Shown here: piece by piece, positions 1-64,000 of the stretch | Position numbering within the stretch: the first letter of the stretch is position 1 | How the letters are laid out: each line of letters begins with the position of its first letter | Assembly: GCA_976226885.1 (NCBI GenBank) | Contig: OZ320316.1 | Span: 76,942,001 to 77,006,000 of the forward strand | Direction of reading: 5' to 3' | Length of the DNA: 64,000 nucleotides | Source of the DNA: Iphione sp. A-MEVVRFRX5 | Lineage: Eukaryota | Notes under the pieces: model-generated | Told to the model about the DNA's origin: nothing | Database searches by the model: none | Seen by the model: only the letters and a program-made list of their open reading frames with translations | Program-made: the position numbers and the translations under genes

Positions 1-913
1 TCCGAGGGGAGCGCCAGGTGCTTCCCGTTATCTACCTAGAATACATCTTACAGCAGGTCCTAGCAGCGTCACCGGTGGTGTGACGTCATAAAGATTTTGC
101 ATACAGCCATGATTAATAAGATGATGGCACCATGAACAAGTCGCCCACTTCGTCCCTGGTCTGGGACACTAACAGGCCTGGAGGGCTGGCGAACATAAGT
201 AAATTAAAAAATATATACTTCATCAGCTCTTTACATGTAAGAGAAATGTACAACAGTGGTTATGGTGAGAGAGTTTTGGCTCTGTTGGTATCGGCACCAT
301 ATACAAAAATATACAATGCACCTTCTTTTCTTCATTTTGGAGCGAAGCCCTCATCTGCAGAACCTATGGTCCTAGGTCCTATCTACAACAGGATACAGGA
401 ATACATACATTTGGGACAAACCCTGTCCTATTTCATGTTCAATCTCTGAACTGGACAACCGTCACATTCGACAGGAAGTATAACATAGTCCAAATCATTA
501 TGGTCAGTTTGATGTCATGTTATCGACTGAATTTACTGAGATTTAAGTAGCAGACGGTAGCGTCTAATTAGATTCACAATCAGTACTGTACACTGTTCTC
601 AATCAACAGCCATGCGTTTCAGTGATTTTCAGTCATACATAAGTGGTCAAAAACGCAATGCCATTTACAGTGTTTACATTAAAAAAATCTTTTTCACAGA
701 TTTGATCACTGGTGCTAGAGGAAAAGGCACATTTAATGTAAGTGTAATTATAAAAACAAAACAAATAGTATATGACCACCTCTGAAATACTGAAGGTCAC
801 TTCTTCATACTATCTTTGATCAAGCTCAACATTAGCATTCATTCGTCACATCCGGCTCAATCAGTCTTTCGATCCTTGCGTGCCGAGGTACGTCTCCCCT
901 CATCAGCCGTCGA

Positions 914-1212
914 TCACTTCCGGTCCTCAGACGTCTTCTTGCGGACCGAGGAACTCGGCTTGGGTATGCGCGACAGGCCTGACTTGCCCGGCGTGCCCAC
1001 CGGCACTGTGCGCACCTGCGTCTGGTGCGTCTGGTAGGTGACCGTGGTGTTCTGGCGGCCGCCGGCCGTGCGCGTCTCCGTCTTCACCGTGGTGAATATC
1101 TCCGGCTCGCCGCCCTCTGACACGTCCGAGCAGGCGCTGGGCGGCCGGCTGCTGCGGCTGCTCGCCCGACTGCTTGGACGGCTGCTCGTGCGGCTCGGCG
1201 TGCTCGCCCCGC
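914..1212 (-). CDS. MACF1: Terminal coding exon: GSR-like repeats and SxIP (SRIP at 962-973), stop TGA
   Basis: TTCTTCACCGCAG|GC, phase 1; [28 protein letters not shown]...SGLSRIPKP. Confidence 0.93.
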
Positions 1213-1779
1213 CTGCGGTGAAGAAAGAAACCAAGTTCGAGACATAATGATGAACCCATCGCATGCAGTGGGATGAGATTTGTATGGGCCACTACTATCG
1301 GACGTTTTTAACAGGTAGTGGAAAAAGCGTCAGTCCTGGGACATCAAAGACAATGGTGGTGTAGTGATAACATTTCATATTACACAAGCACCTTCGGCGC
1401 CTGCTTTCCTACACACCAACGCAACAAACTGGGCATGGGGATACACATCTCACTATAGGCCTATATCGTGATATTTCTGCCATTTTGCTAGCCGGAACTA
1501 TTTTCAGGTGACAATTTATTACACAACATATATAAAACGTTGCCCAAAAGTAGATCTGGCCATGGGGAAGGAGATCTCACACAGATGTGAGTTACCACAG
1601 GATGATATCGTTTTTTATCATGACATAGGCCTAAGTAGCGTGTGAAGTGTTGCAAAAGAAGACATATTTTATAATTTTATCTTAATTAATACCACTTAAA
1701 GTAGAACCAGAATCTTACATAGCACTATGTTCTCAGTGTATCCCTATGGTGATTTTTAAACAAACAAAATGACAGCTGT

Positions 1780-1832
<53 letters not shown>

Positions 1833-1835
1833 GAC

Positions 1836-1866
<31 letters not shown>

Positions 1867-4800
1867 CCTATTGAGACAGCAGCTAGCAACTATTTTGACA
1901 TTAGAGTGGAATGTAGGTGTGCCGAGGGCACTTGTATATATATGTAGTATAAAAAGCATAAGGCACAGCATCCTTGCTGGCACCAAGCTAATCCCCTTGC
2001 ATCTTTCCTGATGACACGTCTTTCGGCTGCCCAGTGATACGTATGGTATCTTTGTTTAGCTGATGTAATTAGTTTTCAACTCCGCCTGATGTAAATATCG
2101 TTCATGAAAGATGCCTTACCCGGACTATGTATTCCACATCGTACTGGTGTACGAGGTCGTGCTCCGCTCGTGGACGGACTCATGATGTTGCGGACTTCCA
2201 TATCAGGACTGATCCGAGAACGAGGTACTTGTTTCCAAGGACTTCCGTACTGCGTCTTTTCACGTATCTGGAAGAGTTACAACCCACGGCGTTAGAACAT
2301 CATTGTTGTCTGCAACATGGGAGCTTAGCCATTTGGGGACTCTGTATAAACGATCACTCATAAGATAAATCCAAAATATTTCCAAAGCATGATTAAACAT
2401 TTCAAACTAAAAGACCAGCATTGAACAGAACCACCATGCCACAAAACTTAAGAGACACGAGCCAAAGTCTTAATCTAAATTTCGGATAAAAACGCGTTTG
2501 AAAGCACTGGGGAATTTGGAGTGTCTGTGCGGCTTTCAATTCAAGGCCGCTCTCCTATCCGTTGAGCATATTTACAAACTCGACAAGCAATTCTGGATTT
2601 CATCTACAGTGATAAATAGCTAATATTTACACTACTGACGACATGCATTTCTTGTGGACGAAAAAGTCCTAGATAAATTACACATATAAAAGGGATAACA
2701 CGGATATAATATAGCAAACCCACGAAAAGCATGTATCAACAACCTTAACATAGTTTCAAGAATACGCATACAGGTTGTATAGAGACAAAGAGCCAAACTA
2801 ACGACCACTGTTCGTCAATAAAAGCAGGTGTCATCTACCACCACGAGTCCTTACCTTTGGAGCATCTATCTTCCGTGGTATGCGTGACTGGACAGAGAGA
2901 GCACGCAGATTATAAAATACGTTCGTCTGATTCTTTTTTCAATCCCTGTTATCAAATGAGGCTTAAGGTCGATTTACGGATGGGGCTAAGGGGCTGGTAA
3001 AAAGTCTTCTATGGCGATGGTCAGTATATTCAGACTGAATTAAAGGGAAGAGGAATGGTTTGTTTCATACATTTACCCACAATTTTGAGCCTTCACAACA
3101 CTGAGGTACTTTGTAATGAAAATATCCAAAATGGAATGATGAACTTTTTTGGCTGAAGAAAGAATAAGAGTACAGGGTGACAAAAGAATACTTCCGCCTT
3201 TACTAATTTTAAAATAACTGTATTAAAAGTGGATAGGTGATCCCAAAATATTCACACGTTTATAGATAGCAGGGATGTCTCTCAGGATATGAACACATTT
3301 ATCACACTGCAATCTAGGCATAGGTAGGTATGTAAGCGGTCTCTCACCTTTGTGATGGGTCCACTGGCTGAGCTGGCCGAGCGGCCGCTCCAGCCAGACA
3401 CTGTGCTACTTTGGCTGCCGGTGGAGGTGCTAGGGCTACCCTTGGATGGCGTCTTGTGTACGAAGGGCGCCATCGACTGACTCACCCCCTCTGCCAGGAT
3501 AAACTGCTCTCGCAGCTCAATGTTCGTTCGCCCTTTGGCTGTAAAGCAATGAAGGCTTCCAGTGAGTACCATTTAAAATTCAATGGAAAAACTTCTTGGT
3601 TAGTAATTTTACAGGCCGTAGAAGCGTTAACTACCATCAAACACATGACCTACTCAGTGACTGCTATCTATGTTGAAGGATGCAAGTAAGGTGACAAACA
3701 GCTAGTTTGCATCTAAATCATATATTGGTGAATTCCTATGATTAATTCATCTGGACCTAAACATGCCCAAAAGACAATTCAAAACTTTGTTTATGACAAT
3801 GCATATATATACACGTGTAAAATGAAAAACAAAACAAAAATTAAGATTTGCCAGTAACTATTGTTTCCGCGCTTAAAAAGTCTTTTTAATCAACTCCTAA
3901 AGAACATGTTTATGATACGCATACCCTCGCACCTATGTTTCACCCAAATACCCGAAGAGGGAAGATCATTTTAAGCAGGATACTTAACATTTCATTTCTG
4001 AATAGCTTTCACCACATAAATAGTCTTAAGCAAGGAGAAGTCTTTGTAACAAAATATCATTTTCTATTAACAACAGACTGCAAAAAAGTCAAATAAGAGA
4101 CACATGTAATAGTAAATGAAAAGGAAACATAATATGACAACAAAATTACACTGAATCAACATAATAACATATAGAGCATCAAACTAAACAACTACAAGAG
4201 GCTGACTACGACAAAGGATCCATGCAAGAACACAATCTACCAAAGAATTATGTTGCGGTACTGTTCGTGATGTTTTGTGACACTAGGATTTCTGTAGGCT
4301 TAAAAAACTGACAGACAAAATGTCTCTCAGGATCCTTGTCTCCTGCCTAAATGGCAGACTGCAGAACGGTCACACGGCGAGATCTGGGAACGGAGGTGGT
4401 TCGGAGGCGGGGGGGGGAGGTTGTAGTGAAATCAGTACATGATGCACATATTTAAATCATTCAACGAACACGTAGGTAGGTAAGTGATGTTAGTTTTTTT
4501 TCCTTTCGTCACAGGGGAAACCAGCTATGATTTTGCATTCTAAGAATGAAGCTGTAGAAAAACCTACATCGGTGATGTGGGTAGTACCGCCTTTTGAAAA
4601 CAAAACGCTTCCGGCGCCACAGACCAACTTTCAGGAAGCGGACGGGCACCAGGAAGAGAAATAAAAGGAGGTAAATAAATAAATATGTTTGGTGTAGAGG
4701 TATGCCCAAAGATACCAGTTTTAGATGGTTCAGTACATCGCAATGGAGAGGGATTAGAATCGAGGAACCTTCCAAAAGCAGACGCTTGGGAAGGGGGATC

Positions 4801-7800
4801 GGTTTTCTTTGGAGGGGGGAGGGGTTGACATAGGATTTCCGCTATTCCCTCCGTAAGTTGTACTTACTGGTAAGGAGGAAATGCCTGTGTTCTGCTTCAA
4901 GAAATTCAAAAAGATCTATTTCTCAATAGACAACAGTTCTATCACGTCTACAATGACGTGCTGGATGACATGGCAGCTATACCTAAATTAACCATATGAA
5001 ATAAACACGAGTGTAAAACAAAGAATGATGTTTGGTACTCTTCCATTACTAAGGCTGCTTTAGTTGTAGACCTCGACCTTTAACCTGCCCGACCTTGAAT
5101 TCTCTTTTGTTTTTTTTCGGCGGTAAGAATTCCTTAATCTGCCGCAAAATCTAATGTGTTCACTCAGGAATTCTCTTTTTTGATGACTCATGCACAGCAA
5201 GGCACAACTTAAATAACGAAACATGCCGATGAACATAGGAATAAGGAAAATCTTTAAAAAAAATAAAAAAAATGTCAATTTCTCCATGGTGCTTAGGGTT
5301 CTTAAGGTGATCATCTGCAGCCACTGCAGGCGTTCATTCGAATCAGTGCTCTAAACATCCCAGCATAGGTAAAAAGGTCGTTAAGGCCAATGTTATCGTC
5401 TGAATCCAGGGCACAAGAAGCCGCTGGCAGTTTTGGGGAGGGAGATCAGCAGACCGGAAATGGAACAGCACGCGCGTGCAGATGGCTGGTCCTGGGACCA
5501 GACTCTCACCGGCTGCGGCAATTTGCGACGCGGAGTATTTGGACAACCTAGGTGCATGAACTGAGCATGGTGTTACATAGAAGGACGAGGCTCCGAGCTC
5601 GTTACCATAGTAGAACGACTTGCCCACGCCCTCTGCGTCAGCCGTCCCAGGGAGAGCACGTGGATAAGAGGGGGAAAAGGCAGGGAAGAATACATTTTTA
5701 CATGCTGCATATGGGTACGTCAACGCCAGAGGCCTGATAAAGTATAAGCTGTTGGGATTTATGTAGCATTTCAATTGGACCACGAGTACATCGAAGGTTG
5801 ATATTTTGGTTAACAGAATACCACAGAAGAATACTTCAAGAAGAGTATGTTAAATGAGACTGCAAAACTCATCATCTTAATATACTCTTTGTTGCAATGA
5901 AACATTGTAAAAGCTGATGTACATGTACCAACTATGTTAGCGCCATGGCATAAGCCACAGGGATCAAACATGAACAAGGCCCACTTTGAAAGGTAAGTTT
6001 CTTAAATTATATACACTGTACTTAACATCAAACCCATAAAACCGCTCTTAGTATCTGACACCTAAAAACATCTCGGAAGATATTCGCCATTTACAGCAAA
6101 AGGAAGATACATCTGTAAGGCAAGGTTAATAGTTAAGGTCATATGCCACAATAAATCAACAAACAGGGGTGCATTGCCTACCAATGAAAAAACTAAACAT
6201 TCCGGATGGAATCTGTTAAAAATATTACTTGGATACGATCAATTGTAGCCAATGACCATGGAAACGTGTTCTCATCTTGTAATATCAGATGGTCACATTA
6301 TGGCATCTTCCATTTATGGAATTCTGATAACATATACATGTATCTGATTTGATTTAGAGTATGGAATACAGAGTTTAAAGCATGTATTAGAATGCTTGAC
6401 ACTTTAATGCTCAGGGGCAGAGGGTCTCATATAGATTCACCAAGGGTCATGCAGTTGATCCCATCAAACCCATGCATTCATAATTTCTGAGCCAATGCAT
6501 ATGGTCACGTCGGCTATACATCGATTGAGGGAGTTCTGCATTCCTCTTAGCATTTCCGCCACCGCATCGCTTCCTTTTATGTATAAGTGAAGGAATGATG
6601 GATATCACTTAGGCAGAAGATGAAAAAGGTTATGGCTTACAAAATGCTATTTCCAGACGCTGTAACACTGATCAAACATACCACAAAGCCAAGAATATAT
6701 ATAAACAGTTGTTCTCAACATTCTTACTGATTTGTCCAATTAGTTATTAATGTATTTCAAAGTTGGTTCAAAAAGGGCCCGGAATCACACAAAACATCAG
6801 TTGACAGTGCACCCTTATGTGTTGCTAACTGCGACTTGGAATTACGATTATTGGATGTATTTTTACTTGGAAATTTAAACCAATATATGCATAGACTCAC
6901 CTCTACACGGATCGTTCTTGACGAGGAATTCGTCGAGGGCCACCCAACCTCCTCCTACTCGCACCATAACAGTACTTCTCAAGATGCGTACCAATCGTAG
7001 CTTCTGGGACTCGCCGAACTACACAGGAAAGGGATGCAATTTGAGATATTAAAAGTACACGTAGCTGTAATTTTCAGCCTTCGTCTGGATATGAAAGGCA
7101 GTAGGAATAAATATCTTATATATTGTAGTTAGGTATAGCTCTGTCTACCAATTAGGTCCACTAGCTCCCTATAGGTGACATAAGAGTGCTCCCTTCCTGT
7201 TTGGTTTCCTGTATTTTCTCTCATTTACTTCATGTTTTAAAGCTGGCTTTAGCACTAGCTGCTCCCTTTGCCTTATGCGTTTACTGGTAAGGGGCAGAAA
7301 CATACAGTGCAGTGGGAATATTAAAAGTAAAACATTTAATTAGAAGACATACTATCATAGACATTAGTATGGATACTTAAGCAATGTCAGTTTGGATAGA
7401 TAACCTAAAGATTACATTTCTCATTCATATTTATATACCTTCTGAGCCACGGATCTGTCTGCTCATCGTCAACAGTTAGTACTTACTCGGTATTTTCCTT
7501 CTCCTATCTTGTGAATGCGGAATTGTTTAACGCAAGTGCACTTTGCGCATGCTCTCTTGACCTCGTCGTGGATCTTAGCAGCATCGTCCATAGGTTTTGC
7601 CTTCTGTATGTTAGAAATATAATTATGCGTTAAAACACTTATGCTTCACTAAGTTTAAGCTAAAAAGAATTCAACTTAGTTATATTACTTAAGTACATGA
7701 ACATGCAGTACGAAAAATATTAACATTCAAGCCAACCGATAGCATCATCGGGGAATTATGTTAGGATCAATAGCCTTGAATAAAAGATCGCACTTGAGTT

Positions 7801-10800
7801 CTTCTTATACTTCACATTTCTGTAAATGTGTCGGCACCATTTTCAAAGAACTTATTACATTGCTGTATACAATAAGTTCTTTTTCTGTTTCCTACCTGAC
7901 CATCAGGCTTAAGGGCATTCACGAATTCTTTGTAATCAATGAACCCATCACCATCACTGTCAAAGATGTCTGCTACAGCCTCCATCTCCATCCGGGATGT
8001 CGGGAACTCTATAGAGCAAACAAAGCATACTCTGAAGTCTGAGTGTAAGAGAGGCGTTATTTAGATATCATACTCTACTCCGTTCTCTGTATTCCAGCCA
8101 AGAGATGCACTGAAATAAGTTAAGGTTGCAAGAAAATCTACAGATACAGGAGACTTTTTTCTAATTGGAGATTTCTACAAGGAAGCTCGATATTTGAAAG
8201 AATTTAAAACTGTTAATTCAATTGGGTAGGTATGTAGAAATATAAAGTTTCTTACAAGATGAAGACAGGAAAAAACATTTCGTTGCATAGTGGTCAGCTG
8301 TGCCGAGCTGGACTTAGTGGCACATTTAGTACTAGTAGTGTGCAAAGTATTTACAATGCACTCGAAACTAACAGCATTTTAGAAACTTTAAAGAATTTAA
8401 TAGTAAGAGATTACGACAGAACAGAAATAAAATACATGTATTAGAGTTCCATGATCCATGCATTTAGAACAGGAATGAAAAATAAGTAGTATTATGGTAG
8501 TTACTAAAACTAGGAACAATAGATGCAAAAAATAAAACTCGATGTACACCTTGTTATAAGCAACCCTCGAGTTCATTCTTTACACATCAACAAATACATT
8601 CACTAAATATGGAGGACGTACTATGATAATAATATCTAAGGGATGACGTGCATGTTGGGAGAGAAACCTAATCTGTCTACAAACGCATTCTCTCCACATG
8701 GACAAGGGAAACATACTCACAATAAAACTAACGAAATGTCTACCATTTTAATAATCAGCTAATTGTACAAATACATGGTACTCGCCGGTGCTAAGCATAT
8801 CGTGAGTACTAACGGACTTGTATAAATAAAACAGACAACTAACCAACTGCCAATGTACACCATAACACAATAATGACGTGACTTAACTATGGCAGCGCTT
8901 ACACTGGCAGTGAGAAAACTGACGTGGCTGAGTCATGCCAATTAAGTATCTTGATGTACATTGGTGGCAAGTTAGTTAATGCCACTCTATAAAAGGACAT
9001 AAAAAGCAGTGACAAACGACACTGACACAAATAACATAGATAACAAGACCTAGACTGAAAGACTGTGTTTGCGTCTTACCCCGGTCTCGTGCACGTCCCC
9101 AACGGCCAAGGGAACCGGTAAGTTCAATTTCAAACGTTAGTATGGGTTACCGAAATGACGTGTTGTCCTGTACACTACTAGAGGATACATACACTCCTGC
9201 AGCATATTGGTACCTAAGTAACTTAGCATCCCGTACCTAATGCCTTAGGTTGCATTAGCCTGGTATGTATAAAGTAACACTGCAAAATGGACTTAAAAAA
9301 AGTGTCTGAACACTAAGGAAGGGCTGCAGTTCTGGGCGATCGCAGAACCACACAGAAATGTCGAAAAGGCCAACTGAAGGCGGTGAGAAACAAGCAGTTT
9401 AGGTTAAAGACCACTGACGCCTGTTTCTAAAAGGGTTATGAATTGGAACAGGTATATCCAGTAAGTGCTTCATTCTTAAATCCTCTCTCAGGGCGGTCAC
9501 AAACTTACCATGTGACTTCCCCATGGTTTCAGCTGAAATCATTTTGATAAAGGTATACAATTCCAACATTAGCCAAACAATCGAGAGATAATTAGAAAGC
9601 TCACTGCCGAGCTTGGCTGTTCGTTAAGTTTGGGGCGCTGAGATACATTTAAGTTTTGTAAGCCACATCTCGAAACCAGCATGTAAGGAGAAACATGTAA
9701 TAGAGCAAACGCCTGCCATGGTAAATGTCGACATTCATATGGAAATTATCTAAGAGTTTGAAAAAGAATTGCAGTATGTAGAAATAAACTCTCCGTCGGT
9801 TTATACCGCGGATCGACCCGTTGATCTACCTGGTGGTTAAATGGCAAAGGTCTCAACTTACTGGAAGCAATGATGCCGTCTATGAACTCCTGCCGCGTCA
9901 CCTTGCCGTCGTGATCCTTGTCTTGACGGCGGAAGAAGTCCATGACACGTGACTTGTTATGGTTCATCCAGCGCATGTAGCGCCGCCGCCAATCATCGAA
10001 GTCAAAGTTCTTCATCTTCTCCGACTGCGACAAAAAAAGACGACGTTAACGGACATGGTGAAGATCTCTTTCTTCTTGAGTTATGATAGCCATATGGGTG
10101 AAAAATACAGACTGCTTCAACTTTTGTTTGGGGAATGTCCATGAAACTATCAACTATACGGGAAACTTTGATTCCACACAACGGTATACGAGTCCCAAGC
10201 TTGGTTTTTCTAAATGGTAAAATCAATCATGTACCTCATTAAGCCTGTCCAGCATGTCCTGCAGGCGGCGCTGGCGGTCCATTGATTGGAGCCACACCTG
10301 CCGCCATTTGTTGAACAGCGCCCCGACGCGAGGGTTCTTAAACTCAGCGTCAGGTGTCTTGGTATCTTCCCGTTTCCTGCGCACACAAAGTAAATTCCTT
10401 TTGCTCGGGGATTCAGGTAAACAACCACCGAGTGACAGTATTATCTCCCTTGTAGTAATTACATGTACCTTATTCCTCTCGTAGGTCGATTTTCAAAGTT
10501 CTTAGTAAAAAGAATAAACACATTGGAAAAAAAGAGAAGGTTCCCTTGTGACTTTACGCTACCTGCATTTGTCCGATTCGAATGACGAACAAGAGGAACC
10601 ACATAGGAAAGCGTATAAACTGCTCAGTTTCTGCTCCTCAACATTCCATCCGTTGTTACTGAACAGGTTCTGTTTGACATGACAATAGCAATAGGTTGAC
10701 AAAAACATCTGAATGTAACTTACGACGGCCTGCGGCTGCTGGGCCTCCTACCCTGACGTGCGAGTGGTATACCGGTCTCGGCAGGTGGACGAGTCTTATT

Positions 10801-13800
10801 TGTCTTGGTGAGCCGCTCAACGTCAGGCTGGCGGGCTGTGATGTCTGTCTGGAATGTCTGTAAAGAAAGCATTCCTCTGATTATTTTAAAGGAAATATCA
10901 ATTCTAAACGTGATTTTATTGATACATAATTAGTGGGTTACATGAATTTACAGTGAATGGTGACCTTGACTTTGTACCAGGATAAGGACACAGGTGTCTC
11001 ACTGAGATACAGCCTAGTGGCACCATCACAGTCAGCCATCTTGGTTGTATCTCAGGTAGACACCTTGTGTCCTGTCCTGGTACTAAAGTTATTATAGGCG
11101 AGATGTTAGTTGACGAGCAGACATCGAACAGCAGAACTGGACTGCGCACCTGGTGATCGTGCAGGAGCTGCTCGATGATAGGTACGTTCTCTGGGATGGG
11201 CTGTTGCTCCTGCGCAATGAGGGTGGCCTCGGCACTCATGAGCCATGACATGAGCTGGTCAAGGAGCGATTCGTTGGCCTTGAGTTCTGAAAGTCCGTCC
11301 TCGAGTTTCTGCTCTCGTTGCCGAGCCCATGCTGTTACCTGAAAGAGTGGCCGTAAACAATGGCTGTAGACTTACACAGCTGCGTTCAACTAGAACTTGG
11401 TAGAGGTATTTTTCAGAATAGTCTTCTTTCAATTTTCACTGAGGTGAAAACCATAACAGACAAGTATTGGTAACACTTGTATGTAGGAACGTCTCGATTT
11501 GGGTGCGTATCGATATTTCGAGACATAACTGCAAGCAAGTACAAAGAAACAAATTTCGTGAACAACTCACCTCTTCCCAGCGGGCTTTCAGGATGGTTAG
11601 CCAGTGTTTGACAGTGGTGACAGCGTCTGGGTGACATTTGTTAAGAATGTCCTGGCCATTTGTGAGACACTCTTGTAGTGCAGCTTCTTGACCATCCAGA
11701 TCCCCAAGGAATGCCTTTATCACAAATGAAAAATATTTTAATCTTTCTCAGAACATACCCTGGCCATTTAGATACTTAATCACCCATATACAAATTTCCC
11801 GCACCCATGGCAAAAAAGGAAGAACAAAATATAAAGGAAAGTTCAACAGTATACCTAATAAATGGGCAGTACTATGGGAAGACGATTTCAGGTTTACGAT
11901 ACACTACCCCTAAAGTATCTTATATCCAGGACTTCCAGCTATTCAGGAAACACTTGGGTAATGCAACACAGAAGTTGAACAAATCAACATAACAATGTAC
12001 CACAGCTTAGGAACAGCTAACTATGAAATTCACATTACCTTTACTGTGGGTGTCAGCTAAGATTAGATTGTAGGCGAAAAGATTTATTTTCGTCTAAAAT
12101 AATTTGCAGACGAATCTGAACTGTAGATTATTACTTCTGTGGAAACGAGTCGTCGCTCAAGCTAGCGCTCACAGAACTACTTCAATGACAAAACAGTCGG
12201 AAGTGACTGGTACATAAGGACTGACAAATTGAAATTACGACAACCTGCACAGCATTGTAACTTTGCCGTTTTTATGTATGGTTCGCGTAGGATTCCATTT
12301 GCTTTACCTTGTGCTCCTCTAGGGCTTTGATCAGGCCCTCCTGGTCGTCGGGCAAGGCGCCCTGGTAGCGCAGGTGTCGCTCCGCCTGTGCCAGCCAATC
12401 AAGCAGCGAGTGTGTCCGCTGGTGGAAGAGTTCAGCGTCCTTGAGCGCCTCGTCGAGCCGCTCCTGCTTGCGCACGGACAGCTTGCACACCTTGTCCCAC
12501 TTGGTCGTCAGGTCGATGAGCTGACCGTCGAGGTGTGAGTGGTCCTCGTCCGTCTTGTCCATCATGTCACGTGCCGCCTTGCGCACGGTGACGATGTTGG
12601 CCTGGCGCCGGCCCAGTTCCTGCTGGAAGGCGCGGTGCTCCTCGGTCAGCCCGCTCACAGTGTCCAGGTCACCGTGAACTGGCTGGTCATCGGCCAACAA
12701 GGGTTCCACTTTGTACAGCCAGTCCAGCAGTGCCTGCAGTGCCTCTTTGAACTGGCCGGAGAAGAGCAGAGACTCCTCCAGCTTGCGCTGTCTATAAAAG
12801 GGCGAGAAGTGGGGCAGTATTTTTTAAAGAACAGCTGATGTTATGGATACAAAGATGGAAATTCTGCTGCAAAACATATGTACACATGTACACGTCGTGA
12901 TCTTTGGTAACCATAAATTCAAACCGACTTATATAAATGTCATGATCTTCGTTAGTCACAAAAACCTAAAAGTATAAGCTAATCCAGCTGCTGATGTTAT
13001 ACATTAGTGCATTAGACAGATGGAGTGTGTAGTAAAGTACGAGTTACAACCAATCGAAAAGAGACTCCATGTATCGCTCACCTGTCGACAGACTTGGCAC
13101 AGATGTTGTTCCAGCGCAGCTTGAGCTCGTTGAGCATCTCCTGCAGGACGGGCACGTCCGGCTTGGGACACCGGTCCTTCAGACGTCGGCCCATGCGGTT
13201 GGCGTTGTCAAACGCTGGCTGCTTGGCGCCCAGTGTGCGCTGGAACTCCTTGTGGCGGGCGATCTGCGCCTTGATCCGCTCGGAGTCGTTCGAGATGGAC
13301 GTGTCAGCGTCCAGGTTGTTTTCATTCTCGGTGAGCCAGTCGAGCAACTCACGCCACGCGTCGTGGAACTGTGGAAGCAGGGAAACACAGGCATGGATTA
13401 TAACCCAGTGTGCTTGCATGCTTAATGCAGTTTATGAGATTATCAGGATAGAGGATTATCCTGACATCAAGGAAAAAAAACTTCTGATCTGTAAAAAAGA
13501 AACAAGGGGGCTTTCCCCTGACAATTGCAGAAGCATTTACCTTATTGAGATAAGAAAACGAGACACATGTACATTAAAGTATGTAAGAAAGAACAAAACT
13601 GGTCGTCTGGTACCTTCAGCCTGAAAAGTGGGAATATTAAAAGCTCACCTGCTTTGCCTCCTTGTAGCCATGGTCTAGCTGGCGGGTTCTTTCGGCCGAA
13701 CGCGACACTACCTTCTCCCAGCGGTGCTGCACTGAGCTGAGCAGGTTCTTGATGAGGATCACGTCCTGCTTCTGGCTGAAGTACTTGAGGTGAGTGCCGG

Positions 13801-16800
13801 TCTTCTCGAGCGCCACCATCACCTCTCGGTGCCCCGAGATGTCCTTCTGTAGGCCTTTGTGCTCGTCCACCTGATGAAGTACCGTGTCCATTACGCGGCT
13901 CGCCGGCTTCAGGTTGTTTAGCTGACGCTCCTTCTCCGTTAACCACCCGATGAACTTGTTCAGGTCATCGTGGAAGTTGTCGGCTTGGTTGACTGCTTCC
14001 TCAAGCTTGGCCTAACCACCGAGGACAGAAAGGAAGGTGTTACGGCAACTTTGAATTTAACTTGAAAAAACGGTAAGAAACTGTGACTTTATAAATACAT
14101 GCGATATGGCTATCTGGGAATTGCTAATAAAAGTGAATACATTGTAGATCCTTAGTCGCCACGTAGCGACGAAGGCAGGGACTAATTTAAAATCGATCGA
14201 CTTCTTTAACGGGAGATAATACAATTCTGAAGAACACCGGCAAAATAATACACTCCCGAATAAAATGTCATTTTAACGTCAGCAGAAATGTGATAATTTG
14301 ATGGCTTTCAATTATCTCAGTACAGTTAACATAGGAACGATGAAAAAGGCTAAAATTGAGGGCGCTAGACATGGCTTTACCTTCCTGTCGGCGGCTCGTG
14401 AGCGAATGTTGTCCCAGCGGGTCTGCAGATTGTGGCGGTTCTGGCGGAGGGTGTTGGCCGCCGTGCCGGAGCTCTTCTCCACCAGCGCAGCGCCATTCTC
14501 CAGCAGTGTATCAACGCGTGGTTCCAGAGTGCCCAGCTCGTTGTAAACCTCCTGAAATACAACCGAGAACGGCACAAATTAGAATACAACCAAGACAAAC
14601 ACATCCAGCCTCGAACAGCGGCACCCGGAATCAGAATATTTATAGGTCCTCGTACAAATGTACACGTACTGGCTTCTTTGAATGCTTGAAGGACTGCAGC
14701 TCACTTACCATGAAACGTTCCAGTTGTTCTTTGGCAGTTTCTGGTAAGCCGCCTACAGGTTTTGCCGTGATAAGCTGGCCATCAATCTCACTCAGACGGA
14801 CCAACATGTCTTGCATCTCGTCATGGAAAGATTTTGCCTGAAAAGAATAGAACAAGTCAGTTAAACGTAACGATCGCAACTCATGACGGACACTTAGAAT
14901 AGGTCGTATACGTCTGTATTCGAAGAGTATAAAGATCAAGTAGGACATGGAACAAACCAAAATATGTAGTAACTTGCTTGTGACTAGACAGAGCATAAAT
15001 GACATTTTTTATCGATTTGGATATTTTTGGACTTTGGATACACAGCTTACCTCGCGGAGTGAATCTTCAAGCTCAAGTTGCCGGTCTCGTGCGCGCCCCA
15101 GCACCGTCTCCCACAGCCGGCCGAGGTCGTCCAACTTTTGACGGGTCGACGTAGCCTCGGCGCCCGCCTCGCTGGAGATCACCTCCTTACCAGCATCATT
15201 CACAGAGTCCACGCTGGCCTGATGGGCGCCTATATCGTTCATCAGGATCTGGAACAGAACAAAACAGCGGTATGTTAGCATCAAACACCGATAAACCCCC
15301 TAAAGTGACAGAGGTGTACTTGAGTTATTTGTAAATACCAAAATGCTTAGGAAGTTAATGGAATGTATAAAAAATGGAAAACAGTACATGTATAAGCAAA
15401 ATACATTTTGGTTAAATGGTCAGAAATACGTGTATTAAACATACATGTATGTTCTCAGAAAACGCATTCAGCGCGAGTCAATGATCCCATCATTTTACTT
15501 GTAGAGCTACGATGTACAATATAAAAGATGAAGTTTACTACCTGGCATGCACAATAATCTCTTAATCAACTTACCCTGTGTTTGGCTAGCTCTATCTCGA
15601 TGATACGTGGGTCTCCGCGTACTGTTTGACCCTCTTCTAGGATGCGTTCCGTCCGCTCGAGCCATGAGAGCAACTCGTCAACAGCAGACTGGAACTGACC
15701 TAAGTTGAGCAGCGCACTCTGCAATTTGGTCTGCAATGAGAAATCATTCACACATAGAAGCGGGAAACTAGACCGCGATCGTTCTCCCTCGCCGTATCCA
15801 TGATTAAAGTACCTCTTAATTCTATGACTATAGGGGGGCTAATTAGTGTCTTAGTGTCATGACTTTTTTCCAGGGTATGCACACAGGTGTGTAACTGTGA
15901 TACAGTACAGGTGGCGCCACCATAGCCAGACCTACACAGACTCACTTTTGGTTCAGCAGTCACTGTGGTCAGATGTGAGTGTGTGTAGGTATGGCTATGG
16001 TGGTGCCACCTGTACTGTATCTCAGGTAGACACCTTGCGTCCAGTCCTGGTACTAAAGGCTGGATATCACGAGCTAAATCTAAATCATTATATTCTACTC
16101 GAGAACTATTATAACTGTTATAATTCAGAAAAAGGGAAGGATTAGATCCTAATATCCACATTATGTGTTACCTCAGGGAAATGTCTGAGGAACATTGAAT
16201 AAGCCAACGGCATGCAATTTTTTAATGTGAATAAAATCAGCCAAACCATCCTCTCAGAGAGAGACATTACTATGTATCTTTTGTCAGGCAAAATTCTCTC
16301 AATGCGTCAACTACCAGCATTGTCGAACTGACACTTATAAAAGGATCATGCAATGTAAATAACGAACGTTAAGAGAAATAAGCTCGCAATCTGCTTTCTC
16401 TTGGGACTTGAAGAAAAGAAACATCAAACGAAACGTTTAGTTTCAGGTCATGAACGACCTCAATATGAGAGGAACACAAAACAATTTCAGTAGTTGTACA
16501 ACAAAGAGGATTTACGAAATATACGAACTCCACCAGAGTTCAACCAAAAGAGGAAAACTGGAGGTAGTATATTAAAAACAAGGGGTTCCTGGCCAGTGAA
16601 CCGTTGTTTCAAACTGGCCTCTTCGCTCTAGGAGGGAGATACAACGCTCTCAGAGCACAGAGGCACACCATACTAAAGCAACACTATTCATTCTCTATGG
16701 GCTAAGAGGAAGGCATGGCCAGATGTAACAGTGGGCCTGAGGCCAGTGTAACGTGAAACAGGTTTAGGTGGGAGGCGCGTGGGCATTTGTAAGGGGCAGT

Positions 16801-19800
16801 CACTTACTAGCACCAGCTCCCCCTGCGCGGCAACAAGGCAAGCGTAAGGTACTCAATAAGTTGGTCCTTCCGTGACATACTACACATTATATAGAAGGCC
16901 TCCTTTTATATTTCACCGGTAGTCAGTATACAACAAGTATAGAAAACTGTTATTAAATGTTGTGTGAGCAAGACTGTGAAATAAAACATACGTTAAAATC
17001 CCCCTACGTTATATTATTGGATGTATTTTCAGCATAGATGAAAGTTTAATATTTTACTCAAAACATGTTTTCACTGACTATATCATTATGCGCTTGCAAC
17101 TGTTATGAAAGTACCTATTTCCTCTCGTATATCTCTTCCTAGAACTGAGCGGACGCATTAAAATTTCAAGCATTTAGCGAAAATACAACTTTCTTGAAAG
17201 AAATTATTTTCTGGGTAATAGAAATCAGAGCTACATGTACATTTTGCTATCCATAACCAATAATTATAAGGCAAATTTAAGAGCCACTGATATCCAGTGC
17301 ACCCATGCCAATCCTCTGCACTGGATGCCATAATGGGGACGAGGGCGGGGACGGGGCGGGCATGAGAAGTTGAGAGTACCTTGCGGTCGGAGATTCCGTC
17401 GATCAAGGCATCCCAACGCTTATTGACGTCACTCATCGGGTCCCGGATGGCCACTGCCTGGTCGGTGGGGCTGTCGCGGGTCAGGTCGTGCGCTTGCTGG
17501 TTAAGTGACTGTATGTCCAGGTGCTTAGGGTGCACCAGCTCTTTGAAGGCTTTGAGCTCATCGAGCTGAAGCTTCACCAGCTCCACGTCGGTACCGACCG
17601 GCCCCAACTCCGCCAGACGCTCCTCCATGCCCTGCAGCCAGACGAGGATTTTCTGCAGGAAGAGAAAAAAAGTGTCAGGTTAGAAGAGAAGGTAGTCACT
17701 TCTTTAATCTCTCAATTCTACCATACAAAAACCGACCCGATAAGACAAACAAAAGAGAAAGTTATTTTGACTTGACTTAAAAAGGCTGATCACCTGCTGG
17801 GCGAAGGAAGACAGATTGAAAAACCCACAAGATAAAATAAGAGCGATATCGATAGAAACACATTCTCGATTACTGTCAAGCAATATTAGTCATTTGAAGA
17901 CGGCTCTCATACTTACCATCAACTCTTCTTGGAAGCTGGTCGCTTTCCGCAGAGCATCGTCTAGCAGTTTCTGGCGGGCGGCCCAGTGTGACGTCACGTC
18001 ATGCCAGTTGGTATCCAGGTCGTCCACGTTCTTCTCCACCTCGGGCTTGTCGGGCTCACCAATCAATCCGATGAGCTCTTCGCCGGTCTCGTGCACTACG
18101 TCCATATCTGGTTGGGCCAACTCCATGTCTTCACGGAGAGCCTGCACATGACAAAGGCATGCGGTTTTTCACACTTCTCTTCAAAACGCACGTTAACTAC
18201 ATTTATAGTTCACGTGAACTATATCCACGATATGTAGCTGTACATATAGGTCCGTTAGTAGAAGATTTTGTTCAAAACTTATTTAGTGAAATAGATCTTG
18301 ACTTGGGTAATATGCCATGCACTGAGGGCTACCTGAGATACAGTCACGTGGTCTAAGCAAACCAGCACACAACTGATATTTTGAAATCAAACCATAAGGA
18401 AAGACTTTGAGAAATAAATGTACAAAGATAATTATCTGCTTGGTATTACTGAATGTATTAAACTGAAGGACGGTAATTTTTGTGTGCACAAACTACGCTT
18501 CCTACCTCAAGGGCATCCTGCTGTTCGCGGATGGTCTTGGGATCAAGCGCTGGTGGTTCAAGCGAGACAAGTGTGTCTTGCAAGTCTTTCAGCGTGGCAG
18601 CCAGGCCGTTCAGGTCATCCCAGAACTTCTCGGACACGCCCAATGTGTGCTCGAGGGCATTGTTGCGGAGCTCGGTGTCTGATTTGATCTTGTCGTAGAG
18701 CGATACGAGATCGTTCACCTTATCACGCAGCTCTGTCAGGGCAGACGAAAGACGGTAATTACAGATAGAATTAATCCTGAAAATGTGACTGTTTGACAAC
18801 TGTGGATGTTCTGCCGTTGTTGGTTATGCAAATCTTACATTCCTTGCAAGAAAAGTTATATCAGACTATGAGGATGGTTTCAACATTCACAGAATCAGTA
18901 AGTAACACTCGATTAAAAAAGTACCTGGATAGAGACAGAGAAGGGGAGAGAGGGGGCCAAGGGAGAGAGAGAGAGCGAGAGGGAGAAAGAAAAGGAGAGA
19001 GAGGGGGAGAAATAAGAAAGGGAAAGAGAAAGAGAGGGAGAAAGGGGGAAGTGAAAGACAGAGGGGGGGGGGGGAGAAGTTATGGTTAAGTATTATCACC
19101 TTTGGCGGCCTCGTCGTCCATGCCTGCTTGATTGAGCAGGTCCTCGGCGGTGTTGGCCACCGCTTCCAGGGCGGTCAGCCGCTTGTCAAGATCTTCAATG
19201 ATGGATATGTTGTCCTGGATCTGATCGCGCAGCTTGTCCGGATGTGCAGAGATTGGCTCTGCTTTCTCCACCTGCTCTGCCGTCGTTGTCAGTGTTTCTA
19301 GCATTCCTTCCAGCTTATCGGAGAACTGCACAATGGAAAGACACAACGACACAAGTTTGTGAAATACACTTCCTATGATTCAATAAACAACTTATAGGAT
19401 AAATCTTATGCAGTATAGACATTTATGTGCAAATTTTCTATAAAAAAGAGGATATTCCAGGTAAAGTGATGTGTGGCATCAAAAAATGTACAAGGATAGA
19501 CGAGGCCACGTTAGGTATGGTCGAAGTATAACCTATACTTTTTAAAAACAGACGTCCGTGCTGTTATGATAGATCCTGTATTATGCTTAAAACGTTAAGA
19601 ATCTGTTCTCTCGTGACACCGATGGGCTCAGTGCAAGCGTGAGATAGTCACCTCAGAGGTTTGCTGTAGCGCCTCGTCTAGGTTGTTGGAGTGCTCGCGG
19701 ATGCTGTTTCGGATGCGGTCGTAACGCTCGGTGTCGCCATCCATGAGCGCCTGCACCTGGTCTCCCTCCTCCTCTCCGACCAGCTTCAGTAGGGCATGCC

Positions 19801-22800
19801 CTGTCTTAGTTAGCCGGTCTACTAATGGTTTCTTGTCAGCAATAGACTGTTTCAGCAACTGGAATGATAACACGAATCTAAACTGACCACACATCACAAA
19901 AACAACTCTCTACATATTCACTTATAAGCAGATTCTAGCTATTTCAAGTGTTCTTCCATGTGGTCCTGGGATAGCATACGACCATCTCTTGCTGACAACT
20001 GAAAGATCATGTTTTTGTGTATATGGGACAGAATTCAGTGTATAGATGACATCTATGCCAAACTGAAGACTACACAGTGAATTTTCTAGTTATGATAAAG
20101 AGTCCGTCTTCTGATAAGTGACTTGTGTACACTCTTCCTCGAAGGAATCAGTGAGTCGCTCACCTTGATGGCGTCTTGCTGGTCCTTGATCTGCTCGGTG
20201 TTGAGGCCAGGCACCTCTTGGTGTCGCAAGACCTCCTCAATCTCGTTGAAACCCTGGATAAGGTCACTGTGAGTCTCGTGGAAGTGGGCCGCCAGGGGTG
20301 TGGCCTGCTCCAGCAAACTCAGGCGATCTGCACTCAGCTTGGTCACGGCGTCCGTTTGGGTGCGGAGTTCATCAAGCTTCTGTCGGATGACTGGGTCCTC
20401 GTCCGAGGAGGACTCGCGTCGCAGACGTTTGCTGGCAGACACCAAGTCGCGGGCACGGCTCTTCTGGCTTGTAATATCGTCATTGATTGTCTACATGCAC
20501 CAAACAAAAGATATTTAAAACGTTGTACATTTGTTAAACACATGTGGACTAAGTCTATTGCACAGTCGTACAATTCTTACATACAGTGATCTTAATCCGA
20601 CTGCCTAGTTTAACTGCTTTCGTGATCCTATGATTAGAGGAGAGGGGTATATAAAGTTTGCATAATCTTATCGTAAATATCAGTGCGGCGGGGGTACTGA
20701 ATAACAGAGATATTATTCAACTTCACAAATCAGTTACAACGACACATCACGCAGAACCAGATATCATCACAAAATGTCAAAAGTGAAACAGTACTGTAAA
20801 TGTATTTGATACACAGGTGGTGGAAGACAGCAACTTTTAACAGTTGCATTGGTTTTTTAAATCTTCTAAATGTCGACAGTATAGAGAGAGAAATAACAGG
20901 GTGTTTGTGATAATAATGTGTAGTGGTGGAGTCTCTAATCTAAGAGACGAGGAGGAGGGTGGTGGAGAAGACAGAGCACTGATGCTTGAGGCTAGCTCAC
21001 CGCCTCCTGGATATCCTCAGACTCGGGAGCGCACACCACGGCCTGTTCGCCGTTAGAAAAGGGCTAGTTAGTGTGTTCACATACACGACGAGGCTAATCA
21101 AGTCATTAATTTACGTTAAAAAATGCAGTCTTTTCAGACTTGGCAAGTTTAGTTACAGTCGACGCAAAACAGGGCGATAACGGACAGCACATTGTTAACG
21201 GAAGGTTGGGACAAAATCAACAGACATGCACGTACAGATAACCCGTGGACGCTTAACAATGCCAGCAGCCGATATATCACGTGTCCACTTTGACTGCGGT
21301 CCGTTTTTCACACTAACAGGATGAATATATTAGGACGTCTTCAAGCAGTCTTCCTAGGACACTGAACTAGGTTGAGAGTTTGGGTACATATTTAATGAAC
21401 ATAAGTTGTGTAGTGGAAATAAAAACGCAGTCATTTTTCTTTTCGCAGCAGTGCCTTGGTGTACACAAGCAGGTTATCTATTCGTATGGAATGGCTGAAA
21501 ATATCCAAAACTGACGTGTGGTTTATGTGGTGCGGTAAGCCCGTGTGTTACAGATTGGGAAAAACTCACCTTGTGATCACGCAGCTGCGCCCTCAGCATA
21601 TCAGGATTACTGCTGACTGGCTCTGACTCCTGGATAGTCTGTTCTGTTTCTCCAAACCATTCCAGTAAATCGTCGATATCGTGGATGAGCTGCAACGGCA
21701 ATAACAGAGTGCCATATAGGTAAGCTCCAAGAAAGGGAGAAAACAGCTACCGTGGCTAGATTTGAACGTTACATTTTAGACACAGAATACATGGATGGTT
21801 TTTTACCAGAGGAAATAATGAGGATGAGATTCGAGCGATATCATTTGGTAAAGGTACTGTATCGGCATGAAGACGAAATTTGCATTACACAATGCAAGTT
21901 TTCACGGGTTATTTTATTAAAAGTACAACAGGTGTTGAAATTTCTATTTTTACTTTACTTGCATTAACAATAATCTTGCAATTGTTAACGTTTGGTTGTT
22001 ATCCTACAACATGAAAAGGAAGGTGACTCATATGATGTTATAGACGAGAATTTAATAAGGAAACAGGAAATGATGACAGATCGAGGGGAATTTTGGAAAC
22101 AAACTTCGAACATTTCAAACAAACAAAGCTTTATTATTAACGTAAAAACAGACAACATTCAGTAAATCAGAAAACAAAATAAACATATTTCATATACCAA
22201 ATATGGTTTAATCACATATTCTTGTTAGGAGATGAATAGTTCACTGACTGGAGGCTACATCTAAAAAGAATGTAGAAACAAAGTTAAAAAAAAAACAAAA
22301 AACGTATGACGCCAAACGAGGTGTGGGCCCTGGTAAGTGTGATTTATCCACTTACAACGTCATACGTCTGATATGGAGCGGTCCAGAGACAGACCATTGT
22401 AAGCTGGCGTGGTGAAAGGACAAGTAATACCACAAACATTAGCCGCCAAAGGTTGGAAAGGCCAGAGAACGCAATTTGGTTTGTGTCTAATACACACATA
22501 TTCTACTTAATGACTCATCTATATTGGGAACAAAGTCTCACAAATCTACAGAGGGTTCATTCACTCTTAGGTTTATACTACAATCTACGCACTTACGCAG
22601 GAGGCTGGAGAGGGAAACATGATTAGGAAGAAGACTATGTCCTGATTGTCTAGAGATATAAAATAATCAACCTAACAAATGTACATTACAGACAGGCGAG
22701 AGTGTTTCTTTTTGCTTTGGTTCAACGCACTAAAACGAGTGAAAAACCTCCAATAAGACAAAATGTGATCATTTCTTTGCTGTAGATTGGAATATAAACC

Positions 22801-25800
22801 ACTAATGCCAGTCAAGAAGATTAAAGGCAAGGCAATAGGTGGACTACTAAATGGTAAAAAAATATTTGCGTCCGTCGGTGCTACTGCTCACCTCTACAGA
22901 TTTCTGTCGCTGAAGCATTATACGGTCAGCTCGCTTCTGCACCTGGTCGGAGAGATTGTCAAACTTTCGGCTGTCTTTGTTGACCAGATCGTCCAGTTTA
23001 CTGGCGCCCTCTCCAGGTGAGAGGTTTGACAGCAATGCCCCCTGAGATGACAGCTCTTCCAACAGGGGGCGGCACTGCTGAAGGTGCTCTTGCAGTTTCT
23101 GTATAAAAAAGAACAATGATTCAGAAACGAAAATGAGAGTATCGATACAATGTGTTTTCGTTTCTGCAGAGACATTCATCGCTATGACCTTAGCTATCCC
23201 ACAGTCTATTCATACTATGGTCCTATTACGCCACACATCCCTGTTTACGGATGTACAAATAAAGTTGTAATATTCACAATTCCACACTTTAGCTGAGTGA
23301 TGTAAGAAGAGAAACCTACCTCAACCTCCTTCTCTGCCTCGGGTCCTACTGGTTCCTTGCCCCTCAGCTCAGGCTCGATCTGCTGAACTAGCTCGTGGAA
23401 CTTCTCATGAGCGTCCCGCACCTTCTCGGCGAGAGGAAGTGCCTCTTTCAGCGCCTCCTGTCGGCCCTCTGCTTTGTCGAGCAACTCGCCATAGCGGTCC
23501 TTGAGCCACCCCAGTGTGTCATGTACTTTGGCCTGTTCCTCGCCCGCACTTTGATTTAGCAGCTCTTCTCCACTACGTACCACGTCATCCAGGTCGGCCT
23601 TGTGTTGCAATAGGTCTCTCCCTAATTGCTCCTGCTCCTCAGCCTGTTGGCGGATCTTGCCTGCTTCTGTCGCTGGCGGCTCAAGTGTACCCATCCGCTT
23701 CTCGGCCATGTCGACCCACTCCACGAAGGGCTCCACTTTGTCATGGAAGGCCTTCGCCAGGGAGAGTGTATTCTCGAGGGCCTCCTGGCGGTCCTCCGCG
23801 GCTTGTGTGAGCTGCTGCCACCGTCGGTTGAGATCGTCTAGCTGGGCGTCTACCTGCTGCCGTTCGGCGTCATCGGCCTGTTTACTCAGCTCGGAGCCAA
23901 TGTCTTGAACCGAGGTCATGCCTGGCTTGCGGTCGTCCAACATTCGCTGCAGGAACTGATGAGGGAAGGAGGCGAAAAGGTATCAGAGGACATGCAGCGA
24001 CAGTTGAGATCACAACTGTCATGTTGACTACAGAATATAAAAGACTGGTCTGACTAAAACATAGACGCAGCATATATACCGGTAACGGCACACGTCCTTG
24101 CATATCTACCTGAAACATACCCCTGGCTTAAGATACTGGAATCGTTCACCTGCGGATTGCACATTAGTTGTTAACATTATTGATTTGCGGCCCAAATGTC
24201 ACACATAACACAAGCACTTCAAACACTCACCTTCTGCTCCTGCATCTGTGCCTTGACCACCTTATAGTCGGACGACGGTGGCTTCTGGTTGGCTACCAGA
24301 TCTTCCGTCTCGGACAACCAGTCCAGCAGTGACGCCAGAGCATCTTTGAACTTGCCCGACTGGAGGAGTGCAGTGTCGAGCTTGCGATCGCGTGCGCGCA
24401 CCTTCTCCTGGGCAGCAGCGAAGCGATTACGTAGACCTTCAATGGCATCCTCTAGGACACCGGTGTTGACAGATGGAGCGGCCGACTGGATCAGACTCTG
24501 ACCGGCCTTGGTACACGCCTCCACGGCTCGCTGCACGGGCTCCACTTCCTCTTTACAGAACCGCTGTAAGAAGGACAGAGCAATAGTCATAGCACTCCTG
24601 TGACGTTCAAGCCCAAAGCATAGCGATTAGTTTGCTTGACGTAAGTAAAAATGACTGCAACAACTCGAAATAAGTGCAACTTCTACAAATGCAAACACGA
24701 AAAACCTTTAGCAAACTTCCATATAACTATTCTAGCAGTTTCTTCAACCTGTATCTGAACTGCCAGAGACAGAAATTACTTCGCCGAATAAAATATTCAG
24801 ATAAATACAATTACATATACATGTACTTCTGAAAAATAAGCATCGGTTTTGAAAAGACAACTCACGTAGGGGAAGCCCTGTCTTCATCACCAGATTATGC
24901 ATACATTCATCTTTTATATACACATGCACTTGAACTAATCCCTTACCTTGAAGTCTTCCTGCTGTTGCTGAATGACCTTCACCTCGCTGCCGACTGGCTT
25001 GTCGTCCGCCAGCGCGATGAGCAGATCGCCGACATTCCTCTCAGCTCGCTCCGCATCATCGTGGAAGTTACTGAGCTTCTCAGAGATGGCGGCGAGGTCA
25101 GCTTCACGCTCTTGCATTTTCTCCCATAACCTGTTCTGCTGCTTCCACAGCGTGTCTACCTATAAAGCATAACAAAATAAAAACATGTTATCGCTGGTGT
25201 GCGGTAATTATGTCCAGTGTGAACTTCAGGTTGAACGTATGATCTAAAAAAGTACATGTATCGGCAAAGACAGCTTGCGTTTCCCCACCAGAACACAACT
25301 GAAAAATCACTGATTCATGTCAATGTACTACTAACACGGGTTCCACGAACTTCCAGTGAAGTGTGACCTTGACTTTGTATAGGTGGAATGTATAGGGTTT
25401 ATTTTGCCGCTAAGATTCTTGTCACTTTTGCTAAAGTTGACAGGAGTAGGAGTCCACAAGTGGAAGGTAAGTCACAGTGCATTTACTCAGACACATACAG
25501 TGTAGTTCAAAAGTAAAACTTACGAGCACCTGATAGTAATTCAGAAGATCAGACATTATCATTCGTGTAATAAAGGGAAAATGACTCTTGAATGTCTCTG
25601 TGTGCATCATGAGTATATTATGTGCATGTGTTATATAGCTTGTTCCTCACCTGGTCTAAGGCTGGCTCGGCATCGGAGAGGTATCCATCCTCCTTCAACT
25701 GACGAGCCCTGTTCTCAAGCGATCCGATTTCTTCGATTTTGTCTTGTAATGAATTCTTGTATGACTGAAATGAAATGAAAGTTCATTTTAAGAATCAAAC

Positions 25801-28800
25801 GTGTACTCATCGTTTTGTGAATAAACAAATAAACTGGCTTACATGATTGCATATAGCAGAGAGGTCGGTATGATATAAAGCATGCAAGTTACAACGTGCA
25901 TTTAATCGGAAAGAAATACTACACATATATTATCTATAACGAAACTGGCCACACAGTGACAGCCTACCTGGATATCTTCCACCTGAGATTTGACAGTATC
26001 TTGGTCTCGCCCTGGGGGAGATTTATGGTCAAATTCTTCCTCCAGGTCAGACATCCCGTTGGAAACCGCCCGCAGGTCAGACTAGACAGAACACAAGAAA
26101 GCGGTAACTCTAGCGGCTGCCAATACTATACATATTATGTAGAACAGGATAATGTCCTATGAATCAATTCCTTCATGAAAAGTACGTCATTTCTCTTACG
26201 AGCAGAACAAGACTACTTCAAACGATTTTCGTTGGAAAAAAGGAACTGCTGATTTTGCGCACCTGGAATTGGGAAACGACCTCCGAGCCGGACTCGATGT
26301 CCTTCAGGATGCAGTCAACGTCCTCCAGGAGGCGTTCGTAGCGGTCACTGAGCTCGCCCATGTCGGCGGTCACGGCCGAGCTGTCCGTGCCGTCCACCGT
26401 GTCTACGATGAGGCTGTCGGTGAAGTCGCGCGCGTAGTCCACCTGTGGCCGGAGGGACGCCAGCTCCTCCTGCATGGCCTAGTTTTAAGAAAAAACGATG
26501 AGACCGGTTATGTTGTGTTCTAGTTTCGATAGCAAGCTTCTACATGACCACGTGATTTACTACATATAGAGAACCCGTTGTTTGAAAAATTACAAAGGCA
26601 TGTATGTTGACGTAACAAATAACATAAAACAAAGCATCTTGTACAATATCAATTCATATATGGAAGGAAACACCGTCAGGAACCTACCAACTGAAGAAGT
26701 AAACATTCACCTTAACTTTGTCGAGATGTTTGGGTTCTTTGGCGGAGACACCAAGCGCCGTGTGTGCCTTTACTTTGTCCTCGAACTTCTGTAGACCCTG
26801 TGCCAGGTCTCCTAGGATGTCGTCGCACTCCTGGAGTTTCTGCGACATGTCCTCCAGGTCCTGCACACGGTCCAGGACGCCTGTAGAAAGGAACAGTGTT
26901 CTGTGCTTAAGTACATGTATCTACCTTTAAAGAACCCACAGAATGACGACAATTCCTCAGATGGCGATACATGCTAGCAAAGCCTAATATTATATCGGGA
27001 GATATATATGTACATGGACTGCGACGATTCAGTAGTCGACGGTGTGTAAGGTAGTGTAGGCGATCCATAAACATTTGTACGCACGTGTGCATGTACATAT
27101 TGCTAGAAGTTCTTCATAAATCAATGTTGATTTAGTAAGTGACCAAACTAGTGAATAGCCTTGTGCTACCTCTACAGCGTTTCTTCGTTATTATAAAATA
27201 ACCTGTCTTTTAGTACATATGCCCAACTATACTGGATACCATACCTGCATTAAGCCTGTCCCAGCGGCTGTTTACATCCTCCAGGGTGTCCTGCACACCG
27301 TCATGGTCCCTCTCACTGCTCTCCATCAGGGCGCGCGCCGCACTGTTGAGTGCCTCCTGGTCGCGCGTCTTCCTGAGTAATTCGGTTTGCATGCCCTGAA
27401 GGACAGTAGATGGGGAGATAGTTAACAGGATGGAAAGTCTCACAGAGATAATTGTGCATACCGATAGAGGCGGAGACAACGATGGCACACTGAATTAAAG
27501 AGAAAGATACTGACCGACAGCGCAATGGGTGATCACGTGTCAGACTAAGGGAATGCTGTCTTCTCTTCAATTCAAACGTTCTTTTTTCTTACTTCGCAAT
27601 TTAATTCTGGTGACACGGCACCTAAAAGCAGGGCAGGCATGACTCCAGTCTATTTTTGGGTGTATTTACTAGAAGCAAGGATTTTTTTCTCGGGGACTTC
27701 CATCTACACACTGACATCTCAGTTAAACAGGACCATAGTCATCCTGCTCCTACCTGGGCCTCTTTCAGCTGTTTGGAGACCTGCTGGCGGTCCAGACCGA
27801 CGGGCGCGGCATTGGCAAGCCGCTCCTCCGTCATCTGCAGCCAGGCGAGCATCGTGTCAGCGTCGGCCTCGAAGCGCTCAGCGTGCCGGCTGGCCTCACG
27901 CAGGCGGCTGTCCCGTCCGGCCACCTTGCTGCGGAGCCGCTCCCACTCGTTGCGCAGGCCACCGAGCTGCTCGTTCAAGTCGGACACGTCCGACATCGGC
28001 GAGGCCGTGTCGCGCAGACGCTCGCCTTTGTCAAGCACAAGTCGTAGGTCCGGTTCGCGGGTTGAAATTTCGTTTTGAAGAGCCTTTAAGTAAGACAGGA
28101 AGATTACAGATGACTTCAGTAGACAGATCAGAGGACAAGACCAGGACCACGCTGGAGCTTTTGAGCGGATTATTAAAGGCGCTCCAAAGAAATTCCCCGC
28201 TCTATTTCGTCAAACTGATGTGAATAAACAATGGAATACAAGTAGGAATATCTCAGTGCTGCCACTTAGGAAGCATTTATGGAACAAGATTATAGCATTA
28301 TCTTCTTTAACAAAGAAACAGTAACAAACTCAACCAGTCCGTTAATGAGACATGCAGGTTCTTAGGTAATAAGATTCTATGAACATATACGGACCTCACT
28401 GTCTCTGTTCTGCTTGGTAAGGACATCTGACTGTCCAGAGACAGGCCCCATGGAATCCACAGCAGCTTGTTTATCAACCACCCATTGCATCATGTCTGCC
28501 AACGATGCCCAGAATTTCTGTCCTTCAGCCACAGCACCATCCAACTGATGACGGCGATCATCTACAAAGTCATACACATACATATCCTGAATACGGTTTG
28601 AAAGCGCAGCCTCTATTTGCAAAAAAATATCTTCCTGATTTTTTTTGGCAGTCAGTAATTTTTGTTCTTTCCCGTACAATATATACAATTACTCTAGTGT
28701 CACTGCGTGAAGATAACAGACAAGGGACTTCTTTTAAAACAAAACCTACAAAACAAGTACTTTTTGATCATCTTGACTTGGAAGACAAAGGTGTAGCCGA

Positions 28801-31800
28801 AGAAGGAAGATTCTCACCTAGTTTCTTACGAATCTCATTGTAGGGTTTCTCGACAGTTGCTAGCTTGTTCTTGAGGTCGAACTTGGTTGAGGCTTCCTTT
28901 GACAGGTCACAAAGCGACTTGCATAGCCCTGCTGCTCGCTCCACCTCAGGCCGTCTGCTCTCCACCTCAGCGCTAATCTGTTCAAGTTGCTCGTTCTGCT
29001 CGGCGACAACTTCCGTCTGTGAGCTCGGGGGTGGCAGTGCATCGAGCTTCTCACTCACCACAGGAAGCCAATTGCTCAGTGACTGCAGCACATCATAGAA
29101 GCGGCTACTCAAATCTAGGGCCTCTCTCAATGTTGTCTCACGTTCGGCCAGTCTGCCCTGGATCTTATCCCAACTCTTATTGATGGTATTCAGGCGTTTG
29201 TTAAGCTGTTGGGCGCCGGGTGAGTCCGGGTCACACTTTTCGAGCACAGAGTGACTCGCTTGTAAGAACTGCTCATACTGTGGCTGCTGGCTGTTCATCT
29301 CCTCTTGCAAAAGCTGAAGAAGAGAGGTAAAAGTCAATGAGTTTATCCATTTAAATACTCATCCACTTTAATGTTAAATGTTTCGGTTCTTTTTTTACAG
29401 CTCCATAATACGGGCACTTTGGAGGAAAAACTACAAGGAGTAAAATTTAGTGAAAGAAGGAGTGACGATCCTTATACATTCAGAGCGGTACATAACGAAA
29501 CATACGGTTACCACTCTAACGCTAAATAGGTTAACTTTTTACATGGTGCACTACAAATGCAAAAAAAAAATTCAAGGTATATAGCTACGAACTTACCTGC
29601 ACTTGCTGGAGCTGGCTGTTCACCATGGACGGTTCCACAGCAATAGGTCCGAGAATGCCGACCATTTTCTCCTTCTGGCCCAGCCAGTTGGTCAGCTGAT
29701 CGAAGGACTCGCGGGAGTCACGCAGGTCTTCTACTATTCCCTCCAGCGAGCGTCGCCTCTCCTCGGACACTTCTTTGAGGCTCTTCCAACGCTTCTCTGC
29801 AATTACCATCAACGAAAATGTTTTCTCGGTTATACCTGGCTGTCAACGACTGAAGTTCTACTCTAACAATTGGAAAGTTTGTCCTAAATTTTGAATATAG
29901 TGTTGTACGGTACTTGGAAATTGGCTTGCAACGACCCAACTGACATGCATAAACAAAAGACTTAGATGCTAAATGCATGCACACGAACTTTCCTTTGTCT
30001 CAAGAGAGCTAAAATCTTTTACTTATTTAACATCAGTGTGGAAACAGAAAAAAACATACCAAGCTGCTTGAGTTGTTTTTTAACATCCTTCATACCGGGT
30101 ACGTGTTCACGATTCTTCATCAATTCATGAGCTTTCGCCTTTAGGGCCCCCATTACCGGTTCCTTGTTCATTAACTCCTCATGGAATGCCTATTCACAGA
30201 ATATAGTCAGACATATAATATATATATATAAGTGGGCAGGGAAAATTAGAACGGACCTTATTATACATTTGCAGTTTTTCCATCAAATGAAATCTGAAAA
30301 CAGCCTGTAGCACCACCAGTCAAAAAGGCCCTATAAGATGTACACAGGAATTTCCAGGTGAAACTCTTAAAATGCATTTCTTATGACAAATTATGTATGT
30401 GAAGAATTTTCAGTTCAACCTCAATAAAAATGATTAGATATTTACGAATAAAATATACTTCCTTCCAGGAACTAGGCTACTCCTCTCTACTTTCACAAAT
30501 TTATATAATGATTGGTAAAGTGTTGAATGGATGAACTACTGATAGAATAATAAGCATGCCTGGTAGTCTTTCAGCTGCTGTTTGGCGGTGTCCTCATCGG
30601 TGGGTACATCGCCCTCCAGCGGGCCGGTCGAGTCCTCATGCTCCTCAAGCCAGCGGAGGATCTCCTGCACGTCCGTCAGATACATGCGCACATTCTGCAG
30701 CGTCGACTCCAGCTCCCTCTGGCGGTCAGCCAGGCGCTCCCCGATGACGTCATAACGCTGATTGATGCCAACCAGCTGCTGCTGAACTTCAGACATATCT
30801 AGAGGCGGAGCAGCATTAAAGGAGAGATGATGATCGAAACTCCAAAATATGTGCCTTCTCATCAAATGTAGTTTTCTACCAATTGGGAAAAAATGTGTAC
30901 GAGACTATTTCAGGCAGCACACCATTTCCGTGATTAAAACTTGTGTGAATGCAAATTTGTTTACGTACTGTATACGTATTTATAAGGCCATCTGATTAAA
31001 AAGAACGCAAGAAACTGGCGAAAATAATCTACTGGCAGCAATCATAAAAAACAAGCAAGGGTAGAAGATTGTATGTTAAAAGGTAAATAACAGTACAGAA
31101 ACACTAGTTGATGCACAACAATTTGATAACCAATGAACGTTTTTTTCATAAATTTCGACACTCGGATACCTGTAAACACTTCTCAGCTAATCATTCAAAG
31201 AAAGTAAAGAATAAAGAACGTAACATGTAGGAAGAACAATGGACGTCGGAATAATGAGCTTTTTGTTTGGGTAAAAAATGAAAGAGAAGAGTTCCAGTCA
31301 AGGCGAAAGAAAATCTAGTTCAAGAAACACACGGGGAACAAATGAGCTTAGGGGATCAACACGTCACACTCAAGAGAAACCCTTTGGTACAGAAGGTATG
31401 GAGAAGACACAGAGGCTGTTGGAAGGGTTATCCTCTTCAAATCCAGATGGTGAAGAATGTGGCTGCTGAACATTTCAATCCAGCTGTTATCTCGGCCAGG
31501 CGCCGAGAGGCGTAGCTGGGGATTACTAACCATCTAGGGCAGCGAGCAGATTGTCGGAGGAGCTCTTGTGTGAACTGATTCCACTCGACTCGCTCGACGG
31601 GCTGAGCATGGTGGTGGTGGTGGTGGTGGTAGTGGTGGGCGAGGGGGCCTGCTTGACGGGCGAACTCAACGAATTGCGGCCGAACCGTCGAGACTCTGAA
31701 ACACCATAGCGGCAGGGTCCAGCACAGGGGCACATCGTTAGACAGGAGGACGTGACTGCCAGACGTACTCAAGGACGGATCAAGTGTAGAGACATACATC

Positions 31801-34800
31801 GAGGTGTGTGTGTAAACAGTACTCGGGGGAAGGGGGGAGGGCGGGAGTAGGGCATATCGTTGGGCCTTAACGCTTACAGGGTTTTGTGTATGAAACGGGA
31901 TATTTATGTGGGACGACCGCCATAGTTCACATCTGACTGAGGTCGTACTGCATGATTATCCAATCAAGCAAGTGACCTTTTTCTTTTGAACCAACAAGAC
32001 ACATCCACATGGGAAAACAGTGCTATTCTGCCTGAAGCTCTCGACTGCACAGCCTTTTCAGAAACAGGCTTCTTAGAAGCCAGCGAAGGACAGGAATATA
32101 TTGTACATATTACATGTACATGTTGTTGCGAGAGGTCAGTCAAACTAATATAAAAGCTGAAATATCTGCTAGGGGTATAGTACGTAGAAGCTACTAGTCG
32201 CTTATAGGCATACCACACTACGGGGTATTTACGGATTGGTAGATCAGATCTAGGGTAAATTAACTTCTCGTATGGATCAAGCACAAACATCGTATCTGGA
32301 CCTAAAGAAATGTCACACGTCATGCTAAGGATCAATGAATTTAAGTAAACCTCCAAACGGTAAATTTGTCAGTCGACAAGCCGGTAAAAAGCCTTGGTTT
32401 CTTCTTTCCGTGCATGCTAAGGCAAACTATTGCTATCTACTTTGCCACATGTAGAGGTAATGTGCGCACTTATATGGCCTAACAAAATGACAAAGAAACA
32501 CAATCAAAACCTACTTCTTCTCACGGGGCTGGCGGTAGCCTCACCACGTTGCAGTGCGTCGTATGTATTTCCAAGCTCATTGACTTGGTCTATTTTCGGG
32601 TTGTACTCCTCATACGACTTGAGTAACGGCTGCCGTAAATAAAAAAGGTCATTTTCTACAATAACAAGAGCGTCCGCCTTCAAATACCTGGTACATGTAC
32701 ATCACTACTTATATATGGTAAAATACGAGTAACCTGGCACGAACTTTGTAGTTGCACAGAACCCTGGACATTCTGAAGGCTCTAGTTACGGTTCGGACCG
32801 TTATTTGAAGAGTAATAGTAACATTTTCTTTTCATTAATTACTAAAGTTACTCTTTCACATAAAGCGGGTCTGAGAGATAACTGATTACCTGTATCTCCT
32901 CGATCTGCCTTGCAATCACTTCTACATCAATGGCGACCGGCTCAAGACCGTCTATGGTCGCTTCCGTGTCGGTCAGCCAACGCGTCACCTCGTCTCGCGC
33001 CTTCTCGTATTGATTGCTCTGTTCCTCGCGGTATTGGGCCTCCTTCTCCTTCTCCGCAAACAGTTCACTAAACTCGTGCCAGTTGCGCTCGCATTCGGCC
33101 ATGGCGTCCTTGACGGGCGACACATCTCCGGTGCGCGGGTTAGTAACCATATCCTGGCCCAAGTCGCCGATGCGGCCCAGTTCGGACATCTTGATTTCGA
33201 CGTCGGCCGCTATGTCCGCCAGACGCTCGCGAAACTCGGCCACGCCGAGCTGCGCCGTCTCCCGCGACTCCAACGTCTCCATCGTTGGCACTAGCCAGTC
33301 GTTGAAGCGCTGCACGCGGTCGTGGAACTCAGCCAGGCGGTCGACCACCTGCCGCTGGTCCTCGGCTCGCTCGTCGGAGCGTCGCGCTACTTCTGTGTAG
33401 CGCGTGTTCAGGTCAGACAGCTTGGCGCTCATGGCACGCACCACGTCGGGCTCACTCGCGGAGGTGGCCATTACCTCGGTACCCGACTTGGTGACGGACT
33501 CGACGCTGGGACGGTGGCTGTCGATATCCGCCTGAAGAGCCTGCAACTCCGACATCTGGTTGTTAAGCAGCTCCTGGCGGAGGCTGATAGGCCGCATGGC
33601 CGACAGCGTGGCCTCAGTGTCCCGCAGCCAGGTGAGAAGACTGTCAAGCCCCTCCTGAACACCCTGAGACTGCACAAGGGCCGTCTGCAGGACGTTGGAG
33701 CGGGCCGTCGACTCGGCCGTCACGAAACCGTGGCGGTCGGCCAGCTGGTTCACCAGCTCCTCGATGTCGGCCAGCGTCTCGTCGTCAGCCCCCAGCTCGC
33801 GCATCGTATCGGCAAGGCGGCGAGCTGCTCGCTTCAATTCCTCCAGGTGTTTTGTTTGGGCAAACACTTCGGCGCTGAATGCTTTCAAAGTATCGAGTTG
33901 CTCTCCAACGGCGGTTGGGTTGCTGCCGATCGGCTCGGTCTTGAGACTGCGCGCCCGCGACTCGGCGTCCAACAGCCAGGCCTGCATTTTGTACACCGCC
34001 TCGTTGTATTCCTTCTGACGATCGCGGGCGCTCTGCAGCCGTTCCATGAGCGACTCACAATTGCTCTTCAGATTCTGATACCGCTCGTTGGCGCTCCTCA
34101 CCTTGTCCCGTGTGTCCTGGAAGTCGGACACGTCGGCGGTGCGACGACTCTTTGGTGACTTTTCCTCACGACTGGCATACGCTTTCTGGTCTTTTTGGTA
34201 GCCGATGGCCTCATCCAGGAACCGTTGTGCCGCCATGTTGATAAACCTTAGATCTGCCGCGTGGGCAATCACATCGTCTAGGAATGCCTAGGTGAGAGAC
34301 GGTATCCGATGAATGCAGCTATAATGCAGGTGTATTACCATATAAATACCATATACTATATAAATGCATCCGACAAAAAACACCATTAGAGTAATAGCAA
34401 ACGATGCAAATAAAATAAAGATGAAGAAAGCTGAACAAGGATCTAAAATTAGTGTAGACACTGCATGTGCTTGTGATATATCTCTGGCAAAACGGGGCAA
34501 AACGTTTAGCTTTACTGGATGCTACCTTGACAAGAGTGTGGAGCTGCAAGGTCTATTGCCCCCCAGCATCAATGACCCATTTCATGGCTGATGGCTTGCA
34601 TAGCTGGACAGTTTTACCTGACTAGACACACAGAAGTCCCAGACTGCTACAAGCTGTTACTGGTAGAAGGGAGGTATTGTGTGTGTATGTGTGTGTGTGT
34701 GCATGCAAGTGCATTGTCAGACCTAGGAATCCCCAAACCAAGTATGTATGTTTGTGGATGTGTTAGGAAAAGAGTAAAATTGACATATTTCACTTTTAAA

Positions 34801-37800
34801 TATTTGAATTTACCAAAATTACCAAGTGTAATGAGTCCATGTACATAACTATCATATATCAAAATCAGTTCATTTGAATGAAGGGTTTGAGAGTTATAAG
34901 ACCCACAAGAGTGTGACAGCAGCATTCCTAAGGTCCCCCCTCTCTATGAGGCGGGGGAATATAATGGACTGGAAGGTTCCATTTGCAACTGCCATTGCTA
35001 TAGTGAGTCAATAACAATGGATACACACCGGAAAAAGTGATGTTATATCTCATGGGTTATTCTCTTAAAGTTGTGAATTATCTCTCACCTTATGCTGGTC
35101 CACCTGGTGGCGTAGCCGCTCCAGGTCACCTCCGACTCGTTGTTTGGCCCGCAGTTCGCCCTCCGCCTCTGAGACCCAGGTGTCAAATTTACCGCACTCG
35201 CCATTGAACTTGACTAATTCGTCATGTACTGATGTAAGCGTCTTTACGCGGCTCTCGCTCTCACCAAGCAACTGTAAAAGCCCCAAAAACACTCTTTACA
35301 ATACGTCGGGGAAGAAAATTAGCAACGTTACTGGAGTAATAGAAACGCAATGGAGAATAAAAAATATGCCCCGGGATATTCATAAACATAAATTTATCAC
35401 GTGGGCTAAACAAATGCATCATGCTGCTATTCAAATCGAAATTTACAATGTATATTTTGGGAGGTCTCTCCCTGATAGCAGTTGTTTTACAAACCGATTC
35501 GAGCTTCTTTCGTACGTCCACAGAGAGTTTATCTAGTTTGTTGAGCTGCTCCTCGGTGAAGTCAGGTTTATTATGTTCGAGCAGCTGTTGGGCCTGGTAG
35601 ACTAGCGACAGGATTGGATGTTGGTGATTCACGATCTCACTATACAAAGCCTGCCATGAGGAGAACAAAACGCAGTTGAATGTTTGGGAATTAAGTAAGC
35701 CGCTACCTTTGAGTCATATTTATGGCAATTTAAAGTTTACAAGGTATATTTCAGCTTGTCGTATATCACTCTCATGGTTGAAGACGAAGAAATAATTATT
35801 AAAATTCTTGCGAATGCGCCTACATGATGAAAACAGGCGTACCTTTTGGTCATCTACTTGTCGCTGTAGCTCGGCTTCATTTTCGCTGGCCGCGCTCTGT
35901 CGGAGCAGCTCCTGTTCGGCATCTCCTAGCCAGTTGCGCTGGTTACGCAGGTCCCGCGTGAGCTGCTCGTACAACTCATCCAACTTAACCTAATAAATCA
36001 CAACAAACTAATTAGCCTGTATGTCCACGTGTACTTAGACGATAGTCCCATAAATTATTGGAAATAGACATGCTATCTTTACTTCGTTTAATGAAAGTGA
36101 TAATATTTGTAAAAAGCAGAAAAAAGGACAGTGAAAATTTGACGTTATCAAACGTGAAAATCCACGGAGTCAAATTTATCGGGGTGTTTTGATGGGATAC
36201 TGGGCGTCTTGATTCAGGTTAATCCCCCACCACTGCGAGACCTGACCCATGTGCTGCTTTACATTATGTCTGCCAGTGTGAAAACCATAGTGGAGTGCTC
36301 GTGGATATCATTTACTTCGTATTTCATTATGAATTATTTAACCGTTGAATTACAAAGATTTTTAATCTAAAGGGTAGCAGTCCATCATGTTTTCCCCACA
36401 ATTTACCACAGAGGATACCTGCAAGTAATTTTACTTCAAGGAAAATCAATCTGACTTAGAGGGAAAAATTGAAGGATTATTCACTGCAAGTTGATCATTT
36501 CGGAATGGTCAATGGGCCTCGACAAGGACACCTAACCTGGAAGTGTTGTATGGCAATTGGAAGCGCAGCAAGGTTGGTGGATTGGGAAATGAACGAGGAG
36601 ATTAGCAAAGCGCCATTAAAAGTTTGGTGGTAGTGATAATTAATTACTCTAGAATGTTACAGCAGCATTAGTATACATTCATCAATATGCGCATATTACC
36701 ATTGCATTACTGATGGAAACATGTTAAGATCGTAAAAATAATTGTGTATACAGGACTTAACTTTAACGATAAAAAATGTTTTATACAGTTAGGTTTCAGG
36801 CAAGAGGCATGAATCAACTATAAGATACATCAGTTCTTAATTAAAAGTAAGTGATAATTGCACATAGATATGCTAGTTCCCTCTTTCAGGGGTCTTAGCA
36901 AAACGCTAGTTCCCTCTTTTAGGGGTCTTAGCCAAACACAACACACAATTAACTCAATGGCAAGTGTCATACACAAAATTCATTTCAGCGCCTGCAAGCT
37001 TTGCTTTTTGAAAAATCAGTTTAAAGAGTTACGTGTACATGACAAAATTAGTGTCGTTTGTCAGCTGCAAGCAGACATGCTAATTTTCAATGCCTGGTTC
37101 AGGACTCATGCTACGCGAAGGTTGTATTGTGGGTACTGACATGCGTATTAGTGTATAATTAGGTATACATGTAATGTGAAGAGGATGACGTCATTTTCTT
37201 TATCTGCGTCTGTCTTTTAAGGTTCGGTTCAGAGAACGTGTTAACTGGCAGCTCATTATACTGACGATTTCTCCAGGGGGTTATTAATGACATGTATGCG
37301 GGCATCAAATAAAACAAGATACCAAGAGACATACAAACAGTATATGTGTGAAACATTGCATTATAAAGGAGGGAGGGGAGCAGCTGAAAACGGAAAGAGA
37401 TTCATTGAGGCAGTTAGTTTAATTCCTGCTATAAAAAAGATGGACAACCACATTTACTGAAAATAAGGTGTGCAGTCGTGCATAAAAACGATGAACACTT
37501 GCCATGAATTTAGGAACCGTCTCATCAGACGGTTGCCCATAAACAAACAATGGAATCACAAACATACATGGAAGGACAGGACACAATTATTTTGGTAGGG
37601 TACAATGTAGCCTTGTCTCATAAGCCTATGTAGCTCGAAACTCACCCGAACCACACAACTTAAAATATATAAACAAAGGCGAAGGGAAGAAACATTCAAG
37701 ACAAGATGATCAACCACAGACAGTCCCGTATAAACATTCGTATTTGTTGTGCTTCATTACAGTCCACAAGTAAACAGAATAAAGTACAGAAGTAAAGGAA

Positions 37801-40800
37801 CTGTAATATTTTGTAAGTGTTAAAAATAATATTGTAGACCCAACATATTCCACTTACAGTAAGACGAATCAAGACAATTTGAGGTCTTTTTACCCTTGCC
37901 GTTGTCTCCACTAAAACATATCAGCCATGATCTAAATGTGAGAAAATTCACATTAAGCGAACGAATTTCTCTCATCTGGAAACACCGAATATGGCTCTTC
38001 TAAATGTTAAAAAAATAATCGGCTTCATTTCAATGGAGACAATGACATTACAATGCACGTAACTATAATTCAATTTTGGCGTTGTGTAACATAACAGTCA
38101 GTCAAAATGTAATGCATTATGAATTCCGTTTCGTATAGGTAGTTTTAATGTGAGTGCGACTGTTTTTGAATGTTCAGGATTTAATGATTCACCAGGTCTC
38201 TTTGGGATTATTCATGCATAACAATCAAAATTTTTGCCACTTCAATCGGGCATGCTGATTATATCAGGGGTGATTCATTTAGTAAATCTTCATGCTTATG
38301 AACAATGTCAGGCTATCCACAATTCAAGAATCTAACACATTGGAGGGCTTAGGCAAACTCAATTCTAAGAATCTACAAAAAAGCATTCTACTAAAAGCTC
38401 TAATCTTTACTAAGGGTGCGACTTGGTTTTCTCCTTTTTGTTTAAAACTTCATATATATCTAAATGCGTATACTGGTACATGCATAATATCCACCCTACA
38501 GAATAACTATGACAGGTATTTCAGTTTGATATTGTGAAACGATTAGGAGAAGACCACACGCGACCGCGACCAAATATACATGAATTACCTATAACTAAAA
38601 TCAATAGATGAAACCAACAAATAAACATTTTGTACAGGTCAACACAAAGGTAGCGCCAGGTGTGCACCCAACAGCTAACTTCATGAACCAATCACAGAAC
38701 CGAGACACTTCGCCTGGCATGCCGTGTTCTTTGATAGGAGAAACATTGGTAACCTCGGGCAGCAGGGTGACTAACCCATGCCCGATGTGACCGACAGGAC
38801 GCACACAAAATAAGAAAAGGGGCCAAACACACGTAGGAAAATGGCCACCTTAACATCTACAGCAAGCAGCCGGCGTAGGCACGTGGATCGTACAGAGTGG
38901 ACGGTGTTAGCTGGGTTAACAGGTCCTAGCCTCTTATGAGATTATTGGTTTTCGCTGAGCTCCTCACTGCCTTAGGATTCTACCCCCATCTGCTCACTGG
39001 CTCTAGGAGAGGGACGATATCTTAAAAGGAGTAGGGGAGCATAACTTGTGGTAGGAGCCGGTCGTTACCTGGCGTGCTCTTTCTCTTTCTGGACTGGTGG
39101 CCGGACTCGGCTTCTGACCAACCACAAAGGCCACGTCGGCTTCTGGCCGCACACTCCCGACTTGGAATGATACGCCTTCTTGTGGGCCCACTTCTACACT
39201 ATCAATGACTGTCCCTGCAACCTCGTGGGCAGCAGGCAGAGCCTGGGCCGGCGACATACTGTCGATGGATTTGGCCAGGGTGCTGTCACTAGACTGTGGT
39301 GTAGTGAAACCGACGGAGATATCCTTGGTGACGTCCATCTGTTGCTCAAGTCCAGCAGTTTGAGGTAGTGGAGTCTGGGGCACGAAGGCCCCTCGGACAA
39401 TGTCCGTCTCGACTACCTTTTCGGGCGATACATCGTGTTTTCGAGGAGCCTCAAGAAGACCGGCCGTAATTGCAGCTGCTAGGTCCATTTGTTCTCCAGT
39501 GATTGGGTTGGTGTACAGACCACTTGTAGGGTTATAGTGCCCTAATTCTATAGCATCATTGATGGACAGGCGGTCAGGGATCTGGGGGGTATCATCATTT
39601 GTTTCTCGAATTAAGCCCATATCCCTCGATTGAGATAGTGGTATCATGTCACCAGTACTAGGGTCCTTCATCATACCACTACTTGGTGTAATCAACCCCT
39701 TTTTGATTGCCTCCCTAAGGGATATAAGTCGGCCTGACTCCGGGTCAAAAATCTGAGGAGTGGTGATGTCCAGGAGGCCTTTTGCAATAGCCTCAGCTAT
39801 GGTATACTTTTCACCAGCAGATGGACCCTTGATTGTGCCGGATTTTGGATCAAGGATGCCACTATCAATAGCCTCTGTTAGACTGAGACCCCTTCTTCGA
39901 CTATCTTTCCCCACTGCTCTTCTACGTCTTTCTTTCTCTAACTCGAGATCTTCAGGCTCTTTAATCAAGCCAGTCTCTAATGCCCTGTCTAATGGTATAG
40001 CCTTCTGGGTTATGGGGTCCTGCAAACACCCTGATTCGCTGTCGATAAGACCTACTTGTAGAGCTCCATTAAGGGACAAGACCCTATCTGTTTTAGGATC
40101 TAAGACCTGTGGAATATCCCCATCAAGAACATTTGATTTCACAGCTTCTAATAAAGTCACTTTAGTCCCTGTCCCAGGATCGGTAACACTGCCACTTTTC
40201 ACGTCAAAGCATCCCCTCTGCAGTGCTTCTGATAGTAACAATCCAAGTTCTGATTTTCTTTCTGTTCCCGAAATTTCACCTTTAACCTCTGAGCCAACTA
40301 CTTCCCCTTCCTTTTTATGCTCGTAGGAAAGATCACCTACAACTTCTTCTGTGGGTTGCTCAGGCGCTCCTACACTGCTGACATCTTTTGGTACCTTCTG
40401 TTCTGCAGGCACCTCCTCTAGCAAACCTGCACTGACTGCTTCACTAATACTAGACGTTTGATGTGAGACAGGATCGTTGAATCTGCCCGCTGACAGGTCA
40501 AGATATCCCAGGCCAATTGCCTCTGTGAATGTTAAGCCTGGTTTGCCTTCAACTGTTGCTGCAACGTCTTTACGTTTATCAACATCTACAGACTCTACAC
40601 CGGAAGTGATCTTTTCACCTTGATCTTTAATGTCAGACTCTATATTCCCTTCTACCATGCCTGGTTCACGTGTAGAATCCCTGGAGAATGTACCCTCCTT
40701 CATGTCACTCGGGACTTTCATACTAGGTTCAGCGCTGTGGTCCGATGAAAGGATTTCCTCGGATTTAGGCAGAATTTCTGCAACAGAGGTGTCTGTCTGT

Positions 40801-43800
40801 TCATCGTCAACGAGAACACCTGTCTTAAAATCAATGAGGCCTTGATCGAGGGCGTCTATTAGAGGCATTGATCTCTTCGTCTTCGGATTAGTTACAGTCG
40901 AGTCACCATTCAGCAGGCCATTTATTACAGCATTTGGTATTGAATATTGTTTCCCTGTTTCTGGATCAACTATCATACCCGTGCTTCCGTCCAACAGACC
41001 GAGTTCAATTGCTTTAGCAAGGCTTAGACCTCTGTGTGACTCCACAGGAACAATGTTACCATTTGCCCGCGCTGTGTCCAGGTATAACCTTTTTCCCGTA
41101 GTTGGATCTCTCATTGTTCCCATTCTACCACTGATGACTCCCTTATCAATCGCCTCACGAAGGCCTATCACATCACCACTTGCTGGATCCACAACCTCTG
41201 GCTTAGAACCATCAAGAAGGCCACAGTTAACAGCTTCTTCCACTGTCAGTAACTTTCCGCTTCTCGTATCCTGTATCTTGCCAGACTCCATGTCGTACAA
41301 ATTTTGATCGAGAATATCACAAACCGTAAGACCCGGTTTGACCTGCGCAGCAACAATCATTCCCTTTTTCTGTGCTTTACCAAACGGAATGCCCTGGTCT
41401 GTGACAGGATCTTTCACGAGGCCAGCTGACGAATCTATGAAGTCAGTTCTTAAAGCATCTCTTAGGCTAAGAATATCTCCCGATAAGGGGTCTACAATGG
41501 CGGAGGCAGTCTCCGACAACAAGCCATTAGCTGCAGCCTCAGCAACAGTACACTGCTCTCCCGTCACAGGATGCCGAAGCATTCCTTTTACAGGGTCTAG
41601 TATGCCTTGGTCTAAAGCCTCCTCTAACGTTAAGTTTTGTGCTTTTTCATCCGAACTCGTGTCATTACCACTAGTTTTCTCTTCTGGGGTGGCTGATACC
41701 AAATCAACAGGCCATGACTGAGATGTTTCAGGGATAGAAATTGCAGTACCCTTTATTAAAGCTTCAGCCAGAGTCATATCCTTACCTGTCACTGGATCTG
41801 TGACTTTATTCGTTTTCTTGTCAATTGTACCTTTCGCTATCGCATCATTCAAACTTATCTGTTCGCCCTTTGTGTTATCGATGATACAGGGTGTACTGCC
41901 ATCAAGGAAACCAGATTGGATCGCATCGACCACGCTGATGTCCTTTCCACTCCTAGGGTCTATTATCTGGCCCGTGTTAGGATTGATTAGATCCTTTTCT
42001 ATGACCTCTGTTACAGTTATAGCTGGCTTTATAAATGCTTCCTCAGGGAGTGCCTTTCTAAGCATCTCTATGATGCTGATTTCCTTTCCAGTGTTTGGAT
42101 CGATGATTTGTCCGGTTTCTTCATTGATCAAGCCCAGATGAATGGCCTTATTCAAAGTGATGCCTTCTCCAGTTCTTCCATCATAGAAACACGGTATGCT
42201 ACCATCCACTAGGCCTAATGCAGCTGCTTCAGAAAGATTATGTTCTTTACCAGTCTTAGGATCTCTTACCTTCCCTGTTTTGGGATCTATCAATCCTTCA
42301 GTTAGGCCCATTTTCAGTAAAGTTCCTAGTACAACTTCCTTTCCAGTCACTGGGTCTTGAGCTTTGCCTGTTTCACCATCTATGATGCCTCCCTTGACTG
42401 CCTCATTCAAACTGATTTTATCCCCAGTTCTTCTATCTTGAAAACATGGTACATTACCATCGATAAGACCTAATGCAATTGCTTGAGAGAGACTGTATTC
42501 TTTACCATTCACAGGATCTGTTATCATGCCTGTTATTGGATTTATCAATCCCTTTTCTAATACTTCTGTAATGGTCATGCCTGGTCTCTTGGGCTCTTCT
42601 TCTTCAATGAGGACTTTCTTCACTAATTCAGCTAATGTCACTTCTTTTCCAGTTGTTGGATCTTGACACTTTCCTGTCTCACCATCTACAATGCCTTTCT
42701 TGATTGTCTCATTCAAACTAATTTCATCTCCAGTTCTTCGATCATGAATACAAGGTGCATTACCATCCACAAGGCCTAATGCAATTGCTTGAGAGAGACT
42801 GTATTCTTTACCATTCACAGGATCTGTTATCATGCCTGTTATAGGATTTATCAATCCCTTCTCTAATACTTCTGTAATGGTCATTGCTGGTTTCTTGGGC
42901 TCTTCTTCTTCAACGAGGTCTTCCTTCACTAATTCAGCTAATGTCACTTCTTTTCCAGTTGTTGGGTCTTGATACTTTCCTGCCTCACCATCTACAACGC
43001 CTTTCTTGATTGCCTCATTCACACTGATTTCATCTCCAGTTCTTCTATCATGAATACATGGTGCATTACCATCCACAAGGCCTAATGCAATTGCTTGAGA
43101 GAGACTGTATTCTTTACCATTCACAGGATCAGTTATCATGCCTGTTATAGGATTTATCAATCCCTTCTCTAATACTTCTGTAATGGTCATTACTGGTCTC
43201 TTGGGCTCTTCTTCTTCAATGAGGTCTTCCTTCACTAATTCAGCTAATGTCACTTCTTTTCCAGTTGTTGGGTCTTGACACTTTCCTGTCTCACCATCTA
43301 CAACACCTTTCTTGATTGCCTCATTCAAACTAATTTCATCCTCAGTTCTTCTATCATGAATACATGGCGCACTACCATCCACAAGGCCTAATGCAATTGC
43401 TTGAGAGAGACTGTATTCTTTACCATTCACAGGATCTGTTATCATGCCTGTTATTGGATTTATCAATCCCTTTTCTAATACTTCTGTAATGGTCATGCCT
43501 GGTCTCTTGAGCTCTTCTTCTTCAATGAGGTCTTCCTTCACTAATTCAGCTAATGTCACTTCTTTTCCAGTTGTTGGATCTTGACACTTTCCTGTCTCAC
43601 CATCTACAACACTTTTCTTGATTGCCTCATTCAAACTAATTTCATCTCCAGTTCTTCTATCATGAATACAAGGTGCATTACCATCCACAAGGCCTAATGC
43701 AATTGCTTGAGAGAGACTGTATTCTTTACCATTCACAGGATCTGTTATCATGCCTGTTATAGGATTTATCAATCCCTTCTCTAATACTTCTGTTACAGTC

Positions 43801-46800
43801 ATAAATGGTTTCTTTAGTGACACTGCTTTGACTAAATCCTCCTTTAATAAACCAACTAGTGACACCTCTTTTCCAGTCGTTGGGTCTTGACACTTCCCTG
43901 TCTCTCCATCTATGATTCCTTTTTGGATTGCCTCATTCAAACTGATGTCATCTCCAGATCTTCCATCATGGATGCACGGTTGGTTGCCATCTACCAATCC
44001 TATGTCTAATGATTCTGAAAAGCTGTACTCTTTATTATTTGTTGGGTCTCTAACTCTTCCTGTTTGTACATCCATTAACGCTGCTTCTAACATATGTGTT
44101 ATAGTGAAAGGACGCCTCAATACAGTTTGCCCAATAACTTCTGCTTCTTTATCATCCATATCACTGCTCTTCTGAATTTTCCCTTTTTCTACTTCTTCAT
44201 CAATCCTGGCTTGGCTTTCCTCCTGGGTTGACTCTGGCCATGAAGCTTCATCGGGTTCTTTGATTTTGCTTCCAGGTTCTGGGCCACTAGTAGTTGGGAA
44301 TCGTTGCAACATTGTGTGGACAGGTACCTGGCCTTCTGTAGACATGTCGTATATAAGACCTGTGGCGCCATCCACAATACCAGAGGAAATTGCATCTATG
44401 AGGCTCAGATTTTCTCCAGATGCTGTATAAATTTGGCTTCGTTCTCCATCAACAATACCACGTTCTACTGCTTCTCCCAGACTGTACTGCTTTCCATCTA
44501 CTGGATTGGTCATGAGACATGAGACGGGATCGAAAAGACCTTTTTCCACAGCAGTTGAAAACTCCATTCCTAGTTTCTGTTCAGAGATAGAGCCAGAACT
44601 GATAGCTTCTGTTAGTGGTATTTCTTCAGTGTCCGTTCCTTTTAAGTGTCCAGTATCTGGATCTATTAACCCTGTATCGATGGCCTTCTTAAGACTAACA
44701 TATTGACCAGAGTGTGGATCTGAAATCTGTGGTGCAGTAGAGTCAAGTATACCAAGTTCAATTGCCTTCTTAATGTCGTGCTTTTCACCACTAATTGTAT
44801 CCAGTATCTCCCCCGTCTTTGGGTCCAGAATTCCCTGCTGAAGTGCTTCAACAATGCTTATCCCTGGCAATTCATGAAGGATATGCTTTTCTTTGGCATC
44901 TTGAAGGGTAATCGTATTGCCAGTGCTAGGATCCACAATTTGTCCTGTTGACGGATCGACCAGCCCTTTCCGGAGAGCTTCCACAAGACTAACTCTCTTA
45001 CCTGTTTCAGGATCAACTACCTGTGCAGTTGTACTATCCAGAAGGCCTAGTTCTACAGCATCAAGCAGGGGCAACTTCTTTCCCGTCTGTGGGTCTGTCA
45101 CCAGTCCTGTGGTACTGTCAAATAGACCATCAGTGACTGCTGCCAGCAAGGTGAGTTTCTGAACGGAGCCCTGAGGTTTGGAGATATGGCCGTGACGTTT
45201 AGCTCTAGTGAGCGTCATTGGACCTGTTTCAGGATGGATGAACAGACTTTTGTTTACGTCAAAGAGAGACTCCTTGATTGCTTGATGAATTGATATTCGT
45301 TCTTTGCGAATTGGATGGACAACCTCCTGTAAGGTTGCATTTAAGAGCCCACATTCTACTGCTTCACACAAGGTACAGTCTACACTATTACTCGGATCTG
45401 TGATTTTACCAGCTGATGAGTCATACAGTCCCAGAGTCAACGCATCAACAAGAGACATTCCAAATGGTTCACCTTTCATTTCATATGGTGGGAAACCTTC
45501 CCTACGTTTTGCTTTTTCTGTCAACACAGGCTTCTGTGGCTCTTTGTACCCAAGTGTAAGTTCGGGCCTCTCAAAACCACCTAATCCGACAACGGGAGGT
45601 GTTTTTGCTGGCTTTGTTTCTGCTGGGAATGACCCGTCCTTGTCTTGTGTGCTCACCTGTGTGTCTTCAATTGATAATTTCACGTGTGGCTCCTGTTTTG
45701 ATGCTAGTTCTCGTGCAACCCATCCTAGGACATATCCAAGAGCAACAGCGTGATCCAATGGAATGTGCTCTCCCGACTCAGTTGCTAACAGACCTGTTTG
45801 ACCATCAATCAACCCATCCTCGATGGCCTTTTGAAGTGTCAACGTCTCGCTAGTGGTAGGGTTCTTTATGTTGCTGTTGTCTGCATCAATGATGGCGGGT
45901 ATAGCCTCTTTTAGTGTCAGCTTCTCCTTGGTTGATGGGTTTATGAAGAGTCCAGTGTCTACATCATAGAGACCTCGAGCCAGCGCTTCGTGCAGTGGTA
46001 GAGGTCGGTCAGCTGTTATAATGATCCCCTGTTTTACTGCATCAGCAAATGTGATAGACAGTCCTTCTTCTTTGCCATTATATCTCCCTGTCCTGCCGTC
46101 GATTATTTTCTTGTTGAGTGCTTCTTCGAGAGACATGAGTTTCCCTGTTTTTGGATCTTTCACTGCTGTATTTTCCGTATTGATGACACCTTTTTCCACA
46201 GCACTTTGCACGCTCATTTGCTCCAATGTTACTGGATCTGTCACTATATCCCCGTCTATCAAACCTTCATCTACTAGTACTTGCGGATTCAGACCGCCTT
46301 TGGCAGGTCTCCGTGGGTGAAGGATTTGCTCAGTAGCCGATGGTTTTCTCTCCACAGCCTCCATTATAGGAATTTCGGTCACGTCCTCCTGAGTTATGTC
46401 TTCTTCCTTTGAGAGATCTTCAATGTTCAAGCCCTTCTCTATTAGTAGCTGTACTTGTGTCTCTGTAGCCTCAGAAATAATCAGGCCCTTTTGTAAACAT
46501 TCCAGTAGTGGGATACTCTCTCTGTGCATAAAATCATGGTAATGACCTGTCATGAGGTCGACTATACCTTCATCGATAGCATCAGGCATCCGGACGAACT
46601 CGCCACTTACAGGATGCTTGACTAGCATCTCGGTGGGGTCGATAATGCCTTCTTCAATGGCCTTTTCCAGGTTTATCTCAGGAAGATTGCCGTATGCTGA
46701 TGACACTCTGTGATGAATTTCCATCGTGTTCTTTCGTGACAGCTTTCTTCGCAAAAGCTTACGCTTGTCTTCCTCTGGCTGTGTTCCAGTGACCAGCAAA

Positions 46801-49800
46801 TCTTTCGCAAAGACCTCGCTCATCACAAGCTGACCAGAGTGGCTGGTGTCCTCTAGACTCACAATGCCCTTTTTAATAGCTTGATCAAGGGGCAAAGTTG
46901 TACCAGTGACAACATCTTTAAATTCGCTCAAACTTGCATTAATGAGTCCAATTTCCAAAGCATCTTTTAACGGCATCTTCTGGCGAGTTGTTGGGTTCTT
47001 TATGATACCTGTGCTTGGGTCAAACAATTTCGCCGCTTTTGCCTCTTCCACGCTCCTTGTCTTATCCTTGTCTGTTAGAAGGACCAAACTCCTGTCAATT
47101 GCATCTGGTAAAGTAATGCTTTCAGGTGACATGCCACAATACCTTCCCGTTTGAGAGTCGATCAATCCGCTCTCTAAAGCTTGATGCAAAGGTACAAGCG
47201 AACCATCCTCCATGTCTTTTACAACAACAGAATCTGGCTTAAGAATGTTTCTTCTGATAGCTTCAGCTAAGCTATAGTCTTTTCCATTTAGTGGATCTCT
47301 TATTGATCCTGTCTTCACAATGAAGTGCCCTGACTGAAGTAGTTCATGGAAAGTCTGAGATTTTCTAGTTTTGCGCGGCATTTCCTCCAAGTCACTCTCA
47401 GGCCTAGAGGCTGCCACATGCTCTGGTGTGCCCATCTCTTCAACTCGTTCGGGATCTCTGACTGCTGCTTGACGACTATCTTGCAAAAATATTCCGTCGC
47501 CGTAATTTTCAATGGTTTGAGATACATCTTCTTTGATTGTTACAGGTGCAACATCTACTTCATCCTCGTGATGATCAGCTTCCGGCAAAGAATGATCCTT
47601 TGCCACCGCCACAATGTGCGACATTGTCGTGTCAGTAGATGACCTTCCTTTTCTGGCACTATCTTGTTGACGTATTTCATCTGCTTCTTCTTTTGCTACA
47701 AGTTGATACTTTTCTTCCACAGCAGCATGCTTTTCTGTTGATTTCACAAACTCTACTTTCTCAGCTGTTGGCTTCATCGAACCAGATTCTATGTCACCTA
47801 TCAACGTAGGAGTTTCTTCAACCACTCCTGGACTTGACTGGGGCGGTGATTCAACCCCAATAACATACCTGTCTTGGTCAGCAGTTTCTCCTGTCGTCGG
47901 ATCTTTCGCTAGTACATGTATTTTTTTCAGACCCGTGTCCGCCTCTATTGTGGTCTCTGAAGCAGGAGCCGCGGGTTCTTTTTCAACATGTGCATCTTTT
48001 TCAGGCAACAATCCCGTTACAAGGGCTTCGGGAAGATCCACTAATTGGCCGGTTGATGGATTTTTAATCTGTCCAGAAATGGAGTCGATGAAACCCTCTG
48101 CTAAAGCTTCATCAACTGTTAATTTCCTATTGGAAGCAGGATCGACAACTAGTACGCTATCCTTATCAATGAGTCCAAAATTGATCCCCTCGCTCATGGT
48201 CAACTCTTTCCCTGTTGCTGGATGAACAAACCTTTTGGACACGGGATTATACCATCCATCTTCTAGGATCTCTTGTACGCTCCTTGGTTCGTATGTCCCT
48301 TCAATGACAATACCTTTCGTGATACTATCAGTAAATACTCGTTCTTTATCCTGTTCCAGTACTCCAGTATCTCTGGGCAAGATTTGCTCTCTCCTTTCCT
48401 GGTCTTTACCTTCGACTTCCTGTTCCTTTTCTTTGAACACGGGGCCAAGAGCGGCAAGAGAAACTGCTCCCATGCCCTCTCCAACTAATTTTCCTGTCTG
48501 ACTAATATCTTCCAGCAGGCCTTCTGCAAATGCTTCTTCTATGGTGCAGCTTTTACCTGTCAATTTGTCGCAGACCTGTCCTGTCCTTGAGTCTAGGAGT
48601 CCCTTATCAATGGCTTTATCTAACTGGAATTTCTCCCCTGTACTTGTGTTTTTGACAAGGGTACTGCTGTTATCAATTAGTTTACTGTTTAACGCTGCAC
48701 TGATGTTGACTTCATTGCCACTTCTCGGATCAAACACCTTCCCTTGGGCATGGTTGAACAAACCTATCCCTATGACTTGAGACAGACTTAAATTGTCTTT
48801 CTGTTCGATTTCTACTAAACATCCGATCATTTTATCCACAGGAATTAATTGTCCACGTGCGTCACTCATCTTCGCTGTTTTACCATCGATCAAACCTTGC
48901 TGTACGGCGTCTTCTAGTGGTACAAGATGACAATCTTTAGGATCTCGAACAAAGGTGTTATTTGTATCTAACACTCCAGCTGAGATGGCATTTTCAAGTG
49001 TCGTTTGTTGGCCGGACTTTGGATCTGTGATGGTGCCGTTTTCTTTATCAATATAGCCTTGATCAAAAGCTTCTTTTAACGACATGTTACCTGGTGTAAC
49101 AACGATGTCTCTGTTGAGCGCTTCAACTATATCAAGAGGCTGTCCGCTGGAAATTCCATATACTACACCCAAATCAGGATTCAGTAGTCCTGTTCTGGTA
49201 GCTTCTGATGGGCTCATAAGCTTTCCTGTTCTTACGTCCCTGACTTTAAAGGTTGATTCATCGATGATGCCTTTTGTGATAGCCTCCCCTAGCGTTAGTT
49301 GTTCGCCGGATCGCACATCGGTTACCTTTCCAGTTTTAGGATCAAGGAGGCCCTTGTTGACAGCTTTAGTGAGACTCATTTTCATGGCTATGCCTTCACT
49401 TGGCTGCAACTGGAAGATTTCGGTTTTTGAGGTCGGGGTGTATATGGGTTGAATTGGCTTGTCCTGTACTATAGCCCCCAAATCTTCAGACTCAGTCATC
49501 GGTTTTGCAGGTTTATCGGTTACCTGGCCTGCCTTTTCATACTCCTGTAAGCCAGCTGGAAGTATGGGCCGTCTTTCTGGAGTAGTCGCAACTTCTTTAT
49601 CATCCATAGTTTCTTCTGCATATTTTGGCTTTTCGTTCAGCTTTCCTGTTTCTAACACTGCTACATGTCTTTCGGCTGATCCCATCTGTTGTTCTGTAGT
49701 ACTCTCCCTCAATTCCCCTACTCTGCCTTCCTCTTTTACTTCTGCCTTGTCCTTGTCTTCTTCTGGTCTTCCTTTGTACGCTGGGATCATCTCCTCTGTC

Positions 49801-52800
49801 AGTGGCACATATCCTCCGTCAGGACCTTTCACAAGGCCTGTAATTGGATTCAGGGTCCCTATATGAATAGCCGCGTTCACACTGATCACCCTGCCTGTTG
49901 ATGGCTCTATGATTAAACTACTTTCGCCATCGAGTACACCAGAAAAAAGTGCTTCTTTCATAGTTATCTTTCTACCACTGTACAGATCGACGACTTCTCC
50001 AGTTGTTGCGTCAAACACTCCATCACTCAGTGCCTTTTCTAAAGTGAGACCCACTGGAGACACCTGGCGTTTGTCAGAATCTGACAATATGCCTTTGTTT
50101 TTAGCCTCCTCGAAGTTGATCAGTTTTCCTGACTTAGGGTCTATGACTGCACCTTTGTCAACATCAACGATTCCTTTCCTGATGGCATCCGTTAGAGGGA
50201 TAAACTGACCTTCCAGAGGATCTTTTACCAACGTTTTCGTGGGGTCTATCAGCCTTTTCTCAATGGCTTCATTGATCGTTAGTTCTTTCTTCTCGATAGG
50301 GTCAACGATCTTTCCAGTATCTGCACTGTACATCCCTTCATTCAATGCTTGCAGTAATGTTCTTGCTTCACCCTGAGCCGTTTCATCGATGAGAACATCT
50401 CCAGGCGAGACTCGTTCTAGGACTCCTTCTTCAATGGCACCCTCTAGTGATATGACTCTACCAGTACTGGGCTCTCTGATGGTAGATCTGGAGCTATCTA
50501 TTATACCTAGCTGTACAGCTTCTGTAATAGTCAGTTCGGTTCCTGACACGGGGTGAGTGACCTTTCCAGTGTGCGTATCTAGAAGGCCATGCTGTGCTGC
50601 CTGATCTAGAGTCATGTTTGGATGTCTGGAGTTTACTATGAGATTCTTGCTGAGAGCCTTCGTGAGAGTTACTGGTTTTCCTGTCTCACCATCTATCACC
50701 GTCCCTGTTCCTATATCAACGATACCGCTCACTAGAGCATCAGTAAAGGGAATAAAGTCTCCCTCTTTGCCTTTAACAAGTGTTCTGGTGGGATTCAGCA
50801 GGCCCTTTTCAAGGGCTTTAGCTAGTGTGAGCACCTCCTCGGTCCCAGGGTCTGTTATGAGCATGGTTTCCGGATTGTACATTCCGAGTTTCATCATTTC
50901 ATCGAGACTGTAACTTTTGCCCTTTCCGCTGACGTCGATGATATCCAGAAGTCCTGCATTGAGAGCTTCGTGGAAACCGAGACTCTTCCCAGTAGCAGGA
51001 TCTCGTACTTTGCCATTTGTTCCATTTATCAAGTTTTCTCTCACCGCTTCGGCAATAGTGATTTCCGTTCCAGTAGCAGTATCGCGTACCACTGATTTTG
51101 GGTCGAGTAGCCCATTTTCAAGTGCTTCTTTGATAGTGTGCTGTTCCCCTGAAATTGCATCTACAATTTTTCCGGTGGTAGGATTAAAAAGCCCTTGATC
51201 AACAATTTGGTCCAAGGATAGTGTGGGGCGGTGCTTTCTAATATCTTGAGCCGCCTGTGCTGCGTCAACAAGAGAATATTTCTTTCCGGTGTTCCTGTTT
51301 ATGACAGACCCAGAGTCCGTGTCTACTGTGCCACTTTCAACTGCCTCTTTCAATGATACCGGCTCGTGTGTTGCTGGGTCAATTATTTCGGAATTGTCTG
51401 CATCGATTATAGACTTTGATATAGCTTCTGTAATAGACACTACTTCTCCGGTATTTGGGTCTGTAATTTTTCCGGTTTCCGGATCATATAATCCTCGTTC
51501 AATTATGGATGACAGGGATTCTGGCTTCTTCTCGCGTGTTTCTATGATGATTCCCTTCTGTAAGGCAGCAACAAGTGATACATGCTTGCCATCTTTATCC
51601 ATCACAGTTCCTTTATTTTTGTCAATGATGTTCCTCTCGATAGCTTCAGGCAGCGGGAGCATGCCTTCACCCTGTGGGTCTTTAATAGAAACGGACCCAG
51701 CATCTATTACACCAGAAACCATAGCTTCCTCTAGAGACAACGATCTTCCCGATGTTAGATCCTTCACTTGGTTTCCATCAAAAATAAGTCCTTGTTTGAT
51801 GGCCTCCACAAATGTCATGGACAACTGGTTGTCTAGGAACTCCACAACAGGGGTAGACCCGCCAGTCAGTGGATTGACAACATTTCCATATGCTAGGTCG
51901 ACTATCCCACTCTGCATTGCACCCTGAAGTGATATGGTGTCCTCAGTACCGGGGCATCTAATCAGAGTTCTGTTGGGGTCGATGAGGCCCGCACTGATCG
52001 CATCTGTCAGACTGTGGGTGTTGTTGGTCACCGGATCGCTCACCATGCCCGTCTTGGGATCGTACAATCCTTTCTCCATGGCTTCCCGAAGGCTTAGTGC
52101 AGTCTGTTTTTTGGCGGGTTCTGTCGGAGGTTCTAGTATGAGACCATACTTCAGGGCCTCTTCAAGGGATCTGTCATGGCCCGCTAAGCGGTCTTGTACC
52201 CTGCCTGTTTCTTCATCGATCAGCTTCCCCTCAATAGCCTCGATTAGTGGTAGTGCCTCATCTGATTGCGTATCTTTGACCATGACCTTTGCGAGATCAA
52301 TCACGCCGGCGTCTATAGCTTCTCGCAAGGGTAGCAACCGACCGTAGTTGGGGCCTGGCCTGGGATCACGGATCTTTCCCAATTCAATCAGACCTTGGTC
52401 AGCAGCTTGGTTAAGAGACATGCTCTGTTCAAGTGATGTGACTAGAAGGTGCTTCAGAATGGCCTGACCTAGACTGAGAGGTCTACCACTATGCGGATCC
52501 TCCACTGTACCATCTTCGGTATCAATGAGGCAGCTCTCAACAGCATCTTCAATAGTCAGCTCTGCCCCGCTGTGCGGGTCACAAATCCTGGATTTGCTAG
52601 CATCAACTAGTCCCGAATCGATTGCTTCCTGTACTGTCAACTGTTGACCAGAGTCCGGATGGGTGATCTTCCCTGTGTCTGGATTGTAGAGGCCTTGTTG
52701 TACAGCGTCGGTGAGACTTAACCCAATTACTTTGGAAGCAACGAGCGCTAAACCGCCGAGAATAGCCTCTTTGAAGGTTAGTGTGTCACCTTCAGGACTG

Positions 52801-55800
52801 ATCACATCCCCTGTATTTGGATCGAGTATTTCCTTGTCAATAGCCTCTTCCATTGTAAGCAATTTGCCACTCTCCGGATCTCTCACTTTGATCGTGTTTG
52901 GATCTATTATACCCTTTTTGGCGGCATCTTGGAAGGTCAACATTTCTTTGGTTTTGGGGTCTATGATCTTACCTGCATCTTCACTAAAGAGATCTTGTTC
53001 CAGCACCTCATTCATAGCCAATGGTTTCTTTAGAGTTTGGTCTAGTATATATTGGTTTTGAGCTGCTTCACTGAGAGTCTGTACCTGACCATCTTCACCT
53101 TCTATCACACCAGTCTGAGGATCAAACACCTTTCGGAGAATTGCCTCCTCCAGTCCAATCTTTTCATCGGTTTTGGGATCTCTGATCTGGGAACGTTCTG
53201 GGTCGATTAGTCCCGTCTGAATGGCCTCCGCCACTGTCAGTTTCACCCCTGTTACGGGGTCTATTAATGACCCCGTCTCTTCATAATAGAGGTCTGCTTT
53301 GATGGCGTCAAGCAGGCTTAGACCAGGCCGGTCAACGTTTACGATAAGATCCCTTGCCAAGGCCTGTGCAGCGTTCACTTGATTCTGCGTCTGCGAGTCA
53401 ACGATCGAGCCAGTCTGTGGATCAAAGACACCTTCAAAAATGGCATCTTCTAAGTTCAGGATTCTTCGGCTGTCTGGTTCCATGATGAGGCTTGCCGCAC
53501 TGTCGATTACACCATTGTCAATGGCCTCCTTGAGTGACATTGGTTGTCCTGATGCCGGATCTATGACCTTTCCCGTATCAGGATCAAAGGCCCCGGAGGT
53601 CAAGGCGTAATGAAGGGTCATGCCCGCCTCAGATAGCACCTCTTCTGTCTGCAGCGAGTCAAGCAGGCTGATCTCTTCTCCGGTTTGCTTGTTCTGGATG
53701 GTACTTGTCTGTAGATCAATCAACCCGTCTTGAATGGCATTATCCAATGTCACATCCCCCACCCATGGAACGTGCACAATGGTACTGGCACCATCGATAA
53801 GTCCACTCTGAAGAGCTTCAACAACAGTGATATCTTTCCTCGTGTCTGGGTCTCTGATGGTTCCATCTTTATTTACCAGCCCTTCTGAGACGGCGTCCTG
53901 AAGTGTTCTTCCTTGTTTGGCCGGTTCTACATCTATGATTTTTCCACCTGCGACCGCATGTCCAAGGCTTGTAGGAAGCCCCGTCTTCAAATCGATAAGG
54001 TTTCCACGTTCTGGATCAATCATTCCTTGTTTAATAGCATCATTCAATGAAATAATATTCCCGCTAGGGTGCTGTACGATCCCTGATTTGTCAGGATCAA
54101 TCAGATTGCAGCTTATGGCTTGTTGTACTGTCATTGACTCTCCTGTCTGTGGATCCTTTATGGTGCCATCAACGGCATTGAAGAGACCCTGTTCTACAAT
54201 ATCCGCTAGGCCCATGCCCTCTGTTTCCTCTTCAGACTGAGATGCCACTGCAACATCAACGTAAATGCCCCTTTCCAGTGCCTCCTTCAGTGACAATGGC
54301 TTTCCCATTTCAGCGTGCAAGAAAGAGCCGCTTCTTGGTTCAACATACCCTTCTGAAATACCATTTTCGAGGTCCATTGGGTGGTCAAGGCCGGGTGCGT
54401 AAATCGCAGTTCGCTTGGGATCAATAAGGCCCGAATAAATAGCCTCTTGGAGGGTTAGGACCCGACCACTCTCAGGATCTTCAATACTAGCTGTTTCAAC
54501 GTTAAACAAGCCTTCTTTTACTGCTTCATGGAGGCTCAATTCAGTTCTCGCCTGGACAGCTTCTACAACAAGTCCCTTGTCTAGCGCATCTCTTAAACTT
54601 AGGCGTTGACCAGCTGCAACATCAGACACATTACCTGTTTGGCCATTTACTAGGCCTGTGTCTATTGCCTCTTTTAGAGTGACATCAACGTCTCGCTCGG
54701 TATCTCTCACAACAACGGTTTCAGCTTTTATCAATTCCTGTTGGACTGCATCTGCGAAGTTGTATTTTTGGCCCGTAGCTGGGTCAGTAACTTGACCATC
54801 ATCCGTATTGACGACTCCCTGTTTAATGGCCTCTTCTAACGACATTGGCAAATGAGGACCCTCGACAAGCAGACCCTCCTTAATTGCAACGGCAAGACTT
54901 TGAGTAGTTCCAGTCTCTGGGTTGTAAACGGTACCGGTGCTGGCATTGATCATTCCGGTTTCAACCGCTTCATCATAGTCTATTAATTTACCAGAACGTG
55001 GATCACGGAATTTAATGGTTTCTTTATTAATGAGGCCTTGGTCCGCCGCTTCATCCAGTGTCATGACTACTAACGTCTTGGGGTGTGTTATTTGACCTGT
55101 AGACTCATTAATCAGATTCTCTTCGACTGCAGCTTTCAGTGCTATTGGGAATTCGGTAATCTCGGAATCAATCACCAGCCCCTTTTTATAGGCTTCAGAC
55201 AAGGGCGTTTCCTCTCCTGTCATGGTGTCGATAAGAATGCCCATGTTTGTATCAAAAACCCCACTTTCGATGGCATCTTCCAAAGTTATTCTCCTCCCAT
55301 CACCTGGATTTTCAATTTCTGAGTAAAGGTCCAGGAGGCCTTGCTCAACAGCAGCATCAAGTGTGAGCTCTTCCTTTGTGTCTGGATGGAGAATGGTATT
55401 TGTTTCTGGGTTGTAGTGACCATCTTTTAGGGCTTGGGACAATGTTAAAACTGATAAAGGAACCTTATCGTCTAACCCGGATTCATCAGGTAACACATCA
55501 GCCAAGGACATTCTAGTGCCCGCCTGTGAATCGAATACTACACCTGATATGATGTCCAACACACCCTGATCAACTGCTTCATTCAGTGTGACTTCTTCTT
55601 GTGTAGATGGATTCACAATGACTGACTGCGGGTCGACGATACCTCTCTCAAGGGCTTCTTTGAGTGTAACTTCTTTGTTCGTCAATGGATCTTGAACCGT
55701 GTTCCGCGCAATGTTGTAGGACCCATTGTCAATCGCTTCTGCTATGGTAAACGGCTGTTTACAAGCGCTTTCAGCCAGAGGACTGATTGAACCAGTGTTG

Positions 55801-58800
55801 ATATTTATGACTTTTCCAGTCGCGGGATCTAGTATCCTTTCGCTGATGGCTTCCTCCAGCGTCAATCGATCACCAGTAGCTGGGTCTACGATGTATGATT
55901 GTGGGTCAAGTACGCCGAGATCAATTGCCTTTCCTAATGGCACTGCCTCTTCGGATATTGGATCAATCACGGCATTAGTCTCTGAATTGAGAAGGCCTTG
56001 ACGAACGGCCTCATCGACTGTCATCCCTCCCTTTCGCCCAGCGCGCTTCCTTCGTGACTTGGTGGAATGTCTCAGAGAGAACTTCTCCCCGGTGTGAACA
56101 TTGATGACATTGCCATGCCGTGCATCCAGCACGCCACATGCTGTGGCTCGCGCTAGTGCCATCTCCTCTCCTGTGGCGGGATCTATGATGGTCGACTGAG
56201 TATCGATCAGTCCTTCCTCCATGGCTTCCTCCAGAGTAAAGAAACGGCGACAAGTTGGGTCGAGGAATTTGCATGTCACCTCATTGAAGAGACCTATGTC
56301 GATTGCTGTGGCAATGGACATTGGCCGGGCAATCATTATTCCACGATCTAATGCTTCTGTAAGTGGTATTAACTCGTGTGATGCCCTGTCCTTTAGGTAT
56401 CCGGTTTTCCCATTCACCATACCTGCTTGAATGGATTCTTTCAGATTAATTACAGCTCCACTAGCGGGATCATTGAGAACTACTGATGTGTCATCCAGTA
56501 CACCTCGGTCAATTGCTTGTTTCAGGGTGATTTCTTCTTCAGTGCTTGGGTCAATGAACTGGCCTGTGTCTACGTTGTACAGGCCATCATCGATCATATT
56601 CAGAAGTGACATTGGCTCTGCCAGCTGTTTACCTTCGTACAAATAACCCAACTCCACTGCTTTCTCCAACGGAAACTCTGTACCCTTTGAATCGGTTATG
56701 ATGCCTTGTGTGAAATCTACCAGTCCCATTTCTTTGAGTACACCCAATGGGACTATTTTGCCGGATGAAGGGTCTTGGACCATAGCGTTTTCAATGTTGA
56801 TAAGCCCTGAATCCAAAGCGGCATTCATTGTCATTCTCTGCCCCGTGCTGGGATCTGAAACCAAGTTCTTCTCCGGAATGTATATGCCACTTTTTATTGC
56901 ATCCACTATTGACACTACAAATTCTTTTCCAACCTGAGCTACACTATCTGGATGTCCCCCAGCCTCTCTGAGCAGGTCCTCTGATGAGTCCTGAATGTCC
57001 CCTCCGACAATGTCTTTTGGGGTGATGACTATACCTCGCTCAACAGCGTCTGATATTGACACCATTGCCCCCGTTGACGGGTCCTTGACCACACACTTTT
57101 CTGTGTCCACCAATCCCATGGATATGGCTTCATCTAATGACATTGTACTTCCCGTGAGAGGATCGTAGAGCGACGCTTGAGAGTCTAAAAGCTCTTTTAT
57201 CATTTCAAGCAGGTTCTCCTTTTCCTCCCCCATTGGTGTGAAATCTTCAAATTCTGTCTGTTCCGTCATTTGTGAGTCTTCCATCCGTTCATCCCTGTCA
57301 ACAATCATCTTCTGGGCTACTGCCTCTTGGAATCCTATGGGTCTCCCCACAGTTACGTCCATCAACTCCCCAGATTTGGGATCGACAAGTCCCGTGTCTA
57401 TGGCCTCTGAGAGAGGGACCTCTCTATTTGTTGACGGGTCAATCACCACCATCGATTTGGGATCGACTACTTTGGCATCGAGAGCTTCTTTAAAGGTTAA
57501 CGACCTACCTGTACTGGGAACCTTCATCGTTTTCGACTTACCATCAAAATAGCTTTCTGCAGCTTTCTTTATTAAAAGTGGCGCCAAAATCGGTGCCGCA
57601 ACCACGGCAAGCAAACCCTTCTTCACCGAATCTGCAAAAGAAACACTACTCCCTGTCCTGGTATTAGATATTCTACCTGTCTCTGGATCCATTATACCCC
57701 GTTCGAATGCTTCAGTCAGAGCTATATCCTCCCCACTGTTGGGATCATGAACCTTAACTGAAGACCTATCTACTATACCTTTCTCAATGGCTTGGAGCAA
57801 CGGATATGTTCTACCTGATGTTTCTTCTGTGACAAGCCCTGCATCAGCATCATACTGGCCGCTTCGTGCAAGTTGTTCAAGTGTGGGTACACTAGATATT
57901 TCCACAATAAGTCCTTGCTTATAGGCCTCCGCAACAGGCATAGGCTGACCTGTTTGTGTATTATATACGACGCCTTCCTCTATATTTAACACACCTCTAG
58001 CTACTGCCTCCTTCAAATCAAGTCTCTCACCAGTAGATGGGTCGGAGACCGCTGATGACTGGGCATTGATATAACCTTTATCTATGGCATCCTTTAATGG
58101 CATCTCCTCGCCTGACACCGGGTCTGTAAACCTACCGGTGTTAGTATCTATACTGCCTGATTCTAAAGCCTCAGCTAAGGACACACTTTCCTCTGGGGTT
58201 AGGGACTTACGCTTGGGAATGACTGGTATGGACAAGTCATCTCTTGTATAAGTGGTCTGTGAAACAACTGCCTCAGCCGGATCACGTTTCAGGACCTTAG
58301 CAGGAGGCTCGGCCGTATCCTCCGTACTCTCTATGATATGGAGAGGAGTGAGCTCCTTGGTTTCATGGGACACCGTGGATATATCCGACAGGGGTCGACC
58401 TTGCTCCGTGGAGGCCTGTACCAAACCAATCTGTGCGGTCTCCCCTGCAGACAAAGTTTTAGTGTCCACTGCAGGGATTAAGTCACTAGTCGGTGTATCT
58501 GTGATCCCTTGCTCTGCAGCAGTGGCTGTTTCACGCTGCTCCTTGATCAGAGGCACCTCCGGTTTAACCTGTTCTAATTCCTGTAATGCAAAGTCATTAA
58601 GTGCAACGAAAACAGTCAAGGAATATGAAAAACAGTTCACGTGGGAGTAAGTGGAGAGGTTAATTTCCTTGAAAATAAAAAGAAGCTCTTTTAACATTTT
58701 AAAGTGAAATGTCAATCACTGCATTTGTTTACACACAGATGTGCCAAGTCTGGTAGTGACATACTAAGAATACAAAACGCAAGTTCACTACAAGAATCAG

Positions 58801-61800
58801 CACAACTGGAAATGGTGTTCTTACCCTCTCGAAGATGGAGGACACAGCAGTGGAAACCCCAGAAACCTGGTCATCGTGCGAATCGTGATCATAAGGTGTG
58901 GCGATGTGACGATCCACTGCTTCGGAAAGGGACAGAGCTTCGCCGGTTCTGATGTTAACAACTCTTTCAGGTCCAGCCATCTGGAAGCCTGGCTGAATCA
59001 CGTAGCTTGTGGGGCCCTCGCTGGATGTCTCACTCAATGGCCGCTCTGCTTTTACTGGAGCCGCTTTGATAAGTTCCTCTTCCTGTTTCTGTACATCGGA
59101 TGAATCCATGGGCTCCGAGAACCCATTTGTCTCAGTTCTGGCTGGAGTGACTGTGGCAGTCAAAGTGTCTTTGGCTGGTTTTTCTTCAGTTTTGCCATTT
59201 AGGAGGAGGTTCTCATCCTTACTCTTTTGCCTTTTCGGCCTGGGTGGTGGTGTTGGCGGCGCTGCTCTTTTAGGGGATGTCGGTGTCTCTTTGAGTTTCC
59301 CACCTGCACTCGGTAGTTTGGTAGTTATCAGGCCACGCTTAACTGCTTCGTCTAGAGGTAACACGCGGCCAGTGTTCGGGTCCGAAAACTCACAAGTCAC
59401 TTGATTGTAAAGTCCTCTTTCCAGGGCATCCGCAAAAGACACGCTACGCAGGCTCTCGTCTTCATCAGGTGTAGAGGTCCTGTCTGGAACTGATATGAAG
59501 CCCAGCAGGATTGCCTCATCAACAGTTATCTTTTGGCCTGTCTTGGGGTTGATCATCGTCCCGGTGGCAGCATCTACAATGCCACGTGCAAGAGCTTCCT
59601 GTAATGGTACCCTACCCCCTTCTTCGGTTAATATGAGCAGGCCTGCATCAGCCGCCTCTTCCAGTGGGAACCTATCGCCTGTCAGAGGGTTGAAATACTC
59701 CCGTGTTTGCAGGTCAATAAGGCCACGGGCCAGAGCATCTTGGAATGTGAGTTCACTCTCCAGGGTCTCATCAGTGGAGGAGGGAGGATAATCCTCTCTA
59801 CTTAATTCAGTAGATTCTGATGGCGGTGGCTCAACGCTGCTATCGTACTTCTCCGTGTCAGTATCCACACCATCAGCTACTTTTCTCAAAACTTCTGAAT
59901 CTTCTTGAATTCTCTTCGGCTTTTCATCTTTTGACGTTCCGTTCTGTACTGGTGTTTCTATGAATGATTGTTTTTTGCCATCCTGATAATCCTTCAAGTC
60001 ACTTTGCTCAACAAGCGAGTCTTGTTGGGCTTCTGAGTATAACAACCCTCCGCCTTTATCAGCGATTGCTCCTCCTGTGTCTGTTTTCTCTGCGATGGCA
60101 TCCTCCTTAGAGGAAGACTGCCACGAGGATTCAGGAGCCTCGCCATCCCTCACCTTGGAGGGGCCTGAGCCTATATCAGGTGGCGGGGGCTGTTCTCCCG
60201 TATCCTCACGGTGGTGCGGTGTGGAGAGGCCGGCCTCGCGAAAAAACGACTGCGACTCCATCTTGTAGGACTTGGAAACCTGCTGGCTGCTGACTTGCTG
60301 GCTGCTGATGTGCTGGCCTTCCTGGGCGCCGGTCTTCACATGTCTCTGCTCAATAGCTCTTTCCAGTGGCATCCTTTCGCCTGTGACCACATTGATGAAT
60401 TCTTCTTTCTCAGTGTCCAGCATATGCCTTTGAATAGCTTCTGTCACGGACAGTTCTCGTCCGTTCATTGGGTCGATAACACCGGTGACATGGACGGATT
60501 TCGCTGGTTTGGGTGTTTGCGCGCGCTGGAGTGTCTCATGCCCTTTAGTGAGGGCCTTGATGTAACCCCTTTCTATTGCTTCTTGGAATGCCATCGTTTC
60601 ACCTGACACGGTATCTACATAAGTACCGCTGTTAGGGTTCAGAATTCCCCTTCTAACGGCCTCCATCAAAGCAACTTCTTCTCCTGTTTTCCTATCAATC
60701 ACAGACGAGATATGCATCACTTCGGTTTCCTTCTTAGTTTGAATTGTTGCATAGGTGGTAGCATCCTGTGGCAGGTCATCATAGTCGGGTTCTTCCACCT
60801 CTTCTGCCTTGATGAATCCCTGCACGATGGCAGCCCTGATACTAATACTTCTGGCTGTGATGGGATCAATGTACATGCCTTGTGTTTTGTTGATAAGACC
60901 ACGACGTTCGGCCTCTACAGGGTCATACCACACGCCGGAGTTGGGATCCCTCACTGACTTCAGTGAGTACACGGTGGGGAGGGGCATGATTCCTGACTCA
61001 ATTATGGCCGATTTCCGTCCAACTTGATCAAGCGTCTCCGTGATTACTAAGCCTTTGTGGATTGCCAGTGAAATCGGTATGATTTCATCGGTTTCTAGAT
61101 TGACAAACTGGTTTTTCTCACGATCAACGATTTTGTGCCGGACTGCATCAGCGATGGGGATTTCCTCCCCCGTACGTGGATCAATCACAGACTTGATGGC
61201 GTAGGATTTTGTTTCTCTTCCTATCGCAGTAGAGGAAGGAAGTGTACCTTCGTGAGCAATCACTAGTCCACAATCTATGGCATCTTGAATGCTCATTGTG
61301 CGATTGTTCTTTTTGTCAACATACTTCGATACGTCTTTGTCAAGCAGACCACGCTGAATAGCTTGGTCTACGGGTACCTTTTCGTCTGTTCGAGTATCGT
61401 AGGCAGCTACAACTGTATACGATTTTGTCTCCATAATGGCTGTGGCAGAGAGGACCGTGCCAGCTTCGGAGCCGTCCATTTCATCGGCAATGATCAGACC
61501 CTGGTCATAGGCTTCGTGAATAGGGATACTATCACCAGTCTGAGGGTTGACATACACTCCTCGGTCAACGTCTAGAATGCCTCTGTTTGTGGCTGACGTG
61601 GGGCTGAGCTTCTCCTTTGTCATTGGGTCGATGACCGCCTTGATGTTGAACGTTTGGCGTCCACGTGTAATGTCTACACTCTTCTTCAGCTCTGTCTCCT
61701 CAGTGGTGACCGATCTAGACTGGATAAAGCCCTCCCTTACAGCATCAGCAAAAGTCATTGAATGGCCACTTCGGTTATCGATGTAAAGCTGTTGGTCTGG

Positions 61801-64000
61801 CTTCAGGATTCCTTTCTCCACTGCACTCTTTGACGTCTCCCACTGTCCTGTTTGGCGATTCAGAACAGAGATGATGCCAGACAATCTTGAGTCTGGTGCA
61901 CCAGGGAAAGCTTCAAGCGTTACCACCGTCTCCTCAGTGATAACATATCCCTTCTCAATGGCAGAGAAGATGGACATGGCTTCCCCTGTATGTGGATTGA
62001 TGTAATCTCCTGTATTGGCATCAATTATGCCTCTGTCAATTGCTTCTTCTCGGGAGAGTTCTTTCCCAGTTACTGGATCGACAACCTTCTGAATTTTATC
62101 CATTTCATTTTGAGCCCTACTGCCGCCTATGATGAATTCTTCCTTGGTACGTACAGTGTCAATCACACGGCCCTTGATGAGATTTTCTTCGTATGCCTGG
62201 CCGATGGAAATGGAGTCACCAGTCTCTCTATTTTGATACATGCTCCGGTCTTTGCTGATGATACCGTCGGCAATAGCTCGGTCAAGGTGTGCCTTCTTTC
62301 CAGTGACGGGATGTATGACAGCCTCGACGGCCAACTTGATCTTCTCACGAATGATGACTTTCCTGAGGACTGGGGCATCACTGCCCGGAACCTCGGCCAC
62401 TACCCCTTCACGGAGAGCCTCACGCAAGGGCCTCATCCTGTTGGAGACAGGGTCCACATAGCGGCCAGTAGGTCCCATTATGCCATGTTGTACAGCAGTG
62501 AGAAGGTCTGTTGGTTCGCCACCATTAGGATCGTGCACCTCTGCAGATTTAGAGTCCAGGACACCTTTCTCTAGCGCCTGCTTCAACGTCATGCTCTGGT
62601 CTGTCTGTGGGTCAACAAAGGTTCCCTTTTCCGTATCGACTAGACCCTGGCGAATGGCCCTCATCAGCGAGAGGCCTTTCTTTTGATCTACCCTTGACGT
62701 TGTCTCCTGAACACGTGTGAATTCCAGGATGTCTCTATCTGGAGCATCTGAGGCAAGGTCGTCACTAGAGAGCAGTCGCTCACTGGATCTGGACCGAGAG
62801 CGTTCACGTCTTCCCTTCTTAATGGCCTCCTTTACTGCCAATCCTGCCATGACGGGAGCACCAATCAAGGCAAGAAGGCCAAGTTTGGCCGCCTTTTGGA
62901 TTGTCATCTTCCGACCAGTACTGTGCTGGATGAATTGGCCGGTTTTGGGATCCATTCTGCCTTCTCTAATCGCTTGTTCTAGTGACATCATCGTGAACGT
63001 TTCTGTGTCGTACAAAATAGACTCCTTATCGATAAACCCTTTATCCATGGCTTCCTGTAGGCTCATCTTTCGTCCTGTATTCGGATCAGTAAATACTCCC
63101 GTGTTTTCATCAAAGTAGCCTTTGGTGATAGCCTCTGTCAGCGCCATACTGGGTTGGGAGCTGTCTGTTTCTTCTGCTAACGCATCGATCATGTCTTGCC
63201 GGATAGCGTCGGTGATTGGCATATGGGTGCCTGTAGTCGGGTCTAGATAGGTGCCGCGTTTGATATCGATGAAACCCTTTTCCACCGCTTCAGAGAACGA
63301 CATGCTATGATGCTGTGAGGACCTTTTCTCGAGTGTTGTCTCTTCAGTAGTTATTACGCTCAGACCACCAGCAGGGAGTACAACGTAGCCTTTTCGGATC
63401 GCTGCATCAAGCGGCATAAGTACCCCTGTTATTGGCTCCATGAAGGTGTTCTGGCGAACATCAATGAGTCCCTCGGCGAGAGCATCTTCGAACCGCATAC
63501 CGTCGACGCCCTCCTCTGGTTGCTCTTCCACTTCAGGTGCTATGATGAAGCCATACTGTATAGCATCCAATAGAGTCATTACCTCGCCGGTGTAGCGGTC
63601 CGTGAATGTACCCGTCTTGGCATCGATCAAACCATCAGTGAGGGCCTCATTGAAGGTAACAGCTTTGGTGGGTTTTGGCTCGGTCTTCACAGTAACTGTG
63701 GGTTTCTCTTCAACAAGATAGTCTTCTCGTGACTCAAGTAGCCCGAGTTGCACGGCACGTCTGATGTCCATAGTTTCACCTGTTCGTGGGTTGGTGTACA
63801 TGCCAGTTCTTACGTCTATGTAGCCTTTCTCAATGGCCTCCTGAACACCCATTGTGTCTTTCCCTTTGATACCGTGCTCGGGAACCAGTCCCTCCAGACA
63901 AAACTCACTGAAGCTCATCAGCTTCCCTGTTGCAGTGTTTCGTACGTCGCCTGTGTTGGGATCAAGGATTCCCATCCGCATAGCATCAGTAAGGGTCAGG
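914..64000 (-). CDS. MACF1: Spectraplakin gene, 3' part (multi-exon, 5'-truncated by window): plakin-repeat giant exons, spectrin rod, 2 EF-hands, GAR, GSR/SxIP tail
   Basis: 49 exons join in one frame with GT(GC)-AG introns. Hallmarks: [84 protein letters not shown]. Symbol means co-ortholog of MACF1/DST (fly shot, worm vab-10). Confidence 0.97.
1782..1867 (+). repeat. (GA)n microsatellite grading into (GAGACA)n
   Basis: Read directly; lies in last intron. Confidence 0.97.
2120..2267 (-). CDS. MACF1: Tail exon ([13 protein letters not shown]...GIHSP)
   Basis: Not in ORF track; CTCTTCCAG|ATA ... G|GTAAGG; 148 nt, phase 0-1. Confidence 0.85.
2855..2887 (-). CDS. MACF1: 33-nt microexon encoding [11 protein letters not shown] (SxIP motif), probable cassette
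   Basis: TGCGTGCTCTCTCTGTCCAG|TCA ... AAG|GTAAGG; phase 0-0, no stop. Confidence 0.75.
3348..3538 (-). CDS. MACF1: Post-GAR exon ([15 protein letters not shown]...GPITK)
   Basis: CTTTACAG|CC ... AAG|GTGAGA; 191 nt, phase 1-0. Confidence 0.95.
4568..4627 (-). CDS. Candidate 60-nt basic cassette exon after GAR ([20 protein letters not shown])
   Basis: About 40-nt pyrimidine tract, CCTGAAAG|TT ... T|GTAGGT; phase 1-1. Confidence 0.45.
4868..4891 (-). CDS. Candidate 24-nt microexon after GAR (EHRHFLLT)
   Basis: TTTCTTGAAGCAG|AA ... A|GTAAGT; phase 1-1. Confidence 0.35.
5510..5632 (-). CDS. Candidate cassette exon after GAR (123 nt; 27 nt if inner donor after 5606 is used)
   Basis: Long C/T tract, GACGCAG|AG; phase-1 donors G|GTAACG and G|GTGAGA; open frame [14 protein letters not shown]...QIAAA. 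Confidence 0.45.
6901..7018 (-). CDS. MACF1: GAR domain exon 2, DPC Zn ligands
   Basis: TGTGTAG|TTC ... AGAG|GTGAGT; [39 protein letters not shown]; phase 0-1. Confidence 0.98.
7487..7603 (-). CDS. MACF1: GAR (GAS2) domain exon 1, CxC Zn ligands
   Basis: CATACAG|AAG ... CGA|GTAAGT; [31 protein letters not shown]; 117 nt. Confidence 0.95.
7896..8008 (-). CDS. MACF1: EF-hand 2 exon
   Basis: Not in ORF track; CTCTATAG|AG ... CAG|GTAGGA; [38 protein letters not shown]; phase 1-0. Confidence 0.96.
9509..9532 (-). CDS. Candidate 24-nt microexon between EF-hands (TETMGKSH)
   Basis: GATTTCAG|CT ... ATG|GTAAGT; phase 1-1. Confidence 0.3.
9862..10024 (-). CDS. MACF1: EF-hand 1 exon
   Basis: TGTCGCAG|TCG ... 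A|GTAAGT; 163 nt, phase 0-1; loop [12 protein letters not shown]. Confidence 0.96.
10235..10376 (-). CDS. MACF1: Exon ending the rod ([36 protein letters not shown])
   Basis: TGCGCAG|G ... GAG|GTACAT; 142 nt, phase 2-0; resembles MACF1 [26 protein letters not shown]. Confidence 0.93.
10724..10857 (-). CDS. MACF1: Last spectrin repeat / linker exon ([18 protein letters not shown]...RRP)
   Basis: Not in ORF track; CTTTACAG|ACA ... TC|GTAAGT; 134 nt, phase 0-2. Confidence 0.9.
10970..11088. mobile_element. MITE-like palindromic element, about 45-bp imperfect terminal inverted repeats
   Basis: Left CTTTGTACCAGGATAAGGACACAGGTGTCTCACTGAGATACAGCC pairs with right GGTTGTATCTCAGGTAGACACCTTGTGTCCTGTCCTGGTACTAAAG; no clear TSD. 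Confidence 0.65.
11150..11338 (-). CDS. MACF1: Spectrin-rod exon (VTAWAR...HDHQ)
   Basis: CTCTTTCAG|GTA ... CAG|GTGCGC; 189 nt, phase 0-0. Confidence 0.92.
11571..11714 (-). CDS. MACF1: Spectrin-rod exon (AFLGDL...RWEE)
   Basis: GATAAAG|GCA ... GAG|GTGAGT; 144 nt; [22 protein letters not shown]. Confidence 0.93.
12308..12791 (-). CDS. MACF1: Spectrin-rod exon ([15 protein letters not shown]...EEHK)
   Basis: TTTTATAG|A ... AAG|GTAAAG; 484 nt, phase 2-0; PVHGDLDTV. Confidence 0.95.
13082..13368 (-). CDS. MACF1: Spectrin-rod exon (FHDAWR...KSVD)
   Basis: CTTCCACAG|TTC ... AG|GTGAGC; 287 nt, phase 0-2. Confidence 0.94.
13649..14011 (-). CDS. MACF1: Spectrin-rod exon (AKLEEA...EAKQ)
   Basis: GGTTAG|GCC ... 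CAG|GTGAGC; 363 nt; [39 protein letters not shown]. Confidence 0.94.
14381..14551 (-). CDS. MACF1: Spectrin-rod exon (EVYNEL...ADRK)
   Basis: ATTTCAG|GAG ... AAG|GTAAAG; 171 nt, phase 0-0. Confidence 0.92.
14709..14837 (-). CDS. MACF1: Spectrin-rod exon (AKSFHD...ERFM)
   Basis: CTTTTCAG|GCA ... ATG|GTAAGT; 129 nt; [14 protein letters not shown]. Confidence 0.94.
15051..15248 (-). CDS. MACF1: Spectrin-rod exon (ILMNDI...SLRE)
   Basis: TGTTCCAG|ATC ... GAG|GTAAGC; 198 nt, phase 0-0. Confidence 0.93.
15575..15730 (-). CDS. MACF1: Spectrin-rod exon (TKLQSA...AKHR)
   Basis: CATTGCAG|ACC ... AGG|GTAAGT; 156 nt; [18 protein letters not shown]...[13 protein letters not shown]. Confidence 0.94.
15863..16058. 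mobile_element. Second, longer copy of the palindromic family with an internal 47-bp stem
   Basis: Shares GTATCTCAGGTAGACACCTTG(T/C)GTCC(T/A)GTCCTGGTACTAAAG with the first copy; arms 15899-15945 and 15975-16021 differ at 3 of 47 positions. Confidence 0.7.
17380..17652 (-). CDS. MACF1: Spectrin-rod exon (KILVWL...SDRK)
   Basis: CTTCCTGCAG|AAA ... AAG|GTACTC; 273 nt, phase 0-0. Confidence 0.92.
17917..18141 (-). CDS. MACF1: Spectrin-rod exon (ALREDM...EELM)
   Basis: TGTGCAG|GCT ... ATG|GTAAGT; 225 nt, phase 0-0. Confidence 0.93.
18506..18732 (-). CDS. MACF1: Spectrin-rod exon (ELRDKV...DALE)
   Basis: CCTGACAG|AG ... GAG|GTAGGA; 227 nt, phase 1-0. Confidence 0.9.
18927..19079 (+). repeat. About 150-bp polypurine low-complexity tract
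   Basis: Almost exclusively G/A on the plus strand. Confidence 0.9.
19100..19325 (-). CDS. MACF1: Spectrin-rod exon (FSDKLE...EAAK)
   Basis: TGTGCAG|TTC ... AAAG|GTGATA; 226 nt, phase 0-1. Confidence 0.9.
19652..19858 (-). CDS. MACF1: Spectrin-rod exon (LLKQSI...QTSE)
   Basis: ATTCCAG|TTG ... GAG|GTGACT; 207 nt, phase 0-0. Confidence 0.92.
20164..20490 (-). CDS. MACF1: Spectrin-rod exon (TINDDI...DAIK)
   Basis: CATGTAG|ACA ... AAG|GTGAGC; 327 nt, phase 0-0. Confidence 0.92.
21001..21042 (-). CDS. Candidate 42-nt cassette exon ([14 protein letters not shown])
   Basis: Two CTAAC motifs upstream, GAACAG|GCC ... GCG|GTGAGC; phase 0-0. Confidence 0.4.
21570..21689 (-). CDS. MACF1: Spectrin-rod exon (LIHDID...RDHK)
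   Basis: GTTGCAG|CTC ... AAG|GTGAGT; 120 nt, phase 0-0. Confidence 0.92.
22356..22367 (-). CDS. Candidate 12-nt microexon (TYDV)
   Basis: CTGTCTCTGGACCGCTCCATATCAG|ACGTATGACGTT|GTAAGT; phase 0-0. Confidence 0.4.
22892..23098 (-). CDS. MACF1: Spectrin-rod exon (KLQEHL...KSVE)
   Basis: TTTATACAG|AAA ... GAG|GTGAGC; 207 nt, phase 0-0. Confidence 0.92.
23320..23955 (-). CDS. MACF1: Spectrin-rod exon (FLQRML...KEVE)
   Basis: CTCATCAG|TTC ... GAG|GTAGGT; 636 nt, phase 0-0. Confidence 0.93.
24231..24563 (-). CDS. MACF1: Spectrin-rod exon (RFCKEE...QEQK)
   Basis: CTTACAG|CGG ... AAG|GTGAGT; 333 nt; MACF1-like [41 protein letters not shown]. Confidence 0.95.
24947..25159 (-). CDS. MACF1: Spectrin-rod exon (VDTLWK...EDFK)
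   Basis: TTTATAG|GTA ... AAG|GTAAGG; 213 nt, phase 0-0. Confidence 0.9.
25651..25764 (-). CDS. MACF1: Spectrin-rod exon (SYKNSL...ALDQ)
   Basis: Not in ORF track; TTTCATTTCAG|TCA ... CAG|GTGAGG; 114 nt, phase 0-0. Confidence 0.88.
25968..26081 (-). CDS. MACF1: Spectrin-rod exon (SDLRAV...EDIQ)
   Basis: Not in ORF track; TGTCTAG|TCT ... CAG|GTAGGC; 114 nt, phase 0-0. Confidence 0.87.
26263..26478 (-). CDS. MACF1: Spectrin-rod exon (AMQEEL...SQFQ)
   Basis: AACTAG|GCC ... CAG|GTGCGC; 216 nt, phase 0-0. Confidence 0.9.
26711..26880 (-). CDS. MACF1: Spectrin-rod exon (GVLDRV...DKVK)
   Basis: TTCTACAG|GC ... AAG|GTGAAT; 170 nt, phase 1-0. Confidence 0.9.
27245..27395 (-). CDS. MACF1: Spectrin-rod exon (GMQTEL...RLNA)
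   Basis: CCTTCAG|GGC ... GCAG|GTATGG; 151 nt, phase 0-1. Confidence 0.9.
27754..28083 (-). CDS. MACF1: Spectrin-rod exon (ALQNEI...KEAQ)
   Basis: CTTAAAG|GCT ... CAG|GTAGGA; 330 nt, phase 0-0. Confidence 0.9.
28395..28561 (-). CDS. MACF1: Spectrin-rod exon (DDRRHQL...RDSE)
   Basis: TTTGTAG|AT ... GAG|GTCCGT; 167 nt, phase 1-0. Confidence 0.88.
28818..29313 (-). CDS. MACF1: Spectrin-rod exon (LLQEEM...RKKL)
   Basis: CTTCTTCAG|CTT ... CTAG|GTGAGA; 496 nt, phase 0-1. Confidence 0.92.
29597..29796 (-). CDS. MACF1: Spectrin-rod exon (EKRWKS...QQVQ)
   Basis: TTGCAG|AG ... CAG|GTAAGT; 200 nt, phase 1-0. Confidence 0.92.
30060..30189 (-). CDS. MACF1: Spectrin-rod exon ([11 protein letters not shown]...LKQL)
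   Basis: Not in ORF track; GAATAG|GCA ... G|GTATGT; 130 nt, phase 0-1. Confidence 0.88.
30560..30798 (-). CDS. MACF1: Spectrin-rod exon (DMSEVQQQL...LKDYQ), GC donor
   Basis: CTCTAG|AT ... CAG|GCATGC; 239 nt, phase 1-0 required by next exon. Confidence 0.8.
31531..31695 (-). CDS. MACF1: Ser/Thr-rich insert exon within spectrin repeat (probable cassette)
   Basis: CTAAC branch-like motif, GTTTCAG|AG ... GATG|GTTAGT; 165 nt, phase 1-1; [20 protein letters not shown]9[10 protein letters not shown]. Confidence 0.75.
31610..31636 (-). repeat. Coding (ACC)n triplet repeat, poly-Thr x9
   Basis: ACC ACT (ACC)7 inside exon 31531-31695. Confidence 0.9.
32515..32629 (-). CDS. MACF1: Spectrin-rod exon ([38 protein letters not shown])
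   Basis: Not in ORF track; GGCAG|CCG ... AGAA|GTAGGT, phase 0-1; alternative phase-1 donor G|GTGAGG after 32545. Confidence 0.85.
32890..34287 (-). CDS. MACF1: Large spectrin-rod exon (AFLDDV...EEIQ), about 4 repeats
   Basis: CTCTCACCTAG|GCA ... CAG|GTAATC; 1,398 nt, phase 0-0; repeated spectrin helix-A Trp. Confidence 0.93.
34679..34701 (+). repeat. Short imperfect (TG)n microsatellite
   Basis: gtgtgtgtatgtgtgtgtgtgtg. Confidence 0.8.
35089..35271 (-). CDS. MACF1: Spectrin-rod exon (LLGESE...DQHK)
   Basis: TTTTACAG|TTG ... AAG|GTGAGA; 183 nt, phase 0-0. Confidence 0.9.
35495..35650 (-). CDS. MACF1: Spectrin-rod exon (ALYSEI...KLES)
   Basis: GGCAG|GCT ... TCG|GTTTGT (weaker donor); 156 nt, phase 0-0. 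Confidence 0.8.
35843..35989 (-). CDS. MACF1: Spectrin-rod exon (VKLDEL...DDQK)
   Basis: TTATTAG|GTT ... AAG|GTACGC; 147 nt, phase 0-0. Confidence 0.85.
36872..36937 (+). repeat. 33-bp tandem duplication (2 copies), intronic
   Basis: GCTAGTTCCCTCTTTCAGGGGTCTTAGCAAAAC followed by GCTAGTTCCCTCTTTTAGGGGTCTTAGCCAAAC. Confidence 0.9.
39069..58580 (-). CDS. MACF1: Giant exon B (19,512 nt, 6,504 aa): dozens of plakin-like repeat units
   Basis: Uninterrupted 6,570-aa ORF; acceptor TTTGCATTACAG|GAA (ELEQ), donor CGCCAG|GTAACG; phase 0-0. Confidence 0.9.
42330..43802 (-). repeat. Coding tandem array, 306-bp (102-aa) unit, about 5 near-identical copies (fifth diverges in its second half)
   Basis: Equivalent positions at 42570, 42876, 43182, 43488, 43794; unit [41 protein letters not shown]...EEEEPKRP. 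Confidence 0.95.
58825..63999 (-). CDS. MACF1: Giant exon A (partial, >=1,725 aa): plakin-like repeats and low-complexity linkers
   Basis: Frame open to window edge ([14 protein letters not shown]...); repeated DPxTG / EAIxxGLID motifs; donor GAGAGG|GTAAGA, phase 0. Confidence 0.9.

What the first reader, a model, noticed from the sequence alone, without database searches (positions are those of the whole stretch)
2855..2887. 33-nt microexon adding a second SxIP (EB1-binding) motif
Seen: strong acceptor with two TGC motifs 15-20 nt upstream, GTAAGG donor, phase 0-0, peptide [11 protein letters not shown]; another SRIP lies in the last exon (962-973). Known: SxIP in a basic context binds EB1 for plus-end tracking, and upstream UGC marks SRRM3/4 (eMIC)-regulated neural microexons. 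Inference: a splicing switch that doubles EB1 sites and tunes tip tracking, perhaps in neurons.
Basis: partly seen in the sequence, partly recalled or inferred. Interest (0 to 1): 0.72.

Follow-up and report, generated by a model that had tools for sequence, protein, structure and literature searches.

The report
Conserved spliced microexon adding EB1-binding motif
A real 33-base optional exon near the end of a giant cytoskeleton-linker gene (a spectraplakin, probably from an annelid worm) adds a second copy of the short motif that docks such proteins onto growing microtubule tips, so splicing probably tunes how strongly the protein follows those tips.

Summary
Window 2855-2887 (minus strand) is a 33-nt, phase 0-0 exon encoding [11 protein letters not shown]. 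It has a pyrimidine-rich acceptor, a GTAAGG donor and two upstream TGC. It lies in the C-tail of a spectraplakin (MACF1/dystonin/Shot type), between the post-GAR exon and the IREKTQ exon.

It is not chance. Seven other genomic contigs carry a 27-36-nt, AG/GT-flanked, in-frame exon in the same intron. All begin x-x-I-P-R, five of them with S/T. In 1.01 Mb scanned, no such cassette occurs anywhere else.

Two spliced transcript contigs of one related species are near-identical (two mismatches in 2.7 kb) apart from a 33-nt insert. The insert encodes TRIPRRLDLDK at exactly this junction. So the orthologous exon is alternatively included.

Not tested here:
- No sequencing run was listed for this species, so tissue pattern and inclusion level are unknown.
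- EB1 binding is inferred from the motif.

The neural/SRRM4 idea gets no support: the upstream TGC is not conserved.

Annotated arthropod spectraplakin isoforms also differ by SxIP-bearing cassettes. Splice-tuned SxIP number therefore looks general, yet I found no paper describing it.

The scan had not noted this exon before.

The parts
2855..2887 (-). 33-nt cassette microexon, phase 0-0, encoding [11 protein letters not shown] (SxIP-type motif followed by basic residues)
   Evidence: Orthologous exons in L001, L003, L006, L007, L008, L011 and L036. Included in cDNA contig L089 and skipped in L094.
2888..2907 (-). 3' splice site: AG at 2889-2888, CT-rich tract, two TGC at 2907-2905 and 2903-2901
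   Evidence: The TGC motifs are not conserved in the orthologues.
2849..2854 (-). 5' splice site GTAAGG, preceded by AAG
   Evidence: All orthologues have GTA at this position.
3348..3538 (-). Post-GAR exon (A)[17 protein letters not shown]...[11 protein letters not shown]. Its first codon is split with the preceding exon and it ends in phase 0, with donor GTGAGA.
   Evidence: About 200 database relatives.
2120..2267 (-). Next coding exon [29 protein letters not shown]...; joined directly to GPITK in every spliced database protein
914..1212 (-). Last coding exon: SR-rich (GSR-type) repeats, then ...[24 protein letters not shown] and a stop at 916-914
962..973 (-). SRIP in the last coding exon, the canonical C-terminal EB-binding position of spectraplakins
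   Evidence: An SxIP stands at the same place in the tails of relatives.
6901..7018 (-). Second half of the GAS2/GAR microtubule-binding domain; ends NDPCR plus one base
   Evidence: Pfam PF02187, E 1.6e-20.
7487..7600 (-). First half of the GAS2/GAR domain (approximate exon limits)
   Evidence: Pfam PF02187, E 6.5e-7.
4568..4627 (-). A second, separate 60-nt cassette exon ([20 protein letters not shown], phase 1-1) between the GAR and post-GAR exons
   Evidence: The same insert is present in Haliotis RefSeq isoforms and in L004, L005, L008 and L010. It is skipped in L089/L094.

Best explanation
The window holds the 3' part of a spectraplakin gene (MACF1/dystonin/Shot family), probably of an annelid. 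Positions 2855-2887 (minus strand) are a conserved, frame-preserving cassette microexon.

When spliced in, it places SRIPRK... directly after the serine-rich ...[11 protein letters not shown], between the GAR microtubule-binding domain and the SR-repeat tail. The included isoform then carries two SxIP-type microtubule tip localisation signals about 140 residues apart. The skipped isoform carries only the C-terminal one.

Each SxIP can occupy one of the two EBH pockets of an EB1 dimer. The two-motif isoform should therefore bind EB proteins multivalently and shift from lattice binding towards plus-end tracking.

Shown here: the gene identity, the reality and conservation of the exon, and its alternative use in a relative.

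Inferred: alternative use in this species, EB binding, and the effect on tip tracking. The regulator and the tissue are unknown.
For: Gene identity:
- Pfam finds Plectin, Spectrin, EF-hand and GAS2 domains on window exons.
- The tail is collinear with Haliotis MACF1-like protein and with cDNA L094.

The exon is real:
- Orthologous 27-36-nt exons, all multiples of three and AG/GT-flanked, lie in the same intron in seven other contigs:
  - SRIPRRKDLKE (L001)
  - SRIPRGKKE (L003)
  - CLIPRRIQSAQ (L006)
  - YRIPRRLQKIQE (L007)
  - SGIPRKKLDLKE (L008)
  - SRIPRKKLDLKE (L036)
  - TRIPRRLVLEQE (L011)
- No such cassette occurs elsewhere in 1.01 Mb.
- Codons 1-5 vary synonymously while the peptide is kept.
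- Between L008 and L036 the only alignable islands are the three flanking coding exons and this microexon.

Alternative use:
- L089 and L094 are spliced contigs of one species, 99.9-100% identical.
- They differ only by a 33-nt insert encoding TRIPRRLDLDK at the GPIMK|IREK junction.
- All spliced database proteins show the skipped junction.

EB reading:
- I-P is invariant and S/T is present in 7 of 9 versions, followed by R-[RK] and then hydrophobic residues.
- This resembles the high-affinity CDK5RAP2 ligand KKSRLPRILIKRSR.
- Post-SxIP hydrophobic and basic residues raise EBH affinity, and plus-end recruitment needs multivalency (PMC12695022).
- Spectraplakin C-tails are established SxIP carriers (PMC4171495; bioRxiv 10.1101/122010).
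Against: - No RNA data exist for this species: no run was listed. Inclusion, skipping and their ratio are extrapolated here from a relative.
- EB binding is untested.
- Two orthologues have C or Y in place of S/T.
- Acidic residues lie 4-7 positions after the proline in most versions and could weaken binding.
- No orthologue was found in a mollusc contig (L005) or in the spliced mollusc proteins retrieved. L004 holds only an out-of-frame relic. The exon is therefore dispensable in some lineages.
Confidence: 0.7

Rival explanations
1. The exon is real and conserved, but its selected function is not EB binding. The basic IPRR(K) block might add microtubule-lattice affinity, act as a nuclear localisation-like patch, or bind some other partner.
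For: - The most conserved part is x-x-I-P-R-[RK], not S/T; two orthologues have C or Y at position 1.
- Net charge is +1 to +3 in all versions (peptides).
- Arginines in the C-tail are known to drive lattice binding (review 10.1101/122010).
Against: - I-P is the pocket-filling pair of SxIP ligands.
- NMR shows the serine makes few contacts in solution (PMC12695022).
- S/T is kept in 7 of 9 versions through synonymous change.
- The host tail is a known EB ligand.
Confidence: 0.17
2. In this species the exon is constitutive and not a switch. Only the relative splices it alternatively.
For: - No transcript data for this genome.
- The splice sites look strong: CT-rich acceptor and AAG|GTAAGG donor.
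Against: - Both forms exist in the relative.
- The skipped junction is the only one seen in all other spliced proteins and in cDNA contig L016.
- Short exons with strong sites are typical of regulated microexons (my own knowledge).
Confidence: 0.1
3. It is an SRRM3/4 (eMIC)-dependent, neuron-specific microexon.
For: - Two TGC at -20 and -16 in the window.
- Spectraplakins act in axons.
- The eMIC programme exists in bilaterians (my own knowledge).
Against: - TGC within 25 nt upstream occurs in only 3 of 8 orthologues (window, L011, L007), roughly the chance rate. It is absent in L001, L003, L006, L008 and L036.
- 33 nt exceeds the usual 3-27-nt class.
- No tissue data.
Confidence: 0.15
4. It is a chance open frame between splice-like dinucleotides in an intron.
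For: Stop-free 3n AG...GT cassettes are common, about 25 per kb over both strands.
Against: - Cassettes starting xxIPR[RKG] occur only at the eight orthologous places in 1.01 Mb.
- The exon is a conserved island between L008 and L036.
- It is present in a spliced transcript.
Confidence: 0.01

Closest known systems
Alternative C-tail exons alpha and beta of mouse Dst (BPAG1a/b) and Macf1 (Poliakova et al. 2014, PMC4171495)
   Same: [quoted passage not shown] Beta lies between the third-last and second-last exons, as this exon does.
- All isoforms bind EB1/EB3 and bundle microtubules.
   Different: - The mammalian tails are reported to hold a single SxIP.
- The vertebrate cassettes seen here (TPHHLTRNYGKPWL..., GTPIQGSKLRLPGYL...) carry none.
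- By eye, the vertebrate cassette resembles the window's [12 protein letters not shown] exon, not the microexon. Homology of the microexon to alpha or beta is therefore not supported.
Drosophila Shot C-tail with two SxIP tip-localisation signals (review bioRxiv 10.1101/122010; PNAS 2026 PMC12933142)
   Same: An invertebrate spectraplakin whose tail holds more than one EB-binding motif, needed for guiding axonal microtubules.
   Different: The papers I read in full treat the motifs as fixed parts of the tail and do not describe splicing that changes their number. Here the second motif sits on its own optional 33-nt exon close to the GAR domain.
SxIP ligands of the EB1 EBH domain: MACF KPSKIPTPQRK and CDK5RAP2 KKSRLPRILIKRSR (PMC12695022)
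   Same: S-x-[IL]-P core in a basic, disordered context, with arginine and hydrophobic residues after the proline as in CDK5RAP2.
   Different: Binding of this peptide is untested, and acidic residues follow within 4-7 positions.
SxIP-bearing cassettes in annotated arthropod spectraplakin isoforms (RefSeq models of Cardiocondyla obscurior, Daphnia magna, Bemisia tabaci, Contarinia nasturtii) and in metatranscriptome contig pairs
   Same: Isoform pairs with otherwise identical tails differ by 17-40-residue inserts, each holding SSIP, SNIP or SRIP. This is the same principle of splice-set motif number.
   Different: The cassettes have unrelated sequences and sit at other positions, in the distal tail. 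They are computer-predicted isoforms, and I found no publication on them.
SRRM3/4 (eMIC)-dependent neural microexons (Irimia 2014; Torres-Mendez 2019; from my own knowledge)
   Same: A short, frame-preserving exon that inserts a few residues into a disordered interaction region of a cytoskeletal protein. The window has upstream UGC.
   Different: The UGC is not conserved. The length of 33 nt is above the typical class. Neural specificity is unknown.

Membership tests
Spectraplakin (MACF1/dystonin/Shot) | Plakin (plectin) repeats, spectrin-repeat rod, paired EF-hands and a GAS2/GAR domain in one gene, in that order | tested here: met
   Pfam PF00681, PF00435, PF00036/PF13499 and PF02187 on window exons. 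The order follows from tblastn against Haliotis MACF1-like and L094. The giant exon is 6504 codons without a stop.
Spectraplakin (MACF1/dystonin/Shot) | Unstructured C-tail with Gly/Ser/Arg repeats and a terminal SxIP | tested here: met
   The last exon reads ...[20 protein letters not shown]... and ...[10 protein letters not shown]....
Spectraplakin (MACF1/dystonin/Shot) | N-terminal calponin-homology actin-binding domain | not tested
   It would lie beyond the window's upper end.
SxIP microtubule tip localisation signal (EB1 EBH ligand) | [S/T]-x-[I/L]-P core | tested here: met
   SRIP in the window. Across nine versions I-P is invariant and S/T is present in seven; the other two have C and Y.
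SxIP microtubule tip localisation signal (EB1 EBH ligand) | Lies in a disordered, Ser/Pro-rich, basic context with positive charges after the motif | tested here: met
   The context is ...[17 protein letters not shown].... The rule is taken from PMC12695022. An Asp at +4 after the proline is a possible weakening feature.
SxIP microtubule tip localisation signal (EB1 EBH ligand) | Binds the EBH domain and confers plus-end tracking | not testable with these tools
   Needs ITC or pull-down and live imaging.
Alternatively spliced cassette microexon (51 nt or less) | Short, canonical AG/GT, frame-preserving | tested here: met
   33 nt, phase 0-0. Orthologues are 27, 33 or 36 nt.
Alternatively spliced cassette microexon (51 nt or less) | Both inclusion and skipping transcripts exist | tested here: inconclusive
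   Met in a related species (L089 against L094). Not testable in this species because no run was listed.
eMIC / SRRM3/4-dependent neural microexon | UGC element just upstream of the 3' splice site, kept in orthologues | tested here: not met
   Present in the window at -20 and -16, but within 25 nt in only 3 of 8 orthologues.
eMIC / SRRM3/4-dependent neural microexon | Neural-specific inclusion dependent on SRRM3/4 | not testable with these tools
   No expression data.
Vertebrate Dst/Macf1 exon alpha/beta | Sequence homology to the vertebrate cassettes | tested here: not met
   The vertebrate cassettes recovered share no similarity with the microexon. One of them resembles the neighbouring [12 protein letters not shown] exon, by eye only.

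The most novel reading that the evidence does not exclude
Splice-set valency of EB-binding motifs may be a general and so far undescribed design of protostome spectraplakins. On this reading, individual SxIP motifs are housed on their own small cassette exons: this microexon in annelid-type genomes and unrelated cassettes in insects and crustaceans. Cells would then dial the number of EB1 docking sites, and with it the balance between lattice binding and tip tracking, by alternative splicing.
Probability: 0.45. Interest if true: 0.68.

Novelty: new variant of a known kind. Interest (0 to 1): 0.55.

Why it matters
Spectraplakins guide growing microtubules along actin in axons, epithelia and muscle attachment sites. 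Their EB1-dependent tip tracking is central to that role.

So far this interaction is known to be controlled by phosphorylation. An exon that adds or removes a whole EB-docking motif would be a second, isoform-level control. It is conserved across several genomes and echoed by unrelated SxIP cassettes in arthropods.

It offers a simple natural pair of isoforms for testing how motif number sets plus-end recruitment. It also warns that C-tail constructs based on a single isoform may miss part of the regulation.

Tried and rejected
- **Read evidence.** Two searches for sequencing runs (introns plus exons, then the last exon with its UTR) listed nothing. Read laying could therefore not be used.
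- **Database proteins that include the exon.** None was found among 150 representatives, 120 full-length relatives of Haliotis MACF1-like, or 120 mid-size relatives of L089. All spliced proteins show the skipped junction.
- **Gigantopelta 12-residue insert (VCCCNHISHHRQ).** It sits at the same junction but starts with a GT-derived valine. It looks like donor read-through, not an orthologue.
- **Conserved UGC as support for eMIC.** Rejected.
- **Rbfox-type TGCATG near the exon.** Present within 300 nt in 4 of 8 orthologues, but on different sides. This is too weak to claim.
- **A further candidate SxIP cassette at 6563-6607 ([15 protein letters not shown]).** It is not conserved in any locus.
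- **Naming the related contigs.** A search for assembly accessions in papers gave nothing.
- **Buey 2012 and Kumar & Wittmann 2012.** Neither is held in the library. The motif rules were taken from PMC12695022 instead.

Full report
**The observation**

On the minus strand, window 2887..2855 reads [11 protein letters not shown].
- It is preceded by ctgcgtgctctctctgtccag, with AG at 2889-2888 and TGC at 2907-2905 and 2903-2901.
- It is followed by GTAAGG at 2854-2849.
- The upstream exon ends in phase 0 with ...[11 protein letters not shown] at 3348.
- The downstream exon starts in phase 0 with [12 protein letters not shown] at 2267.
- Both inclusion and skipping therefore keep the frame.
- The last coding exon (1212-914) holds SR-rich repeats and ...[10 protein letters not shown]..., with SRIP at 973-962.

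**What gene this is**

- Pfam finds Plectin repeats in the giant exon, a Spectrin repeat, EF-hands and both halves of a GAS2/GAR domain on window exons.
- The exon order matches Haliotis MACF1-like protein and a spliced contig, L094.
- The best named relative of the giant exon is from the annelid Paralvinella palmiformis: 1483 bits, against about 710 for the next named protein.
- In a small tree of the tail, the window falls outside well-supported mollusc and arthropod clades.

**Is the exon real?**

A search of 1.84 billion representative proteins with the post-GAR exon returned about 200 relatives, mostly genomic fragments. I fetched the contigs behind the closest ones and scanned metagenome contigs with an alignment of that exon.

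In the intron that follows the post-GAR exon, seven other genomic contigs carry an AG/GT-flanked, stop-free exon of 27, 33 or 36 nt:

| Contig | Peptide |
|---|---|
| L001 | SRIPRRKDLKE |
| L003 | SRIPRGKKE |
| L006 | CLIPRRIQSAQ |
| L007 | YRIPRRLQKIQE |
| L008 | SGIPRKKLDLKE |
| L036 | SRIPRKKLDLKE |
| L011 | TRIPRRLVLEQE |

- The first five codons vary at synonymous sites (TCA/TCT/TCC, ATA/ATT/ATC, CCA/CCT/CCC/CCG, CGG/AGG/AGA/CGA/CGC) while the peptide is kept.
- Between L008 and L036 the only alignable islands are the three neighbouring coding exons and this microexon; the microexon island is 57 nt at 79% identity.
- As background I scanned 1.01 Mb, both strands of the window and of all loci. 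Cassettes beginning [ST]xIP number 16, six of them at the orthologous site. Cassettes beginning xxIPR[RKG] number eight, all at the orthologous site.
- Using the pattern defined from the window alone, the joint expectation of finding it in the five further introns is about 4e-10.
- A mollusc-clade contig (L005) has no such exon. L004 has only a 31-nt out-of-frame relic.

**Is it alternative?**

- No sequencing run was listed for this genome, so there is no direct evidence in this species.
- Two contigs from the metagenome collection, L089 and L094, are spliced: continuous frames of 450 and 642 residues run across the EF-hand, GAR and tail exons.
- They are 99.9-100% identical over 2.7 kb and differ only by 33 nt in L089. 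The insert encodes TRIPRRLDLDK exactly between ...SGPIMK and IREKTKY....
- That is transcript-level evidence for inclusion and skipping of the orthologous exon in one related organism.
- Every spliced database protein examined joins GPITK directly to [IV]RE[KR].

I therefore take alternative use in this species as likely but inferred.

**How it probably works**

- Spectraplakin C-tails bind EB1/EB3 through SxIP motifs set in basic, serine-rich sequence (PMC4171495; review 10.1101/122010).
- In the EB1 EBH complex, Ile and Pro fill the pocket and the Ser makes few contacts in solution. Hydrophobic and basic residues after the motif raise affinity up to a hundredfold. Efficient plus-end recruitment needs multivalent contacts (PMC12695022).
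- The microexon supplies an invariant I-P, usually S/T, then R-[RK] and hydrophobic residues. This resembles the 21-nM CDK5RAP2 ligand.
- Inclusion gives this tail two motifs about 140 residues apart, enough to engage both pockets of an EB dimer or two neighbouring dimers.
- The likely result is stronger tip tracking of the included isoform. This step is inference.
- The C/Y variants at position 1 and the acidic residues a few positions downstream are reasons for caution.

**The neural/eMIC idea**

- A TGC within 25 nt upstream of the acceptor is present in the window, L011 and L007. It is absent in L001, L003, L006, L008 and L036. This is about what chance gives.
- TGCATG occurs within 300 nt in four of eight orthologues, but on different sides.
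- Nothing here points to a particular regulator or tissue.

**Comparison with what is known**

- Mouse Dst and Macf1 have two alternative exons in the same part of the tail. The mammalian tails hold one SxIP, and the vertebrate cassettes recovered here carry none.
- Drosophila Shot is described with two SxIP sites, but not as splice-variable in the papers I could read.
- Searches for SxIP together with microexon found no paper. Broader searches found none on splice-regulated SxIP in spectraplakins.
- Annotated isoform pairs of Cardiocondyla, Daphnia magna, Bemisia and Contarinia differ by 17-40-residue inserts that each carry an SxIP. So do metatranscriptome contig pairs.
- In an unselected survey of near-identical tail pairs, 28 of 34 invertebrate indel segments carried such a motif. 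These segments are not independent, and some pairs are cross-species.
- The principle thus appears wider than this exon and is visible in databases, though not discussed in the literature I could search.

**Verdict**

This is a genuine, conserved cassette microexon in the spectraplakin C-tail that adds a second SxIP-type motif. Its orthologue is alternatively spliced in a relative. EB binding is plausible but untested, and the neural reading is unsupported. I class it as a new variant of a known kind and of moderate interest.

Noticed in passing
window 4568-4627 (minus strand): A second cassette exon of 60 nt, phase 1-1, encoding the very basic and aromatic [20 protein letters not shown] between the GAR exon and the post-GAR exon. 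Its inclusion changes the junction codon from Ala to Ser, exactly as in Haliotis RefSeq isoforms (DPCR-VGLWRRNRFRFMRRFLHHDQ-SKGRTN). It is also present in L004, L005, L008 and L010, and skipped in cDNAs L089/L094. Function unknown.
   Followed up: partly
Proteins P0201/P0202, P0165/P0166, P0185/P0186, P0266/P0271; loci L090/L091, L032/L034: Arthropod spectraplakin isoform pairs with otherwise identical tails differ by 17-40-residue inserts, each containing SSIP, SNIP or SRIP. In a survey of near-identical tail pairs, 28 of 34 invertebrate indel segments carried such a motif.
   Followed up: partly
window 2120-2267 (minus strand), against vertebrate dystonin proteins such as P0249 and P0286: By eye, the vertebrate alternative cassette TPHHLTRNYGKPWLTNSK... 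resembles the window's [13 protein letters not shown] exon, which looks constitutive in invertebrates. This suggests the vertebrate cassette descends from that exon.
   Followed up: no
window 6563-6607 (minus strand): A 45-nt phase 1-1 candidate cassette, [15 protein letters not shown], with an SxIP-like SIIP and a good acceptor. It is not conserved in any fetched locus, so it is probably chance.
   Followed up: yes
window about 2647-2652 (minus strand, 208 nt downstream of the microexon); L007, L006, L036: TGCATG (an Rbfox-type element) lies 208 nt downstream of the microexon in the window and 198 nt downstream in L007, and 157-199 nt upstream in L006 and L036. That is four of eight against about 1.2 expected, which is weak, and the sides are inconsistent.
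   Followed up: partly
L004 10298-10328; L015 about 764: Possible decayed copies of the microexon: LFVPRRVGLV in a 31-nt, out-of-frame AG...GT segment in L004, and CHIPR followed by a stop in L015. These suggest loss of the exon in some lineages.
   Followed up: partly
Proteins P0156, P0159, P0160 (Gigantopelta aegis): Annotated isoforms carry a 12-residue insert, VCCCNHISHHRQ, at the same GPITK|IREK junction. It begins with a valine from the donor GT, so it looks like an alternative donor or read-through rather than the microexon.
   Followed up: no
window about 1790-1870: A long (CT)n/(CTCTGT)n microsatellite in the last intron.
   Followed up: no

What the first reader, a model, noticed from the sequence alone, without database searches (positions are those of the whole stretch)
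39069..58580. A single 19,512-nt coding exon (6,504 aa) of plakin-like repeats
Seen: one stop-free frame between a CAG acceptor and an AG|GTAAC donor, phase 0 at both ends. Known: Shot, MACF1b and BPAG1b carry optional plakin-repeat exons ahead of the rod; from memory these are about 6-10 kb, and the largest vertebrate coding exons (titin, AHNAK) about 17-18 kb. Inference: an exceptionally large exon, skippable without frameshift, switching between an ordinary and a giant spectraplakin.
Basis: partly seen in the sequence, partly recalled or inferred. Interest (0 to 1): 0.82.

Follow-up and report, generated by a model that had tools for sequence, protein, structure and literature searches.

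The report
Giant plakin-repeat exon of a spectraplakin
A single uninterrupted 19.5-kb coding exon in a worm-like invertebrate's cytoskeleton-linker gene encodes about 56 copies of a 100-residue plakin-type module; it is the enlarged counterpart of a known optional exon in the fly gene short stop, but no RNA data could be found to show how it is spliced.

Summary
On the minus strand, 58580..39069 is a 19,512-nt frame with no stop, against 547 and 504 stops in the other two frames. It is bounded by ttacAG| and |GTAACG and is phase 0 at both ends. Pfam Plectin repeats fill it (E 1e-225 and 5e-185 for the two halves). The window also holds spectrin-rod, EF-hand and GAS2 exons downstream, so the gene is a spectraplakin.

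The exon holds about 56 super-units of roughly 100 aa, each built from 27-aa hairpin-plus-helix modules. Insect and scallop orthologues have the same unit, with 21-35 copies in those tabulated. Tandem copies inside the exon show dN/dS of 0.2-0.65, which fits translation.

This is the counterpart of the optional 10,497-nt short stop exon, about twice as long. It is not the whole repeat region: the upstream exon, which runs off the window, is also plakin repeats. Relatives carry unbroken ORFs of 12-18.6 kb, so the size is typical of the clade rather than unique.

No RNA run was listed, so single-exon use and skipping remain inferred. The finding is a new member of a known kind and of moderate interest. 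The scan had already noted the 306-bp array and the 27-aa module on this same stretch.

The parts
39069..58580 (-). Giant plakin-repeat exon: 19,512 nt, 6,504 codons, about 698 kDa, pI 4.6, net charge -445, about 56 super-units of roughly 100 aa
58581..58824 (-). Upstream intron of 244 nt, GT...AG, 36% GC, with stops in all three frames, phase 0
   Evidence: The single ORFs P0002 and P0005 of relatives run through the equivalent position.
58825..64000 (-). Preceding plakin-repeat exon. It is open to the window's end (at least 1,725 codons) and holds 15-17 super-units.
   Evidence: It is collinear with P0001 residues 3489-4813.
35990..39068 (-). Downstream intron of 3,079 nt, 39% GC, GT...AG
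35843..35989 (-). First exon after the repeat region: 147 nt, phase 0 at both ends, the start of the spectrin rod
   Evidence: It aligns to scallop dystonin P0082 from residue 3866.
51825..58181 (-). Exon residues 134-2252. Many of these units have a closer match in relatives than among the window's own units (up to 73% identity).
41361..44105 (-). Exon residues 4826-5740. This is a lineage-specific burst of units (46-96% identical to one another) and includes the 306-bp tandem array.
42334..43970 (-). 306-bp (102-aa) tandem array of 5.3 copies with 91% matches. It is the only DNA-level repeat in the exon. dN/dS between copies is 0.19-0.65.
47352..48011 (-). Exon residues 3524-3743: an E/A/V/D/T/S-rich stretch, the largest one without a full unit, probably a disordered linker
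32848..34272 (-). Large spectrin-repeat exon of the rod (context)
6869..10036 (-). EF-hand and GAS2 (GAR) exons (context that identifies the gene as a spectraplakin)

Best explanation
This is a real, translated exon of a spectraplakin gene (the shot / MACF1 / dystonin family) from a lophotrochozoan, probably an annelid. [quoted passage not shown] The exon is spliced in through the AG at 58582-58581 and out through the GT at 39068-39067, both in phase 0. It adds about 56 compact modules of roughly 100 aa. Each module has three beta-hairpins with short helices, that is, plakin repeats shortened to 27 aa. The modules are joined by short linkers and a few acidic, probably disordered stretches, and together they make a very long, strongly acidic 'beads on a string' insert of about 700 kDa. 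By analogy with Drosophila Shot and mouse MACF1b, I infer that the repeat region is included in some isoforms and left out of others. Under that reading the giant isoform would be directed to cell junctions, or in an animal with cytoplasmic intermediate filaments to those filaments, while the short isoform would act as the usual actin-microtubule linker. Shown here: the frame, the splice signals and phases, the domain content, the unit architecture, the coding constraint, and conservation of giant ORFs in relatives. Inferred: expression, use as one exon, skipping, and cellular role.
For: There are no in-frame stops in 6,504 codons against 547 and 504 off-frame (chance about 1e-171), and a codon-position GC pattern holds in every bin. 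The acceptor and donor are canonical and in phase 0, as are the neighbouring exons. Pfam Plectin scores 1e-225 and 5e-185. The same gene has spectrin exons and EF-hand and GAS2 exons. A 27-aa period and a unit of about 100 aa run from residue 134 to 6322, and 45 units align almost without gaps at 21-40% identity to the reference unit. The unit profile finds 57 copies in Paralvinella P0001 and 21-35 in the insect, crustacean, arachnid and mollusc shot/MACF1/dystonin proteins tabulated. Tandem copies differ mostly at synonymous sites, with dN/dS of 0.19-0.65. Relatives have unbroken plakin-repeat ORFs of 12.0-18.6 kb. One of them lies directly upstream of a spectrin ORF. The first third of the exon is collinear with them. 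The known precedent is the shot exon of 10,497 nt, which is optional and gives junctional isoforms (PMC2173965). A review states that all spectraplakins splice in an internal repeat region (10.1101/122010).
Against: There is no transcript evidence at all. No RNA run was listed, and a search of 1.84 billion representatives found nothing above 52% identity, so no public protein or transcript of this species was seen. Internal splice sites, which the fly paper reports for one EST, cannot be excluded. In relative L002 the repeat region is split into three exons with introns in phases 1, 1 and 0, so exon structure and 'skippability' are not conserved. The repeat region is strongly acidic, which sits poorly with intermediate-filament binding through a basic groove as in vertebrate plakin repeat domains (that mechanism is from my own knowledge).
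Confidence: 0.8

Rival explanations
1. The exon is real and coding but constitutive. All long transcripts would carry it, and the phase-0 symmetry would be incidental.
For: No skipping junction has been observed. The neighbouring upstream exon is also plakin repeats, so this exon alone is not the switch. In relative L002 the largest repeat exon is phase 1 to 0 and could not be skipped alone.
Against: In Drosophila and mouse the internal repeat region is optional. RefSeq models of many arthropods list isoforms of different lengths.
Confidence: 0.25
2. The open frame is used piecemeal. Internal donors or acceptors, or in-frame 'exitrons', would produce a family of shorter repeat regions, so the 19.5-kb stretch is rarely or never one exon in mature mRNA.
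For: The fly paper reports an EST that splices the 5' end of the large exon to the downstream spectrin exons. Relatives place introns at different points of the repeat region.
Against: The whole length is kept stop-free and under coding constraint. Units follow one another without intron-like gaps. No AGGTRAGT donor motif occurs in the exon, although only about 0.6 would be expected by chance, so this is weak evidence.
Confidence: 0.15
3. It is an unexpressed relic or an assembly artefact, that is, a mis-assembled repeat array.
For: Repetitive proteins are prone to mis-assembly. The 306-bp array, with 91% matches between copies, could have a wrong copy number.
Against: Only 1.6-2 kb of the exon is repeated at the DNA level and the rest is unique sequence with no N. 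A relic would have accumulated stops. dN/dS is below 1. Relatives have comparable ORFs.
Confidence: 0.03

Closest known systems
Plakin-repeat exon of Drosophila short stop (Shot-PH and other 'gigantic' isoforms; Roper and Brown 2003, PMC2173965)
   Same: [quoted passage not shown] One very large exon. Repeats that keep the beta-hairpin and first helix but lose the second helix and are not grouped into 4.5-repeat domains. The same roughly 100-aa unit profile matches both.
   Different: 19,512 nt against 10,497 nt. About 56 units in this exon plus at least 15 in the exon before it, against about 27-28 profile hits in Drosophila proteins. The repeat region here is spread over at least two exons. 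Splicing and localisation were shown in the fly and have not been tested here. Annelids are expected to have cytoplasmic intermediate filaments and flies lack them (the fly point is; the annelid point is from my own knowledge).
MACF1b and BPAG1b (dystonin-b) internal plakin repeat domains of mammals
   Same: Optional repeat region spliced in ahead of the rod, giving a giant isoform.
   Different: The mammalian regions are built from canonical A/B/C-type plakin repeat domains of 38-aa repeats (five domains in MACF1b) and are far shorter. Here the period is 27 aa, and the predicted unit does not superpose on solved plakin repeat domains.
Giant plakin-repeat regions of other annelid-like genomes (Paralvinella palmiformis LSH36_68g10066 = P0001; unnamed ENA and Logan ORFs P0002-P0005, L001, L002)
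   Same: Same unit. Repeat regions of about 4,900 to about 6,450 aa or more. Unbroken ORFs of 12-18.6 kb. The first third of this exon and the upstream exon are collinear with them.
   Different: Only 22-54% identical over 300-aa chunks. Intron positions differ. This exon is the longest of those seen, and it carries its own recent burst of about 9 units.
Other very long coding exons (titin, AHNAK, MUC16; sizes from my own memory, not checked here)
   Same: Exons of about 17-22 kb that encode tandem protein modules.
   Different: Unrelated proteins. The comparison concerns size only.

Membership tests
Spectraplakin (shot / MACF1 / dystonin) | Spectrin-repeat rod downstream of the plakin part | tested here: met
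   PF00435 scores 3e-18 on 32848-34272. Collinear tblastn matches to scallop dystonin residues 3866-7063 run across window 35986-11150.
Spectraplakin (shot / MACF1 / dystonin) | C-terminal EF-hands and a GAS2/GAR microtubule-binding domain | tested here: met
   EF-hand_1 scores 7e-6 and 7e-8. GAS2 scores 7e-7 and 1.5e-20 on exons at 9863-10036, 7905-8021, 7487-7606 and 6890-7018.
Spectraplakin (shot / MACF1 / dystonin) | N-terminal calponin-homology actin-binding domain and plakin domain | not testable with these tools
   These lie beyond the window's end. The best homologue, P0001, carries PF00307 and plakin-domain families. Earlier notes of the scan place CH exons upstream.
Plectin/plakin repeat (Pfam PF00681) | Significant match to the family profile | tested here: met
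   Scores of 729.7 and 599.4 bits against a cut-off of 20.5. phmmer to desmoplakin 5DZZ gives 2e-5.
Canonical plakin repeat domain (4.5 x 38-aa repeats, globular, A/B/C types) | 38-aa period, with a hairpin plus two antiparallel helices per repeat | tested here: not met
   The dominant period is 27 aa, with super-periods of 100-102 aa. The Pfam matches shown cover profile positions 8-34 or 8-37 of 39. The model shows a hairpin plus one 6-residue helix per module.
Canonical plakin repeat domain (4.5 x 38-aa repeats, globular, A/B/C types) | Tertiary fold that superposes on the solved domains (1LM5, 1LM7, 4QMD, 5DZZ) | tested here: not met
   The models are confident (pLDDT 92 and 94). Foldseek ranks the plakin repeat domains first, but TM is 0.11-0.25 and rmsd is mostly above 10 A. 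VIA-align gives no plakin-domain match with Z of 2 or more. These are predicted models only.
Alternative (cassette) exon | Length divisible by 3, with the same phase at both ends and in the neighbouring exons | tested here: met
   19,512 = 3 x 6,504. The ends at 58825, 58580, 39069 and 35989 are all phase 0.
Alternative (cassette) exon | Transcripts both with and without the exon | not testable with these tools
   The look-up of sequencing runs listed no RNA run, so read laying could not be used.

The most novel reading that the evidence does not exclude
Together with the upstream repeat exon or exons, this gene would encode the largest spectraplakin yet described. The window alone holds at least 8,229 aa of plakin-repeat region. 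With about 1,400 aa of N-terminus and about 3,500 aa of rod and tail, the protein would be at least about 13,000 aa. It would be built on a coding exon that ranks among the longest known in animals. Its repeating unit, a roughly 100-aa module with three hairpins that all protostome spectraplakins share, would be a compact fold with no solved counterpart.
Probability: 0.45. Interest if true: 0.5.

Novelty: new member of a known kind. Interest (0 to 1): 0.4.

Why it matters
The function of the internal plakin-repeat region of spectraplakins is still poorly understood. This clade has doubled or tripled the region, keeps it open over nearly 20 kb, and is expected to have cytoplasmic intermediate filaments. 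That makes it a natural test of whether the region works as a spacer or ruler, a junction-targeting module, or a filament binder. It also gives a clean set of 56 diverged copies of one confidently predicted unit for structural work. Finally, it is a caution for annotation: gene models in relatives are truncated at this region or split by it.

Tried and rejected
(1) RNA evidence.

(2) Looking for this species' own protein or transcripts. The length-windowed search and the exhaustive representative search with a 1,200-aa piece gave nothing above 52% identity.

(3) P0181, a 7,789-aa JGI protein on a 30-kb contig, looked like a still larger repeat ORF. It holds only 4 units, so it was dropped.

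The loci of P0002 and P0259 came back without DNA. Exon structure in Paralvinella could therefore not be read.

(5) Literature figures for the 'longest exon' were not found with numbers. The titin, AHNAK and MUC16 sizes remain from memory.

(6) No paper on annelid spectraplakins was found.

(7) A first 27-aa module HMM under-counted modules. The 100-aa unit profile was used instead.

All searches were made exon by exon and by reference.
Full report
**Observation**

The window has one minus-strand ORF, 39003..58715, of 6,570 aa. Reading the ends on the minus strand shows ...gactttgcattacAG|GAATTAGAACAG, with the first exon base at 58580. It also shows ...GAGCACGCCAG|GTAACGACC, with the last exon base at 39069.

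The frame has no stop, while the other two frames have 547 and 504. From the exon's own base composition, the chance of 6,504 stop-free codons is about 1e-171. GC1 exceeds GC2 in every 300-codon bin, so no intron-like island of 900 nt or more is hidden in the frame. The region holds no N. At the DNA level, only one 306-bp array (42334-43970, with diverged copies out to 42041-44125) is repetitive. The length is therefore not an assembly product of near-identical repeats.

**What it is**

Pfam Plectin repeat (PF00681) matches the two halves of the exon at 1e-225 and 5e-185.

- The ORF just upstream (58825 to the window's end, at least 1,725 open codons) is also Plectin, at 1e-102. It ends AGG|GTAAGA at 58825 in phase 0.
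- The 244 nt between the two ORFs has 36% GC, stops in all frames and GT...AG ends.
- Downstream, a 3,079-nt intron leads to a 147-nt phase 0-0 exon at 35989-35843. After that come many exons that align collinearly with the rod, EF-hand and GAR parts of scallop dystonin and lobster shot.
- Pfam confirms Spectrin, EF-hand and GAS2 on those exons.

The gene is therefore a spectraplakin, and this exon lies where Shot, MACF1b and BPAG1b carry their internal plakin-repeat region. The best named homologue is a 7,866-aa model from the annelid Paralvinella palmiformis. Its residues from about 1,390 to 7,865 are all repeat region. This supports, but does not prove, an annelid origin for the window.

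**Anatomy of the product**

Autocorrelation of the protein gives a dominant 27-aa period and super-periods of 100-102 aa. A profile built from the units finds 56 units in the exon, between residues 134 and 6322, and 15-17 in the upstream ORF. Forty-five units align almost without gaps over about 91 columns, at 21-40% identity to the reference unit.

The unit's consensus is a leading helix followed by three hairpin-plus-helix modules (LxxAxxxGL .. TGxxxDPxTGxxxTLxEAIxxGLxD ..). These are plakin repeats shortened to the hairpin and the first helix. Between some units lie acidic or Ser/Thr-rich stretches. The longest stretch without a full unit is residues 3524-3743. The exon's product is about 698 kDa, with pI 4.6 and net charge -445.

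The same unit profile finds 21-35 copies, spanning about 2,200-4,350 residues, in the insect, crustacean, arachnid and mollusc shot/MACF1/dystonin proteins tabulated. It finds 57 copies in the Paralvinella protein. The architecture is therefore the general protostome one, not a peculiarity of this genome. It agrees with the description of Shot in Roper and Brown 2003: 33 repeats separated by 7-128 residues, a poorly conserved second helix, and no grouping into 4.5-repeat domains.

**Structure**

AlphaFold2 was run with alignments of paralogous and orthologous units. It gives confident models for three units (pLDDT 92, pTM 0.61, with dips at the inter-unit linkers) and for one unit (pLDDT 94, pTM 0.83).

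- Foldseek ranks the solved plakin repeat domains first (desmoplakin, envoplakin, plectin, periplakin). However, TM is only 0.11-0.25 and rmsd is mostly above 10 A.
- VIA-align finds no solved chain with Z of 5 or more, and none with Z of 2 or more for the single unit, among 48,161 representatives.
- In the ESM Atlas, the only matches at TM of about 0.5 are Plectin-repeat proteins of molluscs and rotifers.

The local motif is therefore the plakin repeat, but the predicted packing is not that of the canonical plakin repeat domain. This rests on predictions only.

**Is it translated?**

No RNA run could be listed for this sequence. No protein above 52% identity exists in a library of 1.84 billion representatives. 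The case therefore rests on sequence alone.

- The first line of evidence is the stop-free frame and the codon-position signal.
- The second is that the five close copies of the 306-bp array differ mainly at synonymous sites. Pairwise dN/dS is 0.19-0.65, and dS reaches 0.5 against the oldest copy. This is what purifying selection on this reading frame predicts.

**Relatives and the size question**

ORF calls on ENA and Logan contigs are contiguous, since gene length equals 3 x residues + 3. They show unbroken plakin-repeat ORFs in unnamed relatives of:

- 13,083 nt (P0002);
- 14,775 nt (P0004 on L001);
- 11,970 nt (P0003 on L002);
- about 18.6 kb (P0005, 6,207 aa).

In a second assembly, the P0005 ORF appears as two abutting ORFs of 5,146 and 1,192 aa, lying 2.6 kb upstream of a spectrin ORF.

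In L002 the repeat region is split into three GT-AG exons of 3,339, about 11,852 and 3,093 nt, with intron phases 1, 1 and 0. In contrast, P0002 and P0005 run straight through the position of the window's 244-nt intron. So few giant exons are the rule in this clade, intron positions are fluid, and the 19.5-kb exon is the longest seen here but not an outlier.

Chunk-wise and unit-wise comparisons show three zones:

- The upstream exon and exon residues of about 130-2,250 have one-to-one counterparts in relatives, with unit identity up to 73%.
- Residues of about 2,250-4,700 have no clear counterpart.
- Residues 4,826-5,740 are a local burst, with units 46-96% identical to one another.

Without that burst the exon would still be about 17 kb.

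**How it probably works**

Shown here: a frame-neutral, canonically bounded exon that inserts about 56 compact modules between the plakin part and the rod.

Inferred from the fly and the mouse: the repeat region is included in some isoforms only, giving a giant junction-associated isoform beside the ordinary actin-microtubule linker.

Two cautions apply.

- This exon is not the whole region, so the switch, if there is one, must skip at least two exons. The phase of the donor ahead of the block is outside the window.
- The L002 phases show that independent skipping of the largest exon is not a conserved property.

What the region binds is open. Annelids are expected to have cytoplasmic intermediate filaments (my own knowledge), and C. 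elegans VAB-10A is thought to bind them through non-canonical repeats. However, the strong negative charge argues against a desmoplakin-like basic groove. A role as a long spacer or scaffold is at least as likely.

**Comparison and verdict**

The closest known thing is the 10,497-nt optional plakin-repeat exon of Drosophila shot. This exon is its counterpart in another protostome lineage. It is about 1.9 times as long, and it is part of a repeat region of at least 8,229 aa within the window.

If the N-terminus (about 1,400 aa in P0001) and the rod and tail (about 3,500 aa by alignment to scallop dystonin) are added, the full isoform would exceed about 13,000 aa. That is larger than any spectraplakin described in the papers read here (Shot has 8,846 aa; MACF1b is about 800 kDa). 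This sum is an inference, and the joined model was not built or searched.

The finding is a new member of a known kind, of moderate interest. The scan had already noted the 306-bp array and the 27-aa module on this same stretch. I re-tested both here and they hold.

Noticed in passing
window 58825-64000 (-): A second plakin-repeat exon lies directly upstream. It is open to the window's end (at least 1,725 codons) and is collinear with Paralvinella P0001 residues 3489-4813. P0001 has about 2,080 aa more of repeat region before that point, so the repeat region of this gene probably continues well beyond the window.
   Followed up: partly
window 39615-58181 (-); models m16d338faeadf and m3432042b808e: The roughly 100-aa super-unit is predicted with high confidence (pLDDT 94, pTM 0.83). 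Yet no solved chain reaches Z of 2 among 48,161 PDB representatives. Only mollusc and rotifer Plectin-repeat models match in the ESM Atlas, at TM of about 0.5. It may be an unsolved fold common to all protostome spectraplakins.
   Followed up: partly
window 42041-44125 (-): A 306-bp tandem array has five close and two diverged copies. A 38-residue stretch ([38 protein letters not shown]) is identical at the protein level in four copies. The copies as a whole differ mainly at synonymous sites.
   Followed up: yes
window 47352-48011 (-): A roughly 220-aa stretch rich in E, A, V, D, T and S, with no full repeat unit, sits in the middle of the exon. It is probably a disordered hinge.
   Followed up: no
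locus of P0002 (ENA ERZ25070167, no DNA returned): Downstream of the 13-kb plakin-repeat ORF lie two further large ORFs (1,186 aa, and 4,161 aa running off the locus) with no Pfam hit on record. It is not clear what these are.
   Followed up: no
L002:5547-25440: In this relative the repeat region is in three exons (3,339, about 11,852 and 3,093 nt) with intron phases 1, 1 and 0. Intron positions and phases in the repeat region are therefore not conserved with the window.
   Followed up: partly
and one search hit lists: Many RefSeq insect isoforms start only about 100-170 residues before the repeat region and lack the CH and plakin domains. This suggests a promoter just upstream of the repeat exon in arthropods. 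It was not examined here.
   Followed up: no

What the first reader, a model, noticed from the sequence alone, without database searches (positions are those of the whole stretch)
39069..64000. Twin giant exons split by a 244-bp intron give a >=8,229-aa insert and a protein over 11,900 aa
Seen: exon A (>=1,725 codons) and exon B (6,504 codons) are separated by intron 58581-58824, which has an in-frame stop and shifts frame if retained. With 3,687 downstream aa the window encodes about 11,900 aa, before adding the CH and plakin domains. Inference: a protein well over 1.2 MDa. If exon A also starts in phase 0, A and B could be included independently as a modular length switch.
Basis: partly seen in the sequence, partly recalled or inferred. 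Interest (0 to 1): 0.7.

Follow-up and report, generated by a model that had tools for sequence, protein, structure and literature searches.

The report
Giant two-exon plakin-repeat insert of spectraplakin
Two enormous coding exons (11.8 kb and 19.5 kb) of a cytoskeleton-linker gene, probably from an annelid worm, together encode a 10,425-residue run of plakin repeats, three times the fruit-fly counterpart; the gene could make a protein of about 15,400 residues, but no RNA data show that it does.

Summary
On the minus strand, exon B (39069-58580, 6,504 codons) and exon A are open. They are separated by a 244-nt GT-AG intron with stops in all three frames. Exon A runs past the window to extended coordinate 70587, so it has 3,921 codons, not 1,725. 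Both exons are phase 0-0, and so are the flanking exons.

Both exons encode plectin/plakin repeats (Pfam PF00681, E 1e-105 to 1e-225). CH, spectrin, EF-hand and GAS2 exons lie on the same strand in family order, so the gene is a spectraplakin (shot/MACF1/dystonin kind).

The insert is 10,425 aa (1.13 MDa). An all-exon protein would be about 15,400 aa (about 1.7 MDa).

A and B are not duplicates (about 23% identity). In three relatives the equivalent of the A/B boundary lies inside one uninterrupted reading frame. The intron therefore probably split one older giant exon.

This is the known internal plakin-repeat insert of spectraplakins, which is one 10.5-kb exon in Drosophila, at about three times the size.

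The "modular length switch" is allowed by the phases but has no evidence. No RNA run was listed, so all splicing is inferred. The scan had already noted exon B on this same DNA.

The parts
58825..64000 (-). Exon A, in-window part. The whole exon is 58825-70587 in extended window coordinates (G000:C10:77000825-77012587): 11,763 nt, 3,921 codons, phase 0-0. It holds plakin repeats plus a non-repeat head of about 170 aa.
   Evidence: The frame is open to the TGA at 70603-70605, with the acceptor at 70587. Pfam Plectin E 2.5e-105 on the in-window part. It is collinear with Paralvinella P0001 residues 1256-4593 at 32% identity. The junction GLYFP|YAVEDV... matches P0001 without a gap.
58581..58824 (-). 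244-nt intron between exons A and B (GTAAGA...TTACAG)
   Evidence: Sequence read. Stops in all three frames. GC 0.357. Single copy in the genome, so not a repeated element. It lies in a non-repeat linker of about 200 aa.
39069..58580 (-). Exon B: 19,512 nt, 6,504 codons, phase 0-0, plakin repeats
   Evidence: Pfam Plectin E 1e-225 and 5e-185 on its two halves. Residues 54-2900 are collinear with relatives P0001, P0002 and P0005.
42334..43970 (-). Recent tandem expansion inside exon B: 306-nt (102-aa) unit, 5.3 copies, 91% matches
   Evidence: TRF. dN/dS between copies is 0.17-0.50, so the copies are under purifying selection in this frame.
35990..39068 (-). 3,079-nt intron between exon B and the first rod exon. 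Read-through from exon B would stop after 21 codons.
   Evidence: No homology-supported exon inside it. No AATAAA; the first ATTAAA is 883 nt past the donor.
35843..35989 (-). First exon after the insert (49 codons, phase 0-0, [10 protein letters not shown]...)
   Evidence: Acceptor TTATTAG|GTT and donor AAG|GTACGC. It aligns to the stretch that follows the plakin repeats in scallop P0082 (3866-3912), cricket P0010, ant P0013 and P0006.
3336..35842 (-). Remaining downstream exons: spectrin-repeat rod, EF-hands, GAS2/GAR domain and tail (about 3,600-3,700 aa together with the exon above)
   Evidence: tblastn blocks. Pfam Spectrin E 3e-18 and 8e-18, EF-hand E 1e-7, GAS2 E 7e-7 on single exons.

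Best explanation
This is the internal plakin-repeat region (PRR) of a spectraplakin gene (shot/MACF1/dystonin kind), probably from an annelid. The gene lies on the minus strand and spans at least 115 kb.

Gene order: CH-domain exons, plakin-domain exons, exon A (3,921 codons), a 244-nt intron, exon B (6,504 codons), a 3.1-kb intron, then spectrin rod, EF-hands and GAS2 domain.

Shown:
- both exons are open, code for plakin repeats and are under purifying selection;
- every boundary is phase 0 with canonical splice signals;
- A and B are collinear with single proteins or single reading frames of relatives.

Inferred:
- When the insert is used, the small intron is simply removed. A and B then form one 10,425-aa (1.13 MDa) array of roughly 150-210 hairpin-plus-helix units. 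This array sits between the plakin domain and the rod and gives a protein of about 15,400 aa.
- As in fly and mammals, most transcripts probably skip the whole insert, splicing donor 70867 to acceptor 35989, to give an ordinary isoform of about 4,900 aa.
- The A/B intron is a lineage-specific split of an ancestral single giant exon, not a designed hinge.
- The array probably acts as a very long, multivalent spacer or docking region at junctions or on intermediate filaments.
For: - Open frames and splice sites.
- Plectin repeat, Pfam E 1e-105 to 1e-225. In this genome the repeat is confined to this gene and one other small locus.
- Family domains on the same strand in family order (CH, spectrin, EF-hand, GAS2).
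- The best relatives are spectraplakins. The top one is Paralvinella palmiformis P0001 (CH + plakin domain + a PRR spanning at least 6,463 aa).
- P0002 is a single 4,360-aa reading frame that covers A 1504-3423 and B 54-1827. A-tail and B-head map 85 residues apart in it. P0005 is a single 6,207-aa frame that covers A 7-3264 and B 556-2929.
- In L006 the equivalent of A's end lies inside a continuous frame.
- dN/dS is 0.17-0.5 among the newest repeat copies.
- The first rod exon matches the segment that follows the PRR in scallop, cricket and ant models.
Against: - No transcript evidence of any kind. No RNA run was listed, so the reads tool could not be used.
- Inclusion, skipping and the A-B join rest on sequence signals and homology alone.
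- Alignment across the last 75 aa of A and the first 53 aa of B is too weak to place the boundary to the residue in relatives.
- Relatives cover only the first 2,900-4,000 aa of exon B well, so the second half of B has weaker comparative support.
- The total length of about 15,400 aa adds an N-terminal part estimated only from collinearity with P0001 (about 1,250 aa) and a downstream part not rebuilt exon by exon.
Confidence: 0.8

Rival explanations
1. Modular length switch. Exons A and B are included independently, giving four rod lengths: none, A only (+3,921 aa), B only (+6,504 aa), or A+B (+10,425 aa).
For: All six relevant boundaries are phase 0, so every combination stays in frame. The intron sits in a non-repeat linker, so either half would end cleanly.
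Against: Phase 0 at every boundary is also what a simple whole-insert cassette needs. In three relatives the A/B boundary lies inside one continuous reading frame, so independent use cannot be ancestral. A 244-nt intron between two exons of more than 10 kb is most simply removed by intron definition whenever both are transcribed (inference). No RNA data.
Confidence: 0.12
2. Plakin-repeat-terminal isoforms, like C. elegans VAB-10A, plectin or BPAG1e. Transcripts would end after exon B, by read-through into the 3.1-kb intron with a stop after 21 codons. Or they would end after exon A, by retention of the 244-nt intron with a stop after 31 codons. Either gives an ABD-plakin-PRR protein without rod or microtubule-binding end. 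These could exist alongside the main explanation.
For: In-frame stops follow both donors closely. In C. elegans the plakin-repeat exon encodes an alternative C-terminus (PMC2173965). The Paralvinella model P0001 ends inside the PRR.
Against: There is no AATAAA in the 3.1-kb intron; the nearest ATTAAA is 883 nt downstream. Both donors are good consensus sites. P0001's end may be a gene-model truncation. Scallop and insect models join the PRR to the rod.
Confidence: 0.2
3. The giant exons are evolutionary relics that are never, or almost never, included in mRNA, so the protein of about 15,400 aa does not exist.
For: No expression data. PRR-containing isoforms are the minority in Drosophila (bioRxiv 10.1101/122010).
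Against: 31,275 nt are free of stops (log10 P about -257 by chance). Order is conserved with relatives at 30-36% identity over thousands of residues. dN/dS is below 0.5 even among copies that are about 95% identical.
Confidence: 0.03

Closest known systems
Drosophila Short stop (shot) PRR-containing isoforms (Shot-PH; Roeper & Brown 2003, PMC2173965)
   Same: A giant coding exon of plakin repeats sits in the large intron between the plakin domain and the spectrin rod. Gene order is CH, plakin domain, PRR, rod, EF-hand, GAS2. The repeats are spaced singly rather than grouped into 4.5-repeat globular domains. The hydrophobic GLLAVVGAPVLAG-type motif is shared.
   Different: Fly: one exon of 10,497 nt, 33-40 repeats, largest isoform 8,846 aa. 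Here: two exons totalling 31,275 nt, about 150-210 repeat units, and a predicted maximum of about 15,400 aa. An extra 244-nt intron splits the array. Fly expression is shown; here none is.
Paralvinella palmiformis hypothetical protein LSH36_68g10066 (P0001, 7,866 aa) and unnamed giant reading frames in public assemblies (P0002, P0003, P0004, P0005)
   Same: These are the closest sequences. CH-domain exons are 53-92% identical to P0001 and plakin-domain exons 32-71%; the repeats are 30-36% identical. Order matches exon A and the first 2,700-2,900 aa of exon B. PRRs span at least 6,000 aa.
   Different: In P0002 and P0005 the A/B boundary equivalent lies inside a single reading frame, with no intron there. 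L006 has introns at other places. None of them is described in the searched literature. Their total PRR lengths are unknown because the models or frames are incomplete.
Mammalian MACF1b / dystonin-b internal PRR
   Same: An internal PRR is spliced in between the plakin domain and the rod (bioRxiv 10.1101/122010).
   Different: Mammals have about 20 (MACF1) or 9-11 (dystonin) repeats, organised as compact plakin repeat domains. Here there are about ten times more, and a two-unit model does not superpose on solved plakin repeat domains (TM 0.17, Z below 2).
C. elegans VAB-10A
   Same: Plakin repeats are encoded by large exon(s) of the single spectraplakin gene (PMC2173965).
   Different: In the worm they form an alternative C-terminus. 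Here exon B ends in a consensus phase-0 donor, and the next exon is the rod.

Membership tests
Spectraplakin (shot / MACF1 / dystonin / VAB-10) | N-terminal calponin-homology actin-binding domain | tested here: met
   Exons at extended coordinates 106290-121574, same strand, are 53-92% identical to P0001 residues 61-262. Pfam CH E 7e-9 and 7e-5 on two of them.
Spectraplakin (shot / MACF1 / dystonin / VAB-10) | [quoted passage not shown] | tested here: met
   About 18 exons at extended coordinates 70837-86245 are collinear with P0001 residues 263-1265, the stretch for which Pfam lists plakin-domain families PF17902, PF21019 and PF21020. Pfam was not run on these exons directly.
Spectraplakin (shot / MACF1 / dystonin / VAB-10) | Spectrin-repeat rod followed by EF-hands and a GAS2/GAR microtubule-binding domain | tested here: met
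   Pfam Spectrin E 3e-18 and 8e-18, EF-hand E 1e-7 and 7e-6, GAS2 E 7e-7 on exons at 32854-34272, 12308-12793, 7905-8042, 9863-10036 and 7487-7606. These are collinear with scallop P0082.
Spectraplakin (shot / MACF1 / dystonin / VAB-10) | All domains joined in one transcript or protein | not testable with these tools
   No RNA run was listed. Only the order, strand, phases and homology to annotated proteins support it.
Plakin (plectin) repeat, Pfam PF00681 | Sequence match to the 38-39-residue repeat profile above the curated cut-off | tested here: met
   344, 730 and 599 bits against a cut-off of 20.5. A profile built from the exons themselves finds 155 (strict) to 212 (lenient) units.
Plakin repeat domain (compact 4.5-repeat globular module of desmoplakin, plectin, envoplakin) | Repeats pack into a globular module that superposes on solved plakin repeat domains | tested here: not met
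   AlphaFold2 model of two 102-aa units: pLDDT 91, pTM 0.61. The top Foldseek hits are plakin repeat domains (4qmd, 5dzz, 1lm5, 2n03), but at E about 1e-3 with TM 0.13-0.17 and rmsd above 20 A. No VIA-align match at Z 2 or more. Only one 204-aa segment was tested.
Alternatively spliced internal PRR cassette (as in shot-PH, MACF1b) | Cassette flanked by same-phase boundaries, so that skipping keeps the frame | tested here: met
   The upstream exon ends in phase 0 at 70867, A and B are each 0-0, and the next exon starts in phase 0 at 35989.
Alternatively spliced internal PRR cassette (as in shot-PH, MACF1b) | Both including and skipping transcripts observed | not testable with these tools
   No RNA runs listed.

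The most novel reading that the evidence does not exclude
The all-exon isoform is really made. That would be a single polypeptide of about 15,400 aa and about 1.7 MDa, by far the largest spectraplakin or cytolinker, with a 1.1-MDa array of non-globular plakin-type units. In addition, the lineage-specific 244-nt intron would have turned one ancestral giant exon into two independently usable length modules (A only, B only, A+B).
Probability: 0.1. Interest if true: 0.6.

Novelty: new member of a known kind. Interest (0 to 1): 0.4.

Why it matters
- Size. Internal plakin-repeat regions are the least understood part of spectraplakins. Here the region is about three times the fly's and about ten times the mammalian one. 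Relatives in public assemblies also carry arrays of at least 6,000 aa that the searched literature does not describe.
- Function. Arthropods lack cytoplasmic intermediate filaments (bioRxiv 10.1101/122010). The organism here could be used to ask whether a huge internal PRR binds them or serves as a junctional spacer, but whether it has such filaments was not settled.
- Splicing. Exon B, at 19.5 kb, is unusually long for a coding exon. The A/B pair is a natural case of a short intron sitting between two exons of more than 10 kb.
- Annotation. Gene finders are likely to break this locus into several genes.

Tried and rejected
- RNA evidence.
- Introner or transposon origin of the 244-nt intron. 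Rejected: it is single copy in the genome.
- 'Twin' exons as a recent duplication. Rejected: A against B is about 23% identical, no better than any repeat against any other.
- Other Pfam hits (RAMA, MEKHLA, OCRE, DUF5830, Rieske_2 and others). No single stretch passes on its own. I read them as cross-matches to the repeated motif.
- A shared intron in relatives. In L006 the interruptions lie elsewhere and include a mini-exon of about 110 nt. P0002 gave no DNA. P0001 and P0005 exceed the size limit of the contig look-up (for P0001).
- PRR-terminal isoform. There is no AATAAA after exon B. Kept only as a minor rival.
- Intermediate-filament genes. The genome has two strong and two weak IF-rod loci. 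Whether any is cytoplasmic was not resolved.
- Steps left out. The joined (spliced) A+B protein was not sent to any search or folding tool; all searches were made exon by exon, by reference. The two exon translations were placed end to end only inside one sandbox script, to count repeats.
- Not done. The organism was not identified. The downstream part was not rebuilt exon by exon.

Full report
**Observation**

The window holds two very long minus-strand open frames, 39003..58715 (6,570 aa) and 58729..63981 and beyond.

Reading the junctions on the minus strand gives these sites:
- donor GAGAGG|GTAAGA, with the last base of exon A at 58825;
- acceptor TTGCATTACAG|GAA, with the first base of exon B at 58580;
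- donor CCAG|GTAACG, with the last base of exon B at 39069.

The intron has stops in all three frames and is not a multiple of three. Its GC is 0.36, against 0.46-0.50 in the exons. It occurs once in the genome. At the local base composition, log10 of the chance of such open frames is about -160 for B and -97 for A. No N occurs in the stretches used.

**Exon A runs beyond the window**

The window is G000:C10:76942001-77006000. I fetched DNA beyond the window end. The exon A frame stays open up to a TGA at extended window coordinate 70603-70605. The only in-frame acceptor after that stop is TTCCTTGTTTTCAG|TATGCA, which puts the exon start at 70587.

Exon A is thus 58825-70587: 11,763 nt, 3,921 codons, phase 0 at both ends. 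The preceding exon ends ...GLYFP|GTAATT at 70867, also in phase 0. The join GLYFP + YAVEDVIPRIRTFRSELRML matches the Paralvinella protein P0001 (GLYFPHKVDDTLIRIRTYRSELRMV) without a gap. In relative P0005 the giant reading frame begins at the equivalent of exon A residue 7, so this exon start looks conserved.

After exon B comes a 3,079-nt intron. The next exon is 35843-35989, entered at TTATTAG|GTTAAG. It has 49 codons and is phase 0-0.

All boundaries are phase 0, so the frame is kept with A+B, A only, B only or neither.

**What the exons encode**

All three searched pieces match the Pfam plectin/plakin repeat (PF00681) at E 2.5e-105, 1e-225 and 5e-185. A profile built from the exons themselves finds 155 units by a strict count and 212 by a lenient one. 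The consensus of that profile has the usual GLID..TG...DP.TG...(S/T)L.EAI form.

Across the genome, the repeat is found only in these two open frames and in one 559-aa frame on contig 15.

Exons A and B weigh 430 and 698 kDa and are acidic, with pI 5.2 and 4.6. The A/B intron falls in a non-repeat linker. The last repeat of A ends at residue 3895 of 3,921, and the first repeat of B starts at residue 134.

**The gene**

- CH-domain exons lie at extended coordinates 106290-121574. They are 53-92% identical to P0001, and two give Pfam CH hits.
- Plakin-domain exons lie at 70837-86245.
- Downstream of exon B lie spectrin-repeat exons, two EF-hand exons and a GAS2 exon, all on the minus strand in family order.

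This is a spectraplakin. The first rod exon aligns to the stretch that follows the plakin repeats in scallop, cricket and ant proteins and in P0006.

Size estimate:
- The N-terminal part is about 1,250 aa, by collinearity with P0001.
- The downstream part is about 3,600-3,700 aa.
- An all-exon product would be about 1,250 + 3,921 + 6,504 + 3,690, or about 15,400 aa and about 1.7 MDa.

**Relatives**

Searching exon B by reference gave 113 hits, all spectraplakins or bare plakin-repeat frames. The best named one is a 7,866-aa hypothetical protein of the annelid Paralvinella palmiformis (P0001).

A and B are only about 23% identical to each other, so they are not twins by duplication. They are successive parts of one array:
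- P0001 covers A 1-3414 and then B 286-2722.
- P0002 is a single uninterrupted 4,360-aa reading frame. It covers A 1504-3423 and then B 54-1827.
- P0005 is a single 6,207-aa frame. It covers A 7-3264 and then B 556-2929.

In P0002 the A-tail and B-head alignments end and start 85 residues apart, against 127 residues here. In L006 the equivalent of A's end also lies inside a continuous frame. The introns of that species lie elsewhere in the array.

The simplest reading is that a single ancestral giant exon was split by an intron in this lineage. The alternative is that the intron was lost three times.

Among the retrieved proteins, the repeat region spans at least 6,463 aa in Paralvinella, about 6,000 aa in P0005, and about 3,700-4,600 aa in arthropods. 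The search sees only proteins of 3,577-11,382 aa and scored only the 826 best candidates. I therefore cannot claim a record.

**Evidence that the exons are translated**

Besides the open frames and the conserved order, there is the only recent tandem expansion: a 306-nt unit in 5.3 copies at 42334-43970. It shows dN/dS of 0.17-0.50 between copies, including copies about 95% identical.

**Fold**

An AlphaFold2 model of two 102-aa units was built with 48 paralogous and orthologous segments as the alignment. It is confident (pLDDT 91, pTM 0.61) and consists of repeated beta-hairpins each followed by a short helix.

Foldseek ranks envoplakin, desmoplakin, plectin and periplakin repeat domains first. 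The scores are E about 1e-3, TM 0.13-0.17 and rmsd above 20 A. The rigid aligner finds nothing at Z of 2 or more.

So the local motif is plakin-like, but the tested segment does not form the compact 4.5-repeat domain. Roeper and Brown concluded the same for the fly repeats from sequence (PMC2173965).

**Comparison with what is known**

In Drosophila shot, one 10,497-nt exon with 33 plakin repeats lies between the plakin-like and spectrin-like parts of the gene. It is included by alternative splicing and gives isoforms up to 8,846 residues. In C. elegans the equivalent exon gives an alternative C-terminus (PMC2173965).

A review states that all spectraplakins splice in an internal PRR. It gives about 40 repeats for the fly, about 20 for MACF1 and 9-11 for dystonin, and says the function of internal PRRs is little known (bioRxiv 10.1101/122010).

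No paper in the searched library holds both 'spectraplakin' and 'annelid'.

The finding is therefore a new and very large member of a known kind, not a new kind.

**How it most likely works**

The steps below are inferred, not shown.
- The donor at 70867 pairs with the exon A acceptor, or with the rod acceptor at 35989, which skips 34.9 kb.
- When the insert is entered, the 244-nt intron is removed, and A and B are read as one 10,425-aa array.
- Independent use of A or B is possible by phase. It has no support and cannot be ancestral.
- Isoforms ending after A or B are possible, because stops follow both donors closely. There is no AATAAA after exon B.
- The genome has two strong and two weak intermediate-filament rod loci, so filament binding remains open.

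**Limits**

- No RNA run was listed for this stretch, so read laying could not be used and no splice junction is observed.
- The joined A+B protein was not sent to any search or folding tool. All searches were made exon by exon, by reference. The two translations were placed end to end only inside one sandbox script, to count repeats.
- The scan had already noted exon B and its tandem array on this same DNA.

Noticed in passing
window about 57560-57620 (-) (exon B residue 322); exon A residue 2570 at window about 62850-62880 (-); exon A residue 1816 at L002 about 2100-2150 (-): A strongly conserved hydrophobic motif, K-[LM]-G-L-L-A-V-V-G-A-P-V-L-A-G, occurs three times in the 10,425-aa array. 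Three of the four most hydrophobic 19-residue stretches of the array are these motifs. The same motif is present in the plakin-repeat regions of Paralvinella (three times), scallop, lobster, Drosophila and ant proteins. Its role (membrane contact, or packing between units?) is unknown to me.
   Followed up: partly
G000:C15:74626444-74626530 (-), outside the window: This is the only other plectin-repeat match in the genome, in a 559-aa open frame. It may be a second, small plakin-type gene.
   Followed up: no
window 42334-43970 (-): A 306-nt (102-aa) unit repeated 5.3 times at 91% identity is the only recent tandem expansion in the 25 kb searched. dN/dS between copies is 0.17-0.50. The array is therefore still growing by whole three-hairpin units.
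   Followed up: yes
L006:8900-10000 (+) (ENA ERZ22147071 contig, unknown relative): In this relative the plakin-repeat array is interrupted at other places. There are two AT-rich GT-AG introns with a mini-exon of about 110 nt between them that codes for part of a repeat. Intron positions inside the array differ between lineages.
   Followed up: partly
extended window 70380 (-) (exon A, after codon 69), in L002 about 7380: A phase-0 donor-like site, AGTGAG|GTACAA, follows the conserved first 30 residues or so of exon A. In Drosophila a short exon made of the start of the giant exon is used in other isoforms (PMC2173965). Whether the same happens here is untested.
   Followed up: no
G000:C1:89140660-89164339 (+) and G000:C2:67810917-67824571 (+), outside the window: There are two clear intermediate-filament rod (PF00038) genes and two weak loci in the genome. 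I did not determine which are lamins and which, if any, are cytoplasmic.
   Followed up: no
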